Source of the DNA: Nitrospira sp.
GTDB taxonomy: Bacteria; Nitrospirota; Nitrospiria; Nitrospirales; Nitrospiraceae
Assembly (NCBI GenBank): GCA_031315995.1
Contig: JALDRG010000016.1
Location: forward strand, 5,566-69,565
Reading direction: 5' to 3'
Length of the DNA: 64,000 bases
How positions within the stretch are numbered: the stretch's first letter is position 1; the number at the start of each line of letters is the position of its first letter. This document shows positions 1-64,000 of the stretch, one piece after another. The notes beneath the pieces are model-generated. The model saw only the letters and a list, made by a program, of their open reading frames with translations, was not told the origin of the DNA and did not search any database. Made by a program: the position numbers and the translations under genes.

Positions 1-1
1 C

Positions 2-322
2 GAAGGGACAGGCGGCGGTCGGGAAGAGGGAGAGATGTCGATGTCCATTTTCCAACGTCGCCAATTCGGCGTCGCTGATGCAGTCGTCCCCGGGGATGTT
101 GAGCGGCTGAATCGCAGTCTCGTCCTCCTCCACATCCAGGTTGATCCCCGCATCATTGAAGACCGTCTCCAATGTCACCGACTGCCCATTGACCGTCTGG
201 GAAGGAGGGAACGCCGTTCCCGTCATGCGGTCGAACTCAAGGGATGCGCAGGAGACCAGCAGGCAAGACATGATCGGAACCACTATCGCGGAGAACAGAC
301 GAACTGTGGGGAGCACAACCAT
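2..322 (-). CDS. Putative lipoprotein, N-terminal part (runs off the window edge)
   Basis: Not in the ORF track. Manual translation from ATG at 322: MVVLPTVRLFSAIVVPIMSCLLVSCASLEFDRMTG..., open to the edge. GGAGG RBS just upstream; lipobox LVSC. Confidence 0.7.
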   Translation of the reverse strand, partial: MVVLPTVRLFSAIVVPIMSCLLVSCASLEFDRMTGTAFPPSQTVNGQSVTLETVFNDAGINLDVEEDETAIQPLNIPGDDCISDAELATLENGHRHLSLFPTAACPF

Positions 323-792
323 GGGGACCTCCGGAAGAGGAACGATCCTCGTGGCGATCCAGGCCTGTATCATGAACCGCGTCCCTCCGTGGACAGAGAG
401 CAGTCGAACGAAGGCTACGCCTTGCCGATCAGGCTGTCAATCGGGAGCGTCGCCTGTGGACGGCATTCTGTTCTCCGCGACAGTGGCCTGCGTAGCGAAA
501 CCGGCGATGTGATGGATAGATGGAGAAGAGTCGCTGCAGTCTGGACGGGGAACCAGTCTCGTCAATCACGCGATGATCCACATCGCTCCTGGTCGAGCGG
601 CGCATCTCACCACCGGCAAGAAAATTTTCGCTTTGCACGTCCATCCTCCCGGCGAACATGGACAACGCGCACGTTTCTCCATTATTCTGCTGAGCCGTCG
701 ATCCGGGCATTCGGTTGCCGACGGCTGCAGAAACGCATTCCCAATGGATTTACCTAGTTCCATAATTCATTACGCGAGAGTACTATTCGCAC

Positions 793-1503
793 ATGAACGC
801 GTTCGATACGGCGATTCTGCAGTTCTTCAATCAATTCGCCGAACGGTCGTGGACATTTGACAGCCTGATGGTGCTGATCGGCGATACCGATTGGCTCAAG
901 GGGTATTTGATCCTCCCGCTCCTCTGGTGGGCCTGGTTTCGCCGAACGACGTCGGACGAGGATCGACGCAGGGTGCTGCTCACCCTGTGCGCGGCCTTAT
1001 CGGCGCTGGCCATCGCGCGATTGCTTCAACTCATGTTGCCCTATCGGGCCAGGCCGCTTCATACCGCCGAGCTCCATTTCACACTGCCCTATTCTTTTCC
1101 GACCGACTATCTGGCTGGATGGAGTTCGTTCCCTAGTGATCACGCCGCCCTGTTTTTTTCGCTTGCCGCAGGCCTCTTGTTCATCTCTCCGGTCATCGGA
1201 GGCCTGGCGCTGCTGCACGCGGGCCTGATCGTCTCGCTTCCCAGAATCTACCTGGGGCTTCATTACCCAACGGATTTACTCGGAGGGGCCATACTGGGAG
1301 TGACCACGATGGTCCTGGTCTGGAGATTTCGATCAGCCTTGCACCCAGTGGTGGAGCCGGCGTTGACCTGGAGCCGAGCCAGTCCGCAATTTTTTTATCC
1401 GGCATTTTTCATCCTCACCTCAGAGCTGGCGCATCTCTTCAAAGACACACGGTGGGTGGCCGAAACTCTCTGGCACATTGCCAAACCCCTCTTGTCGCGA
1501 TAG
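793..1503 (+). CDS. PAP2-family membrane phosphatase (undecaprenyl-pyrophosphate phosphatase-like)
   Basis: PAP2 motifs RARP, SFPSDHA and RIYLGLHYPTD; several hydrophobic segments. Confidence 0.9.
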   Translation: MNAFDTAILQFFNQFAERSWTFDSLMVLIGDTDWLKGYLILPLLWWAWFRRTTSDEDRRRVLLTLCAALSALAIARLLQLMLPYRARPLHTAELHFTLPYSFPTDYLAGWSSFPSDHAALFFSLAAGLLFISPVIGGLALLHAGLIVSLPRIYLGLHYPTDLLGGAILGVTTMVLVWRFRSALHPVVEPALTWSRASPQFFYPAFFILTSELAHLFKDTRWVAETLWHIAKPLLSR

Positions 1504-1707
1504 CAGCCGAACCCGTCACGAACCCGCTGCATACGGCTCCTTCCAAGCTTGTTTCCCTCCATTCTCCAGCAATGACACCCATGCTGGGCCCCCTGCGCGC
1601 GTCGAACAGGGGACGTTCCGCGAGGTCCGCAGCGCGAAGACTAATGCGCGCCACGTGTATCAACGCCGGCGAGACGGTGAGCCAGGCTGGTCTTCCAGGA
1701 TGCCCTC

Positions 1708-2493
1708 CTAAAATCCCACCGAAACCCCAACCGTCCCTAGTAACGCCGCACGATCCGCCGGCCCGACGAATTCGGTGCCGAGCCCGCCGTCCAAGACGAC
1801 GCGCGAAGTCAATTGGTGACGAATCCCTATCTCGACACCGGTATGGTTGGTTTGTCCGCGCAGATCGGATTGGCGGGTATAGACACTGGCAATCAGCGTG
1901 TCGCGAAAACTCATGGGGTAGCCCAACGGATAACTGACGGCTGCGACGGCGCGATAGGCGCCAGGCCGCTCCTGCCCTTGCGGCGAGCCGATCACGGTAT
2001 AACCGGCATTGAGATGCACGCGCAGCCGCCCGAACGAACGGGTCAGGATGCCGGTGAGTTGTGTATCCACGCCCGTGGAATTTACCCCGGTGGGCAGGTC
2101 CGCCTCAACTCGAACCGCGAACGCCGGCAGCGTCAGCGTTTCCGTATTGAAATTGTAGAGCACCCCCAGGTGCAGGTCCCCGGACTTATTGGCACCCACG
2201 AGTGAACGAGGTTCGGTAAACAGATCACCCTGGATCTCGATCTGCGTGTTGTCGAAGGCGCCATAGATGATCTGGGGTTGGAACGTGACGCGCGTACGGC
2301 CCTCGCGTCGATCGTTGAAACGCACACCGCCTTCCAGACCGATTTCACCCTTCGGAATGGCATAGGCGTCTTCCATGCCGATCGGACGGTTAGGATCGAG
2401 GTTGTCGTGGTCCAAGGCCGATACCGGCGAGAGCGGCAGGGCCAAGAGCGCCACCACCATGAGCTGAATGACTCGCCGCAGGTCCCTACTCAT
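1708..2493 (-). CDS. Outer-membrane beta-barrel protein (transporter / MetA-pathway-like family)
   Basis: Signal peptide ending VSA, alternating amphipathic strands, C-terminal VSVGF. The family name is tentative. Confidence 0.72.
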   Translation of the reverse strand: MSRDLRRVIQLMVVALLALPLSPVSALDHDNLDPNRPIGMEDAYAIPKGEIGLEGGVRFNDRREGRTRVTFQPQIIYGAFDNTQIEIQGDLFTEPRSLVGANKSGDLHLGVLYNFNTETLTLPAFAVRVEADLPTGVNSTGVDTQLTGILTRSFGRLRVHLNAGYTVIGSPQGQERPGAYRAVAAVSYPLGYPMSFRDTLIASVYTRQSDLRGQTNHTGVEIGIRHQLTSRVVLDGGLGTEFVGPADRAALLGTVGVSVGF

Positions 2494-3442
2494 GGTGATG
2501 TTCCCGACTCTTTCCGAGGATCATCGGATTCGTCTCGTCGGCGCTTGCCAGGTAATAGGCATCCAGCACTCGATAGATTTCGGCCCGCTTGGCGTCCCAC
2601 GTCGGGAGCAGCTCACTGGTGAGAATATCGCTGATGTTGTCGTGCAGCATGTGCAGGTTGTCGAAGATGTTCGCGAGCTCCGGATACCGGGCCGCGAAGA
2701 TGGGACTCAATTCCGCCGTGAGCGGCATGAAGGTCCACGCGACCGGTGGCTGATCGAGATAATGGCGATAGGTCGCGAGAATCGGCCGCACCGCTTGCGT
2801 CTTTGCGGCCAGATCACGCGCCGACTGCAACGGATCGTACACGGCCACCTGCAGATAGTGGTAAGACCAGATGGTCGCATTGAAGAGGGGGAAGCGTGTC
2901 CTGAATGCTTTGGAATAGGCAAACTGGTCCAGGCGACGGTGATTCAACCGCTTGGACGTGATGGCGTAGGCGCTGTCCTGGTAATAGGCCAGCACATCAC
3001 GGATCGCGCGATCCTTGTCCGCCTCCGTCGACACGACAATGTCGTAGGTGGCGCGGTGCAAGGCATGCGCTTCATCGAACGTGTTCTGCGCGCGCCAGGC
3101 CAGCTTCATATAGGTCGGCGCAATCGCTTCCTCGTTCGGATTCAGCCGGGGTTTCGTCGCGATAAACGCCAACGTCTCCTGGCGAGCCTTGTCCTCAATA
3201 GCAGACACGTCGTTCCCGCCGGTGAGCAGTAGGTGTTCGTACAGATTCGAATGGCCGAAGTCGACACCGTTAAACTCGCTGTCGAGTTCGGCCAGATCGT
3301 CCCGTAACGAGAAGTTCCATAGCGCCCGGTAATAGAATCGTTTGTCGCGCGGTTCGAACTGGCTGCAGGCCGCGAGCCCAAGAACGATCGTGGCTATGAC
3401 CGCGATCGCCGTGCACCGCATGAAGGCATCGATATTCATCAT
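2486..3442 (-). CDS. His-rich helical lipoprotein of unknown function, putative metal-binding
   Basis: Start re-called at MMNIDAF (3442). Lipobox LAAC; motifs DFGHSNLYE, EAHALH, YHYLQ, DNLHMLHD; tail EHHHE. Overlaps the downstream barrel gene by 8 nt. Confidence 0.7.
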   Translation of the reverse strand: MMNIDAFMRCTAIAVIATIVLGLAACSQFEPRDKRFYYRALWNFSLRDDLAELDSEFNGVDFGHSNLYEHLLLTGGNDVSAIEDKARQETLAFIATKPRLNPNEEAIAPTYMKLAWRAQNTFDEAHALHRATYDIVVSTEADKDRAIRDVLAYYQDSAYAITSKRLNHRRLDQFAYSKAFRTRFPLFNATIWSYHYLQVAVYDPLQSARDLAAKTQAVRPILATYRHYLDQPPVAWTFMPLTAELSPIFAARYPELANIFDNLHMLHDNISDILTSELLPTWDAKRAEIYRVLDAYYLASADETNPMILGKSREHHHE

Positions 3443-3557
3443 GCTCGTCTTTCCTTCGGCATCGGGCTCGTGGCAGTGCCGCCCATGCACCAACCCATGT
3501 CCCTGTGCGTGGTAGTCTCCGCCGTTCACCACTCCAGACGGAGCGAGGCGAGAATTA

Positions 3558-3851
3558 TTACACGATGCTGACAATTATTTTCGCACGAACCGGTAGGCGG
3601 GAGAACGAGTCGTAGATGCGGGTCACGCACCTGTGTATGACGTAGAGCCCGCAGGTGCGCTCGAGGCTGGCCCGCAAGGCCCGGCGGGCGCGATAGAGAC
3701 GCACTGTGAGGTTGTTCGACGCCACCTGAAAGTCCATCGCCACCGAGGCGGGGGATTCGTCCTGGAAGCCAAGACGCCGGAGCAGGTCCGCCTGGGCGGG
3801 TCGAAGAGTGGGCATCAGTCGGTGCAGGCAGACGGGCGAAAAGTCTTGATC
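3558..3851 (-). pseudogene. 5'-truncated ECF sigma factor remnant (region 4 plus degenerate Cys-rich tail, CorE-like)
   Basis: Frame reads CLHRLMPTLRP...NNLTVRLYRARRALRASLERTCG...HRC. In-frame TGA at 3852-3854 upstream; no region 2. Confidence 0.6.
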
Positions 3852-3915
3852 TCAACCTTTGAGACATGCTTGACTACTCATGCTTCTGCATCCTGTTCTT
3901 TGATGGAGGGTTTGC

Positions 3916-4419
3916 ATGCCGCGTGGAATTCTTCGAACGCTCTGTGGTCTCCTTCTGCTGTTCGCACCGGTCTCGTCCCAAGCCGCCGACACGCCCGATA
4001 CCAGCTTGAGTCCCTTAAAATTCCTCGTCGGCGAATGGAAGGGGGCCGATGCGGAAGGGAAGGCCCACAAGATCGCCTTCGCGCTCAGTTCGGGAGGCAC
4101 CAGCCTGACGGAAACGCTCACCCCGCCGGACAGCCCGGCGATGACGACCATGTACTACAGCGACGGCGACCAACTGATGTTGACGCACTATTGCTCCCTC
4201 AATAACCAGCCACGCATGCGCGCTGCGGCAATCAAGGAGGGAGACAAGACCGTCACCTTCGGCTTCGTGGATGCCACCAATCTCAAGAACCCAACCGATG
4301 TGCACATGCGCCAGCTCTCGATCGAAGTCAAAGATCACGACCACTTCATCCAGACCTGGATCTTGAGCAAGGCCGGCAAAGACGTGCCGAAAACGTTTAC
4401 GTTCGAGCGCGTGAAGTAA
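3916..4419 (+). CDS. Exported conserved hypothetical protein (DUF1579/lipocalin-like beta fold)
   Basis: Signal peptide ending SQA; LKFLVGEWKG and LMLTHYC...NQPRM motifs; GGAGG RBS. Confidence 0.65.
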   Translation: MPRGILRTLCGLLLLFAPVSSQAADTPDTSLSPLKFLVGEWKGADAEGKAHKIAFALSSGGTSLTETLTPPDSPAMTTMYYSDGDQLMLTHYCSLNNQPRMRAAAIKEGDKTVTFGFVDATNLKNPTDVHMRQLSIEVKDHDHFIQTWILSKAGKDVPKTFTFERVK

Positions 4420-4823
4420 CTCGTGCACCGATCGTAGGCAACCCTCGCTTCATCCATCGAACCCACGTCACTGCTTCCGTCGGTCGTTTCTCTCCAACAC
4501 ACGTGACCTGCCATCGCCCCTCACATCCTGCATGATGAGAGGCGGGCGGCCCTCATTGCGGAACAAACACGCAGGAGATATCGTGAGCGAGCTGAATCGT
4601 TTGCGAGACCGATGCTTTATGGCGGAACAGGCCGCCCAATGAGCGATGTCACTCTATTCTAGGTAGATCGTTGACGTAGCGCCGATGAGGAACGATCAGA
4701 TGTCCAAGTGCAGGATCGCCTTGGCCGGCATGATGCGCAGTGGCATGGTGGATGAGCGGGGATTGAGATGGGCAAAGAGGCTTCGAATCGTGAAGATCTC
4801 CATTGACGGAAACTCGCCCGTCC

Positions 4824-6095
4824 TCACCTTGGAAGGGGAACCGACGGGTCGTCGCTTGCTCCCCCCACAGACGTCTTGAGCCGAATCGTGCACCAAAAAG
4901 TCGACCCCTGTCCGAGGGTACTCTCGACGCCCACTGTCCCGCCCATCAACTCGGCCAATTGCTTGACAATGGCCAACCCCAACCCCGTGCCGCCGTATTT
5001 CCTCGTCATGGACCCATCCGCTTGCGAAAAGGCGTTCCACAGGCGAGCCTGCGCAGCCGGCTCCATGCCGATCCCGGTATCCTTCACTTCGAAACCGAGA
5101 GTCGTCTGTCCGTCGAACTCCTCCACGACAGTGACGTGCAGGACGATTTCTCCACGCTCTGTGAACTTCAATGCATTTCCCAGGAAGTTCACCAGGATCT
5201 GCCGTATGCGGACAGGATCTCCCCCGTAGTGATTGGAAAGGGAGTCCGGCAGGACACACTTCAAGACCACGCCCTTGGACGCCATCGGATGAGAAAACAG
5301 ATCGATTGCATCTTTCACCACCTGACGAAGATCGAACGGAACATTTTCGATCGTCAGCTTGCCGGCTTCGATCTTTGAAAAATCGAGGATGTCATTGATG
5401 ATTTGGAGCAGCGCCGCGCCCGAGCGTTGAACGGTTTCGGCATACCGGCGTTGTTTGTCGCTCAGGGGTGTCAGCAAGAGCAGCTCGTTCATGCCGAGGA
5501 TGCCGTTCATCGGAGTCCTGATTTCATGACTCATATTCGCCAAAAATTGCGATTTCGCCAGAGTCGCGGCCTCCGCAGCTTCCAATCGCGCTTTCACCTG
5601 TTGCGCGAGATTCCACTTTCTGGTCAATGAGGTCGCCAACTGCGACACTTCGACGCTGGAAAATGGTTTATTCAGAATCAAGAGGCGATCGTCATGTCCG
5701 AGTCGATGCACGATCTCCTCCCAGGGATGGTCCGTATAGGCCGTGCAAATAACCGTTTGAATATCAGGATCGACCTCCCAGAGATGCTCAATGGTCTGCA
5801 ACCCGTCCCAGCCCGGGGGCATGCGCATATCCACGAAGGCCACCGCATACGGCCGCCCTTCAGCACGAGCCATCTGCACCAGGGTGAGCGCGGACTGCCC
5901 CTGCTCAGCGCAGTCCAGTTCGAACCGTCCGAGCGCCCGCATGAGCGGCGGCGCGCCGAACAAGGCCGCCCGCGCTTGGTCGAGGCTCTCATCCCCGGCG
6001 CTTGCTTGAAGGATTTTTTGAAAGTCCTCGTGGATGGACTCGTTGTCGTCGATCACTAAGATCCGACGGTTTTCAGCAAGGGAACCCATGGTCAC
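4824..6095 (-). CDS. Hybrid response regulator / histidine kinase (REC-HisKA-HATPase)
   Basis: REC (VIDD, FVDMRMPPGWDG, KPF); H-box FLANMSHEIRTPMN; N, G1, F and G2 boxes (GNALKFT, DTGIG, GGTGLGL). Confidence 0.92.
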   Translation of the reverse strand: MTMGSLAENRRILVIDDNESIHEDFQKILQASAGDESLDQARAALFGAPPLMRALGRFELDCAEQGQSALTLVQMARAEGRPYAVAFVDMRMPPGWDGLQTIEHLWEVDPDIQTVICTAYTDHPWEEIVHRLGHDDRLLILNKPFSSVEVSQLATSLTRKWNLAQQVKARLEAAEAATLAKSQFLANMSHEIRTPMNGILGMNELLLLTPLSDKQRRYAETVQRSGAALLQIINDILDFSKIEAGKLTIENVPFDLRQVVKDAIDLFSHPMASKGVVLKCVLPDSLSNHYGGDPVRIRQILVNFLGNALKFTERGEIVLHVTVVEEFDGQTTLGFEVKDTGIGMEPAAQARLWNAFSQADGSMTRKYGGTGLGLAIVKQLAELMGGTVGVESTLGQGSTFWCTIRLKTSVGGASDDPSVPLPR

Positions 6096-6132
6096 TCATA
6101 TCTTTCTACCCGCGGCAACGGGATTTCCATCG

Positions 6133-7008
6133 TCATGGACGATCTCCTGTCCGAGTATCGCGTGCTCGATCAGCCATAAACTCGTGCATGTCCTTGATGA
6201 GGGCCAGAAGATCTTGGGCGCATCTTCGCAGGATCATCGTATGCTCTCGTTGCTCAGGATTGAGCGGGCTGTCGAGCAAGAGACTCACCTTGCCGACCAG
6301 TTCATTCATGGGCGTGAGAAGCTCATGGCCCATGATCGCCAAAAACTCTTCTTTCTCACGGAACACTGCCGCGGCATCGCCTAGATTCTGATCTTCAACA
6401 GTCTGTGCGATCCGTCGGACGATGTTTTCTTGAAGACGGTCGTTCGCTTCCTGCAACTCGACCGTTCGCTGGCTCACGCAGTACGCGAGGCTATTCATCT
6501 GCAGCTTTACCGAACGCGTCAGATTCCATTTTTTCGTAAGCGAATGGGCCAGCTGAACAACCTCGATGCTGTTGAATGGTTTCATAAGGATGAGCAGCTT
6601 ATCGGTGCTTCCGATTCGGCGACTCACGTCTTCCCACGGATGATCGGAATAGGCTGTGCAAATGACGATTTCAAGATCAGGATCGACATACCACAGATGT
6701 TCGATCGTTTCGAGGCCATCCCATCCCGGCGGCATACGCATGTCCACGAAAGCCATCGCGTAAGGGGAGCCCTCTCGTTGAGCACTCTGGAGCAAACCGA
6801 GCCCTTTTTGCCCTTGGTCCGTGAAGTCAACCTCATACCTCTCTTGAGACAGGACACTCGGCGGCTCTCCGAACAGGGCCACCCGAGCCTGATCGAGCGA
6901 GTCAGAATCTTTCGGCGGGGCAAGGATCTTACGAAAGTCCTCATGGATGGACTCGTTGTCGTCGATCACCAGAATCCGCCGATTGTCGATCGTCTCGTCG
7001 CGCTTCAT
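6133..7008 (-). CDS. Response regulator with coiled coil and truncated HisKA (no ATPase domain)
   Basis: REC domain is a close paralog of 4824..6095. C-terminal FLAIMGHELLTPMN, then a stop with no HATPase_c. Confidence 0.85.
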   Translation of the reverse strand: MKRDETIDNRRILVIDDNESIHEDFRKILAPPKDSDSLDQARVALFGEPPSVLSQERYEVDFTDQGQKGLGLLQSAQREGSPYAMAFVDMRMPPGWDGLETIEHLWYVDPDLEIVICTAYSDHPWEDVSRRIGSTDKLLILMKPFNSIEVVQLAHSLTKKWNLTRSVKLQMNSLAYCVSQRTVELQEANDRLQENIVRRIAQTVEDQNLGDAAAVFREKEEFLAIMGHELLTPMNELVGKVSLLLDSPLNPEQREHTMILRRCAQDLLALIKDMHEFMADRARDTRTGDRP

Positions 7009-8921
7009 GCGGCAGCCTCTGCCACGGTCAATGGAAGATCGAGTGTGAACGTGGCGCCACGTCCTTCTCCCGCGCTCTGCGCGAGTATGGCTCCGCCAAG
7101 ATTCTTGGCAGAGATGGCGGCACTATGCAGACCAAGACCGTGACCGGCATTTCTTGTAGTAAACCCCTGGGCAAACAGGCGTGAGATGTGCTCCGCCTTG
7201 ATGCCGCTCCCGGTATCGGACACCTCCAATCGCACCAGTCCTCTGCGGTCGGCGGGCAACTGGATTCTGACCGTGAGGCAATGCGAGTTCGCTGGATATT
7301 CGACCATGGCGTTCTTTGCGTTGGTGATCATATTCACCAGGATCTGAAGCACTTGGTGCCGATCCGTCACAATGGTCGGAGCCTTGGCATACTCCCGCAC
7401 GACTCGGATCCCATACTTTTCCGGCTCGGGCATCCCCATCATCAAGGCTTGCTCCATCAACTCTTCGACCACCGCTGTCTCACGAATGCTCCCCGAGTGG
7501 GCGATATCCTGCTGCGACAGAACCACGTGTTTAATATGGTCGACTTTTTTCACGAGGGAGTCGAGTTCGGCCTGGATGGTCTGGTGGCTCCCACTCAGGG
7601 ACTCGGCCACCAACCCCAGGTAAGAGGGAATCTGCTTTCCCTTCGGATCTTGCGTTAAGAACGTCTGCAAATTGTTCTGGTGCTCGTGGAACAGCGACGC
7701 GATTCGGCACACATCCCCGACCATCGGCTTCTTGAGGGTCTTTAACAGGGTATCGGTCGAAACGTTGATACTATTAAGCACATTGCCGACGTTGTGCAGC
7801 ACGCTCGATGCCACATCCGCCATCCCGGCCCGGCGGGACGCTTGCATGAGCTGCTGATGAAGTTCTTCCCGCTCCGCCTGGGCCTTTTTCCGCTCGTTAA
7901 TCTCACTGTGGAGATTCGCATTGGTGGTTTCGAGTTCCTCGTTCTTGTGCATAATCTGGGCGCGGGATGCTTCTAATTCCGTATTTGCGTCTCGGAGTTG
8001 GGAATTCGCTTGATCGAGTTCCGTGACATCATGGAAGGAAACCATGACCCCTCGGAGGGCCTCACGATCATCCAGGATCGGCGAACTCGTCACTACAAAT
8101 CGCCTGACCTCTCCATCCCCCTTACGCAATTCCAGCGGCAGGGCCGGAGCGGCTCGTTTGTGCTTACGGGCCATGATCCAAGGCAGTTCCGGTTCCACGG
8201 CGTTCGACCTGCCGGCTTCCCACGGAAACTCACAGAGATCATGCCCCATCAACGCATCTGGTCCCGCTCCGACACGGTCGCCGAACATCTTGTTCGCCAA
8301 TACGATCCGATCCTGCGGATCCACCAGCACCACGCCTACCGGGAGCACGTCGAGTGCGTTCCTCACTCGGTCAGGCACCACGGAGGAAGGATCCAGTTGC
8401 CTGAGCGTCCGTTTCATGAATGTCAGATACCCCAGATAGCCGCAGACAGCCATGAGTGCGAGAAACTGTATCCAGGGGTCCTGCACAATACCGCCGGCGA
8501 GAGACTCGGAGAGCGGACGGAACGCGACCTCCAGCGTCCCCCACCGGGACTCCCCGTTCATGATGGGTACCTGCACCTGATCAAAGGTCGATTCATCGCC
8601 CGGTCGCCTCACCCACTCTTTCTGGTGTTCTCCTGCCTGAGACAGTACCTGTCCATCGGCACGTCGCAGCGCCACGGATCGGATTTGGTCATTGCGCTCG
8701 ACCAATGCCTGCATGGTGATCTGCATGGTCTCTATCTCAGTCCGTTCCGCGAGTTTGGAGTACTGCACCGCCAGAACCTCGGCGAGAGATCGACGGTACC
8801 AGAGCGCGTCTTCGCTCTGGTCGGGCGCCACCTTCAGCAGCACATTGCCCACCATCATGAGGCTGAGCGTGAGGGACACCAACCCGAACGAAATCCATAT
8901 GATCGGCGAACCACGTTTCAC
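7005..8921 (-). CDS. Membrane PAS-domain sensor histidine kinase
   Basis: Two hydrophobic helices around an extracytoplasmic domain; PAS (GVVLVD...LAN); H-box SVLHNVGN; DTGSGI and GHGLGL boxes. 4-nt overlap with the next gene. Confidence 0.92.
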   Translation of the reverse strand: MKRGSPIIWISFGLVSLTLSLMMVGNVLLKVAPDQSEDALWYRRSLAEVLAVQYSKLAERTEIETMQITMQALVERNDQIRSVALRRADGQVLSQAGEHQKEWVRRPGDESTFDQVQVPIMNGESRWGTLEVAFRPLSESLAGGIVQDPWIQFLALMAVCGYLGYLTFMKRTLRQLDPSSVVPDRVRNALDVLPVGVVLVDPQDRIVLANKMFGDRVGAGPDALMGHDLCEFPWEAGRSNAVEPELPWIMARKHKRAAPALPLELRKGDGEVRRFVVTSSPILDDREALRGVMVSFHDVTELDQANSQLRDANTELEASRAQIMHKNEELETTNANLHSEINERKKAQAEREELHQQLMQASRRAGMADVASSVLHNVGNVLNSINVSTDTLLKTLKKPMVGDVCRIASLFHEHQNNLQTFLTQDPKGKQIPSYLGLVAESLSGSHQTIQAELDSLVKKVDHIKHVVLSQQDIAHSGSIRETAVVEELMEQALMMGMPEPEKYGIRVVREYAKAPTIVTDRHQVLQILVNMITNAKNAMVEYPANSHCLTVRIQLPADRRGLVRLEVSDTGSGIKAEHISRLFAQGFTTRNAGHGLGLHSAAISAKNLGGAILAQSAGEGRGATFTLDLPLTVAEAAA

Positions 8922-8942
8922 GATCTACAGGCTCCTTCCGGC

Positions 8943-11900
8943 CTACCCACGGCCCGAACCAAACATCTCGTCGACATTCTTCGACGGATGCCCATCGGAC
9001 CCCTCGCCTTGGCTGGACTCCCGTTCAAGCTTCTCACGACGCCTTGCCGCACGCACCACCGGCAAAGGGTCGAAATGGTGCCACGTCGGCATGGTCGCCA
9101 ACAGGCTCGCGAGCAACCAGCCTCCGCGAAGCAGCCACGCCAGATAGCCGACGGACAACACCAAGCTGACTCCGCCCGCCGTCTTGGCCGTCAAGGTCAT
9201 CTGCTCCTGTCGCTCGTCCATCGCCCGCTGCAAAGCCTCCGTCATGGTATTCAGCTCCTTGACGAGAGCCCTCCCCAGTTTGGCCGGGATGTACGTTTCC
9301 TTCACTGCCTCAACCACCCGTTGCGCCTCCTCTCCGATACGCGCAAGGAGTTCAGGTCCAAGCGTATCGAAGAACGGGGCATCGAGTTCCTGTTTGGCGA
9401 CCAACGTTGGCTCACGATCGACTGTCTGAGCGACCAGCAAGGCTGGACGACCGGGGCTAAGTCCTTGGTCCAGGTGCACAGGCAACCCAGCCTCCGGCGT
9501 CGCAGCCGACCCTGCCGGTGGACCACTCGGGGGAGCCGGCGCTGGAGGCCCTGGCGGCGGCTCACCTCCACGCGGCGGGCCGCCAGATGGCGGAGGCCCG
9601 ACCGGCGGCGTGATCGCCCCTTCGAGCACATCCGTGACCGATACGGCCACGGTCTGAACCGCCATGCCCCCATTCCCGTCAGCCACCTGAACCTGGACGA
9701 GATAGACGTTATCGCCATTGGCATCGGCTGGTGCTTCGAAGTCCGGTGCCGCGACAAACGCCAGGTCACCGGTGGCCGCATTAATGGTGAAGCGAGCCGC
9801 ATCCGCCCCGCCCACGATGCTGTATGTCGGCACATCACCGTCCGGATCGGAAGAGGTGACGGAGCCCACGGCGGTCGTATTTTCGACGACGCTATATGCG
9901 CTGGTGGAGGTGATCGTCGGCGGGCTGTTGACCGGCGTGACGGTAATGTTGAAGGTCGTCGCGCCAAGAGATCCGCCGCCTCCGTCATTGACCGTAAAAA
10001 CGAAGCTATCACTCACCGTCTGGGAGCCGTCATGAACGTAGACGAGCTCACCAGCATTGATGTCGGCTTGCGTAAAGGCAGTGATCGCGATGCCGGGAGC
10101 GGTCGTCAATTCCAGTTGTCCGTTGGTCGGCCCGATAGTTACCGTATACGTCAGTTGGACCGGCGTGTTGTCCGGGTCGGTGACCAGTAACTCGGCGGTC
10201 GTGATCGAATCGGTTCCACCCTCCGCTACCGTCGCCCCCCCATTGGTCGCCAGCACCGGCGCGTCGTTGACGGGATCGACGGTGATCGCCACCGTGTCCA
10301 CATCGCTCGCGCTGGTCGTATCCGTGCTCGTCACCGTCAGCGTGTCGGCCCCGGTGTAGTTCACGGTGCCCTGATAGCTGAGCGTGGCCAACGTCGCGTT
10401 GAGATCGGCCTGCGTCCCCGACAAGGTGAGCGTGGCCGTGCCGTTACTGCCTGCGCTGATCGTGGCGCCGCCCTGCAAGGTCACCGTCACGGTGCCGTTC
10501 AAGACCCCCAGCTGCACGGTGCTCAAATTACCGTCCACATCGGTGACCGAGATCCCGCCCAGCGCCAGCGCCGTGTCCTCGTTCACCGTTTGTGCCCCCG
10601 GCACCGTGTTCACCGGCGCGTCGTTGACGGGATCGACGGTGATCGCCACCGTGTCCACATCGCTCGCGCTGGTCGTATCCGTGCTCGTCACCGTCAGCGT
10701 GTCGGCCCCGGTGTAGTTCACGGTGCCCTGATAGCTGAGCGTGGCCAACGTCGCGTTGAGATCGGCTTGCGTCCCCGACAAGGTGAGCGTGGCCGTGCCG
10801 TTACTGCCTGCGCTGATCGTGGCCGCCCCGCTGAGCGTCACGGTGAGCTTGCCCTGCCCCACCCCCAGCTGCACGGTGCTCAAATTACCGTCCACATCGG
10901 TGACCGAGATCCCGCCCAGCGCCAGCGCCGTGTCCTCGTTCACCGTTTGCGCCCCCGGCACCGTGTTCACCGGCGCATCGTTGACCGCTGTGACATCGAT
11001 CGTCAGCGTGTTCGGCGTCCCGTCGAGGTCGCTCCCGCCGTTCGCCGTGCCCCCGTCGTCCTGCACCTGGAAGGTAAAACTTGTGAGCGCGGCCCCGTTG
11101 GCATCTGCAGGAGGCCTATACGTGACCAAGCCGGAGGCAATGTCCCACGCCACCACAAAGTCGTTGGCCGAGATGGTGTTGCCATTCCACCTGAGCGTCC
11201 CCTGCGCGGGCACTGTCGTGAACCACACTCGATCCAAGTTGTGCCCATCCACATCGCTAAAGCCGAAGTCCGCCGGAGCGAAGGTATAGTCCGTATCCTC
11301 CGTGGCCGTGATCGTGCCATTCGCTCCTGCTGGCGCATCGTTGACCGCGGCCACGGTCAGCGTCACCGTCTGCGTCGCGCTCGGCAGGGTCCCGTCATGG
11401 GCCACTACGGTGATCGAGCGGTTGCTCGGCGTCGGCTGGTCGCTCGTGTTGTTGTAGAGAAGGCCTTGCAGCACCGTCTGGTATACCGCCGGCGTGGCCG
11501 ACCCCGTGATCGACAGCACCCCCGTCGCCGCCGTGTAATTCACCGTTAAGCTCGCCCCGGAGGCCGCCGTCGTCGCCGCGCCATTGAGCGAGAGTGACTC
11601 CACGCCATCACCATCGAGCCGCGCCGTCAGCATGACCGTTAATGCGGTCAGAGTGGCCGAGTCCACATCGGTCAGCGTCCCCACCGGTGCAATCAGCACC
11701 GGGGTCTGTTCCGTGAATGCGGTGGTCACATCCTGGCCCGCCCCCCCGGCGTTCAGATCCACCGCCGGCGCATCGTTGGTCGCCACGATAGTGAGGTTCA
11801 CGGTGCCGTCGTTACTATAGGCAACGCCGTCCTCGGCCCTGATGTAGATCGTGCGCGAGGTGGTTGTCGGACTGTCGGACGTGTTCTGATAGCGGATCGT

Positions 11901-14900
11901 GCGCAACACCTGCTCGTAGTGCGCCACCGTATCGCTCCCGCTCAATGTCAGCACTCCGGTATTGGCATCATAGGCCACCGCGATCGAGGTGCCTGTGACG
12001 TCTGCGGTGAGTTGCTCGCTCGCACCGTCGTAGAGTGTGTCGATGCTTGCGGTCAGCCCGGACAACAGCGCGTCGTCGACATCGGTCAAGGTGGCATCGG
12101 CGTCCACAATCGCGACCGCTCCCGCCCCTTCCGTGAAGGTGGCCAAAAAATTGGCACCGGTCGCTCCGGAACTGTTGTCCGCGTCCAAGTCCAGCACCGG
12201 CGCATCGTTGACGGGATCGACGGTGATCGCCACCGTGTCCACATCGCTCGCGCTGGTCGTATCCGTGCTCGTCACCGTCAGCGTGTCGGCCCCGGTGTAG
12301 TTCACGGTGCCCTGATAGCTGAGCGTGGCCAACGTCGCGTTGAGATCGGCCTGCGTCCCCGACAAGGTGAGCGTGGCCGTGCCGTTACTGCCTGCGCTGA
12401 TCGTGGCGCCGCCCTGCAAGGTCACCGTCACGGTGCCGTTCAAGACCCCCAGCTGCACGGTGCTCAAATTACCGTCCACATCGGTGACCGAGATCCCGCC
12501 CAGCGCCAGCGCCGTGTCCTCGTTCACCGTTTGTGCCCCCGGCACCGTGTTCACCGGCGCGTCGTTCACGCCGCTGACCGTCACGGTCGTGTCGTAGTTG
12601 GCGCTGGTGCCGCCGTCCCCATCGGTCAACACATAGCGCACCGTGCGCGCCCCGGTCGTCGGCGCATTCGTGTCGGTGTCTTGATAGGTGATGTTCTGGA
12701 CCAAGGCCGTCACGGCCGTGGGGGTGGCGCTGCCGTTGAACGTAATCACGAGGTTCGTGCCGCTGCTGCCGCCGGTGACGGTCCCGATGGTCACGCCTTG
12801 ATAGGTCACATTGCTGCCGCTCACCCCGATCTGCCCGGCTCCGGTGCCTTGGTTGCGGATGCTGAGCACGTCCTCCGCACTGTCGCTGCCCGCGCTAAAG
12901 CTCACGGTGAGGGTGCCCGTGTTGAAGTCGGCACTGTCCACATCGGCCACCACCGCGTTGCCGCCCTGCTCGATGACCACCGCCCCGTCACCTTCGCTAT
13001 AGGCCAGGCTGTCGCCGCTCAGGTTCGTGATCGTCGGCGCGTCGTTGACGGGATCGACGGTGATCGCCACCGTGTCCACATCGCTCGCGCTGGTCGTATC
13101 CGTGCTCGTCACCGTCAGCGTGTCGGCCCCGGTGTAGTTCACGGTGCCCTGATAGCTGAGCGTGGCCAACGTCGCGTTGAGATCGGCTTGCGTCCCCGAC
13201 AAGGTAAGCGTGGCCGTGCCGTTACTGCCCGCGCTGATCGTGGCGCCGCCCTGCAAGGTCACCGTCACGGTGCCGTTCAAGACCCCCAGCTGCACGGTGC
13301 TCAAATTACCGTCCACATCGGTGACCGAGATCCCCGCCCAGCGCCAGCGCCGTATCCTCGTTCACCGTTTGCGCCCCGGCACCGTGTTCACCGGCGCATC
13401 GTTGACCGCGGCCACGGTCAGCGTCACCGTCTGCGTCGCGCTCGGCAGGGTCCCGTCATGGGCCACTACGGTGATCGAGCGGTTCGAGGTGGTCGGCGTA
13501 TCGCTCGTGTTGTTGTAGAGAAGGCCCTGCAGCACCGTCTGGTATACCGCCGGCGTGGCCGACCCCGTGATCGACAGCACCCCCGTCGCCGCCGTGTAAT
13601 TCACCGTTAAGCTCGCCCCGGAGGCCGCCGTCGTCGCCGCGCCATTGAGCGAGAGTGACTCCACGCCATCACCATCGAGCCGCGCCGTCAGCGTGACCGT
13701 TAATGCGGTCAGAGTGGCCGAGTCCACATCGGTCAGCGTCCCCACCGGTGCAATCAGCACCGGGGTCTGTTCCGTGAATGCGGTGGTCACATCCTGGCCC
13801 GCCCCCCCGGCGTTCAAATCCACCACCGGCGCGTCGTTCACGCCGCTGACCGTCACGGTCGTGTCGTAGTTGGCGCTGGTGCCGCCGTCCCCATCGGTCA
13901 ACACATAGCGCACCGTGCGCCCCGGTCGTCGGCGCATTCGTGTCGGTGTCTTGATAGGTGATGTTCTGGACCAAGGCCGTCACGGCCGTGGTCAACGCTG
14001 GCGTTGAACGTAATCACGAGGTTCGTGCCGCTGCTGCCGCCGGTAGCGGTCGATGGTCACGCCTTGATGAGTCACATTATGCCGCTCACGCCGATCTATC
14101 CGCGGTCGCCAGTTCCGGATGCTGGTACGTCCTCACGCACTGTCGCTGCCCGCGGTAAAGCTCACGGTGAGGGTGCCCGTGTTGAAGTCGGCACTGTCCA
14201 CATCGGCCACCACCGCGTTGCCGCCCTGCTCGATGACCACCGCCCCGTCACCTTCGCTATAGGCCAGGCTGTCGCCGCTCAGGTTCGTGATCGTCGGCGC
14301 ATCGTTGACGCCGCTGACCGTCACGGTCGTGTCGTAGTTGGCGCTGGTGCCGCCGTCCCCATCGGTCAACACATAGCGCACCGTGCGCGCCCCCGTGGTC
14401 GGCGCATTCGTGTCGGTGTCTTGATAGGTGATGTTCTTGACCAGCGCCGTCACCGCCGTGGGGGTGGCGCTGCCGTTGAACGTAATCACGAGGTTCGTGC
14501 CGCTGCTGCCGCCGGTGACGGTCCCGATGGTCACGCCTTGATAGGTCACATTGCTGCCGCTCACCCCGATCTGCCCGGCTCCGGTGCCTTGGTTGCGGAT
14601 GCTGAGCACGTCCTCCGCACTGTCGCTGCCCGCGCTAAAGCTCACGGTGAGGGTGCCCGTGTTGAAGTCGGCACTGTCCACATCGGCCACCACCGCGTTG
14701 CCGCCCTGCTCGATGACCACCGCCCCGTCACCTTCACTATAGGCCAGGCTGTCGCCGCTCAGGTTCGTGATCGTCGGCGCATCATTGACCGCCGTGATAT
14801 TGACTGTCGTGTTGCCCGTCGCGCTCAGTGCCCCGCCTCCGCCCTGGGCACCCGTGTTGCCGTCGTTGAAGGTCCAGTTGATCTGCACAGAAGCCGGCGG

Positions 14901-17900
14901 CGTCGAGCTGTTGTTGGCGTAGGCAATCGCGCGCATCGCCGAATCGACCAGCGTCTGGGTGGCGCCGGCGTTGAAGGTCAGCAGCAGGGTGCCGCCACTG
15001 TTGGTGGTGACCGTGCCGATGGTCGTGCCGTTGAACACGAGCGCGCCGCCCTCGGCCAGCGTCGCCAACAAGCCGGATGCCGAGTAGACGTCCTGGGCAT
15101 TCGCGCCACCGTTGCGCGCGAGGGTCAAGGTCGCGCCGCCGAAGTTGTTCAGCGTGCTCAGTTCGGCATCGAATATCGTCACATCGTTATCGAGCACGAC
15201 CGCCGTCGCTTTTTCGGTGTACGCAATCGTTCCACCAAGGCTATCGCGCGTGTTGAAGCGGCTATCGAGCGTGCCATCGCTGTTATAACGCACGACGGCG
15301 AAGTCATAGTCACCGCCGATGGTCGAGGTCCCGGCAACCACAATCTTGCCGTCCGTCTGCACCAAGACTGACGCACCACGATCGTCACTGCTGCCGCCGA
15401 AGTTGGTGTCTACCTTGCCGGTGCCCGCACCGAAGCTCGTGTCCAGGCTGCCGTTCGCGTTATAGCGCACGACGGCGAAATTATTACCGGCCGTACTGCT
15501 TTGGCCGGCCACCAGGATCTTACCGTCGGCCTGCACGGTCACGCTCTGGGCGAGATCGCTGCTGCTGCCGATGGCGGTTGTGACTTTCCCAGTACTGTTG
15601 AAAGTCGTATCCAGACTTCCGTCGGTATTGTAGCGGACCAGCGCGAAATCGGTTGTGCCACCGGCATCGCTCCATCCGGCAAGAAGAATCCTGCCGTCCG
15701 GCTGCAGGGTGACCTGGTAGCCAGTGTCACTACTGGTCGCGCCCAGATCCGTCAGCACCTTGCCGGTACCGTTGAACGTTGTATCCAGCGTGCCGTTGCT
15801 GTTATAGCGCGCCAAGGCGAAATCAAAGCTGGTGCCGCTAAATGCGAACCCGCCGAGCACGATCCGGCCGTCTGCCTGCAGCGCAATGCTGTACGCGCCA
15901 TCAGTGCCGGCGGCGAAATCGGTCGCGACGAATCCACTCGTACCGAAGCTTGTATCGAGACTGCCATTGCTGTTGAAGCGCGCCAGCCCGAAGTCGGAGT
16001 TGTACTTCCCCGCGACCAGGATTTTGCCGTCGCTTTGCACCGCGACCCCGTTGCCTTCGTCGTTGAAACTAGTGCCCGAGGTTGCGATGCCGTCGCCACC
16101 GCCAAAGCTGCTGTCCAGGCTGCCGTCGGCGTTGTACTGCACCAAGACCATGTCCCAACTGGTTCCGGTGTAGGTACTGCCGGCCACCACAATGCGACCA
16201 TCGGCCAACAGGTAGACGCCTTTCGCAATGTCATCGCTTGCACCGATGACCGTGGTGACCTTGCCGGTGCCGCCACCGAAGCTGGTGTCGAGGCTGCCGT
16301 CGGCGTTGTAGCGCGCGACAGCGATATCCTTGGTGCCGCCGGTCTGCGTGTATCCGACGGCAACGATCTTGCCGTCGGGTTGAATCACCGACGCATTGAT
16401 CAGATCCCACGTGCTGACTGCAAACGCGGTCGTCGTTCGGCCGGTTCCCACTTCGAACGACGGCGCATCATTGGCGGCCGTCACCGTGATCGCCACCGTA
16501 TCCACATCCGTCGCGCTCGTGGCATCCGTGCTCGTCACCGTGTGATGACATCTCGACGCGATTGGGTATGGACCAGCTGGTGACATGCTCGCGTTGAGAT
16601 CGGCTTGCGTCCCCGACAAGGTGAGCGTGGCCGTGCCGTTACTGCCTGCGCTGATCGTGGCGCCGCCCTGCAAGGTCACCGTCACGGTGCCGTTCAAGAC
16701 CCCCAGCTGCACGGTGCTCAAATTACCGTCCACATCGGTGACCGAGATCCCGCCCAGCGCCAGCGCCATTGTCCTCATTGACCGTTTGCGCCCCGGCACC
16801 GTGTTCACCGGCGCATCGTTGACACCGCTGACCGTCACGGTCGTGTCGTAGTTAGCGCTGGTGCCGCCGTCCCATCGGTCAACACATAGCGTACAAATGC
16901 GCGCCCCGGTCGTCGGCGCATTGGTGTCGGTGTCTTGATAGGTGATGTTCTGGACCGACCGTCACGGCCGTCGGCGTGGCGCTGGCGTTCAGCGTAATGA
17001 CGAGGTTCGTGCCGCTGCTGCCGCCGGTGACGGTCCCGATGGTCACGCCTTGATGGTCACATTGCTGCCGCTCACGCCGATCTGCCCCGCCCCGGTGCCT
17101 TGGTTGCGGATGCTGAGGACATCCTCCGCACTGTCGCTGCCCGCGGTAAAGCTCACGGTGAGGGTGCCCGTGTTGAAGTCGGCACTGTCCACATCGGCCA
17201 CCACCGCGTTGCCGCCCTGCTCGATCACCACGGCCCCATCGCCTTCGCTATAGGCCAGGCTGTCGCCGCTCAGGTTCGTGATCGTCGGCGCGACGTTGGT
17301 TGTGTAAGACACGACAAGTTGGGCAGCCGTCGCCGGATCGGTATCATACGCCTGAGAGGCACGGTGGCCAGTCCCGGTGATGATGATCGCTAAATCATTC
17401 CCCGATGCCCATGTGCCCTGATTCACGATTTCCTGCACCACGGAAGAAATGTCCGGCGAGTTGTAATCCAAGCCAGTCGTCCAGTTGGTTGGTGTCCAGG
17501 CGGTGGAAGCGCTGGTCAACGCCCGACTGCTGATATTGCCGCTGGTAGTTGTGAACGTCGGTGCATCGCCAATCAATTGCCCTTTCAATGTCAGGCTGGT
17601 TGCATCACTGTTTGTCATTCCAGAATCCGCTGGTATCGCTCGAAAGACAAGATACGCGTTGGTGATGGTCGCACCGACAGGAATATTCATTCCCGTAAAA
17701 CGGAGCCCGATCTTCTGTACCCCGGCAGTGGGAGACTGGAAGTCGCTCACAAGCTCGATATCACTGCTATTCAGCCACATCCTGTTGGGGGTAGTGCCAG
17801 TTGGTCCTTCTTCTTCGGCGTCGTCACTGGCTGCTGCTACCCTTTGAGTCAATGTAGCGGTATTGGCTACCGAAACGGTGACGGCGAACTCGGAGGTGTT

Positions 17901-20900
17901 GTTACTTGCATCGGTCGCTGTGGCAGTCACCCGATCGCCGAGAACTAATGTGCCGGCGGCAAAAGTAAACGAGAACTGCCGGGCCGTCGCATCGACGGTT
18001 CCGGCCGTGCTACCGCTCACCGTGCCACGACCGATCAAGGTCTGACCCTCGCCATTGACGCCGGCTGCATCTGGACTCTCGAAGAACTCTACGGTGGCGC
18101 CCGGCCGCGCCTCGCCGGTGATGATGACGTTGCCTCCCGATATCACCACGCTGTAGATCACCGGAAAGTTCATCAGATTGTTCGGCCCGGTGTCGCCGTC
18201 GCCGCCATCGTTGGTCGTGACACCGGACGTACCGAGATCGATGCCTAATCCCGTATTGCCGTAAATCGAATTGGACTGGATGGCATTCCCCGTCGTGCCC
18301 GCACCTGTCACACTCACCCCGACGGCGTTGCCTACGATGAGATTGCGTTCATTCGCATCATTGGTGCCGTCGTTGTTGCTGCCAATGAGCGTGCCAGTCG
18401 ATCCCCCTTCTACGCTGATACCATACGTACCGTTGGCGAGAACCGTCGTCCCGTCTGCACCGACACCGATGTAGTTGCCCTGGATGGTGGCACCGGTGCT
18501 CGCATTGCCCACCACGATGCCACTGTACGTATTCGCAGCGATGACATTGCGCGCGGCAGCCGACGAGCCGCCGAAGACGTTACCTGTACCGGCGTTCCAG
18601 AAGGTTGCACCACCGTTGATGTTGCCCAGCGCCAGTAGACCCGTCACGTCGGTACCGAGGTAGTTGCCCTGCAACAGGTTGTTCTGCGAGCCAAACAGCA
18701 CCTCAAAGCCGAAGTGGTTGTTGCCCGAGAGGATGTTTCGCGCGGCGGCAACGGTGCCGCCGACGACGTTGCCGCTGGAGCCGTTGGTCAGGAAGACGCC
18801 GCTTTGCGCCGTGTTGGCGACCGAGCCGTTCACGTCGGCGGTGCCCGCCGCGTTGGTGCCGACGTAGTTACCCGCGATCGTGCTGTTGTCAGCGTTGTCG
18901 AAGTAGATGCCCTGCTCGGCGTTGCCCGAGATCACGTTGCGCTCGGCGGCATCGTTCGTGCCATCGGCGTTGGTGCCGATCAACAGGCCCGTCGCGTTGA
19001 GTGCGTAGATGCCTTTGACGCCGTTAGCGGCGACCGCGGTGCCCGCCGCGTTCAGGCCGATCCAGTTGCCCTGGATGACATGATTGTTCGAATTCTGGAT
19101 TTCGATGCCCGTGCCGGTAAAGCGGTTGACGATCAGACCGCGTACCGTGCTGCCGCTGCTGCCGGCGTCGAGGAACAGGCCCCTGACACCGCCGCTGACG
19201 TTGTTGCCGTTCAGTTCGATCACCGGCGTGCCGGCGAAGTCGGGCTCGCTCCAGCCGTTGATGACCACGGGGCTGGTGATGGTGGGTATCGCGTCGGGTG
19301 TCGTGCCGGCGTCGGGGCCGTCGTAGCTGAGCGTGATCGTGTGTACACCGCCGACCAGTGCGGCCGTGATATCGAAATAGATGTAGTCCGTGCCGCTCGA
19401 GGCATTCGCTGCCGTGATGGCTTCACGCAATGAGATATGACCATCGGCTCCTGGGTTGGCGATCAGATTGGCGACGGATGTGGTTGTCCCATCTACTGTA
19501 TCGTTGGTGGTGCTCACCACGAGCCCTGCGCGAGGTCCAAATTCCGAGGTGCTGCCGTAGGTGCCGCCGCCTAAGTCACGCGTAGCGGTGGCGCTGATGC
19601 GCGTGATCGACGTAGCCGTCACACTATTCAAGGTGCCGGTGAAAGTCTGTGCGCCGCTGCCGGTGCTGGTGACCGATAAAGCACCCAAGAAAACCTGCCC
19701 TTCGCCGTAGCGGCTCGAGTCGATGCCGGAGGGATTCTCAAAAAGCTCGATGCGGTAGGTACCGGCTGGCACGTCCAGCACCAGGGTGACATCCAAGTTC
19801 GCCCCGTTCTGCACTATCTTTGTGATGATGGGAAAGTTAAGCAAGCCGTTGGCGCCGCTGTCCCCGTCGCCGCTGTCGTTGACAGTGACACCGTCGGTGC
19901 CAAGGTCGATGCCGAGCTGCGAGTTGCCGAGGATCGAGTTGCCGAGGATCGTGACGCCCGTGGATGCGGACGTCACGTTCACGCCGTAGGTGTTGTTCGC
20001 GATCAGGTTGCCGGCGCCGTTCGAGGTTCCGCCGATCGTGATGCTGCTGGCGCCGGCCACCGAGATGCCGCCGTAGTAGTTGCCGAGCGCCGTGGTGCCG
20101 TCGGCACCGACACCGATGTAGTTGCCCTGGATCACGTGTCCGCTGCCGCCGCTGATATAAATGCCGTCGGCGCTCAACGCGCCGTTGTTCTGCGCGGCGA
20201 TGATGTTGCGGTCGGCTGCGCTGGTGCCGCCGATCGTGGTGCTCACGGCGTTTAGCAGCGCGATTCCGTCGTGCTCGTTGCGCAGCGCGACGTTGCCGGT
20301 CGCATCGACACCGATCCAATTGCCGGCGATTAAGTTGACAGCGACGCCCGTGGCGACGATGCCGATGTCATTGTTGCCCGACACCAGGTTGTCGCGCACC
20401 GTGTTCGAGCCGCCTGTGATGCTGATGCCGGCGCCGGTATTGCCGACGTCGACGGTGCCGGCGGCATTGGTGCCGATGTAGTTGCCCTGTACGGTATTGC
20501 TTCCAGTACCGGCCAGTTGAACGCCGGCAAGGGCGTTGCCAGAAATGACGTTGCGCGCGCCTGTGGTCGTGCCACCGATCAGATTGCCCGTCGCGCTGCC
20601 CTGAATCTGGACACCGTCGCTGGACCGGTTGCCGCGATTAAGGGTGCCGGTGGCATCCGTGCCGATGTAGTTGCCCTGTACGATGTTGTTGGACGTGTTG
20701 ATCTCGATGCCCTCGAACATCCTCGAGATCACGTTGCGTGCGGCGGCCGTCGTGCCGCCGATGATGTTGCCAGTTCCCGAGATGATGGCGATGCCGACGT
20801 CGCCCAGTCCATTGTTGGTCGACCCGTCAGGATCCAGACCGATGTAGTTGCCTTGGATCAGGTGGCCGGTCACACCCGATCCCACGATGTCGATGCCTTC

Positions 20901-22205
20901 GTCGACGTTGTTGGTGATGACGTTACGGTCGTTCGGTCCGGTTCCACCGATGACGGCCAACGAACCTCGCAGATCGATGCCGTCGTCGCCGTTTCCGACA
21001 CCGCTTGAGCCTGTTCCTGTGGTGCCGATCCAATTTCCGCGGACCGTGATGCCATCGGCTCCCGTATCGACACGGATGCCGTCACCGGTAAACCGCGTCA
21101 ACACCAGACCTCGAACGATGCTGTTATCGGCCGTCGATGAGAACCTGATCCCGGTGGTCGCTACGCCATTGCCGTCCACACGAATCAGCGGATTGCTCGT
21201 AAAGCCGGTCTGGGTCCAGCCGTCGATTGTCACCTGGTCGGTGATCGTGTCTAAGTTGGATGCAAGCGTAATCGTCTGCGCCCCGGAACCGATGGCGAAT
21301 ACAATCGTGTCGGCACCGGCGGCGCCGTTCGCGCCAATGATCGCTTGGCGGAGCGAGCCGGCTCCGGCATCGTTCGTGTTGGTGACGGTGAAGGTCGCCA
21401 AGACGCCTTCCCAAGCCTCCTGCGTAGCCGTTCCGATCACGACGGAGGACTCAATCGATCCAGTCGCTACTTCCAAATTCCAGTTCGCAAATTCGGACAC
21501 ATGCCCTGTGCGGTCGGTGCTCGCCGCCACATCGGCGCCGGTGAGCTGCGCCAATGTCTGCATCGCCAACTGACCGGCCTCGCCGCGACCGAAGTTGCAA
21601 CCGTAGATCAGCAGGTCGGCATTCTGAGAGAGGCTTTGGCCGATCTGTTGAAACTGGTTCGCATACTGCTTCGTGATGGACTCTTGCGTCAGAAAACTTG
21701 TGCCGAGGTGGAGCTCCGCCTCGTTCCCTTCGGCGATCAGGTGAATCGCGTCCACGCCGGTGCGGTTCGCCAGCGCCTCGGCGATCTGCGCGATGCCGTC
21801 GCGGCGCCCATCAAGCAGGATGACTTCTGCATCGGGATTGATGCCCTGGAGGAGGACTTGAGAATCGGCAATGGTCGAGTCCACGAAGACGACTTCGCGA
21901 CGCTGCGTCGCCGGCGGATCGTAGGTGGAGATGGCGTCGAGGAGCGGATCCGGCGCAGAGGCGCTCGTATGGGGCGCATCGTGAGCTGCGTCCGCACTCA
22001 TTGCCGCGTCGGCCTGCTGTTTCGCGACCTGCTCCGGGGCGAGTTCGGCGGCGGTCGCTGCGGCCGCCGCGTCGAACATGAGGCGTGGCTCGAGCGCAAG
22101 CAAGGAGGCCTTTACCCCTCCGGACCGGCCTGTTGGGCGGCCTTTGCAGTTCGGCGGCTGCTGCTCCACGCCTGCCGGCCTCTTTGGCTGTGCTGGTCTT
22201 CCCAT
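8943..22205 (-). CDS. Giant (~4,400 aa) repetitive surface adhesin, apparently frameshifted: LEPRxxxD leader, DUF4347, two beta-helix blocks, delta-60 propeller, cadherin/Ig-like repeats, Pro linker, C-terminal hydrophobic helix
   Basis: ORF-track pieces 17043..22205, 14133..16838, 13362..13937 and 8943..13316 are collinear parts of one protein sharing VNDAP-delimited repeats. DUF4347-type motifs (VVFVDS, DAIHLI, DLLIYGCNFG, ADVAASTDRTG). Breaks coincide with indels relative to sister repeats. Confidence 0.85.
10258..17290 (-). repeat. Intragenic near-identical coding repeats (three module types)
   Basis: Module A (~360 bp, VNEDTALALGG...) near 10260, 10620, 12200, 13040, 16480. Module B (~480 bp, TITNLSGDSLAYSEG...) near 12560, 13830, 14300, 16810. 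Module C (~430 bp, VDLNAGGAGQDV...) near 11340, 13400. Boundaries approximate. Confidence 0.9.
15250..16400 (-). repeat. Seven delta-60-type repeats (beta-propeller) inside the adhesin
   Basis: Seven [QL]xDG[KR]I[VL]xxG...RYNxDGSLDxxF-like units in ORF 14133..16838. Confidence 0.85.
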
Positions 22206-22388
22206 GCTGGAATCTACTCTTCAGCCCCCGTGGTCGATGCACAGCTCCATCCCGACTTCATGGCCCCATTCGGGGATTGGATGCACCTCCCCATACAGTC
22301 CTTTTCGTCCGAAATGGCACTCGACTTGAGGCGATGGCCCGCCTCAGGACTCGCCATTCCAACCATAGCCACCACATTCGAAAATGCC

Positions 22389-24515
22389 TCAGAAGCCGCT
22401 CTCCCGGGCTAAGACGGCGACCGTTCGGACCCAAACCCGTTCGGCGACACTCCAGGGACGGCCCTCGACCTGGAGCGTTCCCGTGACGGCCTGGTTCCAG
22501 ACCGGTCCATCTCCCAGTAACTGGACATGCACGCGGAAGATGGACGCATCCGGCCGGACCCGACCCTGAGGATCTTTGCGAGTCGCAATGTTGCCTCCAT
22601 AGATCGATGCGTAGTAGGGAAGCGCGAACGTACTGTCATCGATCTGCCGAATTTCACGCACACGAGCCGGCAGCGCATCACGAATCAGATCCTTCGGAAC
22701 GAATCGCGCGAGTTGTCCCGGTTCGAGATAGGCCAGTTCACCTTCCGGGGCGACGGCATCGATTCCGGCCCGCTCCCCATCGACCACATAGGCTAACGCC
22801 AGCTTCTCGTTGACCCAACGACCTGGATGGAGGGATTCTGCGCAATCCGTCACTATCCCAGTGATCGGCGCCCGTAAGATCAGTTGTTCGCGCTGTTCCA
22901 GCAGCCCTCGCAGCTCTGCCCTGCGCGAGTGCAAGGATTCGACGACGACCTGGCGCTGCATGCGATCCGTTTCGCTGGAGGCCTGCCGCCCTGCGCGCAC
23001 TTCGAGGACTTCGATCTGTATCTGCGTGCGCCGCAGGTCCCGTTCAAGCTCCGGGGATTCAAGGTTCAGTAATATGTCGCCGGCCTGCACCCGTTGCCCA
23101 TTGCGAACCCTGACGGCACCGATGCGTGCGGGAATCGGAGCATAGAGGGTGGCATAGGGTGTCGCCTGGACCACTGCCTGGAGTGAGACCCGCGAAGACC
23201 ATGGGACGACCATCAGCATGATCAGCGTGAGCGATACCAGTGTCGTGACCCAGAACCGACTCCCCACGGCAAGCATGGATCGTTCCTTCCACCACCCATG
23301 GATTTCACGTCCGATCGGCAGCAGGATGAACCACAGGATTTCGACGGCAAACAGGACCACGCCCAAGGCCTTGAAGAAGAAAGAATAGACGAGTACGGCG
23401 ATCCCGAGGAACAGGAAGAACCGGTAGAGCCATGTCGCCCACGCATAGAGCAGCAGTTTTCGCCGTAACGCCGACGAGACGGGCTCCGGCGCCGCTTCAC
23501 CCGACGCAAACAGCAGTTCGCGGAGTTTCCATCGGCCGAAGGCGAAGGCGCGGTCTTGCAGGTTTGGGACTCCAAGCCAATCGGCCAGTAAGTAGTAGCC
23601 GTCGAATCGCATGAGCGGATTGAGGTTGATCGAGAGTCCGATCACCCAACTGGCCGTGGCGACCACGAAGGCCAGGGTGCGGGCTGTGCCATCGGGCAGG
23701 AAATTCCACGTAAACGTGGCCAGCATGGCCAAGGCGAGTTCCATCACCATTCCCGCGGCCCCGATCGCGAGCCGCTGACGCCGCGAGGTCAGGCGCCAGG
23801 CCTCGGTGGTATCGGAATAGAGCACCGGGAAGAGCACGAGCAATGCCACGCCCATGGTCTGCACACGACAGCCGTATTTGGTCGCCGTGTAGGCATGCCC
23901 CAGTTCATGCAACACTTTGATGCCGGCCAAGGCCGCGGCGGAGAGCACCGCGCCCTGGAACGTGAAGAAGGTGGGAAAGGTCGACACGAACGTGTCCCAT
24001 TGTCGACTGACCAAATACAACCCGCTCACCCCGAGCAATAGAACGAGCCAGGCGGCGCCCCACGTGAACAAGGGTGCGACCAGCGGGAGCGTCACGCGAA
24101 GGAACCGTTCCGGTCTGACGAGCGGGATGCGAACGAACAGGTAGTGGTGGAGCAGCCACGCCCCCCATCCCTGTCGCCTCGCTTCTGCCTGAGCGGCATA
24201 GTCCCGGCTGCTGCCGCTGGGCGTCTCTTCGGTGAGATTGTTGACGAAGAGAAACGTGATGAGGTCTTGGACGTCTTGCTCGGTTACTCGGCAGGTGGTC
24301 TCACTCTGAACGGAGTGGATGACCCGGTCGATCGATCCGCAGGCCCATCGTTCCAGCAATTGATGCGCCGTCCAACCGACCTGAAAATACCGGTTCCGAA
24401 CGGGATCGACGATCGTCCACACCGGTTGTCCATCCGGGGCAGGCGTCGATTCGAGAAATTGCAGATTGGCGCGAAGTCTCGGCAGCGGGCGCGCGGGTGA
24501 TGGCCCCATCAACAT
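22389..24515 (-). CDS. M50 (site-2) intramembrane metalloprotease fused to an HlyD-type adaptor domain
   Basis: HELGH and NLNPLMRFDG zinc motifs in a multi-TM core; C-terminal lipoyl-like hairpin, coiled coil and beta-barrel (VRVRNGQRVQAGD...LRAPITG). Confidence 0.9.
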   Translation of the reverse strand: MLMGPSPARPLPRLRANLQFLESTPAPDGQPVWTIVDPVRNRYFQVGWTAHQLLERWACGSIDRVIHSVQSETTCRVTEQDVQDLITFLFVNNLTEETPSGSSRDYAAQAEARRQGWGAWLLHHYLFVRIPLVRPERFLRVTLPLVAPLFTWGAAWLVLLLGVSGLYLVSRQWDTFVSTFPTFFTFQGAVLSAAALAGIKVLHELGHAYTATKYGCRVQTMGVALLVLFPVLYSDTTEAWRLTSRRQRLAIGAAGMVMELALAMLATFTWNFLPDGTARTLAFVVATASWVIGLSINLNPLMRFDGYYLLADWLGVPNLQDRAFAFGRWKLRELLFASGEAAPEPVSSALRRKLLLYAWATWLYRFFLFLGIAVLVYSFFFKALGVVLFAVEILWFILLPIGREIHGWWKERSMLAVGSRFWVTTLVSLTLIMLMVVPWSSRVSLQAVVQATPYATLYAPIPARIGAVRVRNGQRVQAGDILLNLESPELERDLRRTQIQIEVLEVRAGRQASSETDRMQRQVVVESLHSRRAELRGLLEQREQLILRAPITGIVTDCAESLHPGRWVNEKLALAYVVDGERAGIDAVAPEGELAYLEPGQLARFVPKDLIRDALPARVREIRQIDDSTFALPYYASIYGGNIATRKDPQGRVRPDASIFRVHVQLLGDGPVWNQAVTGTLQVEGRPWSVAERVWVRTVAVLARESGF

Positions 24516-24518
24516 GGC

Positions 24519-25919
24519 TCACCACCCCACGAATTGGCGAAGGGCGGACAGCGGACGCCGGAACAGGAGAAATGCCAACGGGCCTTGCTGCCCATAAATC
24601 TTGGCGGTGCCTTGCCACCCGATTCGGACCGCTCGATTCGTGCCCGTCAGCCCGGCGGTCACATGATAGGCCAGCTGATCGCCGGGAAGCACTTCGGCAT
24701 GGTACCCGGCATGCGTCACCTTGGCTTTGTACGTCTCGAGCGGCTGCGCGTCGAAAAACACCGCCACCTCCGCATCTTCCTGCAGCAACATCGCATCATT
24801 GACGGCCAAATCGATGCGCAATTCCAGCTGCGCAGGATCAGCGATCTCCATGATCCGTTCTCCCACGACCACCGGTTTCCCGACCCAATCGGCCTTATCG
24901 GTATAAATGAGCAAGCCGGACCGCAACGCCTTCACCTCCACTCGATCCAGGAGTTCCTTGGCATAGTCTCGCTCGGTCTCTTTGAGACGGGCTTCCGCCT
25001 CCAGAAGGGGAACTTCGGCCTTGCGCTGTGGATCGAGGAATCCCGATTGGACGGCTTGGTGGTGCTCCGCCTTGGCGACCGCGAGCTGCTTGCCTGCGAC
25101 GTGATACTGATTGCGCACATTCGTGTCTTCATACCGCAGGATCGTCTGACCCTCGACCACCATCGTGTTCGGCGGGACGAGGACCTCGGCCAACACGCCG
25201 TCCATCGGTGCCGTCACCACAGCCGGCTCTTTGGCGACGACCTTGACCGGGGCCAGCGTGGAGAGATGCACCGGGATACAGAGCGCCAGCAGCATGCCGA
25301 CGACGACGAGCCAGGTGACCCGACGAGGCAGCTTCCAGCTTCCGAACGAGCCGGGCTTCGCGAGGGCCTTGTACGCATGGGCATAGGTCTCGACCAGCCG
25401 TTGTAGAATCTGGATCTCATTGTCCTGCCAGGGCTGATCACGGTCGAGCCACAGTCCCCCGAGCAGGGACCGGTCGGGATGACGCAGAGGACACCAGAGG
25501 GCATGCGAGCCGGCAAATTCTTTCCATCCATCCCGGAGAGACGGAGAGCAGTCTTCGGCGGAGATCCGCATCGGCGTCTCAACGTCAGGACCTGTCCTGC
25601 TATTCCGCACCAGCTGCTCCAGCCATCGCATCATCGGGGCATCGCGCTCCACTTGGGACAGGCTCGAGGCCGCATGGACCTGGTAAGGCGATGCGGGATG
25701 CCTGCCTGCGCCGAACAGAAAGGCCTGACGGTACGCGATGAGGCGCCGAGTTTCGTTGACGATGAAAAATTCAAGAGCGTGGGCGGTGGGTTGCGCCCGT
25801 GCCTGACCTTCCAGTTGAAGCAGGATCGTCAAGGCCGGCGTTCCTGACGGCGCATCGTTCTGGCTTCCCGACGTAGCGCCTGGAGCTTCCCTGCAAGGCA
25901 TGTGGAGCACGTTCTGCAT
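24519..25919 (-). CDS. HlyD-family periplasmic adaptor with N-terminal GAF-like domain
   Basis: N-terminal GAF-like segment (FFIVNETRRLIAYRQA...LWCPL...GGLWLDR), one TM, then adaptor (APMDGVLAEVLVPPN, GERIMEIADP). Confidence 0.85.
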   Translation of the reverse strand: MQNVLHMPCREAPGATSGSQNDAPSGTPALTILLQLEGQARAQPTAHALEFFIVNETRRLIAYRQAFLFGAGRHPASPYQVHAASSLSQVERDAPMMRWLEQLVRNSRTGPDVETPMRISAEDCSPSLRDGWKEFAGSHALWCPLRHPDRSLLGGLWLDRDQPWQDNEIQILQRLVETYAHAYKALAKPGSFGSWKLPRRVTWLVVVGMLLALCIPVHLSTLAPVKVVAKEPAVVTAPMDGVLAEVLVPPNTMVVEGQTILRYEDTNVRNQYHVAGKQLAVAKAEHHQAVQSGFLDPQRKAEVPLLEAEARLKETERDYAKELLDRVEVKALRSGLLIYTDKADWVGKPVVVGERIMEIADPAQLELRIDLAVNDAMLLQEDAEVAVFFDAQPLETYKAKVTHAGYHAEVLPGDQLAYHVTAGLTGTNRAVRIGWQGTAKIYGQQGPLAFLLFRRPLSALRQFVGW

Positions 25920-25964
25920 AGGACGACCGTAGTGCGGCTGAGTGACGAATCGCTGCGTCCAAGG

Positions 25965-26759
25965 TTAGGGGTGGGGAACGGGAAAACTTGCCGTACCACT
26001 CATCCCTGCCAACACCTCGGAAGGGAGCTTCTCAAACCGCCCCGTGACCTTGATGGTTTGACTGGCCGGATCGACATTGGCTCCCAGTTCCTTGACCACT
26101 GCGGGATAGGGGCGTCCGGTTTCATCCACAGAGAAGACGAACCGCCCGCCTCTGGCCAACCAGCTCAGTGAATTCGACGGCAAGACAAGTTCGATCTCCA
26201 AACTGGTATCATCCAACAGGCTCAGCAACTTGTCGTTCGGAAAGACATTTTCATATTCGTGGACCAAGACCTCCACGATCCGTCCCGAGAACGGCGCCGT
26301 GATTTCACACCCCCGCACGTTGATTTCCATGATCCGGATGGCCGCCAACGCTTTTTTCGCCTCGGCCGCCGAAACTTCGACTTCCAATTGGCCGACGGCA
26401 TGCAAAGTTGCCAGTTGAAGATTGTTCCGATGGGTCTTTTCTTTCGCCTCGTATTCCGCCATCGCCCCTGCGAGCTCCGCTCGGTACTTGTCGCAATCGA
26501 TTTGGACCAGTGAACTGCCCTTCTTGAACCGCGCCCCTTCTCGAAACGGCAATCGCTTGACGCGACCTTGAATCTGACTAAATAACACCGCCTGCGTGGC
26601 GGCCTTGACGATGCCGCGCATCGCCTGGAGCTCACTTCGCACAGCCGGCGACGACGGTTCGGGCTTGGCCTCCCCACGGGCGTGGCCGGTCACACACAGG
26701 AGGCTTCCCGCCAGAACAAGACAGACGTTACTGAGCCACCGGACGAATCGTAGGGACAT
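25965..26759 (-). CDS. Periplasmic adaptor subunit (membrane-fusion protein) with signal peptide
   Basis: SQIQGRV...FKKG, ITAPFSGRI, VDPASQT motifs. Start re-called at MSLRF (26759) from the RBS. Confidence 0.88.
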   Translation of the reverse strand: MSLRFVRWLSNVCLVLAGSLLCVTGHARGEAKPEPSSPAVRSELQAMRGIVKAATQAVLFSQIQGRVKRLPFREGARFKKGSSLVQIDCDKYRAELAGAMAEYEAKEKTHRNNLQLATLHAVGQLEVEVSAAEAKKALAAIRIMEINVRGCEITAPFSGRIVEVLVHEYENVFPNDKLLSLLDDTSLEIELVLPSNSLSWLARGGRFVFSVDETGRPYPAVVKELGANVDPASQTIKVTGRFEKLPSEVLAGMSGTASFPVPHP

Positions 26760-28266
26760 CCTGTTCCTTCTTACGTACTGGGACCATCGCAACCATTTCC
26801 GACCGTTCCCAGTGCTCTCGGATCGCCTGAGCCAACTCCGCGACGTTCTGACTCGGTGTCATCGACGGCACGGCGTCCTCTCCGATGGCCGCCATGAGGT
26901 TGCCTTGCGCGGCTTCAAAAGCGGAACGCGCCACGTCGAGGCGCACCTCGGCGAGCACCTCATTCACTTTTTCTCGAATCAGATTGAGATCGCTCGTGCT
27001 GCGGGTCAGCCAGCCCCGCTGCGTCTGATCGGCGATTTGAACTTGGGTGACTTGATACCGTGCCGCATTGTCCAGTTCTTGGCGCGAGTAGGCGAGTTGA
27101 GTGGCTCCGACATGCACCTCCGTCAAGACCGTCAAGGAGGTGGCCAAGCTTTGCGTCTTCAACACGTCGTCCTGGGTCTGGATGACTTTCGATTTGGCGC
27201 GTTGGCTGAAGACGTTGAGCAGGTTCCAGCTGACCTGCGAAGCGTAGCCGAGCCAGTTCTGGTACAGAAAGAAACTGTTACTGCTGTAGTTCCCGCCGAA
27301 TTGGGCGCGCAAATTGGGAAACATTTGCAGGAGGGCGACTTTCGCTTCCTTGGCATTGACTCGTTTCTGATAATCGATGGTGCGGAGTTCCGGTCGATTC
27401 ATCAGGGCTTGCTCTTCTAAGCGGTCGAGGTCCAGATTGGCGACCGGGACGGCACGATCGACGGCCGGCATCTTCAGCTGGTAGAAGGCGTCGGGCTGGA
27501 GATTCATCAGTGACGCCAGCTGCACCTTCGCGATATTCAATTCCCGGTAGAGCCGCTGGACTTCACGCTGAATATTGAGCAGATCGCGCTGATAGTTGAG
27601 CGGCGCGAGCGGCGACTGAAGTTTCCTATCGTAAATGGTCCTGGTGTTCGCCAACGCTTTGGTGACCTGGTCGTCCAACGACGCCACCTTGCCGATCAAT
27701 CGATCGGCGCTCGCTGCCCGCCAAAATGCGTTCCGAACGTCCTGTATCAGCCGGATGGCCTGCCGCCGCTTTTCTTCCTGCGCGATCAAGACATTGTCTG
27801 CCGCTTGCTGCGCCCGCACATAGGAGAGGCCGAAATCCAATACGTCCCAACTCAAATACAGATTTCCGGTAAAGATGTTCCGATCGGCGGAGGTGACCGG
27901 TTCCAGGATCTGTCGACCGGTGAGGAGCGACACGGCGGTACCGCCGCTGAAGTTGTTGCGACCATCATACCCGGCATTCGCCGCAAGCTGAGGCAGGAGC
28001 GAATAATGCGCGAGGTCCAGTTGCTGGTGCGCAAACATGGTCTGCATGACCTTCACTCGACTGTCCAAGTTGTATTTCAACGCGCGGGCCATGGCTTCGT
28101 AAAGATCAATAGGCCCGGTCACCGGATCCTGGTCCGCGTGTAGGATCCGAATATCGTCCGCGACCCGCAAACGGATCTCTTCGTCCGTCAGCGGATGCGG
28201 CACGATCATGCAGGACGTGAGAAACAAGAGGGCAGAGCCCAACCCTATGGCGTAGAGACGGTTCAT
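26728..28266 (-). CDS. TolC-family outer-membrane channel (lipoprotein)
   Basis: Lipobox LTSC; OEP repeat motifs (AMARALKYNLD, LSWDVLDFG, ALMNRPEL). Confidence 0.9.
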   Translation of the reverse strand: MNRLYAIGLGSALLFLTSCMIVPHPLTDEEIRLRVADDIRILHADQDPVTGPIDLYEAMARALKYNLDSRVKVMQTMFAHQQLDLAHYSLLPQLAANAGYDGRNNFSGGTAVSLLTGRQILEPVTSADRNIFTGNLYLSWDVLDFGLSYVRAQQAADNVLIAQEEKRRQAIRLIQDVRNAFWRAASADRLIGKVASLDDQVTKALANTRTIYDRKLQSPLAPLNYQRDLLNIQREVQRLYRELNIAKVQLASLMNLQPDAFYQLKMPAVDRAVPVANLDLDRLEEQALMNRPELRTIDYQKRVNAKEAKVALLQMFPNLRAQFGGNYSSNSFFLYQNWLGYASQVSWNLLNVFSQRAKSKVIQTQDDVLKTQSLATSLTVLTEVHVGATQLAYSRQELDNAARYQVTQVQIADQTQRGWLTRSTSDLNLIREKVNEVLAEVRLDVARSAFEAAQGNLMAAIGEDAVPSMTPSQNVAELAQAIREHWERSEMVAMVPVRKKEQDVPTIRPVAQ

Positions 28267-28673
28267 CGCCTTTCATATCGGCTGTTCGCATGCACTTCTT
28301 TACGGTTTTTTCTTGGATTCGCATCGCATATCTCCTTGAAGGCTCTGTTTTTTCAATACTTTCGAAAACACACCCTCCTGACTATAAGAGAATGCGTACG
28401 TGTCGGCTGTGTTTCCGCCCATGCAACGGTTCCTCGTCATCCCCGCCCTGAGCCGTTCGACTCGGTCATCGTCTCCTATTTTTCACCTAGGCCTGAACTG
28501 AGTTGATCTGATTTTCAAACAGTGCTTTACTGCCGATTCGTACGAGGGTTTTTAGGGACGATCATTCCCGGCTACTGAGCAAAACTGGAGAAGACGCATA
28601 CAAAGCAGACACGTTCGAGCACGCGTAAATCCTGCGCTCGGTATGAACCATCGACTAACCAGGAGATCATTGG

Positions 28674-29531
28674 ATGCCGCCACAAACACCAGCAGCGGTC
28701 ATTGAAGCCCAGCGCCAGGACTGGAACCGTGTTGCCGCCGGTTGGGATCAATGGGATCAGTTTTTCAATCGGACCATGGCTTTCATCAACCATCGGCTGG
28801 TCGCCGATGCGCGCATACGGCCGGGCCTTCAGGTGTTGGATCTTGGATCAGGCACCGGCTATCCAGCGCTCCTGGCCGGTGAGGTGGTGGGGTCGGATGG
28901 ACGGGTGGTGGGGATCGATCTCGCCGAAGCCATGTTGGCGGTGGCCACTCGCAAAGCCAGGACGCTCGGCTTGGGGCACGTGACCTTTCGCACCGGAGAT
29001 GTCACCGTCCTGCCGCTCGAGACCGGCTCAATCGATGCGGTGATCAGCCGATTCTGCCTCATGTTCCTGCCGGAGATACCTAAGGCCGCCGCAGAGATCG
29101 CTCGCGTGCTGAAGCCGGGAGGGTATGTCGCGGCCGCCGTCTGGTCTGCACCCGACAAGAACCCATTCATTCGCATTCCCATGGACGTGATCAAAACCAT
29201 TATCCCCTTGCCGCCGCCTGACCCGGAAGCGCCGGGGATCTTCAGGCTTGCGAGACCGGGTGACCTAGCCGGCATGTTTGAGCAGGTTGGCCTCAGGCCG
29301 CTCGATGACGAAGAGTTCACGGCCGAGGTGAACTATTCCACGGCGGAGGAGTTCTTTCGCGGATTGATGGATATTGCCGCACCGATTCAAAACCTGTTCG
29401 CCAAACTGACACCGGAGCAACAGGCCGAGGCGGAGCGAGGCATCATCAAAGCGGTGAATGACTATCGCACGCCACAGGGGGTCTCGTTGCCGATCGCGGT
29501 GAGGATGGTGAGCGCGCGCAAGCCGCAGTAG
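28674..29531 (+). CDS. Class I SAM-dependent methyltransferase (UbiE-like)
   Basis: VLDLGSGTG, GIDLAEAML, DAVISRFCLMF, RVLKPGG. Confidence 0.9.
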   Translation: MPPQTPAAVIEAQRQDWNRVAAGWDQWDQFFNRTMAFINHRLVADARIRPGLQVLDLGSGTGYPALLAGEVVGSDGRVVGIDLAEAMLAVATRKARTLGLGHVTFRTGDVTVLPLETGSIDAVISRFCLMFLPEIPKAAAEIARVLKPGGYVAAAVWSAPDKNPFIRIPMDVIKTIIPLPPPDPEAPGIFRLARPGDLAGMFEQVGLRPLDDEEFTAEVNYSTAEEFFRGLMDIAAPIQNLFAKLTPEQQAEAERGIIKAVNDYRTPQGVSLPIAVRMVSARKPQ

Positions 29532-29577
29532 AGGGCCGCACGACGGCTCTCGCATAAACGGAATGCCGGAACGGAAC

Positions 29578-29605
29578 GCCGGCCGGCTCCGGAGAGCCGG
29601 CCGGC
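29578..29605. terminator. Perfect 12-bp GC hairpin between convergent genes
   Basis: GCCGGCCGGCTC-CGGA-GAGCCGGCCGGC; no U-tract, so terminator function is uncertain. Confidence 0.45.
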
Positions 29606-29624
29606 GGAACGCGAACCGAGCCTG

Positions 29625-29903
29625 CTAGTCCGTGACTTTTTCCTTCAATTCCTTCATCTTGCCTTTTGCCCGTTCACCTGCTCCTTTGACATCCCCCTTC
29701 GCCCGCTCCATCGCAGCCTTGGCGTCGTTCCCCTTCATTTCCTCTTTCATCCCCTTGGCTTCACCCTTCATTTCCTCCACATCCGCCTTCACCTCTCCCT
29801 TGGCCTTTTCCATCTTGGCCTTGGTTTCGCTGGCCTCTGCGTATGCCACCAGCCCAGTCACCATACAGAACCCAACCACCATCGCCGCTATCCATGTGCG
29901 CAT
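29625..29903 (-). CDS. Small exported Lys/Glu/Ala-rich protein (CsbD/LEA-like)
   Basis: GGAGG RBS, start MRTWIAAM, signal peptide, repeated ME[KR]AKG[ED]VK. Confidence 0.75.
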   Translation of the reverse strand: MRTWIAAMVVGFCMVTGLVAYAEASETKAKMEKAKGEVKADVEEMKGEAKGMKEEMKGNDAKAAMERAKGDVKGAGERAKGKMKELKEKVTD

Positions 29904-30360
29904 GTCGCCCTCCAAATGTAAGAGTGAACTATCTGCATCAGTCTGCGCTTTTCTTGGAACGTCACGTACTAGAGAATCCCCTAGTCTGAGACAGTCTGAG
30001 GCAACATCTGGCCAATCTGTGTGCGGAGGACAGACCCCGCAGCTATCCTTGGACAAATGGGAAACACATCGTGGAACCAGACGGTTGACTCGTCCAAGGT
30101 CGATCCGTGAGGCGCGAGAGCTCCGCGAACCTCTGCAGACATTGAAATGATTCGCATAATGTTGCACAGTGCGCGACGGTGGATGGGCCGGGGCGGAACT
30201 CACGACACGGCACGCCCTCGCCCACCCCTTCTAGTCATGCACACCGGAGGGCATCATATCCGCCTCCATGCGCGATCATCCAGGTGCGACCGCCGCGCAG
30301 GGATCGATTGGGGCCCGCGCCCGATCGAGATACAGGGCAGGGAATGGAGCATCTCGGCGC

Positions 30361-30723
30361 ATGCGCGATGACAGTTTCAAAGACTTCGTATTGGATCAGC
30401 TCGGTGAGATGGCCGAGCTCACCGCCAAATCTATGTTCGGCGGATACGGCCTCTACCACCGAACGACGTTCTTCGGCATCATCCACAAAGGTCGGCTCTA
30501 TTTTAAAACCAATGCGCTGACGAAACCGGCCTATGTCTCACGCGGCATGCAACCCTTCCGTCCCAATGCCAAGCAGACGCTCAAACAATATTACGAAGTG
30601 CCGGTGGAGATTCTCGAAGTGGCGGAACATCTCATCGCCTGGGCAGAGACCGCCGTGACGCCGCCCACCGCACAATTATCCCTGCCCTATGCCGGCACGT
30701 CTCACGAGATCGGTCTTGCATGA
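30361..30723 (+). CDS. TfoX/Sxy N-terminal domain protein
   Basis: DFVLDQL...KSMFGGYGLY...LYFKT...YYEVP; start re-called at 30361. Confidence 0.85.
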   Translation: MRDDSFKDFVLDQLGEMAELTAKSMFGGYGLYHRTTFFGIIHKGRLYFKTNALTKPAYVSRGMQPFRPNAKQTLKQYYEVPVEILEVAEHLIAWAETAVTPPTAQLSLPYAGTSHEIGLA

Positions 30724-31295
30724 TGGATGAGCAGCCGGCCGAGCCCCACGCCACAGTCTGGACGATCGGTCACTCGACTCGTTCGAGCGATGAGTTCCTG
30801 ACGCTGCTCCACGAACATGCCATCCTCCGCCTCATCGACATCCGCCGATATGCGGGCTCGCGACGCTACCCCCACTTTCACTCAGACGCGCTGCGCAAGA
30901 CGCTCGTCGATGCTGGGCTGGAGTACCACCATCTGGTGGGATTGGGCGGCAGGCGAACAACCCGTCCGGACTCTCCGAACAGCGGCTGGAAGAATGCCGG
31001 CTTTCGCGGCTATGCGGATTACATGGGCACGGAGCCCTTTCAGGATGCGTTGCGCGAACTCATGGACCACGCCGCCGCCTCAAGAACAGCCATCATGTGC
31101 GCGGAGGCGGTTCCCTGGCGTTGCCATCGCTCATTGGTGGCCGATGCCCTCGTGACTCACGATTGGCAGGTCACCCACATCATGGGCCCAGGCCAGGTGA
31201 AGCTCCATCACCTGACGGCGTTTGCCGTGATTGAAGCCGGCCGTCTCGTCTATCCTGCTCCGGCCGATCAAGATACCCCGCCTCGCCTATTCTGA
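30720..31295 (+). CDS. DUF488 family protein
   Basis: WTIGHSTRS, LGGRR, FRGYADYM, IMCAEAVPWRCHRSLVADAL. Confidence 0.88.
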   Translation: MMDEQPAEPHATVWTIGHSTRSSDEFLTLLHEHAILRLIDIRRYAGSRRYPHFHSDALRKTLVDAGLEYHHLVGLGGRRTTRPDSPNSGWKNAGFRGYADYMGTEPFQDALRELMDHAAASRTAIMCAEAVPWRCHRSLVADALVTHDWQVTHIMGPGQVKLHHLTAFAVIEAGRLVYPAPADQDTPPRLF

Positions 31296-31344
31296 CTCGC
31301 GCCTCCTCGTTGCCTTCATCCCTGTGATTCTGCAGACTACAGCG

Positions 31345-31722
31345 ATGTGGTATCGAATCAGCGCCGATTTCGTGCTGCTGCTTCACCTGGCCTTTGTGCT
31401 GTACGTTGTCGCCGGTGGTCTGTTGGTGCTGAAATGGCCTCGCATCGCATGGTTGCACCTGCCGGCGGCGCTCTGGGGCGCGGCCGTTGAGTTCACCGGA
31501 TGGATTTGCCCACTCACCCCATTGGAGAATACCTTGCGGACCATGGCAGGTGAATCAGCCTCCGATTCCGATTTCATTGGCCGCGCCCTCCTCCCTCTGC
31601 TCTATCCCGCAGGACTCACACGCAACGCACAACTTGTGCTGGGGACAACGGTCGTGCTGGCGAATGCGGCGGTCTACTGGTGGGTCTTCAGCGAGTCAGC
31701 CGGGAGACGAGAAACAAATTGA
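31345..31722 (+). CDS. DUF2784 family membrane protein
   Basis: ADFVLLLHLAF...WICPLTPLEN...LLYP; start re-called at MWYRI. Confidence 0.82.
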   Translation: MWYRISADFVLLLHLAFVLYVVAGGLLVLKWPRIAWLHLPAALWGAAVEFTGWICPLTPLENTLRTMAGESASDSDFIGRALLPLLYPAGLTRNAQLVLGTTVVLANAAVYWWVFSESAGRRETN

Positions 31723-31727
31723 CCTGC

Positions 31728-32312
31728 TTACCCGGCGGGCTCGTTCTGCGTCGAGGTCATCACCAGGGCTAGGCAACCCTGCTCACTCGATGTGACGGGA
31801 TGGACGGTACCGGCTTCGGCGCGGTGGTAGTCCCCCACCTGGAGGCACTCACCGGCGCACATGCAGCTCCCTTCCAATACATACAACTCTTCGACCTGCC
31901 GGTGACGGTGCGCCACAAGCGTTCCTCCCGGGGCCAATCGCAGCAACATCGTGGTCCTCGCCCCGGCGGGATCGTTGAACAACACTTTCATGGACAGGCC
32001 CGGACCCAGCTCTTGCCAGGTCAGACTCGTCGACCGGACGAAGGTTAACCCCTCGCTGCCTTGCTCCCCCTGGGGCTCCTGGGCGATACGCGCCATGAGC
32101 CGTGCCTTGAGTGAAGCTGGAGGCGTCATCACGGGACCGCTGAAGGCCAGCTCTTGCACCACCTCCTGGAACGCGGCGACCTGCTGCCGGACTGCCGCAG
32201 GCGCCCTCTCGAGCGACAGCTCGAACCGTCGCTGTTCGTCATCCCCCAAAGCGTCTAAGGCGTAGAGCGCCGCAAGTTCAGCCGCCTCGTCCTGGTGGCG
32301 TGGATCACTCAT
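31728..32312 (-). CDS. Anti-sigma factor with ChrR-like cupin domain
   Basis: N-terminal AAELAALYALDAL; cupin HRH...EELYVLEG...GDYH...H. 4-nt overlap with the sigma gene. Confidence 0.82.
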   Translation of the reverse strand: MSDPRHQDEAAELAALYALDALGDDEQRRFELSLERAPAAVRQQVAAFQEVVQELAFSGPVMTPPASLKARLMARIAQEPQGEQGSEGLTFVRSTSLTWQELGPGLSMKVLFNDPAGARTTMLLRLAPGGTLVAHRHRQVEELYVLEGSCMCAGECLQVGDYHRAEAGTVHPVTSSEQGCLALVMTSTQNEPAG

Positions 32313-32929
32313 GACCGCAGCCCTTCTCCGTGCGGGGCCAAGACTTCTCGCAATTTGATCATGCCCATTCTCATCCGGGTCTTGACGGTCCCCAGCGGCA
32401 GCGTCAGTCGATCGGCGATATCGCGATGACTCAAGCCCCAATAGTACGCCAAGGTAATCGTCTGGCGCTGCTCGGCGGAGAGACTCGCCATGGCTTCCTG
32501 CACCGCACGCTGCCGTTCCCTCCCTACACTGTATTGCTCAGGTGTCGCCGCCTCTTCCGGCAACTCCGCCATCTGGTCGAGGGGGACATGCCGCCCCCGC
32601 TCCAGAGACCTGCTCCGGAAGCGGTCGATGGCTCGGGTCTTCGCCAGCGTCATCAACCACCCCCCTGGAGTCCCCCGCTTCGCATCATAGGCCGATGCCC
32701 GCCGCCAGACTTGCGTGTAGACATCCACCGTGACTTCCTCCGCCGTCGGTCGATCCCCAAGTATCTTCATGGCCAACCCGAACACGTTGGCGCTACTCGC
32801 ATCATAGAACTCCGCGAGCGCGGTCCGATCGCCGACGGCCATACGCGCGAGAAGTCCCCTCCATTGCTGCTCATGCATTGAAGATGCGTGTGCCACGGCC
32901 TGTGATTCAAACATGGACATCCTCGTCAA
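32309..32929 (-). CDS. ECF RNA polymerase sigma factor (SigK-like)
   Basis: Region 2 (AEEVTVDVYTQVW, WLMTLAKTRAIDRFR) and region 4 (LAYYWGLSHRDIA...TVKTRMR). The true start may be 32920 or 32914. Confidence 0.92.
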   Translation of the reverse strand: MTRMSMFESQAVAHASSMHEQQWRGLLARMAVGDRTALAEFYDASSANVFGLAMKILGDRPTAEEVTVDVYTQVWRRASAYDAKRGTPGGWLMTLAKTRAIDRFRSRSLERGRHVPLDQMAELPEEAATPEQYSVGRERQRAVQEAMASLSAEQRQTITLAYYWGLSHRDIADRLTLPLGTVKTRMRMGMIKLREVLAPHGEGLRS

Positions 32930-33034
32930 GAACTACGAGTCTACCCGGTGAATCAGATTCCCTCTGCCTATGCCGATCCTCCGAAACTGTAGCACCAGAA
33001 TAATCGGGGCACAACGAGGTTTTTTGTTCCCTGG

Positions 33035-33062
33035 AAATCCAACTGTCGCTCCACTTCGTAAT
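33035..33062 (+). promoter_or_regulatory. Putative ECF promoter for the truncated haemoglobin gene
   Basis: AAATCC-N16-CGTAAT, resembling the xxATCC-N16-CGTA ECF promoter type. Confidence 0.45.
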
Positions 33063-33135
33063 TCCAGACAGAGAGCCGGTCGATATCGATACAAACCCGG
33101 CCCAACAGGCAGCCCCATAACCAGGAGGTACTCTC

Positions 33136-33612
33136 ATGTCGCAACCAATGGCATCCCTCTCCTTGATCCTTGGCCTCGCGCTCACCGTCGCGGCCTGCAA
33201 TAGCCTGGGCTCAAGCCCAGCCGGCTCCGCAACTGTCGAGAAATCACTGTACGATCGATTAGGCGGGAAAACAGCCATCACCGCAGTGGTGGAGGACTTC
33301 GTCGGTCGTGTGGCAGCGGACAATCGCATTAATGGCAAATTTGCGAATGCCAATATTCCACGCCTGAAATCCATGCTCGTCGACCAAATCTGCCAGGCCT
33401 CGGGCGGGCCGTGCACCTACACCGGCCGGGACATGAAACGCACGCATGCGGGCATGGGCGTCAGCAGCAGCGAGTTCGACGCCCTGGTGGGCGACCTCGT
33501 CGCCACGCTGAACAAGTTTAAAGTTCCTGAGCGGGAGAAGAACGAGCTGCTCGGCGCGCTGGGCCCGATGAAGGGTGACATTGTCGAGAAGCCGATGGCC
33601 TCGCTGCAGTAG
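33136..33612 (+). CDS. Group I truncated haemoglobin, lipoprotein
   Basis: [40 protein letters not shown]; lipobox VAAC; GGAGG RBS. Confidence 0.92.
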
Positions 33613-33817
33613 CTGCCCGCGCACTCAGCGCAGTGGCCGGAGCAACCGCAGGGTTGGCCCGGCCACTACCCCCACACCCTCGCCGCCACATCATGCCGGT
33701 CTCCCAAGGCGATCTCATCTCCATACCGTCTCCAGGCTCATTCGCTCCACAGGCGTCTCTTCCTATATAGTCAGTTCCACCGGCCGCAGGCCGTCGGTGC
33801 CTGGTCTTCAACGGAGC

Positions 33818-35212
33818 ATGACAGCCGTGGGCACACAATCCCGACCACTTAAAAATCGTGCAGGCGTAGTAGCCCTCGTCGCGCTTGGGACTCTCGTCCT
33901 TGCAGGCCTCGTCTGGTTTGCCGATCGATACGATGACCGGCCTCGGCAGGCGGTTGACCTGACGGCCTTCGCGGAAGACAGATATCCCGAAAATCCTGAG
34001 CTCATCAGTCAGGTCTTTGGAAAGTATTCTCATCGTCAGCTGATCATCCAACAACTCGGAGATAGTCGCTTCCGCCTCCTTCTACAACCTGCGACGTCCG
34101 AGGCTGCCGCGGTCGAGCTGACCGATATCGATCTCGCACATTTTGTCGCGGCAGTCCCCGCCTATGCAAAGACCGATGCGGATCTGACGCGAGTGGGATT
34201 GATCGACCGCGAATGGAACCGTCAACAAGTTCGCTTCGCGCGGCATTCCCCTCACGTGCATGTGCGCAAGGGAGGCGACGGTTTCGAGCAACGCGCGCTG
34301 AGCCGCATCGACCTTGCCCGTAACTGCCTCAACGCCGGTTTATGGGAATTAATACTGTTCACCATAGAAGCGGGCGAGGAGCGGGTCTATGAACATCTCT
34401 GGTTCACATTTCCGTTGGGACTGTACAAGATGCTCTTCGAACGCGTGAACGGTCTGTCGTATTGGTCACACTGGTGGTCGCTCGAACACTGGACGGATCC
34501 CTCAGGAACGCGGATCCCGATGGAGCGGATTCGGACAGTCGAACAGCAATGGCCGGTTCAAGCCAAGATAGGCTGGGACGAACCTGTCGCAATGCAGGGA
34601 GAGCAAGCCCGGAAGCGGAGGAACATTCTGACGCCCATCGCCGCGACCTACCGGGACTGGTATACCCGGCCGGCGCGGTTCGCGAGCTTCATTCCACCGG
34701 GACGGTATTCCCGGGCTCATCCGCGGGACACCGAACTACACTATCTCGCCGATTTGGTTGGTGCGACCGTCCGGCGGGTAACAGTCATCAAGGACTCACA
34801 CCCTCTCTTAGAGATCGACCTCGCCTTTCGCAGCAGCAAGACTGGAGAAGCAACCCGGCTCATTCTCGGCGGATTCGATGGGGCTGCCATTCCAGTGTTG
34901 CCATCAGCACATTACGATCGTGGCTGGCAGGTTCCCCTCGGCATCGGCAATCCCGGGTTCTTTGAATCCTACGAACAGGTGACTACCCATCCTCCCGTGC
35001 AACGAAGTTTCTACGGATTTCATTTGGACAGGGAAGACCGATGGCTGAATCATCATGCCATCGGCGTCGATGGGCCGCTCCTGCATTGGGACGCCGATGA
35101 TCCCTCGCGTCTCCATCTGTATCTTCTGAGTTACGAGCGGCACGCACTCTTGAACCATGTCGTCCTCACGATGCCGGCAGATCTCATGCGACCTGCCGGC
35201 CATATTCGCTAA
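33818..35212 (+). CDS. Membrane-anchored hypothetical protein (~464 aa)
   Basis: Long ORF; start re-called at MTAVG with GGAG RBS; one N-terminal TM. No family recognised. Confidence 0.7.
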   Translation: MTAVGTQSRPLKNRAGVVALVALGTLVLAGLVWFADRYDDRPRQAVDLTAFAEDRYPENPELISQVFGKYSHRQLIIQQLGDSRFRLLLQPATSEAAAVELTDIDLAHFVAAVPAYAKTDADLTRVGLIDREWNRQQVRFARHSPHVHVRKGGDGFEQRALSRIDLARNCLNAGLWELILFTIEAGEERVYEHLWFTFPLGLYKMLFERVNGLSYWSHWWSLEHWTDPSGTRIPMERIRTVEQQWPVQAKIGWDEPVAMQGEQARKRRNILTPIAATYRDWYTRPARFASFIPPGRYSRAHPRDTELHYLADLVGATVRRVTVIKDSHPLLEIDLAFRSSKTGEATRLILGGFDGAAIPVLPSAHYDRGWQVPLGIGNPGFFESYEQVTTHPPVQRSFYGFHLDREDRWLNHHAIGVDGPLLHWDADDPSRLHLYLLSYERHALLNHVVLTMPADLMRPAGHIR

Positions 35213-35474
35213 GACCATGGATCAGAGCGGTCGGCGCGCCCAGATCACGCGATCAGCGGCAGGCATGGGCTTACCCACGCGACGACCGGTTTCTCTCAAT
35301 GACGCGTTCCGTAAAAAAAATCCACCGCTCCGGATTCCCCTGGCAAGAACGCCGCGCCCATCATCGTTTCGAGTGGTAGGTGACCCTTCACTCATGCCAT
35401 ATGCTGAAGCAGCAAAATCTTCCGTCGTTCATTGTACGATTCATTGTCAGGCCCGCTTTTCTACAAAAACGAGA

Positions 35475-35505
35475 TTGACCTTTATCAGAATGATCGGTGC
35501 ATAAT
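35475..35505 (+). promoter_or_regulatory. Sigma70-like promoter with 19-bp spacer (MerR-type geometry)
   Basis: TTGACC-N19-CATAAT containing ACC-N15-GGT. Confidence 0.4.
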
Positions 35506-35542
35506 CGTACCCCGATGAGGGCTACAAAGGGTGAGGGAGACC

Positions 35543-36730
35543 ATGCCAATAGACGACATCACGCAGAAAGTCAGCGACCGATATGCCAGGGCAGCGGCCA
35601 CGGGCGAACAGATGTGCTGTCCGACGGGATACGATTTTGCCGACCTCAAATCATTCGTCCTTGAAGAAGTTCTGACCATCTCCTACGGCTGTGGCACCCC
35701 CGCAGGTCTGAATACGGTTCAATCGGGCGAAACCGTCCTGGATATCGGCTCGGGCGGAGGAATCGACTGTTTTGAAGCCGCCCGCCGAGTGGGACCCACC
35801 GGCCGGGTCATCGGAATCGATATGACCGACACGATGTTGGAAATCGCCCGCCGCAATGCCCCCATCGTCGCCGGGAACCTGGGGTACGCGAACTCGAATG
35901 TCGAATTCCGCAAAGGGATGGCCGATGCCATGCCGGTGGAGGACGCCAGCGTCGATCTGATCATTTCCAATTGTGTGATTAACTTGGCGCCCGACAAACG
36001 GAAGGTCTTCCGCGAAATGTACCGGGTGATCAAACCGGGCGGCCGGTTTACGATTTCCGACATCGTGTCCGATCAGGTCGTGCCCCAATACCTGGTGCAC
36101 GATGCCGCCAAGTGGGGCGACTGCCTCTCCGGCGCGTTGCAGGTGCAGGACTACATCGGCGGGATGGTCGATGCGGGATTTCGTGCCGTCCACCAGATTA
36201 AGTCCACACCCTGGCAGTCCATCGACGGCATCCACTTTTTATCGGTCACGCTGACCGGATACAAGTTTCCACCTGTCGCCGACAAGACGGCCCCCTCCTA
36301 TGCCACCCTCCGGGGTCCTTTCTTGAGCGTCACGGATGAATTGGGGCAACGGTACGAACGCGGCATTCCACAAGCCATCGATGCCCATAGCGCGCAACTA
36401 TTGCAGAGCGAGCCGCTGCGCTCGCTTTTTCTGATCGGCCCCGCACCCATCGCGATCCACGCCACCGACCCGCGCTGGTGCGCGATCCTCCCGGATGAGA
36501 AGCCCTGTGTCTGGCAGAGCGCCTATGCCATTCTGACCGGACCGATCATCACTGCCGAAGACGACGATCACCACCAGTACTACCGTGGCGTGCCGCTGGA
36601 AATTTGTTCAAAGACCCTTCAAGTCCTGACACATGAGGCGTATGGTCCTCACTTTACAATCTACCAACGGGCCTCCACGGGTGTGACCGGCACCGAAGTC
36701 GCGTGCAGCCCGACCGGCGGCTGTTGCTGA
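35543..36730 (+). CDS. arsM: Arsenite methyltransferase-like protein with C-terminal extension (arsenosugar-associated ArsM type)
   Basis: MCCP, SYGCGTP, VLDIGSGGG, ISNCVINL, WGDCLSGA; ~150-aa extra domain ending GGCC; upstream of arsS. Confidence 0.8.
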   Translation: MPIDDITQKVSDRYARAAATGEQMCCPTGYDFADLKSFVLEEVLTISYGCGTPAGLNTVQSGETVLDIGSGGGIDCFEAARRVGPTGRVIGIDMTDTMLEIARRNAPIVAGNLGYANSNVEFRKGMADAMPVEDASVDLIISNCVINLAPDKRKVFREMYRVIKPGGRFTISDIVSDQVVPQYLVHDAAKWGDCLSGALQVQDYIGGMVDAGFRAVHQIKSTPWQSIDGIHFLSVTLTGYKFPPVADKTAPSYATLRGPFLSVTDELGQRYERGIPQAIDAHSAQLLQSEPLRSLFLIGPAPIAIHATDPRWCAILPDEKPCVWQSAYAILTGPIITAEDDDHHQYYRGVPLEICSKTLQVLTHEAYGPHFTIYQRASTGVTGTEVACSPTGGCC

Positions 36731-36764
36731 GCGTGGCCTTGAGGCTGGGGAAAGGGTCGATCCG

Positions 36765-37802
36765 ATGGGTCTAAGCCTGCTCGCTCGACGAGACCCGCTT
36801 GCGGCCCCGTCAGAACAGCTGCGTCTCCTAGCGCAGCCGACGGCGTGCGCGCCATTCGACAGGGCCCTGGATCAGGCAGGACTCTCGCCTCTCGAGGCGA
36901 ACGGCATCACGACGCTCCAACTCAATCTCGGCAAGCTCTGCAATCAAACCTGCCGACATTGCCACGTGGATGCCGGTCCGGATCGAACGGAGGTCATGTC
37001 GAAAGACACCCTCGATCTGTGTCTCCAAGCCCTCGCTCGCACGGATATTCCCACGGTAGATATCACGGGAGGCGCCCCCGAACTCAATCCGCACTTTCGA
37101 TGGCTCGTCGAACAGGCCAAATCGCTCGGCCGTCAGGTGCTGGACCGGTGCAATCTTTCCGTCCTGCTCTTACCGTCACAAGCGGATCTGGGAGAATTTC
37201 TGGCACAACACCGCGTGGAGGTCATTGCGTCGCTGCCTTCCTATCAGGCGACACAAACGGACGCCCAACGCGGGGAAGGTATCTTTGACAAATCGATTGA
37301 GGCTCTCCGGTTATTGAACCGACTGGGCTATGGCAAGGAGGGCACCGGACTCACGCTGAACCTCGTGTACAACCCGGTCGGCGCCTTTCTTCCGCCGAAG
37401 CAGGAGGGGATCGAGACCAAGTTTCGGAAAGAACTGGCGGCACATCACGGCGTCAGCTTCACGCGCCTCTATACGATTACCAATATGCCCATCAGCCGAT
37501 TTCTGGAGTTCCTCAGGGAGAGCGGCAACTACGACAGCTACATGCAACGGCTAGCCGCGGCGTTCAATCCCACGGCGGCAGCAGGGGTGATGTGTCGCTA
37601 TACCCTGTCGGTCGGGTGGGACGGTACGCTTTACGATTGCGACTTCAATCAGATGCTGGAATTGCCGGTCTCGCAAGGGACACCCAGGCATATTCGAAAC
37701 TTCAATCCGGCGCTCTTACACCGTCGCCGGATCGTGACGCGGAACCATTGCTACGGATGTACGGCCGGATCCGGCTCGTCCTGCGGCGGCGCTGTCACCT
37801 AG
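36765..37802 (+). CDS. arsS: Radical SAM / Cys-rich protein, arsenosugar biosynthesis ArsS family
   Basis: LQLNLGKLCNQTCRHC, DITGGAPELNP, VMCR, YDCDFNQ, HCYGCTAGSGSSCGG. Confidence 0.88.
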   Translation: MGLSLLARRDPLAAPSEQLRLLAQPTACAPFDRALDQAGLSPLEANGITTLQLNLGKLCNQTCRHCHVDAGPDRTEVMSKDTLDLCLQALARTDIPTVDITGGAPELNPHFRWLVEQAKSLGRQVLDRCNLSVLLLPSQADLGEFLAQHRVEVIASLPSYQATQTDAQRGEGIFDKSIEALRLLNRLGYGKEGTGLTLNLVYNPVGAFLPPKQEGIETKFRKELAAHHGVSFTRLYTITNMPISRFLEFLRESGNYDSYMQRLAAAFNPTAAAGVMCRYTLSVGWDGTLYDCDFNQMLELPVSQGTPRHIRNFNPALLHRRRIVTRNHCYGCTAGSGSSCGGAVT

Positions 37803-38239
37803 CGGGCCCCCGGTGTGAACGGCGTCGTGTCCTGAGTCAGGAACGTCTTGATACGCGTAAAAATCTCCTGACGGACCCGTCGAAACAGAGTTCGACGGGC
37901 TTCGTCCGAATCAGTGGCTCCGGCCGGATCGTCGAAACTCCAATGCGACAGATGCGTGGGGCCAGACCAGGTGGGGCAAGATTCTTTTGCCCGGTCGCAG
38001 ACCGTAATCACGTGGTCGAACGGTTGCGCCACGAATTCAGACACATGCTTGGAACGGTGTCCCGAGATGTCGATCCCCACCTCTGCCATGGCTTCAACCG
38101 AACTTGGATTCAGACCGACCGGGTGAGTGCCCGCGCTGTACACCTCGAACTGATCACCTGCCAGATGCCGTAACCACCCCTCCGCCATCTGACTGCGCGC
38201 GGAATTCCCGGTGCAGAGAAACAAAACCCGCGACTTCAT
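37799..38239 (-). CDS. arsC: Arsenate reductase, LMW-PTP fold (thioredoxin type)
   Basis: CTGNSARSQMAE, ITVCDRAKESCP, WSFDDP. Confidence 0.92.
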   Translation of the reverse strand: MKSRVLFLCTGNSARSQMAEGWLRHLAGDQFEVYSAGTHPVGLNPSSVEAMAEVGIDISGHRSKHVSEFVAQPFDHVITVCDRAKESCPTWSGPTHLSHWSFDDPAGATDSDEARRTLFRRVRQEIFTRIKTFLTQDTTPFTPGAR

Positions 38240-39330
38240 GCGGCGACCTCCTGATCGAACCAGTGTCTGGTGTGGTTACACACACTGCAGACGGATAACA
38301 TGACCGGCACTTCCACCAACACTCCGACCACCGTGGCCAACGCGGCGCCGGACTCCGGGCCGAATAGGGCGATGGCCGTGGCGACAGCAAGTTCGAAGAA
38401 GTTGCTGGCGCCGATCAGCGCTCCTGGTGCTGCGATGGCATATGGCACCCGCCACCGATGCATCAGCCCATAGGCCAGCGACGAATTCATGTAGACCTGC
38501 AGGAGAATCGGCACCGCGATCAGCACCACATGCACCGTCTTCCCCAGGATGTTCTGCGACTGAAACGCGAAAATACACACCAGGGTGAGGAGCAGCGCCG
38601 CCATCGTCACCGGAGCGAACCGCGGCAAGAACTGTTCTTCCATCCAACGCAGCCCGTACCGATGCACCAGCCAGAACCGAAGCCCGGCGCCGACGATCAA
38701 TGGAATCACGATAAAGATCGCCACCGAGTACAGCAGCACATCGAACGGCACGGTCAACGATGACGCTCCGCTGACCAGCAAACCCACAATCGGCACAAAC
38801 AGCACCAGCATGATAAGGTCGTTCACAGCGACCTGGACTAGAGTGTAGGCGGGGTCCCCGTCCGTCAGATAGCTCCACACGAATACCATCGCCGTGCATG
38901 GAGCCGCGGCGAGAATAATGGTGCCCGCAATGTATTGATCGGCCTCGGCAGGGGTGATCCAGATGGAGAATACGTGCCGAAAAAATACCCAGGCAAAGAA
39001 GGCCATGGAGAACGGCTTGACCACCCAATTCACGAAAAGCGTGATCAGGAGTCCGACCGGTCGCGTCCCCACGTTACGAACTGAGGCGAACTCAACCTTC
39101 ATCATCATCGGCACGATCATTAGCCAGATCAACAGGGCGATCGGCAGATTGATATGGCTGCCCTGCCCGATCTCCGCCCCTCGAAGGCTCAACACCAGAC
39201 CAGGCGCCGCCTGCCCGATCAGCACGCCTGCTACCATGCACAACGCCACCCAGAGCGTCAGATATCGTTCAAAGAACGACAGCCGCTTCTCAGGCACATG
39301 CGACGCATCGACCGATAACGCCAGTTCCAT
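38236..39330 (-). CDS. acr3: ACR3 arsenite efflux transporter
   Basis: SFFERYLTLW, APCTAMVFVW, GASNFFELA, GVLVEVP; start re-called at MELALS. Confidence 0.95.
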   Translation of the reverse strand: MELALSVDASHVPEKRLSFFERYLTLWVALCMVAGVLIGQAAPGLVLSLRGAEIGQGSHINLPIALLIWLMIVPMMMKVEFASVRNVGTRPVGLLITLFVNWVVKPFSMAFFAWVFFRHVFSIWITPAEADQYIAGTIILAAAPCTAMVFVWSYLTDGDPAYTLVQVAVNDLIMLVLFVPIVGLLVSGASSLTVPFDVLLYSVAIFIVIPLIVGAGLRFWLVHRYGLRWMEEQFLPRFAPVTMAALLLTLVCIFAFQSQNILGKTVHVVLIAVPILLQVYMNSSLAYGLMHRWRVPYAIAAPGALIGASNFFELAVATAIALFGPESGAALATVVGVLVEVPVMLSVCSVCNHTRHWFDQEVAA

Positions 39331-39368
39331 AGACTGCGCTCCTTCTTCCTTGATGGTGTCCGCCCGAC

Positions 39369-40193
39369 TTAGGCGGTCACCGCCGGTTTCGTGGCTCGAA
39401 TGAACGCACTCATGAATTTGTCGTCGACTTGAGTCACGAGTAGATCGCTGGAGAGGTCCGTACCGACCAGAAATTCCTTGACGTCGTCGGCGTGATAGAC
39501 CCGCGTAGGCTCGATTCCGATCTCGACAAATCCTGCCTGGCTCAGCATGTCCCGATATTCCGTCTCTTCCAGCGCCCCGGCGACACAACCAGCCCAGAGT
39601 TCGAGATTTCGGCGGATTTCCGAGGGAACCGCCCCGCGCACCACAATGTCGGACAGCGCCAGCCGGCCTCCAGGGCGCAGGACGCGAAATGCTTCCGCAA
39701 ACACGCGCTCCTTTTCGCCGGACAGATTCACGACGCAATTGCTGATGATGACATCCACTGATTCGTCGGGTAGCGGGATCTGCTCGATTTCGCCCTTCAG
39801 AAACTCCACATTCTCTACGGCGGATTGACGCTGATTCTCTTTCGCCAACGCCAACATCTCATCGGTCATATCCAGCCCATAGGCTTTCCCCGTCGGGCCG
39901 ACCCGCTTGGCGGAGAGCAACACATCGATGCCGCCGCCGGACCCCAGATCCAAGACAATCTCACCGGCATGAAGTTCAGCCAAGGCGGTGGGATTCCCAC
40001 AGCCCAGTGACGCAGCCACCGCATCGGCCGGCAACTCCTGGCGCTCCAGATCCGAATAGAGATTTGAGGTGATCGGATCGACATTCGCCAGCGCGGGGGA
40101 GGCCCCGCAGCAGGAACTGCCTCCACTCTTGGCTCGCACGGCTGCTTCCCCATACTTTTCCTTGATCAGATCTCGAATGGTGTGTGCGGACAT
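39369..40193 (-). CDS. arsM: Arsenite S-adenosylmethionine methyltransferase
   Basis: SSCCG, SLGCGNP, LDLGSGGGID, ISNCVVNL, WAGCVAGA. Confidence 0.93.
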   Translation of the reverse strand: MSAHTIRDLIKEKYGEAAVRAKSGGSSCCGASPALANVDPITSNLYSDLERQELPADAVAASLGCGNPTALAELHAGEIVLDLGSGGGIDVLLSAKRVGPTGKAYGLDMTDEMLALAKENQRQSAVENVEFLKGEIEQIPLPDESVDVIISNCVVNLSGEKERVFAEAFRVLRPGGRLALSDIVVRGAVPSEIRRNLELWAGCVAGALEETEYRDMLSQAGFVEIGIEPTRVYHADDVKEFLVGTDLSSDLLVTQVDDKFMSAFIRATKPAVTA

Positions 40194-40217
40194 TTTGGCT
40201 CCTCCCTACCTCTGCAC

Positions 40218-40233
40218 ATCAAGTTTTGTTGAT
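40218..40233. promoter_or_regulatory. Second putative ArsR operator upstream of arsM
   Basis: ATCAA-GTTTTG-TTGAT, 25 nt upstream of the arsM start. Confidence 0.65.
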
Positions 40234-40251
40234 ATATTTGACACAAAAAAA

Positions 40252-40557
40252 TCAACAGCACCCTGCGACGCGACGGGCCCTCTTTGCCTGCTTGAATGAA
40301 TCGACGAGGTCACCAAGTTCGGCCAGCGCTTCGGCGTTGACGGCATAATACATCCATCGGCCCTCTCGCCGATCTTGAATCACTCCCGCTTCCTTGAGAA
40401 CCCTGAGATGAAAGGAGAGCCTCGACTGCCCGGCCTGGAGTCGATCCATCAACTCGCAGACACAGCATTCGCCCGCTCTCAGTTCGTCCAAAATCTCCAA
40501 ACGGGTTGGGTCGGCAAGCGCATGGAACAATTCAGCCGCCCGTTCGGAATGTGTCAT
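40252..40557 (-). CDS. arsR: ArsR/SmtB family repressor
   Basis: ALADPTRLEIL, ECCVCEL, SRLSFHLRVLKEAG, C-terminal GCC. Confidence 0.93.
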   Translation of the reverse strand: MTHSERAAELFHALADPTRLEILDELRAGECCVCELMDRLQAGQSRLSFHLRVLKEAGVIQDRREGRWMYYAVNAEALAELGDLVDSFKQAKRARRVAGCC

Positions 40558-40585
40558 CCGGCTCCCCTTCATGGAAGGAAATATA

Positions 40586-40609
40586 TATCAACAATATTTG
40601 ATAAGTCAA
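40586..40609 (-). promoter_or_regulatory. ars promoter -35 box and ArsR operator
   Basis: Minus-strand TTGACT (40609-40604) directly followed by the perfect inverted repeat TATCAA-N6-TTGATA (40586-40603). Confidence 0.75.
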
Positions 40610-40696
40610 GTTTCATATCGTGGCACCTTTAAGTGTTGCTCCCAGGTCTTCACTTTGCTAAGGTGACTTGTTGGCGACGTTGCCATCCTCACTGAA

Positions 40697-41746
40697 TTGA
40701 GCCACAACATGGTTTGGGACCCCAAAGACCCTTGGAGTAAGAAGGGCGACGATTTAGATCAGGCCTTCAAGCAGGCCCAAGGTCAACTTCTCAATCTGTT
40801 ACCCACCGGCGGTTTTCGCAATCTTCTCCTGGTCGCCTTGACGGTCTTCCTCATCTGGCAGAGCGCATTTATTGTGGCTCCGGACGAAGAAGGCGTCGTC
40901 AAACGCTTCGGCATTCCTGTCAGAGTCGTCGATCCCGGTCCTCACATGAAGATTCCGATCGTCGAAAGCGTGTTACAACCGAAGGTCGCAAAGCTACACC
41001 GGGTGGAAATCGGGTTTCGGAAGGATCGTCAAGGCCGCCAGCAGATGGTGCCACAAGAAGCCTTGATGCTGACCGGCGACATGAACATTTTGGCCATTGA
41101 ATTCATCGTTCAATATAAGATCAAAAGCTCACGCGAGTACCTGTTCAATGTGGCGGACATCGACGAAACCATCGGGAAAGCAGCCGAAGCCTCGATGCGG
41201 GAAGTGATCGGCAAGAGCAAGATCGACGAAGCCCTCACCACCGGCAAAGCCCAAATTCAGAGCGACACCCAGGACCTCCTGCAACACATCCTGGACGATT
41301 ATCAGGCCGGCGTGCAGATTGCCGCGATTCAACTGCAGGATGTCGACCCGCCTGAAGCGGTGGCGGCAGCGTTCAAAGACGTGACTAATGCCAAAGAAGA
41401 TCGCGAAAAACTGATCAACCAGGCTCAGGGTTACCGTAACGATATTACCCCAAAAGCCAAGGGCGAAGCGGCCCAGCAAATCAATCAGGCAAAAGGTTAC
41501 GCACAGGCACGACTCAACCGGGCACAGGGAGAAGCGAACAGATTTTTGGCGACGTTGAAGGAATACAATCAGGCCAAGGACATTATCAGCAAACGAATTT
41601 ATATCGAGACCCTTGAAGAGGTGCTGCCGCATATCGACAAATTTGTCCTCGACGGTAAAGGCGGAGACCGTACCCTTCCATTTTTACCACTCGACCGGTT
41701 CACCAAACCGGCCCCGTCCAGTTCGGCACAGGAGCGCACGCAATGA
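40697..41746 (+). CDS. hflK: FtsH protease modulator HflK
   Basis: SPFH domain (GVVKRFG, MLTGDMN, LQDVDPP); TTG start, alternative ATG at 40709. Confidence 0.95.
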   Translation: MSHNMVWDPKDPWSKKGDDLDQAFKQAQGQLLNLLPTGGFRNLLLVALTVFLIWQSAFIVAPDEEGVVKRFGIPVRVVDPGPHMKIPIVESVLQPKVAKLHRVEIGFRKDRQGRQQMVPQEALMLTGDMNILAIEFIVQYKIKSSREYLFNVADIDETIGKAAEASMREVIGKSKIDEALTTGKAQIQSDTQDLLQHILDDYQAGVQIAAIQLQDVDPPEAVAAAFKDVTNAKEDREKLINQAQGYRNDITPKAKGEAAQQINQAKGYAQARLNRAQGEANRFLATLKEYNQAKDIISKRIYIETLEEVLPHIDKFVLDGKGGDRTLPFLPLDRFTKPAPSSSAQERTQ

Positions 41747-42603
41747 GCAAACAAGGATTTATTCTCGCCTTTGTCGGCATCATTCTCGGCCTCCTTATCT
41801 TAGGCGCGTCGCCCTTCTATATTGTCGATGTGATTCAAAATGCCATCGTGGTTCAATTGGGCAAGCCGGTCCGGAACGTGACTGAGGGCGGTCTCTACAT
41901 GAAAATACCGTTCATTGAGGAAGTCACGTACTTCGATAAGCGACTCCTGGACTATGACTCCAATGCACAGGACGTCATCACGCAGGATAAGAAAACCCTG
42001 CTCCTCGACAACTTTGCCAAATGGAGAATTACCGACCCACTGAAGGTGTATCAAGCATTCCAGAGTCAACGCGGCGCTCTTCAACGGTTGCATGACATTA
42101 TTTACTCGGAACTGCGCGTTGAATTGGGGCGGCACGACCTGGCAGAGATCGTCTCATCGACCCGGGCTCAACTCATGGCCGTGGTCACACAACGGGCGAA
42201 TGAGAAAGCGTCAGTGTACGGGATCGAAATCCAGGACGTCCGCATCAAGCGAGCCGACCTGCCTGAACAGAACGAAAAGGCCGTATTTTCAAGAATGCAA
42301 GCTGAGCGGGAGCGGCAGGCAAAGCAATACCGTGCAGAAGGCGCTGAAGAATCTCAAAAAATAAAATCCGAGGCCGAAAAAGATCGGGAAATTATTCTGG
42401 CGGAGGCCTATCGCGAGTCAGAAGAAATTCGGGGAGGCGGCGACGCAAAGGCATTCCGAATCTATGCCGATGCCTATCGTCAGGATCCCCATTTTTTTGA
42501 ATTCACCCGCACCATGGAAGCCTATCGCAAGACCCTCAAGGACAAGACGACTATTCTCGTCAGCCCCGACTCGGAATTCTTCCGGTTCTTGAAACAGCGC
42601 TAA
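41743..42603 (+). CDS. hflC: FtsH protease modulator HflC
   Basis: FDKRLLDYD, DVRIKRADLP, RMQAERER, DPHFFEF. Confidence 0.95.
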   Translation: MSKQGFILAFVGIILGLLILGASPFYIVDVIQNAIVVQLGKPVRNVTEGGLYMKIPFIEEVTYFDKRLLDYDSNAQDVITQDKKTLLLDNFAKWRITDPLKVYQAFQSQRGALQRLHDIIYSELRVELGRHDLAEIVSSTRAQLMAVVTQRANEKASVYGIEIQDVRIKRADLPEQNEKAVFSRMQAERERQAKQYRAEGAEESQKIKSEAEKDREIILAEAYRESEEIRGGGDAKAFRIYADAYRQDPHFFEFTRTMEAYRKTLKDKTTILVSPDSEFFRFLKQR

Positions 42604-42610
42604 CGCTCAG

Positions 42611-44293
42611 CTACACGAGTCCCACAATTTCTCTCGACTGAGGATCGATGTCGATTCGTTCGCCCGCAGGCTTCTTTGGCAAACCCGGCATCAACTGAAT
42701 ACCCGAGCACACGGCGGTGAGAAACTCGGCTCCGGCGAGAATCCGCAACTCCTGAATCGGCACGGTAAACCCCGATGGCCGTCCCTTCACGGCAGGATCA
42801 TGGGAAAGCGACAACGGGGTCTTCGCCATACAAATGGGAAGGTGATCGAATCCCAATCGTGTCGCAAGTTCCACGTCCCGCTCCGCCTGGGGAGCAAATG
42901 AGACGTCGCCCGCGCCATACATGGTGGTGGCGATGGTCTCAATCTTCTTCTTGATGGGCCAGGTGGCATCATATAGATGTCTGAATTGCGCGCCTTGCGC
43001 GGCGACCTTGACGACCGCTCTAGCAAGTTCCTCGGCTCCTCGGCCACCATCGGACCAATGCGTCGACACCGCAGCTGCCGACGCACCCGCAGCCAATGCG
43101 CGTTCGCACACCCAGCGCAGTTCGTCGGATGAATCATCCTTAAAGGCGTTGACCGCGACCACCACGGGCACTCCATGCTCACGCACATTGGCGATATGTT
43201 GTTCCAGATTGGCAAACCCTCGCTCCAAGGCCGCCTGATTCGGCCCCGTCACACCGAGAGGCAACGGGATCCCGGACTTCACGATTCCACCTCCACCATG
43301 AAGCTTGAGGGCCCGCAATGTCGCGACCACCACTCCGACATCAGGACGAAGGCCGGATGCGCGACACTTAATGTTGAAGAACTTTTCAGCGCCTAAATCA
43401 CTTCCGAATCCAGCCTCCGTGACCACATAGTCTGCACAGCGCAATGCCAACTGATCCGAGATAATCGAGCAATTCCCATGAGCAATGTTGCCAAACGGAC
43501 CGGTGTGAACGAACGCCGGAGTCCCTTCCAGGGTCTGCACTAAATTCGGCAATAACGCATCCTTCAGCAGGACGGCCATAGCGCCTGCGCAGCCAAACTC
43601 TTCGGCACGGGTCATCCGTCCACTCTCTGTCAGTCCGACTAAAATTCTGCCCAGTCGTCGGCGAAGATCTGCATGATCGGTCGCCAAGGCCAACACCGCC
43701 ATGATCTCCGACGCCTCGGTGATTACAAATTGCCCATGTCGCCTCCCGGTTTCCTCTCCCAAGGTAATGTTGCGAAGCGCGCGATCGCTCACACCGAGCG
43801 TACGAGGCCATCTGATTCCTTGCGGATCAACCGTGAGAGTATTTCCGTGGAAAAGATGGTTATCGACAAATGCGGAGAGGAGGTTATGGCTCGCAGAGAC
43901 AGCATGCGCATCGCCGGTGAAATGCAGATTAATATCTTCCATCGGATGGACTTGGGCGCGCCCGCCTCCGGTCCCACCCCCCTTGATTCCAAAGACAGGC
44001 CCCAAGGAAGGTTGCCTCAGCGTGACGGCGGACTGGTACCCCAAACGGCACAACCCCATGCTCAGCCCAATTGACGTTGTTGTTTTACCCTCCCCGAGTG
44101 GCGTCGGATTGATAGCCGTAACCAGGATATATCGTCCCAATGGCCTGTTCTGGATTCGCTCGCCCAACGTGGAGGCGATCTTGGCCTTATACCGGCCAAA
44201 GGGAATCAGGTCATCGGCATGAATGCCTAGAGATTGTGCGACTTCGAATATATGCTTGTGAGCGACAGAACGGGCTATTTCCAGATCAGTCAT
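42611..44293 (-). CDS. fhs: Formate--tetrahydrofolate ligase
   Basis: TPLGEGKTT, GIKGGGTGGG, HTGPFGNIAHG, TEAGFGSDLGAEKF. Confidence 0.97.
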   Translation of the reverse strand: MTDLEIARSVAHKHIFEVAQSLGIHADDLIPFGRYKAKIASTLGERIQNRPLGRYILVTAINPTPLGEGKTTTSIGLSMGLCRLGYQSAVTLRQPSLGPVFGIKGGGTGGGRAQVHPMEDINLHFTGDAHAVSASHNLLSAFVDNHLFHGNTLTVDPQGIRWPRTLGVSDRALRNITLGEETGRRHGQFVITEASEIMAVLALATDHADLRRRLGRILVGLTESGRMTRAEEFGCAGAMAVLLKDALLPNLVQTLEGTPAFVHTGPFGNIAHGNCSIISDQLALRCADYVVTEAGFGSDLGAEKFFNIKCRASGLRPDVGVVVATLRALKLHGGGGIVKSGIPLPLGVTGPNQAALERGFANLEQHIANVREHGVPVVVAVNAFKDDSSDELRWVCERALAAGASAAAVSTHWSDGGRGAEELARAVVKVAAQGAQFRHLYDATWPIKKKIETIATTMYGAGDVSFAPQAERDVELATRLGFDHLPICMAKTPLSLSHDPAVKGRPSGFTVPIQELRILAGAEFLTAVCSGIQLMPGLPKKPAGERIDIDPQSREIVGLV

Positions 44294-44493
44294 GCAATGT
44301 CCCTCCTGAAAGCTTATCTTGAGACAGGGAGGAGTTTACCTCAGCATTCGGCGCATTCAGGGGCACAAGGACCGGATCACAGGTGGCTGGAGAGGGGGGT
44401 CAGGAGACGCTAGCAGATAAAAGATTTTACACTACAGAGGATTTGGAAGGAGAGGGACAACTTTGCTCACAAGCCGGAAAGGCAGCGAGATGA

Positions 44494-45513
44494 CTAGTCC
44501 AGAATAAACTTGGTTGGATCCAGCGCCTGACCATTCTTCTTGACCATGTAATGGAGATGCGGCCCTGTCGAAAGGCCGGTGCTCCCGACGAGCGCAACGA
44601 CATCGCCGCGCTTCACTCGTTGACCTTCTTTCACCAACGGCTTGGCAAGGTGACCGTACACAGTCTCAATGCCATATCCATGGTCAAGCTTAACCATATT
44701 GCCCATTTTCGAGTCAAACGCCACAGTGACGACACGTCCAAGCGCCGGGGCCTGAACCGGGGAATTTGCCTGGGCACCGATGTCGAGACCGTCATGCCAG
44801 GCCGGCTTCTCGGTAAACGGTGACACTCGTGGTCCGAACGTCGAGGTCACCCATCCGCGCACAGGCCAAATAGACGGTGTCGACGCCCACTGAGCAGAGC
44901 GCTGCTCTGCCACTTGAGTCAGGCTTTCTAGGGCTTCTTCCTGCTGGGTTGCTTCCCGCACGAGTGCATCCAGACTTTCACGAACCTGCTGCGTCACCTC
45001 TTCGAGACTCTCCGCGGCAAAATCACCCTCTGATTGATTGGTGTCACGCGTTTCGGCAACCTGCTGGCGCTGTTCCACCCCAGGGGGGGTCGACCCAACC
45101 CTCTGCACACCGGTTTTGCCATCCGGCAATGGACCATCCTCACCGCCTCGTCCATTGGCCAGGTCACCAGTAGGCTTACTCGTATCGATTCCCAGCATGA
45201 CTCGAAGCCGTTGATTGACCTCTCCCATTGCCGAAAGACGCTTTTTCAAATCATCAATCGCAGAGGAAAAAGCTGCGGTTTGTTCACGCGCCCCCATGGC
45301 CTCAGCCCGAAACGCCGAGAGTTGCCAGACTTCTCCAGTCCGAATCACATAGTGAGAAACCACGAGTAGATCCGCCACAATCAAGATCGCAGCTAGGATC
45401 AATAGCTTCCGTACGAACTTCCGCGGGAAACTAAACCGTAGCGGCTTCGAAGACGATCCCCGAAAGACGACGACGGTGTAGGCATCACTGGTTTCGGCCG
45501 TTTGCTGGCTCAT
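44494..45513 (-). CDS. M23 family peptidase with TM and coiled coil
   Basis: TPSIWPVRG, HDGLDIG, STGPHLHY. Confidence 0.92.
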   Translation of the reverse strand: MSQQTAETSDAYTVVVFRGSSSKPLRFSFPRKFVRKLLILAAILIVADLLVVSHYVIRTGEVWQLSAFRAEAMGAREQTAAFSSAIDDLKKRLSAMGEVNQRLRVMLGIDTSKPTGDLANGRGGEDGPLPDGKTGVQRVGSTPPGVEQRQQVAETRDTNQSEGDFAAESLEEVTQQVRESLDALVREATQQEEALESLTQVAEQRSAQWASTPSIWPVRGWVTSTFGPRVSPFTEKPAWHDGLDIGAQANSPVQAPALGRVVTVAFDSKMGNMVKLDHGYGIETVYGHLAKPLVKEGQRVKRGDVVALVGSTGLSTGPHLHYMVKKNGQALDPTKFILD

Positions 45514-45631
45514 AGGACGCTCTCCCCTTCACGAATTCATCTAAGAATTCAGGCCACACACTTTTGCAGTGTACTGATCTCTGGCACGATGGTCAACCCT
45601 TTGTTTTCAAAAATTACATTATTAGAATCAA

Positions 45632-45961
45632 TTACTTATGAGTTTCAGCCTTAATCCATTCCAGATACGAGGACGAGCCCGCAATAACCGGCAATGCGAT
45701 AATCTCAGGGGTCGTATAACTATGGTGTCGTCGAATGACTGTTTCGAGCTCTGAGTATCGTTCTAAGGTTGTCTTGATGACCATCAGGCATTCAGTTTCG
45801 ACATTGATTTTATTGTCCCACCGAAAAATCGACCGAATACCTTCTAGGACGTTCGCGCAGGCAGCAAGTCTCGACTCAACAATGATCCGTCCGATTTTCT
45901 CCGCCTCATCGGTCGTGGCAGTAGTCACTAACACCACCACCTCAGAACCTTTCGCGTCCAC
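45632..45961 (-). CDS. cutA: Divalent-cation tolerance protein CutA
   Basis: LAACAN, SIFRW, HHSYTTPEII. Confidence 0.92.
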   Translation of the reverse strand: MDAKGSEVVVLVTTATTDEAEKIGRIIVESRLAACANVLEGIRSIFRWDNKINVETECLMVIKTTLERYSELETVIRRHHSYTTPEIIALPVIAGSSSYLEWIKAETHK

Positions 45962-46270
45962 GTCTCCCCCCTAAGCCTAAGCAAATTGCGTGCCTTCACT
46001 AGACCCCAAACGTCGACTCTGCTCTATCTATCAATATCTTACGAATCATTTCGCCCTTCTCATCGTACAGCGCCCAGTCAATACACTAGGCAGAATTCGC
46101 ACATTTCGACAAAAAACGCCCATCACCAGATCTGCAATCTGCCCACCACTTGTCAGGAGGCTCCGCCAATCTCTCACTCTTCTCTCACTCTTTCATCCAT
46201 TTACCTTTCGGCTTGGGAGCCATCAGGCTTGAGAACCTCCCGTACAACCTAACTGAGCCCTGCGCCAGAG

Positions 46271-46299
46271 TTGACACCCCTTTTCTGGCTCCTTATGAT
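46271..46299 (+). promoter_or_regulatory. Sigma70 promoter of the rhodanese gene
   Basis: TTGACA-N17-TATGAT, followed by a GGAGG RBS. Confidence 0.7.
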
Positions 46300-46325
46300 C
46301 CAACCCTATTGATGGAGGTGCACTG

Positions 46326-46646
46326 ATGAGTTTTACGATTACCCCTACAGATCTTAAGTCGAGGCTGGATAAAGGCGACAAACTTGTACTCGTGGATGTT
46401 CGGGAGCCGTGGGAGTATGCCATCGCCAAGCTGGAGGGTTCCATACTGGTCCCACTGGCGACCCTGCAGCAAGCCATTGGCAAACTAGACCGTAACGCCG
46501 AAATCATCGCCGTGTGTCACCACGGGATGCGAAGCGCGGATGCGACGGGATTTCTTTTGCAGCAAGGCTTCGGAAACGTGAAAAATCTGATCGGGGGCAT
46601 TGATGCCTGGTCTACTCAAGTAGACTCCTCCGTGCCGCGCTATTAG
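46326..46646 (+). CDS. Single-domain rhodanese / sulfurtransferase
   Basis: LVDVREPWEY, CHHGMRS, GGIDAW. Confidence 0.92.
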   Translation: MSFTITPTDLKSRLDKGDKLVLVDVREPWEYAIAKLEGSILVPLATLQQAIGKLDRNAEIIAVCHHGMRSADATGFLLQQGFGNVKNLIGGIDAWSTQVDSSVPRY

Positions 46647-46655
46647 ATCAGACGG

Positions 46656-47579
46656 CTATCCGAGCCCGTCGCGAAAATACTCGACCGTTCGCCGCAGCCC
46701 CTCTCGCAGATCGACCTTCGGTTCCCACCCAAGGTCTCTGTGCAGCTTTGTGGAGTCAATGACGCTCCTGGCTTGCTCACCTCGCTTGGCCGGGCCATGT
46801 ACTTCCTTGAAATCGACTTTGGTCAACTCGACGACGATTTTGAAGAGGTCGTTCACCGACGTCTCGATCCCCGTACCCACGTTATATACACCTTCCACCG
46901 CCGGCCCCATCGCCATTAAATTTGACTCAACGACGTCTTCGACGAACACGAAATCGCGAGTCTGACGGCCATTACCGTTCACCACCGCCTGCTCCCCTCG
47001 CAGCATCTTTTGAATGAAAATGGCGACGACTCCCGCCTCCCCTTCCGGATCCTGCCGTGGCCCATAGACATTCGCGTATCGGAGACTCACTACCTGAATA
47101 CCGCTCAACCGATGGTAATAGGACAGGTAATGCTCCCCGCACAACTTGCTGATGCCATACGGGGACAATGGCTGAGTGATGTGCGTTTCCGGTGCGGGAA
47201 ACGCCAGTTGCTCCCCATAAATCGCCCCGCCGGATGATGAAAAGATGACCTTCCTCGCCCCATGTTTGGAGGCTTGCTCCAACACATTCAGTGTCCCCAG
47301 CACATTGACCTGCGCATCGAACATCGGATCTTCGACTGAACGCCGCACGTTCATCTGTGCGGCCAAATGGAACACAACCGACGGCCGTTCGTTACGGAAA
47401 ATCCGCTCCAACTTGGGGTTTTCGATATCCAGCTTGTAGAATTGCACAGCCTTGGGAACGTTTTTCCGCTTCCCCGTGACAAGATTATCGACCACCACAA
47501 CATCGTGCCCCTCTTGAAGCAAACGATCTACGACATGTGACCCGATAAACCCTGCCCCTCCGGTGACCAAGACTTTCAT
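46656..47579 (-). CDS. NAD-dependent epimerase/dehydratase (UDP-glucose 4-epimerase-like)
   Basis: VTGGAGFIGS, YGISK, RYANVYGPRQ; start re-called at MKVLV. Confidence 0.93.
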   Translation of the reverse strand: MKVLVTGGAGFIGSHVVDRLLQEGHDVVVVDNLVTGKRKNVPKAVQFYKLDIENPKLERIFRNERPSVVFHLAAQMNVRRSVEDPMFDAQVNVLGTLNVLEQASKHGARKVIFSSSGGAIYGEQLAFPAPETHITQPLSPYGISKLCGEHYLSYYHRLSGIQVVSLRYANVYGPRQDPEGEAGVVAIFIQKMLRGEQAVVNGNGRQTRDFVFVEDVVESNLMAMGPAVEGVYNVGTGIETSVNDLFKIVVELTKVDFKEVHGPAKRGEQARSVIDSTKLHRDLGWEPKVDLREGLRRTVEYFRDGLG

Positions 47580-47749
47580 ACGTCTCCCCGCCTCTCCTTC
47601 GTCCACAGACCTGTCGGTTTCCCGATCACACAATTGAGGGTCAGCCTACACCTTCTCCAGTCTTCCGCAAAGTATTTTCGACTTGCCCTTGTGAGTGAGA
47701 GCCCGACCAGAACTCCAACTCAGCGCCCACGAATTCTCTCCAGAAACCA

Positions 47750-48505
47750 TCATGCCCGGCGCCGAAACCACGCCAGGATTTCACGATTTCCCTTACGCCC
47801 CTCAATCGGCGACTCCATTCGACCCGCCAACTCCAGCTCAAGCTGATCGGCGCAGGCCACCACTTTTTCGGCCGCTGCCTCACGCAACCCGTCATCCCGA
47901 ACAATTCCCCCTCGTCCGACAAGGCCTTTTCCCACTTCGAACTGCGGCTTGATCAACGCGATCACACATCCGAGCGCACTGAGGTAGGACACGACACAGG
48001 GCAGCACGAGGTTCAGTGAAATAAACGACACGTCGATGACAATCAGGTTGATCGGTTCCCGGATCATACTCGGATCAAGATACCGAATGTTGGTCCGCTC
48101 CATGAGCACCACCCGCGGATCCTGCCGCAGCCGCCACTCAAACTGGCCATACCCCACATCTACCGCATACACACGCGCGGCGCCGCGCTGCAACAGACAA
48201 TCGGTAAACCCTCCGGTTGAACAGCCGACGTCGAAGCAGATCATCCCCTTCGGATCGACTTGAAATTGATCGAGGGCGCCGGCCAATTTCTCTCCCCCGC
48301 GACCGACATAGGGCGACCCGGGCCCAGTCAACTCCACCTTCGCATCCGACGGCGTCGGCTTCGCCGCTTTATCGATCATTACCCCATCGACACGGACAAG
48401 GCCGGCCAGGATGAGACGCGCCGCGTCTTCGCGACTGGCGACCAGCCCTCGGCTGACCAGCGCACGGTCGAGTCGTTCCCGCTCTGGGCGCAGCTTGTGG
48501 CTCAT
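47750..48505 (-). CDS. tlyA: TlyA family RNA methyltransferase (S4 + FtsJ)
   Basis: RLDRALV, YVGRGGEKL, DVGCSTGGFTD, DVSFISL, LIKPQFE. Confidence 0.95.
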   Translation of the reverse strand: MSHKLRPERERLDRALVSRGLVASREDAARLILAGLVRVDGVMIDKAAKPTPSDAKVELTGPGSPYVGRGGEKLAGALDQFQVDPKGMICFDVGCSTGGFTDCLLQRGAARVYAVDVGYGQFEWRLRQDPRVVLMERTNIRYLDPSMIREPINLIVIDVSFISLNLVLPCVVSYLSALGCVIALIKPQFEVGKGLVGRGGIVRDDGLREAAAEKVVACADQLELELAGRMESPIEGRKGNREILAWFRRRA

Positions 48506-48572
48506 ATTCTGTGATGGTAGCTCAACCGCGAAAGACACGGGAGCCTGGCAGGCCTGCGCATTGATCAGACTG

Positions 48573-48821
48573 TTACTGAGGGCGCTCCGACTCAATCTCA
48601 TCGGGAGAAAAGGCTTGAATCCGTTTCTTGCCGTCCTTCTCCTGCACCAAAATTTCAACCTTCCGCTCGGCATCCTCCAGCATTTTTAGACAGGTCTTGG
48701 ACAATCGGATTCCTTCCTCGAAGATCTTGAGCGAGTCATCAAGAGGAAGATCGCCCTTTTCAAGCTCGGCGACAATGGTTTCCAATCTGGCCATGGCATA
48801 TTCAAACTTCACAGCAGCCAC
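48573..48821 (-). CDS. xseB: Exodeoxyribonuclease VII small subunit
   Basis: FEYAMARLETIV...LEKGDLPLDDSLKIFEEG. Confidence 0.95.
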   Translation of the reverse strand: MAAVKFEYAMARLETIVAELEKGDLPLDDSLKIFEEGIRLSKTCLKMLEDAERKVEILVQEKDGKKRIQAFSPDEIESERPQ

Positions 48822-48878
48822 AACAACTCCCTTGCTCATTCATCAATCGCAACATTATTGCCTGCCCCATCAGTGAGG

Positions 48879-50237
48879 TCAAGGCACCGAGGGCGGTAGC
48901 CGTTCATCAATGAGACACAACAGCCGCCCCTCGGCAAGCCGAGCCTGCACCCTATCCCCGACCGCCACGTCAGAAGCCCGCCGGACGATCCGTCCTGACG
49001 GTACGGCCTGGATGACGCTATACCCACGGTTCAAGATCGCCAATGGGCTGAGGGCATCCAGTGCCGTCATGTATGCCGCCACCGATAGCTTGCGTGCGAC
49101 GAGTCCCCGCCGGGCCTCTTGCTCCAACCGTTTATACAGCTGAGGGATGACTACGAACGCGGTACGAATCCGGTTGCGCGGCCCTTGAGACAATAAGGCA
49201 TGTTGGCGCTCCACCATTCCGCGGTGCAGCAACGTCAAACGTTCGGTAAGCGCGCGCGTCAATCCATCCCGCAGTTCATCGAGATGCTGCGCATGTGCCT
49301 GCACTCGAAACCGCGTTTCGCGCATGATCCCGACCGATCGTTCCAATCGATGGCGTTGCATCTGCAGCAATGTCCGCACGACCCGACGAACACGATCCCC
49401 GATCTCGTTTAATCGCTCCACGATTTCGTCCAACACAGGCACCACCGCCTCCGCCGCAGCAGAGGGGGTCGGGGCTCGATAATCCGCGGCAAAATCTGAG
49501 AGCGTCACATCGACTTCATGCCCGACCGCAGACACGACCGGAACTTTCGATTGAACAATGGCGCGAACAACCGTTTCTTCATTGAACACCCACAGATCCT
49601 CGGAGGCTCCCCCACCACGCCCGACGATGATCACCTCGACCTGCGGCATCCCGCTTAATGCCGTGATCGCCTCCGCGATGCGTTGCGCGGCCCCTTCACC
49701 CTGAACCGGCACAGGAGCAATAAGAATATTGACGATCGGACACCGGCGACGCAGTACGACAACAATATCGCGTACAGCGGCCCCGGTGCGAGACGTCACC
49801 ACGCCGACTGTCTGTGGGAAGACAGGCAAAGGACGTTTTCGCCCTTCGTCGAACAACCCTTCACGGGCCAACCGCTCTCTGAGTTGCTCGAACGCCAGCT
49901 GAAACGCCCCAACGCCCTTGGGTTCCAGCGAATCGACGATCAGCTGATACTCGCCGCGAGGCTCATACACCGAGATGCGCCCGCGTGCAACGATCGCCAG
50001 GCCTTCCTGAAGCGTGAATCGAAGTCGTGACGCCCCCGATCGAAAGAGCACACCGCGGAGCTGGCTCTGCTCATCTTTCAGGGTGAAATAGAAGTGACCG
50101 GAGGATGGGGCACGAAGATTGGAGATTTCGCCTTCGATCCAAACATCCCGAAATTGCTCTTCCAGGGTATCGCGAATGAGGCGCGTCACGTCGGACACGG
50201 AGAGTAGCAGGGGAAGCGGGAGGGTATGGCCGGTCAT
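48879..50237 (-). CDS. xseA: Exodeoxyribonuclease VII large subunit
   Basis: GEISNL, SGHFYFTLKD, GRGGG, SAVGHEVD, APTPSAAAE. Confidence 0.97.
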   Translation of the reverse strand: MTGHTLPLPLLLSVSDVTRLIRDTLEEQFRDVWIEGEISNLRAPSSGHFYFTLKDEQSQLRGVLFRSGASRLRFTLQEGLAIVARGRISVYEPRGEYQLIVDSLEPKGVGAFQLAFEQLRERLAREGLFDEGRKRPLPVFPQTVGVVTSRTGAAVRDIVVVLRRRCPIVNILIAPVPVQGEGAAQRIAEAITALSGMPQVEVIIVGRGGGASEDLWVFNEETVVRAIVQSKVPVVSAVGHEVDVTLSDFAADYRAPTPSAAAEAVVPVLDEIVERLNEIGDRVRRVVRTLLQMQRHRLERSVGIMRETRFRVQAHAQHLDELRDGLTRALTERLTLLHRGMVERQHALLSQGPRNRIRTAFVVIPQLYKRLEQEARRGLVARKLSVAAYMTALDALSPLAILNRGYSVIQAVPSGRIVRRASDVAVGDRVQARLAEGRLLCLIDERLPPSVP

Positions 50238-50279
50238 GTCATATCGTACCGAGCCGAACGGCATGGCTAGGCAAACAGA

Positions 50280-51059
50280 TCAATCCACCACTCGGATTCG
50301 TTCGATCGACAACGCCTTACCGAGCGTGGCATCCAGTTCGAGCAAGACCGCACAGAAAACGGTCGGGCCCGACGCCACTTCAAACCGCCGCGGCATTCCG
50401 GTGAGAAATTTTTCAATCGCCAGCTCTTTCTTGATCCCGATCACCGAATGGAGCGGGCCGGTCATGCCGATATCGGTGATATACGCCGTCCCTTTGGGAA
50501 GAATCTGCTCATCAGCCGTCTGCACGTGGGTATGGGTCCCGGCCACGACCGTCACCAGTCCATCCAAGTAATGCCCCATCGCCATCTTTTCAGACGTCGC
50601 CTCGGCATGCATATCGACCACGATGGCGGAAACCTGAGTTTTGAGTCGCTCGATCTCTCGCTTCGCGATCTGAAACGGACAATCGATCGTCGGCATGAAC
50701 GCCCGCCCCATCAAATGAAGAATTCCCAGCGACTCACCACCCGGCGTCGTGAAGACATAACTGCCTCGCCCCGGCACTCCCTCCGGATAATTGGCTGGAC
50801 GCAGGAGGCGAGGCTCACGTGGAAACACCTCAAGAATCTCTTTCTTGTCCCACGCGTGATTCCCCGTGGTAATGACCGACACCCCGAGATCAAAGAGATC
50901 GTCCACCAGATCCGGAGTAATACCGAATCCACCCGCCACGTTCTCGCCGTTGCCGACCACCACATCGATGGCATGGTTGGCAATCAGTTTCGGCAAGAGG
51001 CGAGCCACGGACCGACGCCCTGGCTCGCCCATGATATCGCCGATCATCAGAACTTTCAT
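50280..51059 (-). CDS. ymdB: YmdB-like metallophosphoesterase
   Basis: IGDIMGEPG, NGEN, TGNH, DMHAEATSEK, GTHTHVQTAD. Confidence 0.95.
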   Translation of the reverse strand: MKVLMIGDIMGEPGRRSVARLLPKLIANHAIDVVVGNGENVAGGFGITPDLVDDLFDLGVSVITTGNHAWDKKEILEVFPREPRLLRPANYPEGVPGRGSYVFTTPGGESLGILHLMGRAFMPTIDCPFQIAKREIERLKTQVSAIVVDMHAEATSEKMAMGHYLDGLVTVVAGTHTHVQTADEQILPKGTAYITDIGMTGPLHSVIGIKKELAIEKFLTGMPRRFEVASGPTVFCAVLLELDATLGKALSIERIRVVD

Positions 51060-51069
51060 AACCCCTTAC

Positions 51070-52647
51070 TCATTTCGCGAAATCGACAAACCGGCTCTCC
51101 CGGATCACCGTGACCTTGATCTGCCCCGGGTAGGTCAGCTCCTGCTCGATCTTTTTTGCCAGATCCCGAGAGAGCTGAAAACATTCCGGATCCGTCAGAT
51201 CTTCCTGTTTTACAATCACACGGATTTCGCGTCCAGCTTGAATCGCATAGGCCTTCTGCACGCCCTTATGGACGGTCGCCAGCGACTCCAATTTCTCTAA
51301 CCGCTTCACATAAGACTCCAGTGCTTCACGTCGGGCACCAGGACGTGCCGCCGACAATGCTTCCGCCGCCGCTACCAGGACCGTCTCCGGGCAAATCGGC
51401 TCGACCTGCTCGTGATGCGCGGCAATCGCGTTCACCACCTTAGCACTTTCGCCATACTTCTTAGCGATCTCCGCACCCAGCATGGCATGCGGTCCTTCTT
51501 CTTCGTGGCTGACGGCCTTTCCAATGTCGTGCAACAAGGCCCCACGCTTCGCGAGCTTCACGTCGAGCTTCAGCTCAGATGCCATGATCCCGCAGATATA
51601 GGCCGCTTCCCGAGCATGGTACAAATTGTTCTGCCCATAGCTCGTACGATACTTGAGCCGCCCGAGCACCTTCACCAACTCAGGATGGAAATCGGACAAT
51701 CCCACTTCGAAGATGACCTTCTCGGCCTCTTCGATCATCAGTTTCTCAATGTCCACCTTGACCTTTTCGACGATTTCTTCAATGCGTGTCGGATGGATAC
51801 GACCATCATGCATGAGCCGCTCGAGCGATACCTTGGCAATTTCACGCCGAAGCGGATCAAATCCAGAAATAATGACCGCTTCCGGCGTCTCATCGATAAT
51901 GAGATCGATTCCCGTGGCCGCTTCGATCGCACGAATGTTTCGGCCCTCTCGACCAATAATCCGTCCCTTCATTGCATCGTTGGCAATCGGCACGACCGAG
52001 ATCGTCGCCTCGTTCACGTAGTCACGAGTGACCCGTTGAATGGAGCTCGCAATGATTTCTCGTGCTTCCCGATCGGCATTTTCCTTTGCCTCTTCCAGCA
52101 TGCGTTTCGCAAGACCGGCCGCTTCCAAACGCGCTTGGCTATCCAGTTCCTGGATGAGTTGCCGCTTGGCTTCCTCAGCCGTCAGGCCGGCCACCCGCTC
52201 AAGCGCTTCACGATGCTGTTTGAGCGCCTGGGCGCAAGCCTCATCCTTCTGGACCAACGCCTCCTCACGCTTCAATAGCTCTTGCTCCCGCTTGAGGGCC
52301 TCCTGGTCACGCTTCTCGAGAAGACCCAGCTTGCGATCCAAACCCTCTTCTCGCTGGGACACTCGCCGTTCCGTATTGGAAACCTCGGCCAGCTTTGTCT
52401 TCTGTTCCTTTTCCAGCTCGATTCTTGCCTGAAAGACCAGATCTTTGGCCTCCAGCTTGGCCTCTTTGACCAGATTCTCCGCCTCACGCTGGGCTGATTG
52501 TACAACTTGCATGGACTGATCCTCGGCCTCAGCACGGCGCGCCAAAACCGACCGACGCCGCAGGACCTCGTATAGGCCAGCCCCTAACACCGCTCCCACC
52601 AATCCGACAATAATGTACGCAACGACGCTGAGAGAAATGGGAACCAC
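51070..52647 (-). CDS. rny: Ribonuclease Y
   Basis: N-terminal TM, coiled coil, KH (GRIIGREGRN), HD (LLHDIGK). Start approximate. Confidence 0.97.
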   Translation of the reverse strand: MVPISLSVVAYIIVGLVGAVLGAGLYEVLRRRSVLARRAEAEDQSMQVVQSAQREAENLVKEAKLEAKDLVFQARIELEKEQKTKLAEVSNTERRVSQREEGLDRKLGLLEKRDQEALKREQELLKREEALVQKDEACAQALKQHREALERVAGLTAEEAKRQLIQELDSQARLEAAGLAKRMLEEAKENADREAREIIASSIQRVTRDYVNEATISVVPIANDAMKGRIIGREGRNIRAIEAATGIDLIIDETPEAVIISGFDPLRREIAKVSLERLMHDGRIHPTRIEEIVEKVKVDIEKLMIEEAEKVIFEVGLSDFHPELVKVLGRLKYRTSYGQNNLYHAREAAYICGIMASELKLDVKLAKRGALLHDIGKAVSHEEEGPHAMLGAEIAKKYGESAKVVNAIAAHHEQVEPICPETVLVAAAEALSAARPGARREALESYVKRLEKLESLATVHKGVQKAYAIQAGREIRVIVKQEDLTDPECFQLSRDLAKKIEQELTYPGQIKVTVIRESRFVDFAK

Positions 52648-52691
52648 CTCCCTTACGGCAGTGGGACAACAGGCGCTGTCACCCTGCAAAT

Positions 52692-53015
52692 AGTCACAGC
52701 CAGTGTGAACGGGGGAGCAAGGAGCGTGAGAAAGGAATAGCTAGGTGAGAAGGGGAAACACCTGACTTCTTGAGCCAGTAGAGACGAAGTGTGGAATCGC
52801 CGTCGTTAATTCAAGTGGAGGAGTGGTCGGCCTCGACCCGAATCAATTCTTCTGTCGCCTCGAAGGTGCACAAACCAATACACTGTGCCGAGTAGAGTCG
52901 TATGCTCCGAGCCCTGGGCACTCTCGAACCTACCTGCGGGCACCTGCTCTCCGCACATCAATACACGTCGGTTACACACCCATCGCTCAGACACACCGGC
53001 ATAAGAGCCCTGACT
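52692..53015 (-). ncRNA. Structured ncRNA candidate at the 6S RNA (ssrS) position
   Basis: zapA-rny intergenic region. Nested end-to-end pairings: AGTCA/TGACT, GCCGGTGTG/CACACTGGC, GAGCGA/TTGCTC, GGGTGTG/CACGCTC. G-U pairs favour the minus strand. Identity as 6S rests on synteny. Confidence 0.45.
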
Positions 53016-53206
53016 CATCCATACCATCACAACCACATTGACAAACAGAGCAAAAACCAGCGATTCCATATGTTTAGCGCTCAAAAACCGTCGTCAGATT
53101 TTCCGTCCTTTTTCGAAGCTTCCTTTCCTCTCCTGCTCTTGTTGACCCTCAGGTCAAGACAACAGGGGAACGATAACAAAGCAGTGTAGTGAAAGCAAGG
53201 TGAAAT

Positions 53207-53509
53207 TCACCGGGGCAACGGCAACATGGATGGCATCTGCTGATCGATCGATTCCATAAGCGACGCCACCCGACGATCCGCGTCGGCCTGACCTTGTCGT
53301 GATTTTCGCTCGGCTTCCATTAACTCGTGCGCCATATTGAATGCCGCGAGCACGGCCAACTTGGCCGGCGTGGCCGACCGCATGCCGGCCGCCACCTGCT
53401 TCATCTGTTTATCAACCATTTCAGCAAGTTGCCTCACATACGATTCGTCTGCCTCGCCGTTGACCGTGTACCGCTGGCCATAGATCTCCACGTCAATGGT
53501 CTTAGTCAA
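53207..53509 (-). CDS. zapA: Cell division protein ZapA
   Basis: VEIYGQRY, VDKQM, LAVLAAFNMA; TTG start with GGAGG RBS. Confidence 0.92.
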   Translation of the reverse strand: MTKTIDVEIYGQRYTVNGEADESYVRQLAEMVDKQMKQVAAGMRSATPAKLAVLAAFNMAHELMEAERKSRQGQADADRRVASLMESIDQQMPSMLPLPR

Positions 53510-53756
53510 ACGCCACCTCCTTGGATTCATCCAAGCACTCCAACAGATCAATTTCACCGAGTACTTTTTCAATCCGCGAGCGAATGTCCACCCGCTCCTG
53601 TTCCCAGCGACGGTTTTCATCGTCACGCACCGCGACGCGTTCCCGTGCCAGTCGAAGCTCGTCTTCGAGCGAGGCATTCTTCCGCTTCAGATCCTGAACC
53701 AGCTTCACCATATCGCGAATCCGAATTTCAAGGGCGTCGAGACGATCTAAAGTCAT
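53502..53756 (-). CDS. zapB: ZapB-like coiled-coil protein
   Basis: Pure heptad coiled coil overlapping the zapA start. Confidence 0.75.
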   Translation of the reverse strand: MTLDRLDALEIRIRDMVKLVQDLKRKNASLEDELRLARERVAVRDDENRRWEQERVDIRSRIEKVLGEIDLLECLDESKEVAFD

Positions 53757-53808
53757 GGTATTTCCTCATATCAAAGTGTTGATGACACACAGAAGGTGAC
53801 GGGGGCGA

Positions 53809-53837
53809 AATATAGAAAGTTCACTTCCCCTTGTCAA
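53809..53837 (-). promoter_or_regulatory. Sigma70 promoter of the zapB-zapA-rny unit
   Basis: Minus-strand TTGACA-N17-TATATT. Confidence 0.7.
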
Positions 53838-53851
53838 GAAAACGGGTCTCG

Positions 53852-56089
53852 CTATGACGAGCCGTTGTGCAGCCGCCGATATTCCCCATAACTGCGTAAG
53901 ACCCGCTTCACATACAACCGCGTCTCCTGATACGGGATGAGTTCCACGAATTCGTCTTGCTCCCGTCCCCGGTGCATCGCAATCCAATTGTTGACGGCAA
54001 TCGGTCCGGCATTGTACGCCGCAACGGCATGCGCCACATTCCCCCCGTATTGGTCGAGCAACTGACCGAGATAACGCACCCCCAGTCGAATATTGGTTTC
54101 CTGATCGAACAACTCCTCCCGTCCGACGGTCGGAAACCCATATCGCTGAGCCACTGCATTCGCTGTCACAGGCATCAGCTGCATCAAACCAACAGCCCCT
54201 ACAACCGAGACAGCTTTTTCATCGTATTGGCTTTCTTCCCGAATAATCGCGGCAGCCAAGTATGGATCGACAGCAGTCACCCCCTGCGCGGCGATGGTCG
54301 GAAGAAGGCCCGTCGGGTAGGCCACCGTCCACAAGGCCGGCGCCGTCGGCAGGCCGCTCCGTTCCAGCTTCTCCCGAAAATGAACCTTGGCCACTCGCAA
54401 GGCCGGGTGGTACGCCCCCACTTCACTGAGTAACGTCGAGAAAGCCAACAGTACGTCGGGATCGCGGCTGTATTGCTCTGTGAGAGATCCGAGCTCGCGA
54501 GCCGCATCTTGGGCGAACCCCAACAGCTTCAGCTCGATCCCACGTTGATAGACCGCATGCCGTTCAATTTCACGACGTCGATTCTCCGGCAACCGTGCGG
54601 CCTCGTCGCTCACCGGCGGCTCCGGCTCCGCAGCCGCCATCCCAACCGGCGGCAACGAGGTTCGTCGCACAGCCAGTTGGCAATAGTAACTGTAGGCGTG
54701 ACGCTGGCACAGGCGAGCGTACTGCTCGGGAGCGGTGGCATTTTTTTCGTGCTCGTCCGCCCTCGCCGCCCAATACATCGCCTGAGGCTCCAAGCCGTTG
54801 ACATGTAACTCCACGACGGTTCGAAACGTCTCGGCCGCGTCCCGATACCGGGCTGTCCGGTATTGTGCCCAGCCGGCACGCCAGAGGCCTTCCGCACGCT
54901 GGCTCGTCGAGTCTCCCAACTTCGCCACCTGGCGGAACATGGCGATCGCCTCATCGAATTGTCCTTGATCCTCCAACCACACTCCGGCAAAGAGATGCAC
55001 CATCGCCCGCTGGTCGCCCCCCAAGGCACCCGGGGCCACCGATCGCGCCAATTCGACGAGTTTCTCGCCTTGGTTCTGCCGCAGATATACCCGGGCCAGC
55101 CATACTATGGCTTCCGATGCTTCTTGGCCTCGTTCAGACACCAAGGCGCGAAACGTCTCGCGAGCCTGGTCATATTGCTTGAGTCGAACATAGGCCACAC
55201 CCAGCTTCAACCGAGCGTCCAGCCGGCGGGGGTGCCCCGGAGCCATCGCCAGAAAGCCGCGCAGCTCTTCGACGGCCTCGGCTTGCATGGCCAGACCCAA
55301 AAACGCCTGCGCGCGAACCAAATGGTCTTCGGCGGTCGGCGTCCAGGCTTCTCCGCCCAGCGCGGTCTCCAGCTGCGCTTTCGCTTCCCGCGCTTCAGGT
55401 GAGTGCGGATAGCGGAGCCAGAGTTGCTTTAACACCGTACGCGCCTCCGACACTCGATTCTCGCGAATGTGGCACTCCGCCTGGTGCCACAAGGCCAACG
55501 GAGCCGCCGCGTCCTTGTCCGCAAGATTCACAGCGCGCTCCAGCCATTCCAGCGCCCGGAGACAGACGTTTGCGCTGTACCAGGCCTCACCCGTGCGATA
55601 GGCGGCCCTGGCAATCAAGTTCGAATCCGGCACGACCTTGGGAATCGTCTCCAGCAACTCGGCCGCCTGAATCGGTTCGTTCTGCTTCAGCAGCGATTCT
55701 CCGGTCCAGAGTCGTAGATAGTCGTCGAGCACCGGCATGTCAGGCTGGACCGCGCGCAGGATTTTCGTCGCTTCACCCGGCTCCCGTTCGATCAACAACA
55801 CTCCCAGCACCACTCCGGCTCGCTGAGCCCAGATCGTGGAGGGATAGAGATCCATCACCGACCTCAATTGGTCGATTTTGAGCCGCATGATTTGGTCACG
55901 TTGAGCGGAGGACCCTGAACGCTCATTGAGCGCCACAGCGGAACGGAAGCAGACTTCAGCGGAGACGCAGGATCCAGGCACGACGGGCAGAGGCAGTGGC
56001 GACTCGGCCGTGGCCGTCAAGAACAGACTCGACAGCACACACCACACGGCAAGGGCCGCCAAACTGGTCCGCCAAGGAAGTGCGGTCAC
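53852..56089 (-). CDS. Soluble lytic transglycosylase with TPR region
   Basis: IIREES, GAVGLMQLMP, AYNAGP, IPYQETRLYV; N-terminal signal and TPR helices. Confidence 0.93.
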   Translation of the reverse strand: MTALPWRTSLAALAVWCVLSSLFLTATAESPLPLPVVPGSCVSAEVCFRSAVALNERSGSSAQRDQIMRLKIDQLRSVMDLYPSTIWAQRAGVVLGVLLIEREPGEATKILRAVQPDMPVLDDYLRLWTGESLLKQNEPIQAAELLETIPKVVPDSNLIARAAYRTGEAWYSANVCLRALEWLERAVNLADKDAAAPLALWHQAECHIRENRVSEARTVLKQLWLRYPHSPEAREAKAQLETALGGEAWTPTAEDHLVRAQAFLGLAMQAEAVEELRGFLAMAPGHPRRLDARLKLGVAYVRLKQYDQARETFRALVSERGQEASEAIVWLARVYLRQNQGEKLVELARSVAPGALGGDQRAMVHLFAGVWLEDQGQFDEAIAMFRQVAKLGDSTSQRAEGLWRAGWAQYRTARYRDAAETFRTVVELHVNGLEPQAMYWAARADEHEKNATAPEQYARLCQRHAYSYYCQLAVRRTSLPPVGMAAAEPEPPVSDEAARLPENRRREIERHAVYQRGIELKLLGFAQDAARELGSLTEQYSRDPDVLLAFSTLLSEVGAYHPALRVAKVHFREKLERSGLPTAPALWTVAYPTGLLPTIAAQGVTAVDPYLAAAIIREESQYDEKAVSVVGAVGLMQLMPVTANAVAQRYGFPTVGREELFDQETNIRLGVRYLGQLLDQYGGNVAHAVAAYNAGPIAVNNWIAMHRGREQDEFVELIPYQETRLYVKRVLRSYGEYRRLHNGSS

Positions 56090-56200
56090 ATTCTCATCCT
56101 GAGCAGAGGGTGAACCGAGCTCATTATAGCCTACTGCTCTGAAAACGCGACCACGTTCGCCTTGCTTGTCACAAGTTTTTTCCCTGTGCTAGGCTCCGGC

Positions 56201-57289
56201 ATGACTCCACAGACCAATTCCCGCACCAATCTGCTCGCCTTGACCGAACGCGAGATGGTCGCATTTGTCTCACCACTCGGGTGGCCGTCCTATCGTGCGT
56301 CACAAATCCTGCGCTGGCTCTATCAGGAACGCGCTCGCACCTTCGCCGAGATGAGCAACCTTTCGCAGAAGGAGCGCGAATACCTCACCATCTCCTGCAC
56401 CATCGCGCGAACCTCGGATGTCCAGATCTTGTCGTCCCAGGATGGAACGAAGAAGTTCGTCCTCACGCTGGCTGACGGCAATCAAGTCGAATGTGTCCTC
56501 ATTCCCGACGAAAACCGACTCACCCTCTGCCTGTCCACACAGGTCGGGTGCACACTCGACTGTGGATTCTGCCTGACCGGCACACTGGGGCTTCAGCGGA
56601 ACCTGCGCGCGCATGAGATCATCGATCAGGTTCTCCTCGCCCAAGACCAGTTGGGAGCAGGCGAACGGGTGACCAACCTGGTCTTCATGGGCATGGGGGA
56701 ACCCCTCGCCAACCTCGATGCCGTCGCCGATGCCGTCACCCGCCTGACCAACAAAACCTGGGGCCTGGGGTTTTCGGGTCGCCGCATCACGATCTCGACC
56801 GCGGGAATCGCCTCGCGAATCAAAGAGGTGGCCCCTCTCAAGGTGAACCTGGCCATTTCGTTGAATGCGACCACCGATGCGCTCCGCCACCAGCTCATGC
56901 CCGCAGCCAACCGACTCCATTCCCTGGACGCGCTGCTCGCGGCCTGTCGCGCGTATCCGGTGGCCGAACGCGAGCGTCTGACCTTTGAATATGTCCTTCT
57001 CGCAGACGTGAATGATCGGGCAGAGGATGCCACCCGATTAATCAAGCTGCTCCGCGGCCTCCGCTGCAAGGTCAACCTCATTGCCTTCAACCCGTTTCCC
57101 GGCAATCCCTATCGACGACCGTCGGATGCGGCCATCGACACATTCCAAAACACCCTGCGCCGAGGGCATGTGGATGTCTACCTCCGCCGCAGCCGCGGCC
57201 GCGATGTGCTGGGCGCCTGCGGCCAACTCGGTCGCACCGAGGCGGCGAACCCTCAAGTCACCTTGACACAGATTCAGACCCGTTGTTAG
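56201..57289 (+). CDS. rlmN: Dual-specificity 23S rRNA/tRNA methyltransferase RlmN
   Basis: STQVGCTLDCGFC, FMGMGEP, LAISLNA, GACGQL. Confidence 0.96.
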   Translation: MTPQTNSRTNLLALTEREMVAFVSPLGWPSYRASQILRWLYQERARTFAEMSNLSQKEREYLTISCTIARTSDVQILSSQDGTKKFVLTLADGNQVECVLIPDENRLTLCLSTQVGCTLDCGFCLTGTLGLQRNLRAHEIIDQVLLAQDQLGAGERVTNLVFMGMGEPLANLDAVADAVTRLTNKTWGLGFSGRRITISTAGIASRIKEVAPLKVNLAISLNATTDALRHQLMPAANRLHSLDALLAACRAYPVAERERLTFEYVLLADVNDRAEDATRLIKLLRGLRCKVNLIAFNPFPGNPYRRPSDAAIDTFQNTLRRGHVDVYLRRSRGRDVLGACGQLGRTEAANPQVTLTQIQTRC

Positions 57290-57302
57290 CATAATCTCGT
57301 AC

Positions 57303-58691
57303 ATGCCTAGCCAGAGCACAGCCCCGATTTCATTACCCCATCGCCTCGTGCTTGCCTGTTCACTCCTGAGCTTCATCCTGCTCGCGGACCAGACCTCCGT
57401 GGCCCAAGCCGTCGAGCCCAAGGAATACATCTTGTCCAACGACATGAAAGTGATCCTCGTGGAGGTCCCAAAGGCTCCCGTGGCGACCGTGCAAGTCTGG
57501 TACAAAGTGGGGTCACGAAACGAGGTCATGGGTCGGGCCGGGTTGTCGCACATGCTCGAACACATGATGTTCAAAGGCACGGCCAAATACCCCAAAGGCA
57601 CTTTCTCTCGCCTCGTCCGCAAGAACGGCGGAATGGACAATGCGTTCACCAGCCAGGACTTTACCGCCTACTTTGAAAATCTGGCTGCGGATCGCGTGAC
57701 GCTGGCGCTCGAACTTGAGGCCGACCGTATGCAAGGGCTGATTTTGGACGCCAACGAATTCAAGACCGAGCGGGAAGTGGTCAAGGAAGAACGTCGGCTG
57801 CGCAACGAAGACGATCCGCAAGGCGCACTGGTCGAAGCCCTCTTCGCCCAAGCCTTCATGAGTCACCCGTACCATTGGCCGGTGATCGGGTGGTTCTCCG
57901 ACCTTGATGCGATGAGCCTCGACGATCTTCAGCGCCATTACGACACCTACTACTCGCCCAATAATGCCACCCTCCTCGTGGTCGGTGACATCAAGGCAGA
58001 CACGCTCCTCCCAACCATCGCGAGACTCTTTGAGCCGATCCCCAAAGGTCCAACTCCCAAAATACCGAACGTGACGGAGCCGCCACAACGCGGCGAACGC
58101 CGCTTTCTCCTGAAGCGCGAAGCGCAAGTGCCGTTCGTCATGATGGGGTACCGTGTCCCCAACTATTCCAGTGACGATTCCTATGCCTTGAACGTACTCG
58201 AATCGATTTTGTCCCACGGCAAGAGCGCCCGGCTCTACCAAAGTCTCGTCTACGAGCAAAAATCGGCATTGGCCGTGGGCGCCGACTACGGACTGATGCA
58301 AGCCGACCCGGGACTATTTTACTTTTATGCGGTGGTGAAACCGGGAGAGAAAGTCGAGGCGGTCGAGGATGCCGTACTCAAAGAGATCCATCGGCTCCAA
58401 ACGGAGCCTCCGAGCGAACTCGAACTCCAACGCGCAAAAAACCAAATCGAGGCGGCTCACATTTTCGAGCAAGATTCGAATTTCCGCCAAGCGATGCTGC
58501 TGGGAGAAGCCGAAACCATCGGGGCCGGGTGGCGGAAAGTCAACCAGTTTGTCGAGCGCACGCGTGCCGTCACCGCGCAGGACGTCCAGCGTGTCGCATT
58601 GCACTATCTGACTGCCGATCTGCGCACCACGGGAACCCTGATTCCACAGCCTCCGCAAACCCAGTCGGCGTCGCCGACACAACCTCATTAG
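57303..58691 (+). CDS. M16 family zinc peptidase (active subunit)
   Basis: HMLEHMMFKG, NAFTS, EREVVKEERR. Confidence 0.93.
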   Translation: MPSQSTAPISLPHRLVLACSLLSFILLADQTSVAQAVEPKEYILSNDMKVILVEVPKAPVATVQVWYKVGSRNEVMGRAGLSHMLEHMMFKGTAKYPKGTFSRLVRKNGGMDNAFTSQDFTAYFENLAADRVTLALELEADRMQGLILDANEFKTEREVVKEERRLRNEDDPQGALVEALFAQAFMSHPYHWPVIGWFSDLDAMSLDDLQRHYDTYYSPNNATLLVVGDIKADTLLPTIARLFEPIPKGPTPKIPNVTEPPQRGERRFLLKREAQVPFVMMGYRVPNYSSDDSYALNVLESILSHGKSARLYQSLVYEQKSALAVGADYGLMQADPGLFYFYAVVKPGEKVEAVEDAVLKEIHRLQTEPPSELELQRAKNQIEAAHIFEQDSNFRQAMLLGEAETIGAGWRKVNQFVERTRAVTAQDVQRVALHYLTADLRTTGTLIPQPPQTQSASPTQPH

Positions 58692-58706
58692 CGAGCCGAT
58701 CCTGAG

Positions 58707-60089
58707 ATGATGCGACGACAAATCATCCTTCGTCCAAGCCAATGCCGAGGCCCCTTGCCCGCAGCCCGGCTCCTATCCGGACTGCTCTGCATAGCGCTCG
58801 GCCTGTCCTTCGCATCCGCGCATGCGGCAGACATCATCCCAACCCGCTCCGTTACCCCAAACGGCATCACGGTGTTGTTCCTAGAACAGCATTTTCTTCC
58901 GACCGTGGAAATTCACGCGCTGGTGAAAGTAGGCTCGGCACAGGACCCGCCGGACAAAGCCGGCCTGGCCAATTTGACCGCCAGTCTCTTGGACGAAGGC
59001 ACCGTGACCCGGACGTCTCGACAATTCGCCGAACAGATCGATTTTGTGGGTGGCTCGCTGGGAGCCCATGCCACGGAAGATTTCACGACCGCCTCCGCAC
59101 GCGTCCTCAAGAAGGATGCAGACCTCGGCTTTACGCTTCTGGCCGACATGCTCCAACATCCCGCGTTTCACAAACAGGAGTTCGAACGAGTCCGCACACA
59201 GATTCTCGGCGAAATCATCAGCGATGACGACGATCCCGGCAATGTCGCCATGAAGGCCTTCCATCAATTGATTTTTCACGGTCATCCCTATAGTTGGCCG
59301 GCCCATGGGACAGAAGAGACCCTCAACAAAATTACAGTAGCCGACATCCAACAATTTCACGCCAGAGAGTACGTGCCGAACCAAACGATCCTGGTTATCG
59401 TCGGAGATCTGACCCAAGATCAGGCAGCGATGCTGGTCCAGACCCATTTCGGCTCCTGGAAGAAGGGCGCACCCGCTCCCTACCAGCTCAGAAAGCCGGC
59501 ACCGATCGACCGTAAAATGGTCCAGCTCATCGAGAAAGATTTGACCCAGTCCACAATCGTTCTAGGACACACCGGCATCAGCCGAGCAAACCCCGACTAC
59601 TATGCCATTACGGTCATGAACTACATCCTGGGCGCCGGAGGGTTCTCCTCACGCCTCATGGATTCCATTCGTGACAAGCAGGGACTCGCCTATGGGATCA
59701 TGAGCCAGTTCGACACCAGGCTCATGCCCGGCGCGTTTTTTATCAGCCTGCAGACCAGAGCCGATGTCACGAATCAAGCGATCACCGGCGTCCTGACGGA
59801 AATCAAGGGGATACGCGATGCCCCGGTGACGGATCAGGAACTTAGTGAAGCAAAGTCGTTCATCGTCGGTAGCTTCCCCCTGCGGGTCGATTCAAGCGCA
59901 AAGCTGGCGAACGTGCTTGCCCAAGTCGAGTTTTACAATCTTGGGTCGGACTATTTCACCCAGTATCCAAGAGCCATTGAGAAAGTCACCAAGGACGACG
60001 TCTTGCGCGTCGCCAAACAGTATCTCGACCCGCAACATTACGCATTGATCGTCGTCGGGTCGATCGCGAAAGCCAAAGTCAAACAATAG
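58707..60089 (+). CDS. M16 family peptidase-like (non-catalytic partner)
   Basis: M16 fold motifs (GLANLTASLLDEGT, ILGAGGFSSRL, GLAYG) without HxxEH. Confidence 0.9.
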   Translation: MMRRQIILRPSQCRGPLPAARLLSGLLCIALGLSFASAHAADIIPTRSVTPNGITVLFLEQHFLPTVEIHALVKVGSAQDPPDKAGLANLTASLLDEGTVTRTSRQFAEQIDFVGGSLGAHATEDFTTASARVLKKDADLGFTLLADMLQHPAFHKQEFERVRTQILGEIISDDDDPGNVAMKAFHQLIFHGHPYSWPAHGTEETLNKITVADIQQFHAREYVPNQTILVIVGDLTQDQAAMLVQTHFGSWKKGAPAPYQLRKPAPIDRKMVQLIEKDLTQSTIVLGHTGISRANPDYYAITVMNYILGAGGFSSRLMDSIRDKQGLAYGIMSQFDTRLMPGAFFISLQTRADVTNQAITGVLTEIKGIRDAPVTDQELSEAKSFIVGSFPLRVDSSAKLANVLAQVEFYNLGSDYFTQYPRAIEKVTKDDVLRVAKQYLDPQHYALIVVGSIAKAKVKQ

Positions 60090-60131
60090 CCGGCCACTCT
60101 CCTGCAGCGGTCCGCGCAGCCCAAGAATCCC

Positions 60132-60953
60132 ATGGTGTCCACAACTCCGCTGATCGACAAAATCTCTCGAGCACGCCACATCCTTCGAGAAATGGGCTCG
60201 GTCATCGTCGCCTTCTCCGGCGGAATCGACAGTTCCCTCGTTCTCAAATTAGCCCATGATGAACTGGGTGCGCACGCGGTAGGCGTCACGGCCGTCTCTC
60301 CTACGCTTCCGGCGATTGAACTAGACGCGACGCGGAGTATCGCCGCCGAGATCGGCGCATGCCATCGCATCGTCGAAACGGATCAATTGCAGATTCCAGA
60401 ATTCGTCCGCAACGATGCCGCCCGGTGTTACCACTGCAAGACTGATCTGTATTCACTTCTGAACACGCTCCGGGATGAATATGCCTCGGGATATATTGTC
60501 GATGGGACGAACGTGGACGATCTGGGAGACGATCGTCCTGGTCTCAAAGCCGCTCGCGAGCGGGGCGTCCGCAGCCCGTTACTCGAAGCCGAATTCTCCA
60601 AGGCCGATATTCGTGATGCCGCGAGGGATTTGGGCCTCTCCAATTGGGATAAGCCTGCCGCCGCCTGCCTGTCTTCCCGTGTGCCGCGTGGCATCACCAT
60701 TACTCGACGCACCCTCTCCCGCGTGGAACGTGCGGAGGCGACCTTGGCCCAAGAAGGATTCCGCCACTATCGCGTGCGTGACTATGGTGAGATGGCCAGG
60801 ATTGAACTAGCCGTGGAAGAACTTCCCGGATTACTGCAGGCCGGACGTCGAGAACGGGTTGTTGACACCCTGAAACAGGTCGGCTATCGCTTCGTGACAG
60901 TGGATTTGGAAGGATACCGCCAGGGGGGCATGAGTCTGCCTCCCCCGGCGTGA
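60132..60953 (+). CDS. larE: ATP-dependent sacrificial sulfur transferase LarE family (PP-loop)
   Basis: VAFSGGIDS, RCYHCK, DGTNVDD...RPG, ACLSSRVP. Confidence 0.88.
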   Translation: MVSTTPLIDKISRARHILREMGSVIVAFSGGIDSSLVLKLAHDELGAHAVGVTAVSPTLPAIELDATRSIAAEIGACHRIVETDQLQIPEFVRNDAARCYHCKTDLYSLLNTLRDEYASGYIVDGTNVDDLGDDRPGLKAARERGVRSPLLEAEFSKADIRDAARDLGLSNWDKPAAACLSSRVPRGITITRRTLSRVERAEATLAQEGFRHYRVRDYGEMARIELAVEELPGLLQAGRRERVVDTLKQVGYRFVTVDLEGYRQGGMSLPPPA

Positions 60954-60959
60954 GAGAGG

Positions 60960-61472
60960 CTAATTCCTGCTCTGGTAGGTCTTCGCGAGGGCATCCAGGG
61001 CCTCATCGGCCAATCGGCGATGATCACCTTCCGTCAATGCCCGTCCGACAACCTTCTCCGCCACCATCATCGCCAGATCCGTCGTTTGCGAACGAATGTC
61101 CTGAATGGCCTTTCGGCGTTCGGTGTCGATCTCACGAGTCGCGTCACCTTTGATGCGCTCCGCATCCACCGTCATACGCTGTTCATTTTCTTCCATCAGG
61201 CGCTGCGCGCGTTCTTTTGCCTGTGTCAACAACGCTTCCGCGTCCTTGGCAGCGGTCGCGAGCTTGGCCTCGTATTCCCTGAGCTTGCGCTCGGCCTCAG
61301 AACGGTGGCGTTCGGCCTGATCAAGGCTGTCCTTGATCTTTTTCTCGCGCTCTTCCAACATACCCAACAAGCCGGGAAACGCATACTTGTAGAGCAGGAA
61401 GAACAGGATCCCGAAAGAAAGAATCTCCCAGAAGATCAGGGACGAAAAGAAATGTGATTCAAATTGAGGCAT
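60960..61472 (-). CDS. atpF: ATP synthase F0 subunit b
   Basis: N-terminal TM plus EEREKKIKDSLDQAE coiled coil. Confidence 0.95.
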   Translation of the reverse strand: MPQFESHFFSSLIFWEILSFGILFFLLYKYAFPGLLGMLEEREKKIKDSLDQAERHRSEAERKLREYEAKLATAAKDAEALLTQAKERAQRLMEENEQRMTVDAERIKGDATREIDTERRKAIQDIRSQTTDLAMMVAEKVVGRALTEGDHRRLADEALDALAKTYQSRN

Positions 61473-61547
61473 AGTCTATTACCCAAATGAGTTGAGGATT
61501 CTGAGCCGGGAATAGCCCCCAGCATCAGGGCTCGCCTGCCGAAACGG

Positions 61548-61778
61548 TTACTTGCGCAAGCCCATGATGATGAACGCAATGACCAGCCCGTACAGTGCAA
61601 TGGCTTCGACCAACGCGAATCCAATCCACATGTACTTGCCGACGCGACCTTCCGCTTCCGGCTGCCGGGCGACGGCCTCGATCATTTTCCCGAATATATA
61701 CCCGATTCCCACGCCGGCTCCGGCAAATCCTGCCGCCGCCAACCCCATGCCCACCAACGCTGCTGCTGCTGCATCCAT
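61548..61778 (-). CDS. atpE: ATP synthase F0 subunit c
   Basis: GxGxG, RQPEA loop, ion-binding Glu in VEAIALY. Confidence 0.97.
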   Translation of the reverse strand: MDAAAAALVGMGLAAAGFAGAGVGIGYIFGKMIEAVARQPEAEGRVGKYMWIGFALVEAIALYGLVIAFIIMGLRK

Positions 61779-61814
61779 TGTTTGTCCTCTCCTCCCTTAT
61801 GTAAACAACTCGCC

Positions 61815-62564
61815 CTAGTGCGCGTGCTCGCTATGACCGTGCAGGGTCACGGCGTCTCCCAAGTACACACAGCTCAGCACGGTGAAAATATAGGCTTGGA
61901 TAAACGCGATACCGACTTCCAGTCCGTTCATAGCGATGGTGAACGCAAACGGCAGCCACCCGATCAGCAGCCCACCGCTGATCGCCAACCCGAACAGGAC
62001 TCCCAAAATGACGTGGCCGGCGGTCATATTCGCAAACAGACGCACAGCCAGGGAAATGGGTCGCGCCAACTGACTGATCAATTCAATCGGAATCATCAAC
62101 GGCAAGAGCCACCCCGGAGTTCCCGGCGGCACGAGAATGCCGAGAAACTTCATCCCATGGAGAGAAAAACCCAGTACGAGACTCAGCCCATAAATCCCCA
62201 CGGCAAATACCGCCGTCACAACAATCTGACTGGTGACGGTGTACGATCCGGGAATCAACCCGATCAGATTGGCAAACAGAATAAAGAGGAACAACGTGGC
62301 GATCAGCGGGAAATATTTCATCCCTGGCTCGCCCATGGTGTCCAAGATAATCCCGCGAATGAACTCGACGATCAGCTCAGCCAGATTCTGCAATTTGCCC
62401 GGAACCAACTTGCGAGCCGCCGACGCAGAGATCATCAGAACGGCTACCAAGCCGACGACCACCCACATCAAAATCACGGCTTTGTTGATGGAAATATCAA
62501 CCCCGGCCGGTACCAACGGAATCAGGTCGTGCAGTTCAAACGCATGTAACGGACTTTCTTCCAC
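61815..62564 (-). CDS. atpB: ATP synthase F0 subunit a
   Basis: SLAVRLFANMTAGH, IQAYIFTVL; GTG start. Confidence 0.97.
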   Translation of the reverse strand: MEESPLHAFELHDLIPLVPAGVDISINKAVILMWVVVGLVAVLMISASAARKLVPGKLQNLAELIVEFIRGIILDTMGEPGMKYFPLIATLFLFILFANLIGLIPGSYTVTSQIVVTAVFAVGIYGLSLVLGFSLHGMKFLGILVPPGTPGWLLPLMIPIELISQLARPISLAVRLFANMTAGHVILGVLFGLAISGGLLIGWLPFAFTIAMNGLEVGIAFIQAYIFTVLSCVYLGDAVTLHGHSEHAH

Positions 62565-62595
62565 GATGGTCCTTTTTTCAATCAGACGATTCTGG

Positions 62596-62814
62596 TTAAC
62601 TCTGCCATCGTTGCGCCGAGCGATAGGCACTCCGCACGCCGGCGGCGGCCCCCAACCCCAACCCCGCTACCAATCCCCATGGATTAGAATCAAGCAGATA
62701 GGTGTCGATGACCCAGCCCAACCCTCCCCCGACAATCAACGCAGCAAGCAGTTCCGTCCCGATCCGGACGGCCTGCCCGAGCCCCGCATATAACGGATCC
62801 TGAGAGGGGGGCAT
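62596..62814 (-). CDS. atpZ: AtpZ/AtpI family protein
   Basis: ELLAALIVGGGLGWVID...PWGL, upstream of atpB. Confidence 0.85.
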   Translation of the reverse strand: MPPSQDPLYAGLGQAVRIGTELLAALIVGGGLGWVIDTYLLDSNPWGLVAGLGLGAAAGVRSAYRSAQRWQS

Positions 62815-62990
62815 CAGCTGCTCACACGCAGCACTCTTCAGCACAATCGGAGAGAGTGCACCCATCGGCGGGCGCGCCATTCAAGCAAATTCGCTGGGGG
62901 CTTGTCAAGAAGTTGGCCACCTATGACCCGGCCTCTCGATGCGGTATAGTCATTTCCTCAGCGTTCACTACCCCTGCGAAACACTGGTTT

Positions 62991-64000
62991 ATGAGCGTTT
63001 CCTCTCACAAGGCATTTCTCAGCGGGCCGGCCCAACCGTTGGTAGTTGTGCGCCCACAACCACAAGCCGACGTGTTCGAGCTCTACCGGCGCCTGGCTCC
63101 AGCCGAGCGTCCCTCGTTCCTTCTGGAAAGCGCCAACGGCACTGAGACGACCGCGCGCTATTCGTTTTTTGGCCGCGAACCCTATCTCACCCTGACAGCC
63201 CGCGCACAGGAATACGACATTGAGACCGGGGGGCAACTCCGGCATTATACAGGCTGCGGCCTCAAGGCCCTCCAACAAGCGCTTGCTGCATCGACCATTC
63301 CAAGACCAGACGACATCCCGCCGTTTTATGGCGGCGCAATAGGATACCTCAGTTACGATCTCGCCCGTTCACTCGAATCGCTCCCGACCCTGGCCGCCGA
63401 CGATCTCCGCGTACCAGACTTGCACATGGCCTTTTTCGACGTCGTGGCCGCCGTCGATCACCACACTCGACAGTTGTACCTGATGTATTGCCCTCCCCTG
63501 TCACGGTTTCAATCGGAACCTCGGGAAAAACTGTTTCGTGAAGGCTGTGACCGGCTGGCAGAGCTGGAAGCCCGCCTGACGAGTCCGATCGCGCATCCTG
63601 TTTCGTCGTCCGCCTCTACCCAGGCGCTCTTCGTGCCCAACCAATCGCGCGAAGCCTACAAGGCTCGTGTGCGGCGATGCCAAGACTATATCGCCGCCGG
63701 TGATATTTATCAGGCCAATCTTTCTCATCGCTTCACCCTCGACTTGAATGCCACGGCTTCAGCTGCGGGGTTTGAGGGATACTCAACCGAACTCTATGGC
63801 CGCCTTCGCCTGATCAACCCTGCGCCGTTCGCAGGACTCGTCCGATTCCCCAACCTCAGCCTCGTCAGCAGTTCCCCTGAGCGCCTCGTGCAACTGACCG
63901 GCTCACAAGCCTGCACCAGGCCCATTGCCGGCACCAGGCCGCGAGGCATCGGCCTCCGACAAGACCGGCTGCTGCGCGCTGAGTTGCTCGCCAATCCGAA
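62991..64000 (+). CDS. Anthranilate synthase component I / aminodeoxychorismate synthase family (partial, runs off the edge)
   Basis: Not in the ORF track. Manual translation: SFLLES...ARYSF, PPFYGGAIGYLSYD, GDIYQANLSHRF, SSSPERL, TRPIAGTRPRG. Confidence 0.92.
   Translation, partial: MSVSSHKAFLSGPAQPLVVVRPQPQADVFELYRRLAPAERPSFLLESANGTETTARYSFFGREPYLTLTARAQEYDIETGGQLRHYTGCGLKALQQALAASTIPRPDDIPPFYGGAIGYLSYDLARSLESLPTLAADDLRVPDLHMAFFDVVAAVDHHTRQLYLMYCPPLSRFQSEPREKLFREGCDRLAELEARLTSPIAHPVSSSASTQALFVPNQSREAYKARVRRCQDYIAAGDIYQANLSHRFTLDLNATASAAGFEGYSTELYGRLRLINPAPFAGLVRFPNLSLVSSSPERLVQLTGSQACTRPIAGTRPRGIGLRQDRLLRAELLANP

Follow-up and report, generated by a model that had tools for sequence, protein, structure and literature searches.

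The classical type I secretion systems of giant adhesins (HlyB-HlyD-TolC; LapBCE-LapA with LapG/LapD; SiiCDF-SiiE) combine a TolC-type OMF and a single HlyD-family adaptor with an ABC transporter, and serve giant repetitive proteins of cadherin/VCBS type that have no Sec signal and are recognised by a C-terminal signal. These systems come with a protease and a domain that binds a cytoplasmic ligand; the Lap system uses a periplasmic LapG-type cysteine protease and the c-di-GMP receptor LapD, and its adhesin has an N-terminal retention module. Bacteriocin and microcin exporters (PCATs, e.g. CvaAB-TolC) place a leader-recognising protease in the inner-membrane part of a TolC/adaptor exporter; there the protease is the C39 cysteine domain of an ABC transporter that also has ATPase domains, and small peptides are the cargo. 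In daptide biosynthesis, the leader is removed by MpaP, an intramembrane site-2 protease with a fused RRE (bioRxiv 10.1101/2023.03.08.531785); it acts in Gram-positive bacteria on short precursors with an ELExMEAP leader, and has neither an adaptor domain nor an OMF partner. Kamneva, Poudel & Ward (2015, PLoS One 10:e0129066; PMC4452313) described in silico, from comparative genomics only and with no role assigned, a conserved ‘type I secretion-related’ module of GAF + HlyD, Peptidase_M50 + HlyD and HlyD/Biotin_lipoyl proteins, sometimes with OEP and without an ABC transporter. The module is defined by an adjacent secondary SecA_DEAD ATPase, in the order GAF, M50, SecA_DEAD, HlyD.

The locus analysed here lies in a 64,000-nucleotide stretch of a Nitrospira sp. 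contig (the window). A sequence-only reading of it had pointed to five co-directional genes, for TolC, three adaptors (one fused to an M50 protease) and an adhesin; all five were recovered where that reading had placed them, contiguous and tightly packed on the minus strand:

26728..28266, minus strand: gene for the OMF (TolC/OprM-type), 512 aa, PF02321 OEP
25965..26792, minus strand: gene for the small periplasmic adaptor (MFP), 275 aa as listed
24519..25919, minus strand: gene for the GAF-like::TM::adaptor protein, 466 aa, HlyD_3
22389..24515, minus strand: gene for the RRE-like::M50 protease::adaptor fusion, 708 aa
8943..22205, minus strand: gene for the giant LEPR-XLL/DUF4347 surface-type protein, 4,420 codons as one frame

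The set looks like a leader-guided protein-export machine without a known motor, and from the sequences and predicted structures we infer export and cleavage. We put the probability that the five genes form a dedicated envelope-spanning module that would recognise, process and export the adjacent giant at roughly 0.55.

The OMF matches PF02321 in two stretches (E = 2.5e-28), begins with a lipoprotein signal (LLFLTSC; lipobox LTSC) and gave no match in the NCBIfam search. The small adaptor scores above the cut-off for TIGR01730 RND_mfp (109.5 bits) and matches HlyD_3 (E = 1e-14). Hydropathy places a single hydrophobic segment at its N-terminus, which we read as a signal peptide; its start is uncertain, TTG as listed, with an ATG 11 codons in. 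The GAF-like adaptor (HlyD_3, E = 3.3e-9) consists of a cytoplasmic GAF-like domain (approx. aa 1–195), one TM helix (aa 201–219) and a periplasmic adaptor domain. Its GAF match is weak and falls short of the cut-off (20.3 versus 22.4 bits), but GAF is present in 48–57% of members of related Atlas clusters; no Walker A motif was found in its sequence. HlyD_3/HlyD_D23 matches thus occur on three proteins of the module, none of which reaches the TIGR01843 type_I_hlyD cut-off. Profile searches of the five proteins detected neither LapG-type cysteine protease nor LapD domains.

The most informative protein is the fusion, whose main features are as follows:

24216..24515, minus strand: RRE-like (PqqD-like) N-domain, approx. 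aa 1–100, three strands followed by three helices (AF2)
23895..23909, minus strand: HELGH zinc-binding/catalytic motif, from the translation, in TM helix 2
23598..23627, minus strand: NLNPLMRFDG, the second M50 motif, from the translation, with the third zinc ligand Asp305
22392..23198, minus strand: adaptor (MFP) domain, aa 440–708, with a short alpha-hairpin (H488–512/H521–543)

It was modelled by AF2 with high scores (pLDDT 94.3, pTM 0.82), with seven TM helices and HExxH in the second; no other member of the set is a polytopic inner-membrane protein, in keeping with the earlier proposal that it occupies the inner-membrane position. The match to Peptidase_M50 (PF02163) is above threshold (33.5 bits, cut-off 27.2), there are weak PDB sequence matches to MJ0392 S2P and RseP at the HExxH helix, and H203, E204, H207, N297 and D305 are invariant among 140 diverse homologues. 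With HExxH in a TM helix, the Asp ligand of NxxPxxxxDG and a polytopic core, the fusion has the features of M50 (site-2) proteases; it is an M50-type zinc protease with intact zinc motifs and predicted catalysis. Its N-domain (AF2 elements E19–23, E32–37, E42–46, H48–55, H62–72 and H79–91), universal among the homologues compared, has no Pfam PqqD match at E ≤ 0.01. Foldseek placed it closest to TbiB1 with bound leader peptide (5v1u/5v1v; probability 1.00, TM-score by target 0.68–0.71, E = 0.013), followed by the CteB RRE; these matches are modest (E 0.013–0.19, TM-score by query 0.41–0.48). The domain is thus predicted to fold like a RiPP leader-recognition element, with leader binding as a predicted function. 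Residues 27–395 match the daptide_HExxH family NF041824 with 159.6 bits (E = 1.2e-46), and by sequence the N-domain and protease core are homologous to the daptide leader peptidase MpaP, in which an RRE likewise precedes a site-2-type HExxH protease. The fusion is not an MpaP equivalog: the score is below the equivalog cut-off of 300, there are no daptide genes and an adaptor domain is added. HlyD_3 (E = 4.9e-10), PDB profile matches to HlyD/MacA/EmrA and Foldseek hits to MacA, MexA, EmrA, AcrA and ZneB (E 1e-12 to 1e-10) identify the C-terminal domain, by sequence and model, as a bona fide TolC-docking adaptor.

The giant protein combines DUF4347, beta-helix, delta-60 propeller, tandem-95, cadherin-like and VCBS domains and is encoded by the sole DUF4347 gene of the genome. 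Three regions bear on its handling:

22053..22094, minus strand: conserved N-terminal tag LEPRLMFDAAAAAT, read from the translation
21399..21893, minus strand: DUF4347 domain, aa 105–269, PF14252 over its full length (1–164), E = 4.5e-52
9078..9185, minus strand: C-terminal hydrophobic segment GGVSLVLSVGYLAWLLRGGWLLASLLATMPTWH (hydropathy), followed by FDPLPVV and a charged tail

The tag is preceded by a basic, non-hydrophobic leader of 37 residues, and the protein has no Sec-type hydrophobic signal. Its score against NF012209 LEPR-XLL is borderline (16.9 bits, cut-off 17); it fits the LEPR-XLL/DUF4347 class in that the LEPR motif can be read directly, with DUF4347 after it. A basic leader and LEPRxxFDGAAxAT begin all 37 of 37 DUF4347 neighbours of the fusion. 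As the sequence-only reading had noted, RTX nonapeptides are missing: GGxGxD occurs only twice, by chance, among the 4,420 residues. The C-terminal hydrophobic segment, with its Gly/Pro helix breakers and charged tail, has no NCBIfam match; alignment with the giants of four other loci showed that it is kept in Nitrospirales giants only, those of Proteobacteria, SAR11 and Scalindua lacking it and ending in a different soluble motif.

The locus therefore shares with classical type I systems a TolC-type OMF and HlyD-family adaptors beside a giant cadherin/VCBS-type protein with no Sec signal, together with a protease and a cytoplasmic ligand-binding domain. It differs in having three different adaptors, an N-terminal tag (LEPR-XLL + DUF4347) in place of the RTX/C-terminal signal, an inner-membrane M50 protease fused to an adaptor where the Lap system has LapG, and no dedicated ABC transporter. 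Of the parts that define a type I system it has the HlyD-family adaptors and the TolC-family OMF, but neither an ABC transporter of the TIGR01846, TIGR01842 or TIGR03375 families nor a substrate of the usual RTX type. As in PCATs, a leader would be removed on export; here, however, an RRE::M50 metalloprotease without any NBD takes the place of the C39 transporter, and the cargo runs to thousands of residues. The trio of protein types reported by Kamneva et al., plus OEP, is present, but no secondary SecA_DEAD gene is adjacent, so the locus does not belong to their SecA_DEAD-associated type. Their module corresponds in Nitrospira to a paralogue with 27–30% identity that is absent from this genome, and the tie to LEPR-XLL/DUF4347 giants does not appear in the accessible sections of their paper. 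The sequence-only reading had mentioned similar clusters annotated elsewhere but knew of no mechanistic characterisation; our literature search likewise found no mechanistic study of the module, while a paralogous version had already been described in silico in 2015.

The fusion family comprises 3,611 clusters at 50% identity (E ≤ 1e-30), nearly all of approximately 700–720 aa. We surveyed 80 orthologous loci, with gene order counted on 68 and adjacency of the giant on the 41 flanked by 7 kb or more on each side; carriers include Nitrospira defluvii, Pseudomonas, Azospirillum, Rhizobium, Methylobacterium, Hyphomicrobium, Pelagibacteraceae, Scalindua, Desulfobulbaceae and Geobacteraceae. In 60 of 68 loci, the other two adaptor genes lie upstream of the fusion and keep the order seen here; this arrangement is conserved across Nitrospirota, Proteobacteria, Desulfobacterota, Planctomycetota and SAR11, and an OMF orthologue is present in 46 of 68. 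A giant gene adjoins the module in 36 of the 41 well-flanked loci and was not seen in the other five. Across 61 Nitrospirales genomes, PF14252 and the full-length orthologous fusion coincide exactly: 24 genomes have both, always side by side, and the remaining 37 lack PF14252. In one gammaproteobacterial order, all six genomes with the fusion have DUF4347. In 11 of 151 gammaproteobacterial genomes, however, DUF4347 proteins are found without an orthologous fusion, so the tag is not exclusive to the module. No RND or SecA-like ORF was detected in the 80 loci and no ABC gene inside any module, although weak NBD-like ORFs lie 2–9 kb away in a few. The expectation that M50-adaptor fusions co-occur with DUF4347 proteins and lack ABC genes is supported, and the locus is one instance of a very large, widespread module family.

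If the five genes do act as a dedicated export module, the giant, while still nascent or unfolded, would be bound at its N-terminal tag by the cytoplasmic RRE-like domain. The M50 site in TM helix 2, which would lie towards the cytoplasmic end of that helix if the N-terminus is cytoplasmic, could then clip the leader at or near LEPR, a segment that contains Pro; the peptidase domains of bacteriocin exporters act in a comparable way. Together with the GAF-like and small adaptors, and probably as an oligomer, the fusion's membrane domain would build a conduit through the inner membrane and periplasm, which would dock on the OMF and carry the giant chain to the surface; the GAF-like domain may couple opening or assembly of this conduit to a cytoplasmic ligand. 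In Nitrospirales giants, the C-terminal hydrophobic segment and charged tail may act as a stop-transfer tether that is retained in the inner membrane. Candidate sources of drive are the proton-motive force, a ratchet of extracellular Ca-dependent cadherin/VCBS folding, and an unlinked housekeeping ATPase. Proteolysis had earlier been suggested to gate export or release. Leader reading and removal now seem more likely because of the RRE-like N-domain, the homology to the daptide leader peptidase and the universal LEPR tag; gating of release at the C-terminal anchor seems less so because that anchor is limited to Nitrospirales and its N-out/C-in orientation is not the preferred one for site-2 proteases.

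To our knowledge, moving 4,400 residues without an energy source is without precedent, and none of the five genes encodes a motor. The claim that no ABC or RND gene lies in the 64 kb held up: PF00005 has no match on the whole 72-kb contig, phmmer queries with ABC NBD and RND proteins against the window ORFs were negative, and the contig has no SecA-like gene. A possible, if rather doubtful, alternative is that the module supplies only the conduit and leader peptidase, the inner-membrane step being powered by an unlinked motor, which could be the housekeeping SecA, an MsbA-like half-transporter or a HlyB-type ABC. The genome encodes all of these: one HlyB-type ABC on contig C34, MsbA, two MsbA-like proteins and, in addition, one NRPS-linked exporter, while its only PF07517 match is the 905-aa housekeeping SecA on contig C36. 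In eight sister Nitrospira genomes, moreover, the paralogous fusion (719 aa) is always beside a secondary SecA_DEAD gene (660–740 aa), an ATPase proposed as motor by Kamneva et al. (PMC4452313); this constant pairing hints that a motor is needed and may come in trans here. Against this, no secondary SecA was found in the genome or in any of the 80 orthologous loci, and the giant lacks a Sec-type hydrophobic signal. The C34 transporter has its own HlyD and RTX protein adjoining. HlyB-type systems are present in approximately 33 of 36 same-genus genomes, with or without the module (at least 10 with the ABC lack the module), and a search of the complete genome G009, a carrier of all five module genes, found no HlyB-type ABC. 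A type I ABC thus does exist elsewhere in the genome, but it does not co-vary with the module, so the reading of export without a dedicated ABC transporter is not refuted. In a module-carrying SAR11 single-cell genome of 1.3 Mb, there is just one ABC_membrane gene, of 580 aa.

An inverted Lap-type arrangement, in which the giant is tethered by its C-terminal segment and shed by an intramembrane cut by the M50 protease under control of the GAF-like switch, seems improbable. M50 enzymes do cut within or near TM helices, and the conserved segment of Nitrospirales giants, with its helix breakers and charged tail, would suit such a substrate. However, site-2 proteases characteristically cut N-in/C-out segments, whereas a C-terminal anchor with the bulk of the protein outside is N-out/C-in. 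The segment is also absent from the proteobacterial, SAR11 and Scalindua giants of orthologous modules, whereas the N-terminal tag and the RRE-like domain are universal.

It is more improbable still that the module serves a small RiPP-like peptide or signal, or regulated-proteolysis signalling, with the giant only a conserved neighbour. Among named families, the protease part is closest to RiPP leader peptidases, namely daptide MpaP and, at E = 2.6e-7, YydH/LiaK; JGI names the family ‘putative peptide zinc metalloprotease’, and the five well-flanked loci with no giant gene also fit such a role. Yet in the Nitrospirales genomes the module and DUF4347 always occur together and side by side, a leader-like tag is conserved on the giant itself, and the gene gaps in the window, at 3, 45 and 183 nt, leave no room for a small ORF.

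The adhesin of approximately 4,400 aa that the sequence-only reading described corresponds to the 4,420-codon frame, but as assembled it is split into three ORFs (17043–22205, 1720 aa; 14133–16838, 901 aa; 8943–13316, 1457 aa) by seven internal stops and four clusters of 1-nt indels:

13335..17055, minus strand: span of the frameshift clusters of the giant gene (16874–17055, 16467–16795, 13830–14135 and 13335–13378), inside near-identical repeat copies

These breaks are probably assembly or polishing errors, since at two indel pairs (13332/13373 and 16768/16790) all short-read contigs, whether of the likely source sample or of two or three others, carry the frame-restoring version, intact sister repeats being a possible origin of those contigs. 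Copy-to-copy DNA alignment gave no indels between intact repeats and 2 to 30 gap columns in broken ones. That the locus is instead decaying, with the giant a pseudogene and the module idle, would account for the stops and frameshifts as assembled but is very improbable, given that the indels are confined to near-identical repeats, several of them in G or C runs, that each frameshift is compensated within tens of codons, and that the four transport genes are intact and keep their invariant residues.

The four transport genes and the giant gene of the window are closely packed, all on the minus strand.

Genes of the module and the adjoining giant gene, from upstream to downstream (window positions, strand, product)
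26728-28266, minus: TolC-type outer-membrane factor (OMF), 512 aa; two OEP repeats (PF02321, E 2.5e-28); lipoprotein signal
25965-26792, minus: small periplasmic adaptor, 275 aa; TIGR01730 cut-off reached (109.5 bits); single N-terminal hydrophobic segment
24519-25919, minus: GAF-like/TM/adaptor protein, 466 aa; cytoplasmic GAF-like part of approximately 195 residues (weak GAF match: 20.3 bits, cut-off 22.4), TM helix 201-219, adaptor domain
22389-24515, minus: M50-adaptor fusion, 708 aa; Peptidase_M50 core over cut-off (33.5 bits); C-terminal adaptor domain
8943-22205, minus: giant gene, frame of 4,420 codons

The transport genes are separated by −65 (or −32), 45 and 3 nt, and the last of them ends 183 nt before the giant gene. 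A consensus scan for promoters and terminators of the locus gave matches at chance level. No ABC, RND or SecA-like gene was found among the ORFs of the window, no ABC ATPase was matched on the complete 72-kb contig, and RTX repeats are absent from the giant protein. The sequence-only reading had described just such a set, an exporter without an ABC or RND gene in the 64 kb beside an adhesin without RTX nonapeptides, and gene positions and domain matches bear this out except for the intactness of the giant gene. A PAS kinase and two further genes (4824-8921, minus strand), previously read as a ‘phosphorelay’, begin 21 nt past the giant stop codon; this neighbourhood is not conserved in L011-L013, three other Nitrospira loci in which the giant is succeeded by a DUF2934 gene and other, unrelated ones.

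Relatives of the fusion number more than 4,800 at E ≤ 1e-10 (90% clusters), or 3,611 clusters at 50% identity and E ≤ 1e-30, and among the matches listed nearly all are 700-720 aa long and align end to end. Residues H203, E204, H207, N297 and D305 are invariant across 140 diverse members. The five genes occur in identical order in Nitrospira sp. ND1 and two metagenomes, with giants of 1,605 to more than 4,379 aa and varying domain content. We then scanned one genome per species and annotated the resulting 80 loci at ORF level; the hosts include Nitrospira defluvii, many Pseudomonas, Azospirillum, Rhizobium, Methylobacterium, Trinickia, Hyphomicrobium, Pelagibacteraceae, Scalindua, Desulfobulbaceae and Geobacteraceae. 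The small adaptor and then the GAF-adaptor precede the fusion in 60 of the 68 loci with enough flanking sequence, and an OMF is present in 46 of these 68, placed after the giant gene in Pseudomonas. Where at least 7 kb was available on both sides, 36 of 41 loci had an adjacent giant gene; DUF4347 (PF14252) was seen in 23 of these loci, and in the other 13 the giant is represented by a co-directional ORF of at least 1,000 aa leaving the upstream edge. None of the 80 loci contained an RND or SecA-like ORF, or an ABC gene inside the module; weak NBD-like ORFs lie 2-9 kb from the module in a few of them. Fusion homologues are also found on 60 plasmids in PLSDB, annotated solely as ‘HlyD family adaptor’ or ‘site-2 protease family protein’. 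Carriers of such homologues (43-46% identity) include Azospirillum megaplasmids (e.g. NZ_CP007795.1:490871-492976), 18 Escherichia plasmids and 8 Citrobacter plasmids.

The association with the giant is strict within the Nitrospirales. Among 61 genomes, 24 encode a full-length orthologous fusion (37-92% identity): the window's own genome, 21 congeneric genomes and a single genome from each of two further families. PF14252 is found in exactly these 24, adjoining the fusion each time, and none of the remaining 37 has it; one of these (80% complete) has a fusion fragment only. A gammaproteobacterial order was represented by 151 genomes. All six fusion carriers among them have DUF4347; it is also found without the fusion in 11 further genomes, so the link runs from module to giant and not always in reverse. 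We put the probability of a functional link between the module and the giant protein at about 90%. DUF4347 proteins of 800-3,400 aa without an orthologous fusion at E ≤ 1e-60 were noted in genomes G083, G105, G109, G116, G133, G155, G176, G187, G195 and G210 of this order (around G064). Five fusion-less DUF4347 proteins align with the Pfam model over positions 33-154 only, and these partial matches suggest a subfamily served via another route.

Could the module depend on a type I (T1SS) ABC transporter encoded elsewhere? The genome of the window (3.88 Mb, 37 contigs, 93.6% complete), whose proteins have Nitrospira species as closest named relatives, has a single DUF4347 occurrence, at the window locus. 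It does encode a canonical T1SS on another contig (C34:76568-85868; locus L009:7569-16869), comprising a HlyB-type ABC transporter (TIGR01846, 1044 bits), a type_I_hlyD adaptor (395 bits) whose gene overlaps it and, 3 kb downstream, an RTX protein of 867 aa; no OMF is among the ORFs listed there. Of the remaining four ABC_membrane genes, one encodes MsbA, two encode MsbA-like proteins and the fourth encodes a cyclic-peptide exporter; no T1SS cut-off is reached by MsbA or by either MsbA-like protein. The exporter (TIGR01194, 472 bits) adjoins a 2,628-aa NRPS (C32:94168-103778, locus L010). The HlyB-type ABC is over cut-off in approximately 33 of 36 same-genus genomes and present in at least 10 of the genus without the module, while it was not found in G009, a complete single-contig genome with all five module genes. 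A SAR11 single-cell genome (1.3 Mb) with the module has one ABC_membrane gene, of 580 aa. Thus a T1SS transporter exists elsewhere in the genome but is distributed independently of the module, and because the two do not co-vary we consider a hidden T1SS ABC partner less likely and do not take it as the simplest reading.

The only SecA_DEAD match in the window's own genome is the housekeeping SecA. A related gene set is already in the literature. Working by comparative genomics, Kamneva, Poudel & Ward 2015 (PMC4452313) reported that secondary SecA_DEAD genes have GAF+HlyD, Peptidase_M50+HlyD and HlyD/Biotin_lipoyl genes around them, in some cases together with OEP. They remark on the absence of an ABC transporter and suggest that the M50 protein may be a pore and SecA_DEAD the motor, with the role given as unknown. 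In Nitrospira we identified a paralogue of the fusion (719 aa, 27-30% identity), invariably beside a SecA_DEAD gene of 660-740 aa. It occurs in eight sister genomes and is absent from the window's own; in two of its loci, L018 (G031:C1:2660000-2679999) and L019 (G004:C1:3194000-3213999), a SecA_DEAD gene (approx. 700 aa) follows it directly. DUF4347 is missing from those Nitrospira genomes whose only fusion is this paralogue. The window module is thus a SecA-less sister of the published type, tied instead to LEPR-XLL/DUF4347 giants. In G004, the paralogue module lies 8 kb upstream of a HlyB-type ABC gene. No paper in the literature searched linked the module to these giants or tested its function; full-text searches yielded, besides Kamneva 2015, only a 2026 in silico list of Azospirillum DUF4347 proteins. 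Other candidate mentions were ruled out: two occurrences of ‘M50’ in tripartite-pump reviews are a residue number and a DOI, and a bioRxiv giant-gene paper concerns other proteins.

The fusion was modelled with AlphaFold2 from 140 sequences with high confidence (pLDDT 94.3, pTM 0.82). The model has an N-terminal domain of three strands and three helices, a membrane part with seven predicted TM helices, the second of which contains HELGH, a membrane-embedded β-hairpin typical of site-2 proteases, and an adaptor with a short hairpin. With seven TM helices and a periplasmic adaptor, the helix count implies that the N-domain should be cytoplasmic and HELGH should therefore lie towards the cytoplasmic end of helix 2. 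A fold search with the whole protein returned adaptors only (MacA, MexA, EmrA, AcrA and ZneB), and the N-domain was therefore modelled by itself (pLDDT > 90 over residues 11-90) and used as a separate query. The PDB structures that matched it best were TbiB1 with bound leader peptide (probability 1.00, TM-score by target 0.68-0.71), followed by the RRE of CteB; lower-ranked matches were noise. At sequence level, NF041824, the model for the daptide leader peptidase, also matches residues 27-395 (E 1.2e-46, a score under the equivalog cut-off). MpaP, the enzyme of this model, is described as an intramembrane site-2 protease that carries an N-terminal RRE and takes off the leader (bioRxiv 10.1101/2023.03.08.531785).

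The giant protein carries a candidate for such recognition at its N-terminus.

Layout of the giant protein, N- to C-terminus
1: leader, 37 residues, basic, without hydrophobic core
2: conserved LEPR tag, LEPRLMFDAAAAAT (22053-22094, minus)
3: DUF4347 (E 4.5e-52)
4: two parallel β-helix regions
5: delta-60 propeller, seven-bladed
6: tandem-95, cadherin-like, VCBS and Big_9 repeats
7: Pro-rich spacer
8: C-terminal hydrophobic segment, then charged tail

A short basic leader, the motif LE[PSQK]R[IMLVFY]x[FL]D[GA]A, a linker and DUF4347 follow one another in all 37 DUF4347 neighbours of the fusion; the NCBIfam LEPR-XLL model scores 16.9 on the window giant against a cut-off of 17. The leader and DUF4347 region had no significant match in a PDB sequence search, and the last 225 residues had none in NCBIfam. 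As assembled, the giant gene is three ORFs (1720, 901 and 1457 aa) in one frame, so that the adhesin of about 4,400 aa described previously stands as a frame of 4,420 codons, but one that is not open, with seven internal stops. These stops would fit a pseudogene, which we consider unlikely. In a DNA alignment of the repeat copies, the intact ones are free of indels relative to one another and show 0-9 substitutions, while three have dense 1-nt indels, several in G/C runs; these indels throw the frame off for tens of codons and then bring it back. Logan contigs from four metagenomes (one probably the source sample) were aligned to window positions 12800-17600. Their coverage among the indel clusters is limited to sites 13332/13373 and 16768/16790, where every covering contig has the frame-restoring version (three runs each). 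We take the breaks to be errors of assembly or polishing within repeats, while noting that the short contigs might stem from intact sister copies.

These results are read most economically as a module for leader-guided processing and export. On the cytoplasmic side, the RRE-like domain of the fusion would capture the LEPR tag, which the M50 site would clip; the fusion, GAF-like adaptor and small adaptor would form an inner-membrane and periplasmic tunnel docking on the OMF, through which the giant would reach the surface. Export may be independent of any ATPase. To our knowledge, every known TolC-dependent system has an energised inner-membrane transporter (ABC, RND or MFS), whereas here that position is held by a putative leader-binding intramembrane protease fused to an adaptor. 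The module is a TolC/adaptor tripartite system with a predicted built-in leader peptidase and an energetic gap. Truly motor-less secretion, with a fusion oligomer as portal, tag-first or hairpin threading, a hetero-oligomeric three-adaptor tunnel and TolC-type channel, and PMF or extracellular Ca-dependent folding as the drive, is a tentative proposal that we consider rather unlikely; if true, it would be a secretion system apart from types I to XI and a widespread one, occurring in SAR11, Nitrospira and Pseudomonas and on E. coli plasmids.

The interpretation in the sequence-only reading is supported in part, in that the module is tied to the giant and contains no ABC or RND gene; its idea that proteolysis gates release, taken as shedding of the giant at a C-terminal anchor, fares less well. 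Nitrospirales giants do share the C-terminal motif G..L..G...W[LM][LV]R[GS]G.LL......[LM]P[AT]W[RH].FDP[LI]P plus a charged tail (window 9078-9185; also the 3′ ends of giants in loci L020, L021, L023 and L017), and this segment may be an inner-membrane tether. However, proteobacterial giants of orthologous modules have instead, 30-50 residues before the end, a soluble motif of the P[SG][LF]T.QL type, and the orientation of such an anchor is not that preferred by site-2 proteases. As the anchor is neither universal nor favourably oriented, we give shedding at this site a low probability.

The module spans thousands of sequence clusters in at least five phyla, with apparent cargo of 1,200 to more than 4,000 residues. 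Should it export its neighbour, it would account for the surface arrival of the many LEPR-XLL/DUF4347 giants in environmental bacteria, give the long-noticed LEPR motif a receptor and raise a sharp bioenergetic question. Bacteria with such giants include SAR11 and nitrifiers important in wastewater treatment. Some carriers of the module are easy to manipulate (Pseudomonas stutzeri, P. nitroreducens, Azospirillum brasilense and E. coli plasmids), which makes the export hypothesis directly testable. In six Pseudomonas loci (L072, L073, L076, L078, L080 and L087), conserved accessory genes occupy 1.5-4.3 kb between the fusion and the giant gene (locus positions approx. 12090 to the giant start); by eye these are GNAT-like, phage tail-collar/MdpB-like, sulfotransferase-like (GLPRSGST) and a GT39-like membrane protein of approximately 540 aa, and they might modify the giant protein.

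Follow-up and report, generated by a model that had tools for sequence, protein, structure and literature searches.

How bacteria notice the export, surface engagement or loss of a giant adhesin is, to our knowledge, largely an open question, and the Lap system of Pseudomonas fluorescens (LapA-LapG-LapD) is, as far as we know, the one well-understood case; in that system, signalling is directed from the inside outwards. LapA forms an N-terminal plug in an outer-membrane channel and relies on ABC-driven type I export with a C-terminal signal. The locus described here lies in a 64,000-nucleotide stretch of DNA from Nitrospira sp. that was analysed as a whole and is called the window below. It resembles the Lap system in that envelope retention of a giant repeat adhesin appears to be tied to a signalling protein with two transmembrane (TM) segments and a periplasmic domain, with GGDEF-EAL attached in some relatives of this sensor. 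In contrast to Lap, the anchor would be C-terminal and located in the inner membrane, no ABC gene is present on the contig (none of the genome's 47 ABC_tran matches), and no RTX or type I secretion (T1SS) signal was found on the adhesin. The adhesin N-terminus likewise differs from the Lap N-terminal retention module, being a LEPR-type leader followed by DUF4347. Since the sensors associated with these adhesins mostly carry active-type outputs, outside-in rather than inside-out signalling is suggested.

Another point of reference is WalK of Bacillus and Staphylococcus, which is controlled via transmembrane-helix contacts with single-pass auxiliary proteins. The sensor considered here shares the layout of the WalK-YycH/YycI system (TM segment, extracytoplasmic and putatively PAS-like domain, TM segment, cytoplasmic PAS domain), and in both cases the operon of the sensor also encodes a single-pass membrane protein, with helix contact being a proposal in the present case. 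However, YycH and YycI have no sequence relation to the module that we describe. The partner here belongs to a giant exported repeat protein, of which it forms the C-terminal end, and its helix is C-terminal, whereas that of YycH and YycI is N-terminal. The outputs also vary among the present sensors (HK, GGDEF, GGDEF-EAL and hybrid HK), unlike those of WalK.

The genes upstream of the adhesin correspond to a cassette that Kamneva, Poudel and Ward defined in silico in 2015 as a pump-less set of TolC, three adaptors and an M50 protease, a description in which the cargo and the cargo C-terminus are absent (PMC4452313). The same cassette lies directly upstream of the giant gene in the window, and the module and sensor form an add-on found in only some cassette systems. 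Unlike the cassette systems described previously (PMC4452313), the genome from which the window derives appears to lack a secondary SecA-like protein, in that a search of the genome for such a motor recovered canonical SecA only.

The giant adhesin and its C-terminal module

Positions 8943-9620 encode, on the minus strand, the last 225 residues and the TAG stop codon of an open reading frame at 8943-13316. Read on the plus strand, the same positions were rejected as coding DNA, as no meaningful protein is encoded. The 1457-residue frame is merely the 3' piece of one gene of ~13.3 kb that runs from 22205 down to 8943 and is split into several frames owing to indels in the assembly; relative to intact copies, single-base indels occur in the repeat DNA at ~13350-14130. 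The pieces of the gene, assigned with Pfam and NCBIfam where domains are named for the 3' piece, are as follows.

17043-22205, minus strand: piece with the LEPR-type leader, DUF4347 and beta-helix
14133-16838, minus strand: piece with delta-60/DUF5122 repeats
13362-13937, minus strand: repeat piece
8943-13316, minus strand: 3' piece with tandem-95, cadherin-like and Big_9 repeats, followed by the module

Pfam and NCBIfam searches of the 1457-residue piece and of its last 225 residues detect neither an RTX repeat (PF00353) nor a T1SS C-terminal domain, in agreement with a preliminary description of this DNA, according to which the adhesin does not end in a T1SS signal. That description also listed a Pro-rich linker, a helical segment, a hydrophobic stretch ending in FDPLPV and a tail starting RAARRREK, and all of these are present on the minus strand. 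The features of the C-terminal region are given here with residue numbers of the module model.

9513-9611, minus strand: Pro-rich linker of ~33 residues, more than half of them Pro or Gly, joining the last cadherin-like domain to the C-terminal module (translation)
9201-9374, minus strand: two predicted helices, residues 8-32 and 38-65 (AF2, low to moderate confidence; alignments A1-A3)
9093-9188, minus strand: hydrophobic helix, residues 70-101 (Kyte-Doolittle hydropathy, AF2, alignment column counts)
9057-9089, minus strand: signature motif P-x-W-x-x-F-D-P-L-P-V, residues 103-113 (cross-phylum alignment)
8946-9056, minus strand: charged tail of 37 residues with a basic start (alignment A3)
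8961-8975, minus strand: distal amphipathic tail motif, family pattern [DE]-x-[FS]-x-[GS]-[LI]-x-x-[LMIV]-[LFV] (alignment A3)

Several of these elements recur among related proteins. Of 66 related modules, 50 have a segment of 40 residues with at least 12 Pro that lies ~160-200 residues ahead of the conserved Trp, and the second predicted helix retains a heptad-like L..L..M...L..A pattern in alignments A1-A3. This helix pair is probably periplasmic. The AF2 model of the module is weak overall (mean pLDDT 65), and the 32-residue hydrophobic stretch appears in it as one continuous helix with a block pLDDT of 77-78. The maximum Kyte-Doolittle mean over 19 residues is 1.53 in the window copy, a marginal value that falls below the usual cut-off of 1.6, and the family median is 1.61. 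We infer that this helix spans the membrane as an anchor and that the P-x-W-x-x-FDPLPV motif lies at the cytoplasmic membrane face. Complete copies of the module have tails of 21-69 residues, in which a charged spacer of variable length separates the distal motif from the membrane.

The feature goes well beyond what chance would produce. A phmmer search that compared the last 186 residues with a set of 1.84 billion representative proteins yields 3,461 matches at E≤1e-3, each standing for a representative cluster, and 156 at E≤1e-10. The module match is located at the extreme C-terminus in all of the 150 matches listed, and the FDPLPV-type signature motif is present in nearly all of these top 150. 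Eight positions (G83, W87, P103, W105, D109, P110, L111 and P112) are invariant in a cross-phylum alignment of 35 sequences, R90 is kept in 33 of the 35, and L89-R90-G/S-G forms a near-invariant element in the middle of the helix. The preliminary description had emphasized helix-breaking GG and Pro residues. This holds for G83 and P103, which are invariant, and for G/S91 and G92, which are conserved; the GG that precedes the hydrophobic stretch is not conserved, and the alignment columns place the conserved turn-like element at the R-G/S-G in mid-stretch. Sequence and profile searches with the module against Pfam, NCBIfam and PDB return no match. Searches of the literature on DUF4347, M50-HlyD adhesins, Nitrospira T1SS, LEPR-XLL proteins and Nitrospira cadherins found no description of the module or of its pairing with a sensor. 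As judged from these comparisons, the last ~150 residues constitute a conserved and previously undescribed C-terminal module. Given its large size and the lack of a Pfam or NCBIfam model, the family could warrant a domain entry of its own.

The module shares with known C-terminal sorting signals (GlyGly-CTERM/rhombosortase, PEP-CTERM/exosortase and LPXTG/sortase) a short motif, a hydrophobic helix, a basic cluster and a dedicated neighbouring gene. In contrast to those signals, the motif here follows the helix, the protein continues past the helix with a conserved tail of 21-69 residues, and the neighbour encodes a sensor rather than a sortase-type enzyme. NCBIfam sorting-signal models give no match to the last 225 residues at E≤0.01.

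Charge distribution offers one indication of topology. Across the 66 modules, the flank ahead of the helix has a median charge of 0, as against +3 for the 15 residues after the motif. However, the flank after the motif is net acidic in five modules, among them those from Planctomycetota and Granulosicoccaceae, and therefore the positive-inside argument is not universal. In addition, the module terminates proteins with signal-peptide-like N-termini in G186 and G159, which is the layout of a type I membrane protein. Together, these sequence features suggest an orientation with the N-terminus outside and the C-terminus inside (N-out/C-in). The proposal that the hydrophobic C-terminal helix acts as a membrane tether, already put forward in the preliminary description, is supported by the hydropathy, the AF2 helix, the flank charges and the proteins with signal-peptide-like N-termini.

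The M50-HlyD cassette and the module

The export and processing cassette occupies 22389-28266 on the minus strand, upstream of the giant gene, and comprises TolC, three adaptors and M50 as identified with Pfam and NCBIfam.

26728-28266, minus strand: TolC-like protein
25965-26792, minus strand: adaptor
24519-25919, minus strand: GAF-HlyD
22389-24515, minus strand: M50-HlyD, with HELGH and NPLMRFDG motifs intact

M50-HlyD shows similarity to the daptide leader peptidase. The preliminary description assigned it a role in shedding, such that the helix of the C-terminal tether would be cut by the neighbouring protease to release the adhesin in an inverted Lap-type system. Several observations are consistent with this proposal. 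Among 401 Nitrospirota genomes, 42 carry both module and M50-HlyD, 3 the module only, 7 M50-HlyD only and 349 neither, such that the co-occurrence foreseen in the preliminary description is indeed seen in Nitrospirales, with 42 of 45 module genomes carrying the protease gene. Moreover, in nearly all Nitrospirales loci M50-HlyD is encoded on the same strand as the module, usually 3-18 kb upstream of it. The zinc motifs of the protease are intact, and the small or helix-breaking residues G83, G/S91, G92 and P103 are conserved in or beside the helix. RseA and other substrates of RseP-type M50 proteases offer a parallel, in that a membrane helix with helix-destabilising residues occurs beside an M50 protease gene. 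The preliminary description would have been weakened by a motif that is common in genomes lacking the cluster; the motif does occur in such genomes, in a minority of cases only.

Other observations argue against shedding as the module's purpose. Two plasmids, one from E. coli and one from Azospirillum, carry the cassette together with giant cargo that has neither module nor sensor. Because the cassette works with module-less cargo, the M50 protease is unlikely to exist for cutting the module C-terminus. Conversely, the module is present on proteins of 1100-1300 residues that have signal-peptide-like N-termini and are encoded more than 1.5 Mb from the cassette. Three genomes with the module (G401, G293 and G345) yielded no M50-HlyD-type gene, although G401 counts weakly as a module without a cassette because an assembly gap cuts through its adhesin gene. 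Orientation presents a further difficulty. RseP-type site-2 proteases cut N-in/C-out (type II) helices, require prior periplasmic trimming of their substrates and are blocked by bulky periplasmic domains (PMC4597795). The module appears to have the opposite, N-out/C-in orientation, with thousands of residues outside. Finally, cleavage by M50-HlyD leaves the conserved distal tail motif and the link to a sensor unexplained. On this evidence the preliminary assignment of shedding as the purpose of the module is not supported, and we regard release of the adhesin by M50-HlyD as unlikely. At the level of gene content, the module appears to be independent of the M50 cassette, although the two are strongly linked in Nitrospirales.

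Some of the same data bear on whether the pump-less TolC/adaptor/M50 machine might use the hydrophobic end as a signal for secretion or targeting, in which case this end would not be a lasting anchor. Type I substrates carry C-terminal signals, and the module is genetically linked to the TolC/adaptor cluster in Nitrospirales. However, cassette cargo elsewhere lacks the module, the cargo already bears an N-terminal LEPR-type leader that is associated with the cassette, and the module also terminates proteins with signal-peptide-like N-termini. Moreover, no ABC protein is encoded on the contig, and we know of no T1SS signal that resembles a hydrophobic helix with a conserved membrane-face motif. 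A signal function of this kind therefore strikes us as highly improbable.

The sensor encoded behind the module

Three signalling genes follow the adhesin gene on the same strand, the last two being assigned with Pfam and NCBIfam.

7005-8921, minus strand: sensor histidine kinase, proposed partner of the module, starting 21 nt after the adhesin stop codon with the ribosome-binding site GGAAGGAG
7917-8921, minus strand: sensor input part, comprising TM1, a periplasmic alpha/beta domain of ~100 residues, TM2, PAS and a coiled coil (AF2 pLDDT 81.7)
6133-7008, minus strand: REC-HisKA protein, a downstream relay
4824-6095, minus strand: REC-histidine kinase, a downstream relay

The 21-nt gap between adhesin and sensor includes a strong ribosome-binding site, and no terminator-like site was found within it. 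The spacer also holds a second in-frame stop codon. Within the input part, which corresponds to sensor residues 1-335, a juxtamembrane LDPS..P.RV stretch is conserved. The preliminary description did not connect the module to the sensor gene behind the adhesin. With the sensor as the Foldseek query, the top match is the WalK-YycH model 9a5d_A (E 2.4e-12), a result that is dominated by the PAS domain.

Adjacency of module and sensor extends across phyla in the loci compared. A sensor gene lies directly behind the module in 56 of 78 related loci from Nitrospirota, Pseudomonadota and Planctomycetota (~22 have no adjacent sensor), and the gap is ≤110 nt in 51 of the 56, with frequent overlap of stop and start codons. 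When sensor matches in the 401 Nitrospirota genomes are taken as the starting point, 43 of 54 are found directly behind a module match, and the remaining 11 are orphans, 3 of which were verified in another conserved context. Counted per genome, module and sensor occur together in 37, the module alone in 8 and the sensor alone in 2. The pair is likewise present in all five non-Nitrospira genomes tested (Pseudomonadota and Planctomycetota), where it accounts for 7 of 9 sensor matches. The Nitrospira sensor and that of a Pseudomonadota metagenome-assembled genome are 36% identical over 330 residues (E 1e-67). One further locus, in which the sensor gene sits directly behind M50-HlyD (G327), was set aside as uninformative owing to masked bases. 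As judged from gene order and content, the steadiest genetic partner of the module across several phyla appears to be the sensor encoded right behind it and not the M50 protease.

Might this association reflect nothing beyond a shared operon? If the module were an anchor only, the sensor could regulate expression or share a cue without contacting the adhesin. Two-component and c-di-GMP genes often neighbour adhesin operons, adjacency could reflect co-regulation only, and both orphan sensors and modules without a sensor occur; full modules for which no sensor was found are present in G201 and G393, for example. However, the sensor tracks the module and not the type of adhesin or its export route, in that it accompanies the module on LEPR/DUF4347 giants as well as on proteins with signal-peptide-like N-termini and is absent from module-less cassette cargo. 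The frequent overlap of stop and start codons also counts against a shared operon alone, as do cases in which parts of the module have been lost. The cargo in G059 keeps the helix, has lost W..FDPLPV and the tail, and is accompanied by no sensor gene. Partial module matches of the same kind in G152, G219 and G263 are likewise without a sensor, such that the sensor is missing where motif and tail have been lost.

The two partners have also diversified in parallel. Over 55 pairs, module and sensor distances are correlated with a Mantel r of 0.94 that 0 of 2000 permutations reach, and cluster agreement gives an ARI of 0.96, although these figures, like the co-occurrence counts, overstate the support because genomes within a lineage share ancestry and are not independent. 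Paralogous module and sensor classes within one genome are also matched one to one, which argues against an anchor that has only an operon in common with the sensor. Four different outputs (HK, GGDEF, GGDEF-EAL and hybrid HK-REC-Hpt) are found on one sensor input part, indicating output-domain swapping. In light of these data, we consider a role as anchor only to be quite unlikely.

A third possibility combines protease and sensor. After load or a first cut, M50 or another intramembrane protease might free the tail to bind the sensor's PAS domain, in a Notch-like manner. The conserved distal tail motif beyond a variable charged spacer is consistent with such regulated proteolysis, as is the conservation of the sensor's cytoplasmic PAS domain together with the module. 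The protease is encoded in most, though not all, genomes with the module-sensor pair. Nonetheless, the arguments from orientation and from independence of the cassette apply here as they do to shedding, and some genomes that yielded no M50-HlyD gene nevertheless have the pair. Regulated proteolysis thus seems very unlikely.

A proposed pairing of anchor and sensor

We consider it probable that the module is an inner-membrane anchor with a tail, forming a cognate pair with the downstream sensor. Since its steadiest partner is the sensor encoded right behind it, the module may allow the cell to monitor its adhesin's state. In such an arrangement, two periplasmic helices would be followed by a single membrane helix of marginal hydrophobicity in which a conserved Arg is buried, by P-x-W-x-x-FDPLPV at the cytoplasmic face and by a charged cytoplasmic tail with the distal amphipathic motif. 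Through the module, the exported protein would stay fixed by its C-terminus in the inner membrane, in the N-out and C-in orientation. Most likely, the anchor helix and tail would touch the membrane and juxtamembrane parts of the sensor, and information on whether the adhesin is exported, engaged or loaded might then be passed to the kinase or c-di-GMP output.

A more specific and more tentative version of this pairing is that the giant envelope-spanning protein probes its surroundings mechanically or by contact, with the helix and tail at its C-terminus placed in the inner membrane against a dedicated PAS sensor that has two TM segments. Kinase or c-di-GMP output would then respond directly to load, to attachment or to the extracellular part being lost. 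If this is true, the pair would be the diderm equivalent of an adhesion receptor that has a signalling tail, divided between two genes and conserved from Nitrospirota to Pseudomonadota and Planctomycetota. A module that is wired by gene order to a sensor with interchangeable outputs would also constitute a testable outside-in route of surface sensing, in nitrifiers, whose biofilm formation matters for water treatment, and in several other phyla.

The giant gene and its C-terminal module

The final 225 residues and the TAG stop of an open reading frame at 8943-13316 (-) are encoded at 8943-9620 (-). This frame of 1457 aa is merely the 3' piece of one gene of ~13.3 kb, which is distributed over at least four frames with breaks at 13316-14133 and 16838-17043 (-).

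Pieces of the giant gene
17043-22205 (-): LEPR-type leader ('LEPRLMFDA'), DUF4347 and beta-helix
14133-16838 (-): delta-60/DUF5122 repeats
13362-13937 (-): repeat piece
8943-13316 (-): tandem-95, cadherin-like and Big_9 repeats (3' piece)

Because the repeat DNA at ~13350-14130 differs from intact repeat copies by many single-base indels, the breaks look like assembly errors within repeats rather than signs of a dead gene or pseudogene. Upstream on the same strand lies a cassette encoding an M50-HlyD fusion, in which the HELGH and NPLMRFDG motifs are intact, along with a GAF-HlyD protein, a third adaptor and a TolC-like protein. Kamneva, Poudel and Ward reported this cassette from in silico work that did not cover its cargo or the cargo C-terminus (PMC4452313). 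The contig contains no gene for an ABC ATPase, and the only SecA in the genome is the canonical one.

The final 225 residues have no match in Pfam or NCBIfam, and a profile search of PDB sequences found nothing for the conserved C-terminal end, here termed the module. A phmmer search of 1.84 billion representative proteins, with the last 186 residues as query, yielded 3,461 matches at E<=1e-3, including 156 at E<=1e-10. Among the 150 matches listed, the aligned part is the extreme C-terminus, in proteins of up to 3,711 residues or in metagenomic fragments. On sequence comparison, the C-terminus of the giant protein is a conserved, undescribed domain.

Core of the module, in order
Part 1: helix with a heptad-like L..L..M...L..A pattern
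Part 2: hydrophobic stretch G...LS.G(F/Y)..W.LR(G/S)G.LL.S.L...P.W..(F/L)DPLP(V/I)
Part 3: charged spacer of variable length
Part 4: distal amphipathic motif [DE]-x-[FS]-x-[GS]-[LI]-x-x-[LMIV]-[LFV]

We aligned 35 modules from Nitrospirota, Pseudomonadota, Planctomycetota and one contig binned as Chloroflexota, with residues numbered over 8946-9395 (-). G83, W87, P103, W105, D109, P110, L111 and P112 never vary, and 33 of the 35 have R90. The sequence strings quoted in the preliminary description all occur at 8943-9620 (-). The 'GG' that it stressed (G74, G75) shows no conservation in this alignment. The closest public locus, from Nitrospira sp. RBC048, is 88% identical over the module.

Probable membrane anchoring and the M50-HlyD cassette

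The hydrophobic segment of the module is only marginally hydrophobic, given a maximal 19-residue Kyte-Doolittle mean of 1.53 for the window copy and a median of 1.61 for 79 family members. An AF2 model of the module made with an alignment is weak (mean pLDDT 65); in it, residues 70-101 form one continuous helix with no hairpin, which gives way to a break at P-T-W and DPLP; beyond the break, the charged tail is helical. The median charge is +3 in the 15 residues after the motif versus 0 before the helix, which is consistent with an N-out/C-in topology; net acidic flanks follow the motif in five modules, the Planctomycetota and Granulosicoccaceae ones included. In two sister-family genomes (G186, G159), the module ends proteins of 1100-1300 aa that begin with a signal-peptide-like sequence (basic region, 14-residue hydrophobic core, VSA/E) and continue into a beta-helix, a type I membrane-protein layout. 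The module is likely a membrane anchor, and its buried conserved Arg and marginal hydrophobicity suggest that the helix needs a partner within the membrane.

The 1100-1300 aa layout just described, from signal-peptide-like N-terminus through beta-helix to module, is that of the proteins encoded at L103 (1392-5225 (+)) and L104 (1381-4740 (-)), which also contain a calsyntenin-C-like region and are followed by a sensor gene. As they are far from any M50-HlyD cassette, these proteins would be periplasmic, inner-membrane-anchored relatives.

The preliminary description viewed the C-terminus as a tether like those of site-2 protease substrates, from which the adhesin would be shed by the M50 protease in an inverted Lap-type system. 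The co-occurrence check that it proposed was positive: among 401 Nitrospirota genomes, the module occurs in 45 and orthologous M50-HlyD in 49, both restricted to the same two families, with 42 genomes carrying both, 3 the module alone, 7 the protease alone and 349 neither. Where contigs allow a distance to be taken, 3-18 kb separate M50-HlyD from a module located downstream on the same strand, at the close of a single giant frame (for example in G305, G297, G189, G343, G195 and G275).

Nonetheless, this link is neither general nor specific to the module. An E. coli IncF plasmid and an Azospirillum plasmid carry a cassette closely similar to this one, with 36-46% identity to the M50-HlyD of the window, and on both the giant LEPR-type cargo ends without a hydrophobic module. 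The module HMM found nothing on either 42-kb locus (best E 3.3), and the sensor described below is absent from both. On the E. coli plasmid (NZ_CP081693, locus L096), TolC, two adaptors and M50-HlyD are encoded downstream of a 4,459-aa Ig-like protein (2272-15651 (+)) that begins with the LEPR-type leader 'LESRQLFDG' and lacks a hydrophobic segment at its C-terminus. Conversely, module proteins with signal-peptide-like N-termini are encoded >1.5 Mb from the cassette, and no M50-HlyD-type gene was found in three module-bearing genomes, G401, G293 and G345, although G401 (gap-interrupted adhesin gene) and G293 (stop in the module frame) count weakly.

RseP-type site-2 proteases are selective for N-in/C-out helices, and bulky periplasmic domains block cleavage (PMC4597795), whereas the module would be N-out/C-in with thousands of residues outside. 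M50-HlyD resembles a daptide leader peptidase in sequence, which points to an N-terminal leader as its substrate. Given the module-less cargo, the distant or cassette-less modules, the opposite predicted orientation and the leader as a suggested substrate, shedding by M50 is not favoured; it is possible, at a low probability. A related alternative, in which proteolytic release of the tail is itself the signal, seems quite improbable.

The adjacent sensor gene

The sensor is a steadier partner of the module than M50-HlyD. In the window it is a 638-aa histidine kinase whose start lies 21 nt past the adhesin stop, preceded by a ribosome-binding site (GGAAGGAG); no terminator-like site separates the two genes. 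Residues 1-335 gave a good AF2 model (pLDDT 81.7).

Predicted segments of the sensor
Residues 6-29: TM1
Residues 35-134: periplasmic domain, two helices and four strands
Residues 149-175: TM2
Residues 184-298: PAS, followed by a coiled coil

The best Foldseek match of this input part is the WalK-YycH integrative model (E 2.4e-12). The beginning of a PAS-GGDEF-EAL protein from a Pseudomonadota MAG shares 36% identity with the input part (E 1e-67); the gene for this protein opens at the stop codon of one encoding a cadherin protein that bears the module. The input part is fused to four outputs (HK, GGDEF, GGDEF-EAL and hybrid HK-REC-Hpt), and such output swapping is the usual signature of a sensor with a constant stimulus and a varying output.

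Within the first periplasmic helix, R43 and E48 are invariant in an alignment relating to the input part (A4). Directly past its final membrane helix, each partner has a conserved D-P motif, which reads FDPLPV on the module side and LDPS..(V/I)P.RV on the sensor side (7917-8921 (-), A4). In the window, a REC-HisKA protein and then a REC-histidine kinase follow the sensor kinase (4824-7008 (-)), the first overlapping it by 4 nt according to the preliminary description; this relay shows no output domain.

A homologous sensor gene follows the module in 56 of 78 public loci recovered with the module, among them loci from Gammaproteobacteria, a 'delta proteobacterium', Granulosicoccaceae, Rhodoferax and Pirellulaceae, so that this gene order extends across phyla. 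The gap is <=110 nt in 51 of the 56, often with stop/start overlap; at ~22 of the 78 loci there is no adjacent sensor. All five non-Nitrospira genomes examined have the pair. Within the Nitrospirota sample, 43 of 54 sensor matches sit directly after a module match, and 37 genomes contain both, 8 the module alone and 2 the sensor alone. Module and sensor have co-diversified: distances over 55 pairs give a Mantel r of 0.94 and a cluster agreement (ARI) of 0.96, both figures inflated by shared ancestry, and paralogous classes coexisting in one genome keep one-to-one partners. Loss is also coupled in G059, a genus-mate in which the cassette cargo retains the helix while W..FDPLPV, the tail and the sensor gene are missing; G152, G219 and G263 have the same partial module matches, likewise without a sensor. 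That the module is purely an anchor, sharing only co-regulation with the sensor, is unlikely.

A gammaproteobacterial locus (L079) has two distinct tandem pairs (331-879 and 9222-9668 (+)), each with its own module and sensor class. The cargo in G059 is a 2063-aa frame (L097, 6395-12583 (-)) with no sensor gene behind it. Eleven of the 54 Nitrospirota sensors are orphans, three of them verified in another conserved context (L100, G189 C1:3529500-3541000; L101; L102), where the kinase precedes a REC-HisKA-like gene and no module gene lies upstream. In the Nitrospira genomes with these orphan sensors, the cassette-linked giant has a module but no sensor beside it, so the two may pair in trans. 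G201 and G393 have full modules, and no sensor was found in either. In L099 (G327 C85:12000-19500), M50-HlyD is followed directly by the sensor gene, the two separated by masked or unknown bases; the giant gene may have been collapsed in assembly or deleted.

A proposed cognate pair

We consider it rather likely that the module anchors the exported protein by its C-terminus in the inner membrane and forms a cognate pair with the sensor, through which the state of the passenger would be converted to kinase or c-di-GMP output. On the module side, contacts would be made by the anchor helix and its buried Arg, by the FDPLPV face and by the tail; on the sensor side, by the membrane helices and the conserved juxtamembrane LDPS..P.RV stretch. 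The comparisons show that the module is conserved, that the gene order holds across phyla, that sensor outputs are swapped, that module and sensor co-diversify and that the module is independent of the cassette. Topology, module-sensor contact, signalling direction and stimulus are given here as we infer them.

Such a system would work most like the auxiliary-protein-controlled kinases of the WalK-YycH/YycI type, with the contact here a putative one. Lap-type retention offers a conceptual likeness, but the module anchor is at the opposite end and in the other membrane. The module protein is not a member of the T1SS substrates or of proteins with known C-terminal sorting signals nor, as far as can be inferred, of the site-2-protease substrates; that the module acts as a C-terminal export signal is very improbable. 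For giant adhesins, the module-sensor pair would offer an outside-in sensing route that can be tested.

Follow-up and report, generated by a model that had tools for sequence, protein, structure and literature searches.

A site-2 protease fused to an RRE-like domain and a periplasmic adaptor accompanies giant LEPR-XLL/DUF4347 proteins in Nitrospira and other bacteria

The 64,000-nucleotide stretch of Nitrospira sp. DNA analysed here (the window) encodes P0001, a 708-residue protein (22389..24515, minus strand, stop codon at 22389-22391) in which a domain resembling a RiPP recognition element (RRE), an M50 site-2 protease and an HlyD-type adaptor are joined in a single chain. We put at about even the chance that P0001 is the core, at the inner membrane, of a conserved module that spans the envelope and is dedicated to the giant LEPR-XLL/DUF4347 protein encoded next to it. 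In this reading, that the leader is bound and cleaved, how the giant is exported and what powers the process are what we infer. The gene set is widespread, and it is probably the mark of a so far undescribed route by which giant LEPR proteins are processed and exported.

Across 22389-24515 the plus strand is riddled with stops throughout, which rules out a reading in that direction. The ORF that the preliminary description reported there is real and 708 residues long, although its strand is minus. Pfam identifies Peptidase_M50 (33.5 bits, cut-off 27.2, the match covering profile positions 3-100 of 221 only), HlyD_3 (40.5 bits, cut-off 22.2) and HlyD_D23 (30.6 bits, cut-off 30) in P0001, while TIGR01843 (type_I_hlyD) scores 25.3 bits, below its cut-off of 208.65. 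The AlphaFold2 model (pLDDT 91, pTM 0.78) and Foldseek matches to MacA, EmrA and MexA uphold the soluble N-terminal domain of ~120 residues and the complete adaptor that had been described earlier. When the whole model is used as the query, Foldseek returns MacA, EmrA, MexA and AcrA (E ~1e-12), a result dominated by the adaptor half and uninformative for the protease and the N-terminal domain. A search of 1.84 billion representatives recovered 3,611 clusters of relatives at E<1e-30 (clustered at 50% identity), and every one of the best 150 of these is a full-length fusion of ~700 residues; the fusion and its zinc motifs are therefore not a chance motif match. Proteins of this type are named 'HlyD family efflux transporter periplasmic adaptor subunit' in public annotation, a name that hides the protease and the putative leader-reading domain. 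The JGI name for relatives is 'putative peptide zinc metalloprotease'. Literature searches with that name or K16922 returned nothing on secretion or function, and those combining M50, HlyD and TolC, or 'peptidase M50' and 'membrane fusion protein', returned incidental string matches only.

The N-terminal domain (residues ~15-95; 24231..24473, minus strand) likely adopts an RRE/PqqD-like winged-helix fold. In a model of residues 1-135 (pLDDT 87), three strands are followed by three helices, and the five best Foldseek matches in the PDB (E 0.014-0.11) are to CteB and to TbiB1 with its leader bound, the TbiB1-leader complexes giving E 0.014-0.021 and TMt 0.67-0.69. Such a winged helix had been named as a check on residues 1-120, and it was found. 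R15 and D37 are invariant across homologs. Neither Pfam at E up to 10 nor a PDB profile search gave a match to PqqD or any other sequence profile. We hold the RRE-like assignment of residues ~15-95 with moderate confidence, as it is made by fold comparison only and the match is itself moderate (E 0.014).

Residues ~136-438 (23202..24110, minus strand) form a seven-helix membrane core with the M50 fold, as indicated by Pfam, the model and hydropathy. Translation, alignment and predicted topology place the HELGH zinc motif (residues 203-207; 23895..23909, minus strand), which closes hydrophobic segment 184-206, at the cytoplasmic end of TM2. The NPLMRFDG motif (residues 299-306; 23598..23621, minus strand), containing the third zinc ligand D305, is likewise placed at the cytoplasmic end of TM4. 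Both motifs are intact, as had been claimed. In an alignment of 57 sequences, with homologs of 23-55% identity, H203, E204, H207, N297, F304 and D305 never vary, and conservation is at least 90% at P300, R303 and G306. Loss of the zinc ligands in most homologs had been raised as an argument against a working protease; the ligands are instead kept in all 57. The invariance of the HExxH and NPxxxxDG residues, down to 23% identity, argues for retained catalysis. Hydropathy and the positive-inside rule predict an N-in topology, which puts both zinc motifs on the cytoplasmic side and leaves the adaptor periplasmic. The protease had been imagined at the mouth of the TolC conduit, but zinc motifs placed in this way would put it at the conduit's inner-membrane base.

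The remainder of P0001 (residues 439-708; 22392..23201, minus strand) is a periplasmic membrane-fusion domain of the HlyD/MacA/MexA type, with lipoyl, alpha-hairpin and beta-barrel parts recognised by Pfam, the model and Foldseek. The fusion gene is the last of a four-gene operon (22389-28266), all on the minus strand. Its first gene encodes a TolC-family outer-membrane factor (OEP) of 512 aa with the lipobox LTSC (26728..28266), hence a TolC-like lipoprotein, and the second a small HlyD-type adaptor (275 aa; 25965..26792) whose N terminus is a signal or anchor sequence. The third, P0002 (466 aa; 24519..25919), combines a GAF-like cytoplasmic domain, one TM helix (~residues 201-219) and an HlyD adaptor, and its stop lies 3 nt before the fusion gene start. 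Neighbouring genes are separated by 3 nt or 45 nt, or overlap. Pfam scans of the operon and the window gave no cognate inner-membrane transporter of ABC, RND or MFS type. No SecA-like gene lies within 10 kb of the operon at any of 81 loci, and no HlyB-type ABC gene was found within 10 kb of the fusion loci; a conserved linked ABC transporter is absent from 86 loci, and in 10 of them a small, unrelated ABC ATPase is encoded at a distance of 1-8 kb. SecA is represented in this Nitrospira genome by a single frame of 905 aa, housekeeping in type and located on a different contig, and the genome's five ABC_membrane exporters are all encoded outside the locus. The window also contains an anti-sigma gene in its ~31.7-33.6 kb region. 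Pseudomonas loci have a REC-PAS-GGDEF-EAL gene upstream. A search over every kind of sequencing run brought up DNA metagenomes only.

The giant partner begins with P0003, an ORF of 1,720 aa (17043..22205, minus strand) comprising a leader, DUF4347 and right-handed beta-helix repeats. The LEPR-XLL leader motif occupies residues 35-56 (...LLALEPRLMFDAAAAATAAE...; 22038..22103, minus strand) and is the genome's only NF012209 match above cut-off; its score is 17.2 bits (cut-off 17), or 19.5 bits when the whole genome is searched. DUF4347 follows at residues 105-269 (21399..21893, minus strand; E 4.5e-52) and is the sole copy in the genome. Two further minus-strand ORFs (8943..16838) encode 901 aa with delta-60/tandem-95 repeats and 1,457 aa of cadherin-like sequence ending in a C-terminal hydrophobic helix. 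These probably continue the giant gene of P0003, broken inside near-identical repeats; contigs aligned on the first adhesin ORF junction are fragmented, repeat-derived pieces, from which the window differs by small indels. This partner yielded neither RTX repeats nor a C-terminal signal, Pfam giving no RTX match. Some Azospirillum DUF4347 proteins do also carry RTX-type calcium-binding repeats (PMC13723633). The largest LEPR-XLL/DUF4347 protein encountered, in a Rhizobium genome, has 8,424 aa. Searches for 'DUF4347' and 'LEPR-XLL' found no literature on secretion or function, nor an export route for such giants.

The association between fusion and giant is not a matter of chance. In this Nitrospira genome the fusion gene, the DUF4347 gene and the LEPR-8K match each occur exactly once, and they are adjacent. 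Within the Nitrospiraceae, fusion and DUF4347 occur together in the same 8 genomes and are both missing from 10. The 121 sampled Pseudomonas genomes divide into 60 with both, 4 with the fusion only, 2 with DUF4347 only and 55 with neither. The statistical weight of all these co-occurrence counts is overstated because related genomes are not independent. Fifty-nine of the 60 Pseudomonas genomes with both have them on the same strand within 25 kb, and the four fusion-only genomes carry a fusion from a clade of 47-49% identity. In five further genomes (Pseudomonas congelans, Rhizobium, Methylobacterium, a Pelagibacteraceae genome and Scalindua), the one DUF4347 gene that the genome has is that adjoining the operon. 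Among 81 loci, a tagged giant is present in 40, the giant ORF is cut by the locus edge in 19 (DUF4347 lay at the expected place in all 7 of these that were checked) and no giant gene lies within the flank in 12. The pattern LE.R..[FLM]D precedes DUF4347 in 42 of 42 DUF4347 neighbours, and a Halomonas locus (L045) has the LEPR leader without DUF4347, leaving the N-terminal leader as the one feature common to all partners. The cassette is common and extends over 64 of the 121 sampled Pseudomonas species, plant-associated Azospirillum and Rhizobium, nitrifying Nitrospira, marine SAR11 and anammox Scalindua.

These observations bear on the suggestion that the neighbouring adhesin, through its C-terminal helix or its N-terminal leader, is the protease substrate. 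The partner is conserved across phyla and the LEPR leader is found in all partners, which favours the N-terminal half of that suggestion. The C-terminal hydrophobic helix is confined to Nitrospira partners and is absent from those of Pseudomonas, Colwellia, SAR11 and Methylobacterium, and it was rejected as a conserved target for this reason.

We propose that the cytoplasmic RRE-like domain of P0001 binds the N-terminal LEPRxMFDGAA leader of the giant, and that the M50 site, on the cytoplasmic side of the membrane, then removes or clips this leader. The fused adaptor domain and the two other adaptors would couple the complex to the outer-membrane channel, tying leader processing to the passage or anchoring of the giant, and the GAF domain may place the assembly under ligand control. 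A stronger version, to which we give somewhat less than an even chance, is that the channel, three adaptors and RRE-S2P fusion constitute a distinct secretion pathway, to which a SecA-like ATPase has been added in a sister clade, and in which giants selected by their LEPR leaders would be clipped at the inner membrane and reach the surface without an ABC, RND or MFS transporter.

A difficulty for the module as an exporter is that no energy source is linked to it, and a partner of more than 1,700 aa would have to cross the inner membrane. The five ABC_membrane exporters and the housekeeping SecA elsewhere in the genome could serve transport, and it is conceivable, though we consider it unlikely, that the module's part is limited to processing, tethering or releasing the giant (in maturation, quality control or anchoring at the TolC-like channel), with an unlinked type I ABC exporter or Sec carrying out translocation. 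The lack of a motor in or near the operon suits this explanation, as do the RTX-type repeats, typical of ABC-dependent type I substrates, in some Azospirillum DUF4347 proteins (PMC13723633) and the C-terminal segment of Pseudomonas partners, which is unlike that of Nitrospira. Three dedicated adaptors and a dedicated outer-membrane factor are, however, hard to square with mere processing; no ABC gene is conserved beside the module in the 86 loci, and the partner in the window has no RTX match in Pfam. Further, the sister clade's operon has recruited its own SecA-like ATPase (PMC4452313), which implies that the module itself moves something.

It is improbable that the M50 domain is not the giant's protease and mainly provides a type-I-like system with its inner-membrane pore or scaffold, or acts as a gate by cleaving the membrane anchor of one of the adaptors. 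A pore was proposed by Kamneva et al. in 2015 (PMC4452313), and the fusion, with its seven TM helices, would oligomerise with the adaptors. Invariant zinc ligands in the most divergent homologs and a leader-binding-type domain ahead of the protease are difficult to reconcile with such a role. We also know of no protein-conducting channel formed by a monomeric S2P core, judging from the RseP and SpoIVFB structures. Two further alternatives seem to us very improbable. P0001 could be a leader peptidase-exporter for a small RiPP or bacteriocin, with the giant a coincidental neighbour, given that in sequence it is nearest to the daptide and YydH/LiaK proteases of RiPP pathways and that relatives carry the JGI peptide-protease label. 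The operon contains no short precursor ORF, for which its intergenic gaps leave no room, and no tailoring or RiPP-modifying genes, and we rejected this reading on those grounds; scores far under the curated cut-offs (given below) and an association with LEPR giants far too consistent for coincidence also count against it. Equally, M50 proteases classically act in regulated intramembrane proteolysis, and the histidine kinases encoded downstream of the module (4824-8921) and the anti-sigma gene of the window would fit anti-sigma or sensor cleavage unrelated to transport. P0001, however, has no PDZ or CBS domain; at nearly every locus the protease carries an adaptor and shares its operon with an outer-membrane factor, and the regulators are not conserved as neighbours across phyla.

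LEPR-XLL/DUF4347 giants rank among the largest bacterial proteins. If the module exports its partner, it would represent a mechanistically new TolC-dependent branch, leader-guided and protease-gated with no known motor, and would let the biology of biofilms and attachment be approached directly by experiment in tractable species. Should it prove a distinct pathway, it would be a new type of secretion system present in about half of the sampled Pseudomonas species as well as in nitrifiers, rhizobia, SAR11 and anammox bacteria. Even if it does no more than process or tether the giant, a site-2 protease and RiPP-type leader recognition would be acting on a megaprotein, a use that would be new for both.

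The closest described relative of the module is a secondary SecA_DEAD locus reported in silico by Kamneva, Poudel and Ward (PLoS One, 2015), comprising GAF-HlyD, Peptidase_M50-HlyD, a SecA_DEAD ATPase, HlyD and sometimes OEP, in which the M50 protein was proposed to be a transmembrane pore (PMC4452313). No substrate was named, the RRE-like domain and LEPR/DUF4347 partners are unmentioned and 'DUF4347' is absent from the full text (PMC4452313). The two loci agree in their outer-membrane factor and in all three adaptor families, the M50-HlyD fusion and the GAF-adaptor among them; GAF-HlyD, M50-HlyD, HlyD and OEP are all present here in one operon. They differ in the SecA_DEAD ATPase, which the present clade lacks in the operon and its 10-kb surroundings at 81 loci. 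SecA-clade paralogs with the exact Kamneva layout occur in related Nitrospira, with 34% identity to P0001 over residues 1-430 and 23-24% over the full length, and the SecA-containing clade adjoins proteins with LE[AG]R[IV]LLA leaders. A 2026 Chlorochromatium preprint deals with classical T1SS components and not with this module.

P0001 shares HExxH and NPxxxxDG in transmembrane helices with classical site-2 proteases (RseP, SpoIVFB; PF02163), and its model likewise has a membrane-reentrant beta-hairpin between the zinc motifs, but it carries RRE-like and adaptor domains in place of PDZ or CBS domains. An N-terminal RRE-type domain followed by an M50 core is also the arrangement of the daptide proteases MpaP/DapP (NF041824), whose role has been given as 'RRE-dependent intramembrane peptidase' (bioRxiv 10.1101/2023.03.08.531785), and of YydH/LiaK (NF058609). 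The presumed logic is common to all, in that a leader would be read and then cut off at the membrane. NF041824 aligns with P0001 residues 27-395 (E 1.2e-46), but at 159.6 bits against an equivalog cut-off of 300 the protein is homologous to this family without being a member; NF058609 gives 30.5 bits against 225. P0001 further differs in having a whole periplasmic adaptor appended and a partner of thousands of residues rather than a short precursor.

PCAT-type exporters such as the colicin V system CvaAB-TolC also place a leader peptidase, which cuts an N-terminal leader, inside the inner-membrane part of a TolC-dependent tripartite exporter. The analogy is functional only, since these use a C39 cysteine peptidase and an ABC motor on small substrates, whereas the module here has an M50 metalloprotease, no ABC transporter, three adaptors and a giant partner. 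With LapA-LapBCE and LapG/LapD, a type I route for giant adhesins in which N-terminal proteolysis is regulated, it shares a giant repetitive surface protein encoded beside a TolC-type channel and adaptor, with an N-terminal element that here is a putative target of proteolysis. In place of the c-di-GMP receptor LapD, the ligand-sensing regulator here would be the GAF domain; there is no ABC transporter, and the periplasmic cysteine protease of the Lap system is replaced by an inner-membrane metalloprotease predicted to face the cytoplasm.

Positions 22389-24515 of the window encode, on the minus strand, a single 708-aa ORF, P0001, that fuses an M50 site-2 protease to an HlyD-type adaptor. The preliminary description was right that a real gene lies here, although its strand has been corrected: the plus-strand reading was rejected because stops occur throughout it. 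P0001 matches the Pfam models Peptidase_M50 (33.5 bits, cut-off 27.2), HlyD_3, HlyD_D23 and Biotin_lipoyl_2; the adaptor models of NCBIfam match it weakly. The NCBIfam model NF041824, a daptide 'intramembrane metalloprotease', aligns with residues 27-395 (E 1.2e-46; 159.6 bits, below its 300-bit cut-off). Both zinc motifs reported earlier are present, HELGH at residues 203-207 and NPLMRFDG at residues 299-306. A confident AlphaFold2 model, computed with 57 homologs as input (pLDDT 91, pTM 0.78), contains a small beta3-alpha3 domain (residues 19-91), a helical membrane core in which a beta-hairpin separates the zinc motifs and, from residue 439, a lipoyl/alpha-hairpin/beta-barrel adaptor, whose Foldseek matches are MacA, EmrA, MexA and AcrA (E ~1e-12).

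When 1.84 billion cluster representatives were searched exhaustively with HMMER, 12,643 matched P0001 at E<1e-3, and 3,611 of them passed E<1e-30. Each of the 150 best matches is a full-length fusion of ~700 aa, with 36-55% identity to P0001. H203, E204, H207, N297, F304 and D305 are invariant in the alignment of 57 homologs, which takes in two paralogs of only 23-24% identity. The zinc ligands are therefore retained in all 57, and the loss in most homologs that would have spoken against the preliminary interpretation is not seen.

No sequence profile recognises the N-terminal domain of P0001. A separate model of residues 1-135 (pLDDT 87) was compared with the PDB, as the preliminary description had proposed for this region. 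The top three matches are to TbiB1, a lasso-peptide RiPP recognition element (RRE) crystallised with leader peptides (E 0.014-0.021, probability 1.0, TM-score 0.67-0.69 on the target), and the fourth and fifth are to the RRE-bearing sactisynthase CteB. With all five best matches being leader-binding RRE domains, the outcome that the preliminary description had named as supportive, the domain is likely RRE-like, though the structural match is moderate. The first ~400 residues thus fall in a known architectural type, and it is the appended adaptor that distinguishes P0001.

Hydropathy and the positive-inside rule predict seven helices and a cytoplasmic N-terminus, with the basic loops 207-248, 299-352 and 403-419 in the cytoplasm and the adaptor in the periplasm. 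Both zinc motifs are predicted at cytoplasmic ends, of TM2 and TM4. Any conduit would therefore have the protease at its base in the inner membrane, directed towards the cytoplasm, rather than at the mouth of TolC as first suggested.

The fusion gene belongs to a tightly packed, entirely minus-strand operon. It follows genes for a TolC-family lipoprotein with the lipobox LTSC (26728-28266), a 275-aa adaptor with a signal or anchor sequence (25965-26792) and a GAF-like/single-TM/adaptor protein (24519-25919). The partner gene begins 183 nt downstream of the fusion gene and encodes a protein of 1,720 aa that carries DUF4347 (E 4.5e-52) as well as beta-helix repeats; residues 35-56 match the 'LEPR-8K / LEPR-XLL domain' model NF012209 (NCBIfam) just over its cut-off. 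Two more large repeat ORFs follow on the same strand, one with delta-60/tandem-95 repeats and one cadherin-like. Scans of the operon and its neighbours found no ABC, RND or MFS genes.

Together, these three ORFs (1,720, 901 and 1,457 aa; 8943-22205, minus strand) probably make up a single adhesin gene encoding at least 4,400 aa, which either was split by assembly errors in its repeats or has recently become a pseudogene. It is interrupted at 16839-17042 and at 13317-14132, in both cases inside 95-100% identical direct repeats with single-base indels, and contigs from four other metagenome runs carry several small indels at exactly these points. Directly behind the adhesin genes (4824-8921, minus strand) are genes for a PAS histidine kinase and two REC-HisKA proteins without an output domain, resembling sensor genes that adjoin the Pseudomonas clusters. 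The Nitrospira partners (the third window ORF, C-terminus at 8943-9300, and the giants of L001, L002 and L006) share a hydrophobic C-terminal helix, …SLxLSVG[YF][LV][AL]W[LA][LV]R[GK]G…, followed by a basic or Pro-rich tail. This helix had been offered as a protease target, a suggestion that fails outside Nitrospira, as the Pseudomonas, Colwellia, SAR11 and Methylobacterium partners lack it.

The N-terminal leader is more widely shared. In a set of 42 DUF4347 ORFs chosen independently of any motif, all 42 carry LE.R..[FLM]D ahead of DUF4347. The consensus, [AS]-L-E-P-R-[IML]-[ML]-F-D-G-A-A-x-A-T, lies 10-80 residues from the start and precedes an acidic low-complexity linker; conservation extends to positions outside the search pattern (A at +9 in 34/36, T at +13 in 32/36). 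A Halomonas partner has the leader LEARVLLDAAS without DUF4347, so what the partners have in common appears to be the leader and not DUF4347. R15 and D37 of the RRE-like domain are invariant among homologs; speculatively, they could pair with the invariant E and R of the leader.

The pairing of fusion and giant, in which the preliminary description had seen the neighbouring adhesin as partner, is conserved in Nitrospira, Pseudomonas and scattered lineages. The fusion gene, the DUF4347 gene and an over-cut-off LEPR-8K match each occur exactly once in the window's own genome, where they are adjacent, and in Nitrospira sp. ND1 and another Nitrospira genome the four operon genes are directly followed by a DUF4347 giant. 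Among 18 sampled genomes of the family, the eight with the fusion are the same eight with DUF4347, always with a same-strand copy 1-3 kb downstream, and ten have neither. Across 121 sampled Pseudomonas species, 60 have both, four the fusion only, two DUF4347 only and 55 neither. In all these samples related genomes are not independent, so Fisher values for co-occurrence are descriptive only. A same-strand pair on one contig, at most 25 kb apart, is present in 59 of the 60 double positives, as read from two tables. The fusions of the four fusion-only genomes (G177, G197, G211 and G243) form a subclade with 47-49% identity to the P. congelans protein, and they may pair with LEPR-tagged giants without DUF4347, like those of Halomonas (L045) and Pseudomonas sp. 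C11 (L037). The pattern recurs in unrelated lineages: the sole DUF4347 gene adjoins the operon in Pseudomonas congelans, Rhizobium (where it encodes 8,424 aa), Methylobacterium, a Pelagibacteraceae genome and Scalindua, and none of 14 control genomes contains DUF4347.

Of 81 loci surveyed, the window and 80 others, essentially all have a core made up of the small adaptor, the GAF-adaptor and the fusion. The gene for the outer-membrane factor mostly lies upstream, or in Pseudomonas downstream of the giant gene. A tagged giant is present in 40 loci. In 19 others, a same-strand ORF of 900 aa or more runs off the end of the locus or contig, and in seven of them (L020, L023, L038, L061, L068, L081 and L085) a genome search places DUF4347 exactly at the expected N-terminus. 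Ten loci are too short to judge, and 12 have no giant within the flank. None of the 81 has a SecA-like gene, and only 10 of 86 (the 81 plus L001-L005) contain an ABC-ATPase-like ORF, small (235-369 aa) and 1-8 kb away.

Several loci carry further genes. In Pseudomonas (L064:3620-14796; L058, L059, L062, L066, L074 and L077), a GNAT acetyltransferase and a sulfotransferase, sometimes also a PMT_2-type glycosyltransferase, are encoded between fusion and giant, with a REC-PAS-GGDEF-EAL protein and a PAS histidine kinase upstream; these hint at modification of the giant protein and c-di-GMP control. In alphaproteobacterial MAGs (L020:12313-21019, L023 and L024), a conserved five-gene set downstream of the fusion, including a 634-aa AAA-family ATPase and several proteins without a Pfam match, may have an accessory or energising role in that clade. 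Homologs occur on 60 plasmid records, 18 from Escherichia and eight from Citrobacter. Plasmid p2 of Azospirillum brasilense Sp7, a genetically tractable model rhizobacterium, carries a complete cluster of DUF4347 giant, TolC, two adaptors and fusion (238256-257247; L086). RefSeq names the fusion, including that of the identical Sp7 cluster, only 'HlyD family efflux transporter periplasmic adaptor subunit'.

A paralogous fusion is encoded by two Nitrospira genomes, one of them that of N. defluvii, and has 34% identity to residues 1-430 of P0001 and 23-24% over the full-length alignment. Its cassette (L004:4797-18053, L005:3698-12991) runs GAF-adaptor, fusion, a truncated SecA_DEAD-like ATPase (663-696 aa) and adaptor, with an OEP in one of the two loci. 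The adjoining CARDB/cadherin-like proteins have the N-termini ...LEGRILLAAD... and ...LEARVLLAGD..., a second flavour of LEPR-type leader (LE[GA]R[IV]LLA[AG]D). This cassette is the module described in silico by Kamneva, Poudel and Ward in 2015; they suggested that the SecA-like protein acts as the ATPase and that the M50 protein might form a pore, and did not name a substrate (PMC4452313). The window's clade is a motor-less variant of it; the only SecA in the window's genome is the 905-aa housekeeping protein. The gene family and its SecA-bearing relatives are thus already on record as an uncharacterised module. The literature searched contains no paper that links either variant to LEPR-XLL/DUF4347 proteins, nor does it describe the motor-less variant, its RRE-like reader or a dedicated LEPR/DUF4347 partner.

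We propose that the module performs leader-guided export that depends on TolC, and the chance that this is a distinct secretion route is substantial. The cytoplasmic RRE-like domain would capture the giant protein's LEPR leader, the M50 site, on the cytoplasmic side of the membrane, would clip this leader, and the fused adaptor, with the two other adaptors, would link the complex to the outer-membrane factor. Site-2 protease substrates need helix-breaking residues, as for RseP and SpoIVFB, and the leader's Pro and Gly are of that kind. This sequence of capture, clipping and connection is the best-supported reading; its weak point is the energy and inner-membrane path for the giant protein. No operon product is an obvious translocator for a protein that exceeds 1,700 residues, which makes a role in processing or tethering, with transport by an unlinked system, a serious rival. 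Except for the C-terminal helix as a target and the position at the TolC mouth, the preliminary interpretation largely held in these in silico checks. Leader-guided export by P0001 would resemble the way in which TolC and a peptidase-containing ABC exporter work together, except that the protease is of another type, the adaptors number three and an ABC motor is absent.

Follow-up and report, generated by a model that had tools for sequence, protein, structure and literature searches.

To our knowledge, the synthesis of arsenosugars has been demonstrated in cyanobacteria only, and it is usually credited to phototrophs. A preprint describes arsM and arsS of Synechocystis sp. PCC 6803 as co-transcribed neighbours, of which ArsM supplies the substrate of ArsS (bioRxiv 10.1101/2022.09.23.509062, citing Xue et al. 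2017, 2019), and according to PMC13598754 ArsS adenosylates DMAs(III) in vitro to 5'-deoxy-5'-dimethylarsinoyl-adenosine (DDMAA), an activity for which the cyanobacterial enzyme is the only known case. In the ArsL-ArsM pathway to arsinothricin (bioRxiv 10.1101/2024.02.01.577332), too, an ArsM-type methyltransferase is paired with a radical SAM enzyme, one that makes a C-As bond.

The window, i.e. the whole 64-kb stretch of Nitrospira DNA that was analysed, contains a pair in the same order as that described for Synechocystis: first a methyltransferase, then a radical SAM/DUF3641 enzyme, both encoded on the same strand (Table 1), with ArsS in the same equivalog family (TIGR04167) and the catalytic cysteines of ArsM present. 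In contrast to Synechocystis, the host is a chemolithoautotrophic Nitrospira rather than a phototroph, the pair is known here from genes alone, the neighbouring ars operon contains a further, canonical arsM, and ArsM1 belongs to a 395-aa lineage that does not reach the cut-off of NF038099, the model of the cyanobacterial, arsenosugar-specific ArsM (152.5 versus 400 bits). Compared with ArsL-ArsM, ArsM1 matches the arsinothricin ArsM model NF040538 partially, but its 212.4 bits are far under the cut-off of 500, and ArsS adds an adenosyl group whereas ArsL adds a 3-amino-3-carboxypropyl group. The arrangement had been foreseen in the original prediction, which placed an ArsS-family gene 34 nt behind an ArsM-like gene, converging on an ars operon in a probable nitrifier; both genes proved to be intact, the operon is indeed there (arsR-arsM2-acr3-arsC on the minus strand), and the organism is a Nitrospira. 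With regard to comammox, a search for the AMO family gave no match in the 93.6%-complete genome, with the positive control likewise matching nowhere.

Table 1. Features of the arsM1-arsS pair and of the convergent ars operon, in positions of the window
Feature	Position	Strand	Description
Promoter-like element 5' of arsM1	35475..35505	+	TTGACC, 17-nt spacer, TGCATA (overlaps CATAAT); putative function
arsM1	35543..36730	+	395 aa; long form, like arsenite methyltransferases; Nitrospiraceae clade
arsM1/arsS spacer	36731..36764	+	34 nt; holds the arsS ribosome-binding site GGGGAAAGGG
arsS	36765..37802	+	345 aa; ArsS-family radical SAM enzyme, cysteine (not selenocysteine) form
arsC	37799..38239	-	Arsenate reductase of the thioredoxin type, at the end of the operon; Pfam LMWPc
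acr3	38236..39330	-	Arsenite efflux permease; TIGR00832 360.7 bits (cut-off 282.8)
arsM2	39369..40193	-	Canonical short ArsM, 274 aa; NF008823 370.7 bits (cut-off 263)
arsR	40252..40572	-	ArsR/SmtB repressor, CVC motif and C-terminal GCC; NF033788 105 bits (cut-off 55)
arsR promoter-like site	40580..40609	-	10/12 positions matched (promoter scan); 18-nt spacer

Identity of ArsS and ArsM1

The radical SAM protein falls inside the ArsS family, as had been proposed: it scores 451.1 bits against the TIGR04167 equivalog (cut-off 300) over model positions 2-303 of 303, a cut-off that was passed by only one of 14 control genomes (Synechococcus elongatus). Its Pfam matches are DUF3641 (PF12345, 185 bits) and Radical_SAM, and its relatives align from residue 1. 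The CX3CX2C motif reads CNQTCRHC (C59, C63 and C66), and these three cysteines, together with C277, C292, C329, C332 and C340, do not vary among 81 ArsS sequences drawn from many phyla; the C-terminal end is of the HCYGCTAGxGSSCGG type, here in its all-cysteine form. The family was originally defined as a selenoprotein family, and an in-frame TGA is found in 8 of 47 Nitrospirota ArsS matches. The PDB copy searched holds no solved ArsS structure, the matches being distant radical SAM enzymes only. Between the two genes, the terminator scan gave no terminator-like hairpin inside the spacer.

The start of arsM1 was listed by the ORF lister as a GTG (35531-36730), but the ATG at 35543, with GGGTGAGGGAG just 5' of it, is the likely start; the relatives are 395 aa long and their alignment begins at residue 1. 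ArsM1 matches Pfam Methyltransf_31 (1.2e-33), and the GxGxG of the SAM-binding class I fold is present as VLDIGSGGGID. The best NCBIfam model is NF008823 (arsenite methyltransferase), of which the cut-off of 263 is not reached either (239.7 bits), and the NCBI label of the orthologues is only "methyltransferase domain-containing protein". Since ArsM1 stays under every curated ArsM cut-off, its assignment as ArsM-like is based on its residues and structural relatives instead of on a model match. Among solved structures, its best matches are two arsenite methyltransferases, 5evj and 4fr0, to which the GCG, SNCVINL and GDCLSGAL cysteine motifs align. The cysteines concerned are CC25/26, C50 (GCG), C144 (SNCVINL) and C194 (GDCLSGAL), the last three matching motifs of 5evj; in CmArsM, we take C44, C72, C174 and C224 to be the equivalents of the four As(III)-binding/catalytic ArsM cysteines. 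Across 119 orthologues, conservation is 98-100% over Cys25/26/50/144/194 and the CxPxGxCC tail at the C-terminus (100% for the cysteines), and the SAM motif is invariant. In its residues ArsM1 is thus a methyltransferase of the ArsM type that retains the four catalytic cysteines. The tail itself was considered as an ArsS-specific mark and rejected, as short ArsMs of relatives that are unlinked to ArsS also end Cys-rich.

Upstream of arsM1, the pattern TTGAC(C/G)-N17-18-T(A/G)CAT(A/G) recurs 60-70 nt 5' of the ATG in all 11 aligned Nitrospira loci, and a generic consensus promoter scan did not report the element. The only candidate for an ArsR operator at this promoter is ATCA-N3-TGAT, which is spaced differently from the arsR palindrome (see below), occurs in none of the 11 relatives and was not reported by the repeat finder; it was therefore rejected as evidence of ArsR control. 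A third ArsM-like match in the window (28674-29531) covers the Rossmann core only (102 bits), and UbiE/MenG models score alike; the product is a generic methyltransferase outside the arsM1-arsS system.

Predicted route and candidates for its late steps

In our view, arsM1 and arsS quite probably form a two-gene operon that carries out the first committed steps towards organoarsenicals of the arsenosugar type. The most likely route would lead from As(III) via DMAs(III) to DDMAA: ArsM1 would methylate As(III) twice with SAM to dimethylarsenite, after which the [4Fe-4S] cluster of ArsS would cleave a second SAM reductively and the 5'-deoxyadenosyl radical would be placed onto arsenic. The convergent operon would meanwhile act as the ordinary detoxification arm (i.e. 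reduction, efflux and volatilising methylation). Onward conversion to ribosyl arsenicals is probable and likely involves unlinked genes: MTA phosphorylase could take adenine off DDMAA, while a TIGR04282 nucleotidyltransferase-like protein and a TIGR04283 GT2 transferase could activate and then transfer the ribosyl moiety. Substrates, products, co-transcription and every late step are what we infer from the genes.

The original prediction had pointed out that neither a glycosyltransferase nor a phosphorylase gene is adjacent, which holds, and that the end product may therefore differ, which is weakened: candidates for the late steps are present elsewhere in the genome, so that the missing neighbours give no reason to expect a different product. 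A genome search for the remaining arsenosugar genes, as it had suggested, returned two TIGR04283 glycosyltransferases (243.8 bits and, for the second copy, 213.6 bits; cut-off 182), a TIGR04282 glycosyltransferase (217.6 bits, cut-off 134), a TIGR04169 peroxidase-like protein (197.7 bits, cut-off 120) and an MTA phosphorylase (334.6 bits, cut-off 274.85). The genome gave no match to TIGR04168 and no MTA/SAH nucleosidase. The NCBIfam 'arsenosugar biosynthesis' set comprises five families (TIGR04167/04168/04169/04282/04283), of which four are thus above their cut-offs here, although they do not cluster but are spread over contigs C8, C2, C23 and C33. It is gene association, not an assay, that gave TIGR04282, TIGR04283 and TIGR04169 their 'arsenosugar' names.

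It is possible, though doubtful, that the cassette ends at DDMAA or a simple derivative (for detoxification or sequestration), with the dispersed transferases serving an unrelated glycoconjugate pathway and no true arsenosugar being made. The absence of TIGR04168 fits this, and so does the location of the other three families, which lie outside the 64-kb window, on C2, C33 and C23 amid unrelated genes, i.e. a KamA-like radical SAM enzyme and a dCTP deaminase, and elsewhere a RiPP radical SAM methyltransferase. In addition, TIGR04282 is kept in four of five Nitrospiraceae genomes without ArsS (one of them closed), and it may therefore serve another purpose in this family. Against an end at DDMAA, homologues of the TIGR04282 and TIGR04283 transferases adjoin ArsS in 18 of 80 loci, all in other phyla and in no Nitrospira-type locus, the three families all exceed their curated cut-offs here, and the MTA phosphorylase is in principle able to strip adenine from DDMAA.

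Co-occurrence of arsM1 and arsS across Nitrospiraceae

Of 121 Nitrospiraceae genomes searched for both proteins, 111 gave a match to ArsS and 95 to ArsM1, with both genes in 94, ArsS alone in 17, neither in 9 and ArsM1 alone in one, where the gene is cut by a contig edge and the genome is 79% complete. In the pairs compared the two genes lie on the same strand, 0.1-0.6 kb apart; adjacency within this sample was judged by eye in about a dozen single-copy genomes and in the duplicated cassettes, all of which were adjacent. The pairing also occurs in 11 of the 16 Nitrospira-type loci fetched, and its recurrence in these loci and in the genomes compared means that the adjacency is not due to chance. 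In fact, being standard and database-recognised in most of the Nitrospiraceae genomes searched, arsM1-arsS is an ordinary cassette.

The adjacency could also be inherited gene order without functional coupling, with ArsM2 or the environment as the source of the DMAs(III) that ArsS uses, which we regard as improbable. The 17 genomes with ArsS only often hold just a short ArsM2-type gene, and in one genome arsM1 and arsS are located on different contigs. ArsM1 without ArsS, however, is limited to the single truncated case, at least five genomes (G024, G052, G107, G110 and G087) carry two or three copies of the pair, multiplied as a unit, and ArsS also has flanking ArsM genes in Planctomycetota, Acidobacteriota and Bacteroidota. 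Outside Nitrospirota such linkage is infrequent (any ArsM within 6 kb of ArsS in only 11 of 64 loci of other phyla), and from this and the 17 ArsS-only genomes it follows that ArsS is not strictly dependent on a dedicated neighbouring methylase.

In the ArsM tree, the separation of ArsM1 from the ArsM2 type is well supported, while the three ArsS-linked clades form a trichotomy (Nitrospira plus Bacteroidota 80/79). Monophyly of the ArsS-linked ArsMs was dropped on this basis; given a very long outgroup branch and a choice of rows made by ArsS linkage, i.e. the very feature under test, no single origin is claimed for them.

In 6 of 11 related loci, the place of the spacer between arsM1 and arsS is taken by an ArsR-family gene of about 120 aa (NF033788, 90 bits), and this links the cassette to arsenic. 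That ArsM1 is a diverged paralogue with some other metalloid or thiol as its substrate (Sb, Se or Te), the product of which ArsS would adenosylate, is highly improbable, given the constancy of the four catalytic cysteines and the SAM motif in its 119 orthologues, the arsenite methyltransferases as its nearest structures, and the ars operon that the cassette abuts here in addition to the ArsR/SmtB gene inside it in relatives, even if its sub-threshold model scores, the missing ArsM name at NCBI, the canonical ArsM2 already in that operon and the selenoprotein history and in-frame TGAs of the ArsS family would fit such a reading.

Returning to a two-gene operon for organoarsenical synthesis, a wider reading can be offered tentatively, although as a whole we consider it rather unlikely: ArsM1 would be a dedicated ArsS-dependent lineage of which the CxPxGxCC tail hands DMAs(III) straight to ArsS, and most Nitrospiraceae would habitually make adenosyl or ribosyl arsenicals, with late steps proceeding via the dispersed TIGR04282, TIGR04283 and TIGR04169 proteins and MTA phosphorylase. 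In that case, a large source of arsenosugar-type compounds outside the phototrophs would have gone unrecognised. Nitrite oxidation in soils, freshwater, drinking-water filters and wastewater plants is dominated by Nitrospiraceae; should the cassette be active in them, nitrifying biofilms would alter arsenic speciation, including that in drinking-water filters and aquifers, where arsenic is health-relevant, and ArsM1 would be a natural model of a methylase that feeds a radical SAM partner. As the pair is widespread and already known to public annotation models, the value of the finding is ecological and confirmatory rather than conceptual.

The convergent ars operon

The stop codons of arsS and arsC overlap within CTAG. 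The operon is of the same type as classical arsR-acr3-arsC operons, with an ArsR that carries the CVC motif, but differs from these by the extra arsM2, which is missing from the equivalent operons of two relatives (L021 and L022). The original prediction, which called the operon classical, made no mention of this second arsM. All four cysteine motifs are present in ArsM2, and in the ArsM tree it groups with the short ArsMs of relatives that are unlinked to ArsS (support 99/97), apart from ArsM1. ArsC scores 140 bits against TIGR02691, under the cut-off of 174, and the true ATG of acr3 is at 39330, with the ribosome-binding site AAGGAAGAAGGAG. The spacer of the arsR promoter-like site is a perfect palindrome, TATCAA-N6-TTGATA (40586-40603), and would be the operator.

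The cassette and its two enzymes

The arsM1–arsS pair (arsM1 being the long-form ArsM-like gene) belongs to a known kind of cassette and is here intact and strongly conserved; a literature search found no paper tying Nitrospira to arsenosugar synthesis. The arrangement matches that of Synechocystis, in which arsM and arsS are neighbouring and co-transcribed, with ArsM supplying the substrate (bioRxiv 10.1101/2022.09.23.509062).

The original prediction that the radical SAM gene belongs to the ArsS family holds, as its product scores 451 bits over the full length of the equivalog model TIGR04167 (cut-off 300, passed by Synechococcus elongatus alone among 14 control genomes), contains the DUF3641 domain and has all eight cysteines that are invariant in an 81-sequence alignment from many phyla (three in a CX3CX2C motif, plus C277, C292, C329, C332 and C340). 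It is the cysteine form rather than the selenocysteine form. Of 47 Nitrospirota ArsS matches, 8 carry an in-frame TGA. No ArsS structure was found in the PDB copy searched.

ArsM1 has a class I methyltransferase domain. The solved structures that match it best are two arsenite methyltransferases, 5evj from Chlamydomonas and 4fr0 from Cyanidioschyzon, with which its GCG, SNCVINL and GDCLSGAL cysteine motifs align. It falls below every curated ArsM cut-off (NF008823, 239.7 vs 263; the arsenosugar-specific NF038099, 152 bits vs 400), and NCBI labels its orthologues no more specifically than 'methyltransferase domain-containing protein'. The catalytic cysteines and the C-terminal CxPxGxCC tail are nevertheless kept in 98-100% of 119 orthologues (at least 68% identity; all source names given are Nitrospira, Nitrospiraceae or Nitrospirota). 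An ArsS-dependent ArsM1 lineage overlooked by annotation models is a modest addition to what is known of the cassette.

ArsM2, the canonical short form, passes NF008823 at 370.7 bits and has the four cysteine motifs too. In a maximum-likelihood tree it clusters with short ArsMs without ArsS linkage (support 99/97), mostly from Nitrospiraceae genomes lacking ArsM1, while ArsM1 forms a separate clade (97/98); judged by this separation, ArsM1 is not a recent copy of ArsM2. The joining of ArsM1 to ArsS-linked Bacteroidota ArsMs is weak (80/79), and as a statement on a single origin of ArsS-linked ArsMs it is to be read with the long outgroup branch and the choice of rows by the feature under test in mind.

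A further methyltransferase gene (28674-29531, plus strand) was rejected as an ArsM, its resemblance being confined to the SAM-binding core (102 bits), as in a generic class I methyltransferase. Similar weak matches lie ~3 kb 5' of arsM1 in two other loci (L020, L021). Elsewhere, in a Nitrospiraceae genome without ArsS, an ArsM-like reading frame is interrupted by two TGA codons (G015:C11:6174-6926) and may be a selenoprotein variant such as the NCBIfam-listed ArsM_AhpD_UU.

Gene layout and regulation

Features of the window, with related features in the rest of its genome and in relatives
Feature	Location	Strand	Remarks
545-aa ORF	33575-35212	+	immediately 5' of the arsM1 promoter; no Pfam or NCBIfam match
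115-aa ORF	35157-35504	+	overlaps the 545-aa ORF; no Pfam or NCBIfam match
arsM1	35543-36730	+	ATG start; 395 aa
arsS	36765-37802	+	345 aa; alignment of relatives begins at residue 1
arsC	37799-38239	-	convergent operon
acr3	38236-39330	-	convergent operon; true ATG at 39330
arsM2	39369-40193	-	convergent operon; 274 aa
arsR	40252-40572	-	convergent operon
Palindrome TATCAA-N6-TTGATA	40586-40603	-	perfect; likely ArsR operator
In-cassette ArsR/SmtB gene of a relative	L014:5589-5948		matching gaps in L017, L018, L022, L026 and L027
TIGR04283/TIGR04282 adjacent pair	contig C2		NCBIfam name of each: 'arsenosugar biosynthesis glycosyltransferase'
Second TIGR04283	contig C33		above curated cut-off
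TIGR04169	contig C23		'arsenosugar biosynthesis-associated peroxidase-like protein'; above curated cut-off
MTA phosphorylase	contig C34		above curated cut-off

The predicted succession of an ArsM-like gene and, 34 nt on, a co-directional ArsS-family gene was borne out in coordinates and spacer, the latter containing a ribosome-binding site and no terminator-like hairpin. The ORF listing starts arsM1 at GTG 35531; the ATG start, with GGGTGAGGGAG in front of it, fits the 395-aa length of relatives.

Likewise, the classical ars operon does converge on the pair, although the original prediction left out that this operon has a canonical arsM of its own. In two relatives (L021, L022) with arsR-acr3-arsC operons adjoining arsS, no ArsM2 match lies between arsR and acr3, so that arsM2 appears to be a lineage-specific insertion in the window. 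The stops of arsS and arsC overlap by 4 nt (both TAG codons share one CTAG), which leaves no room for an intergenic terminator, so that the transcripts should overlap in antisense.

The window and 11 of 11 Nitrospira loci share a promoter-like TTGAC(C/G)-N17-18-T(A/G)CAT(A/G) 60-70 nt 5' of arsM1, and the palindrome forms the 18-nt -35/-10 spacer of a promoter-like site of arsR. In 6 of the 11 loci (arsM1 5' of arsS) a gap of 407-495 nt encodes a ~120-aa ArsR/SmtB regulator (NF033788, 90 bits, cut-off 55), whereas the window lacks this gene, its only arsR being that of the convergent operon. The presence of this gene inside the relatives' cassettes, a second modest addition, argues that the cassette concerns arsenic. 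Its product has a single cysteine around helix 3 (EKCVTDL) and, close to the C-terminus, a GCC, a pattern reminiscent of ArsRs selective for methylarsenite.

Distribution

Calling the organism a probable nitrifier was right on taxonomy, since the nearest ArsS loci are labelled Nitrospira or Nitrospiraceae (up to 88% identity). ArsS occurs in 111 of 121 sampled Nitrospiraceae genomes (83 of the 86 high-quality ones) and an ArsM1 orthologue in 95; both genes are present in 94, ArsS alone in 17, neither in 9 and ArsM1 alone in 1, a 79% complete genome with arsM1 cut at a contig edge. Both are absent from a closed genome (G040) and from two high-quality ones (G042 and G103). By eye, the coordinates of about a dozen single-copy Nitrospiraceae genomes and of the duplicated cassettes place arsM1 and arsS 0.1-0.6 kb from each other on the same strand. 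G024, G052, G107 and G110 have two copies of the entire pair and G087 has three, while in one genome arsM1 and arsS are on different contigs. Across Nitrospirota, 46 of 81 genomes, from 10 of 17 families, have an ArsS that exceeds the cut-off, a spread by which it is an old and common gene of the phylum, not peculiar to this genome.

Proposed route and late-step candidates

ArsM1 would convert As(III) to dimethylarsenite (DMAs(III)), which ArsS would adenosylate to 5'-deoxy-5'-dimethylarsinoyl-adenosine (DDMAA), a reaction that has been reconstituted with the cyanobacterial ArsS (PMC13598754). MTA phosphorylase might then remove adenine from DDMAA, and TIGR04282 and TIGR04283 might activate and transfer the dimethylarsinoyl-ribosyl unit, while reduction, efflux and ordinary methylation would fall to the convergent ars operon.

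The genome search for the remaining arsenosugar genes, suggested in the original prediction, covered the whole genome and gave TIGR04283, TIGR04282, TIGR04169 and MTA phosphorylase above their curated cut-offs, but not TIGR04168 or an MTA/SAH nucleosidase. These late-step candidates, dispersed over the genome, are a third modest addition; the 'arsenosugar' in their family names reflects gene association, not assays. Of 80 ArsS loci, 18, none from Nitrospira, have homologues of the TIGR04282/TIGR04283 transferases beside ArsS, which supports a general ArsS-transferase association. TIGR04282 is, however, kept by 4 of 5 Nitrospiraceae genomes without ArsS, so that within Nitrospiraceae a connection between the two is putative.

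Around the transferase pair (L103, G000:C2:54000-72000, at 5153-7844) lie, on the 5' side, genes for a KamA-family radical SAM aminomutase-like protein and for the long form of dCTP deaminase (PRK07559), together with an ORF of 135 aa assigned to no family, and, 3' on the opposite strand, a gene for a HAD-UbiA type prenyltransferase (PRK08238). At the peroxidase locus (L110, G000:C23:262070-265396), an inositol-monophosphatase-like gene precedes the TIGR04169 gene, which is convergent with a gene for a RiPP-maturation radical SAM C-methyltransferase (TIGR03975, 462 bits).
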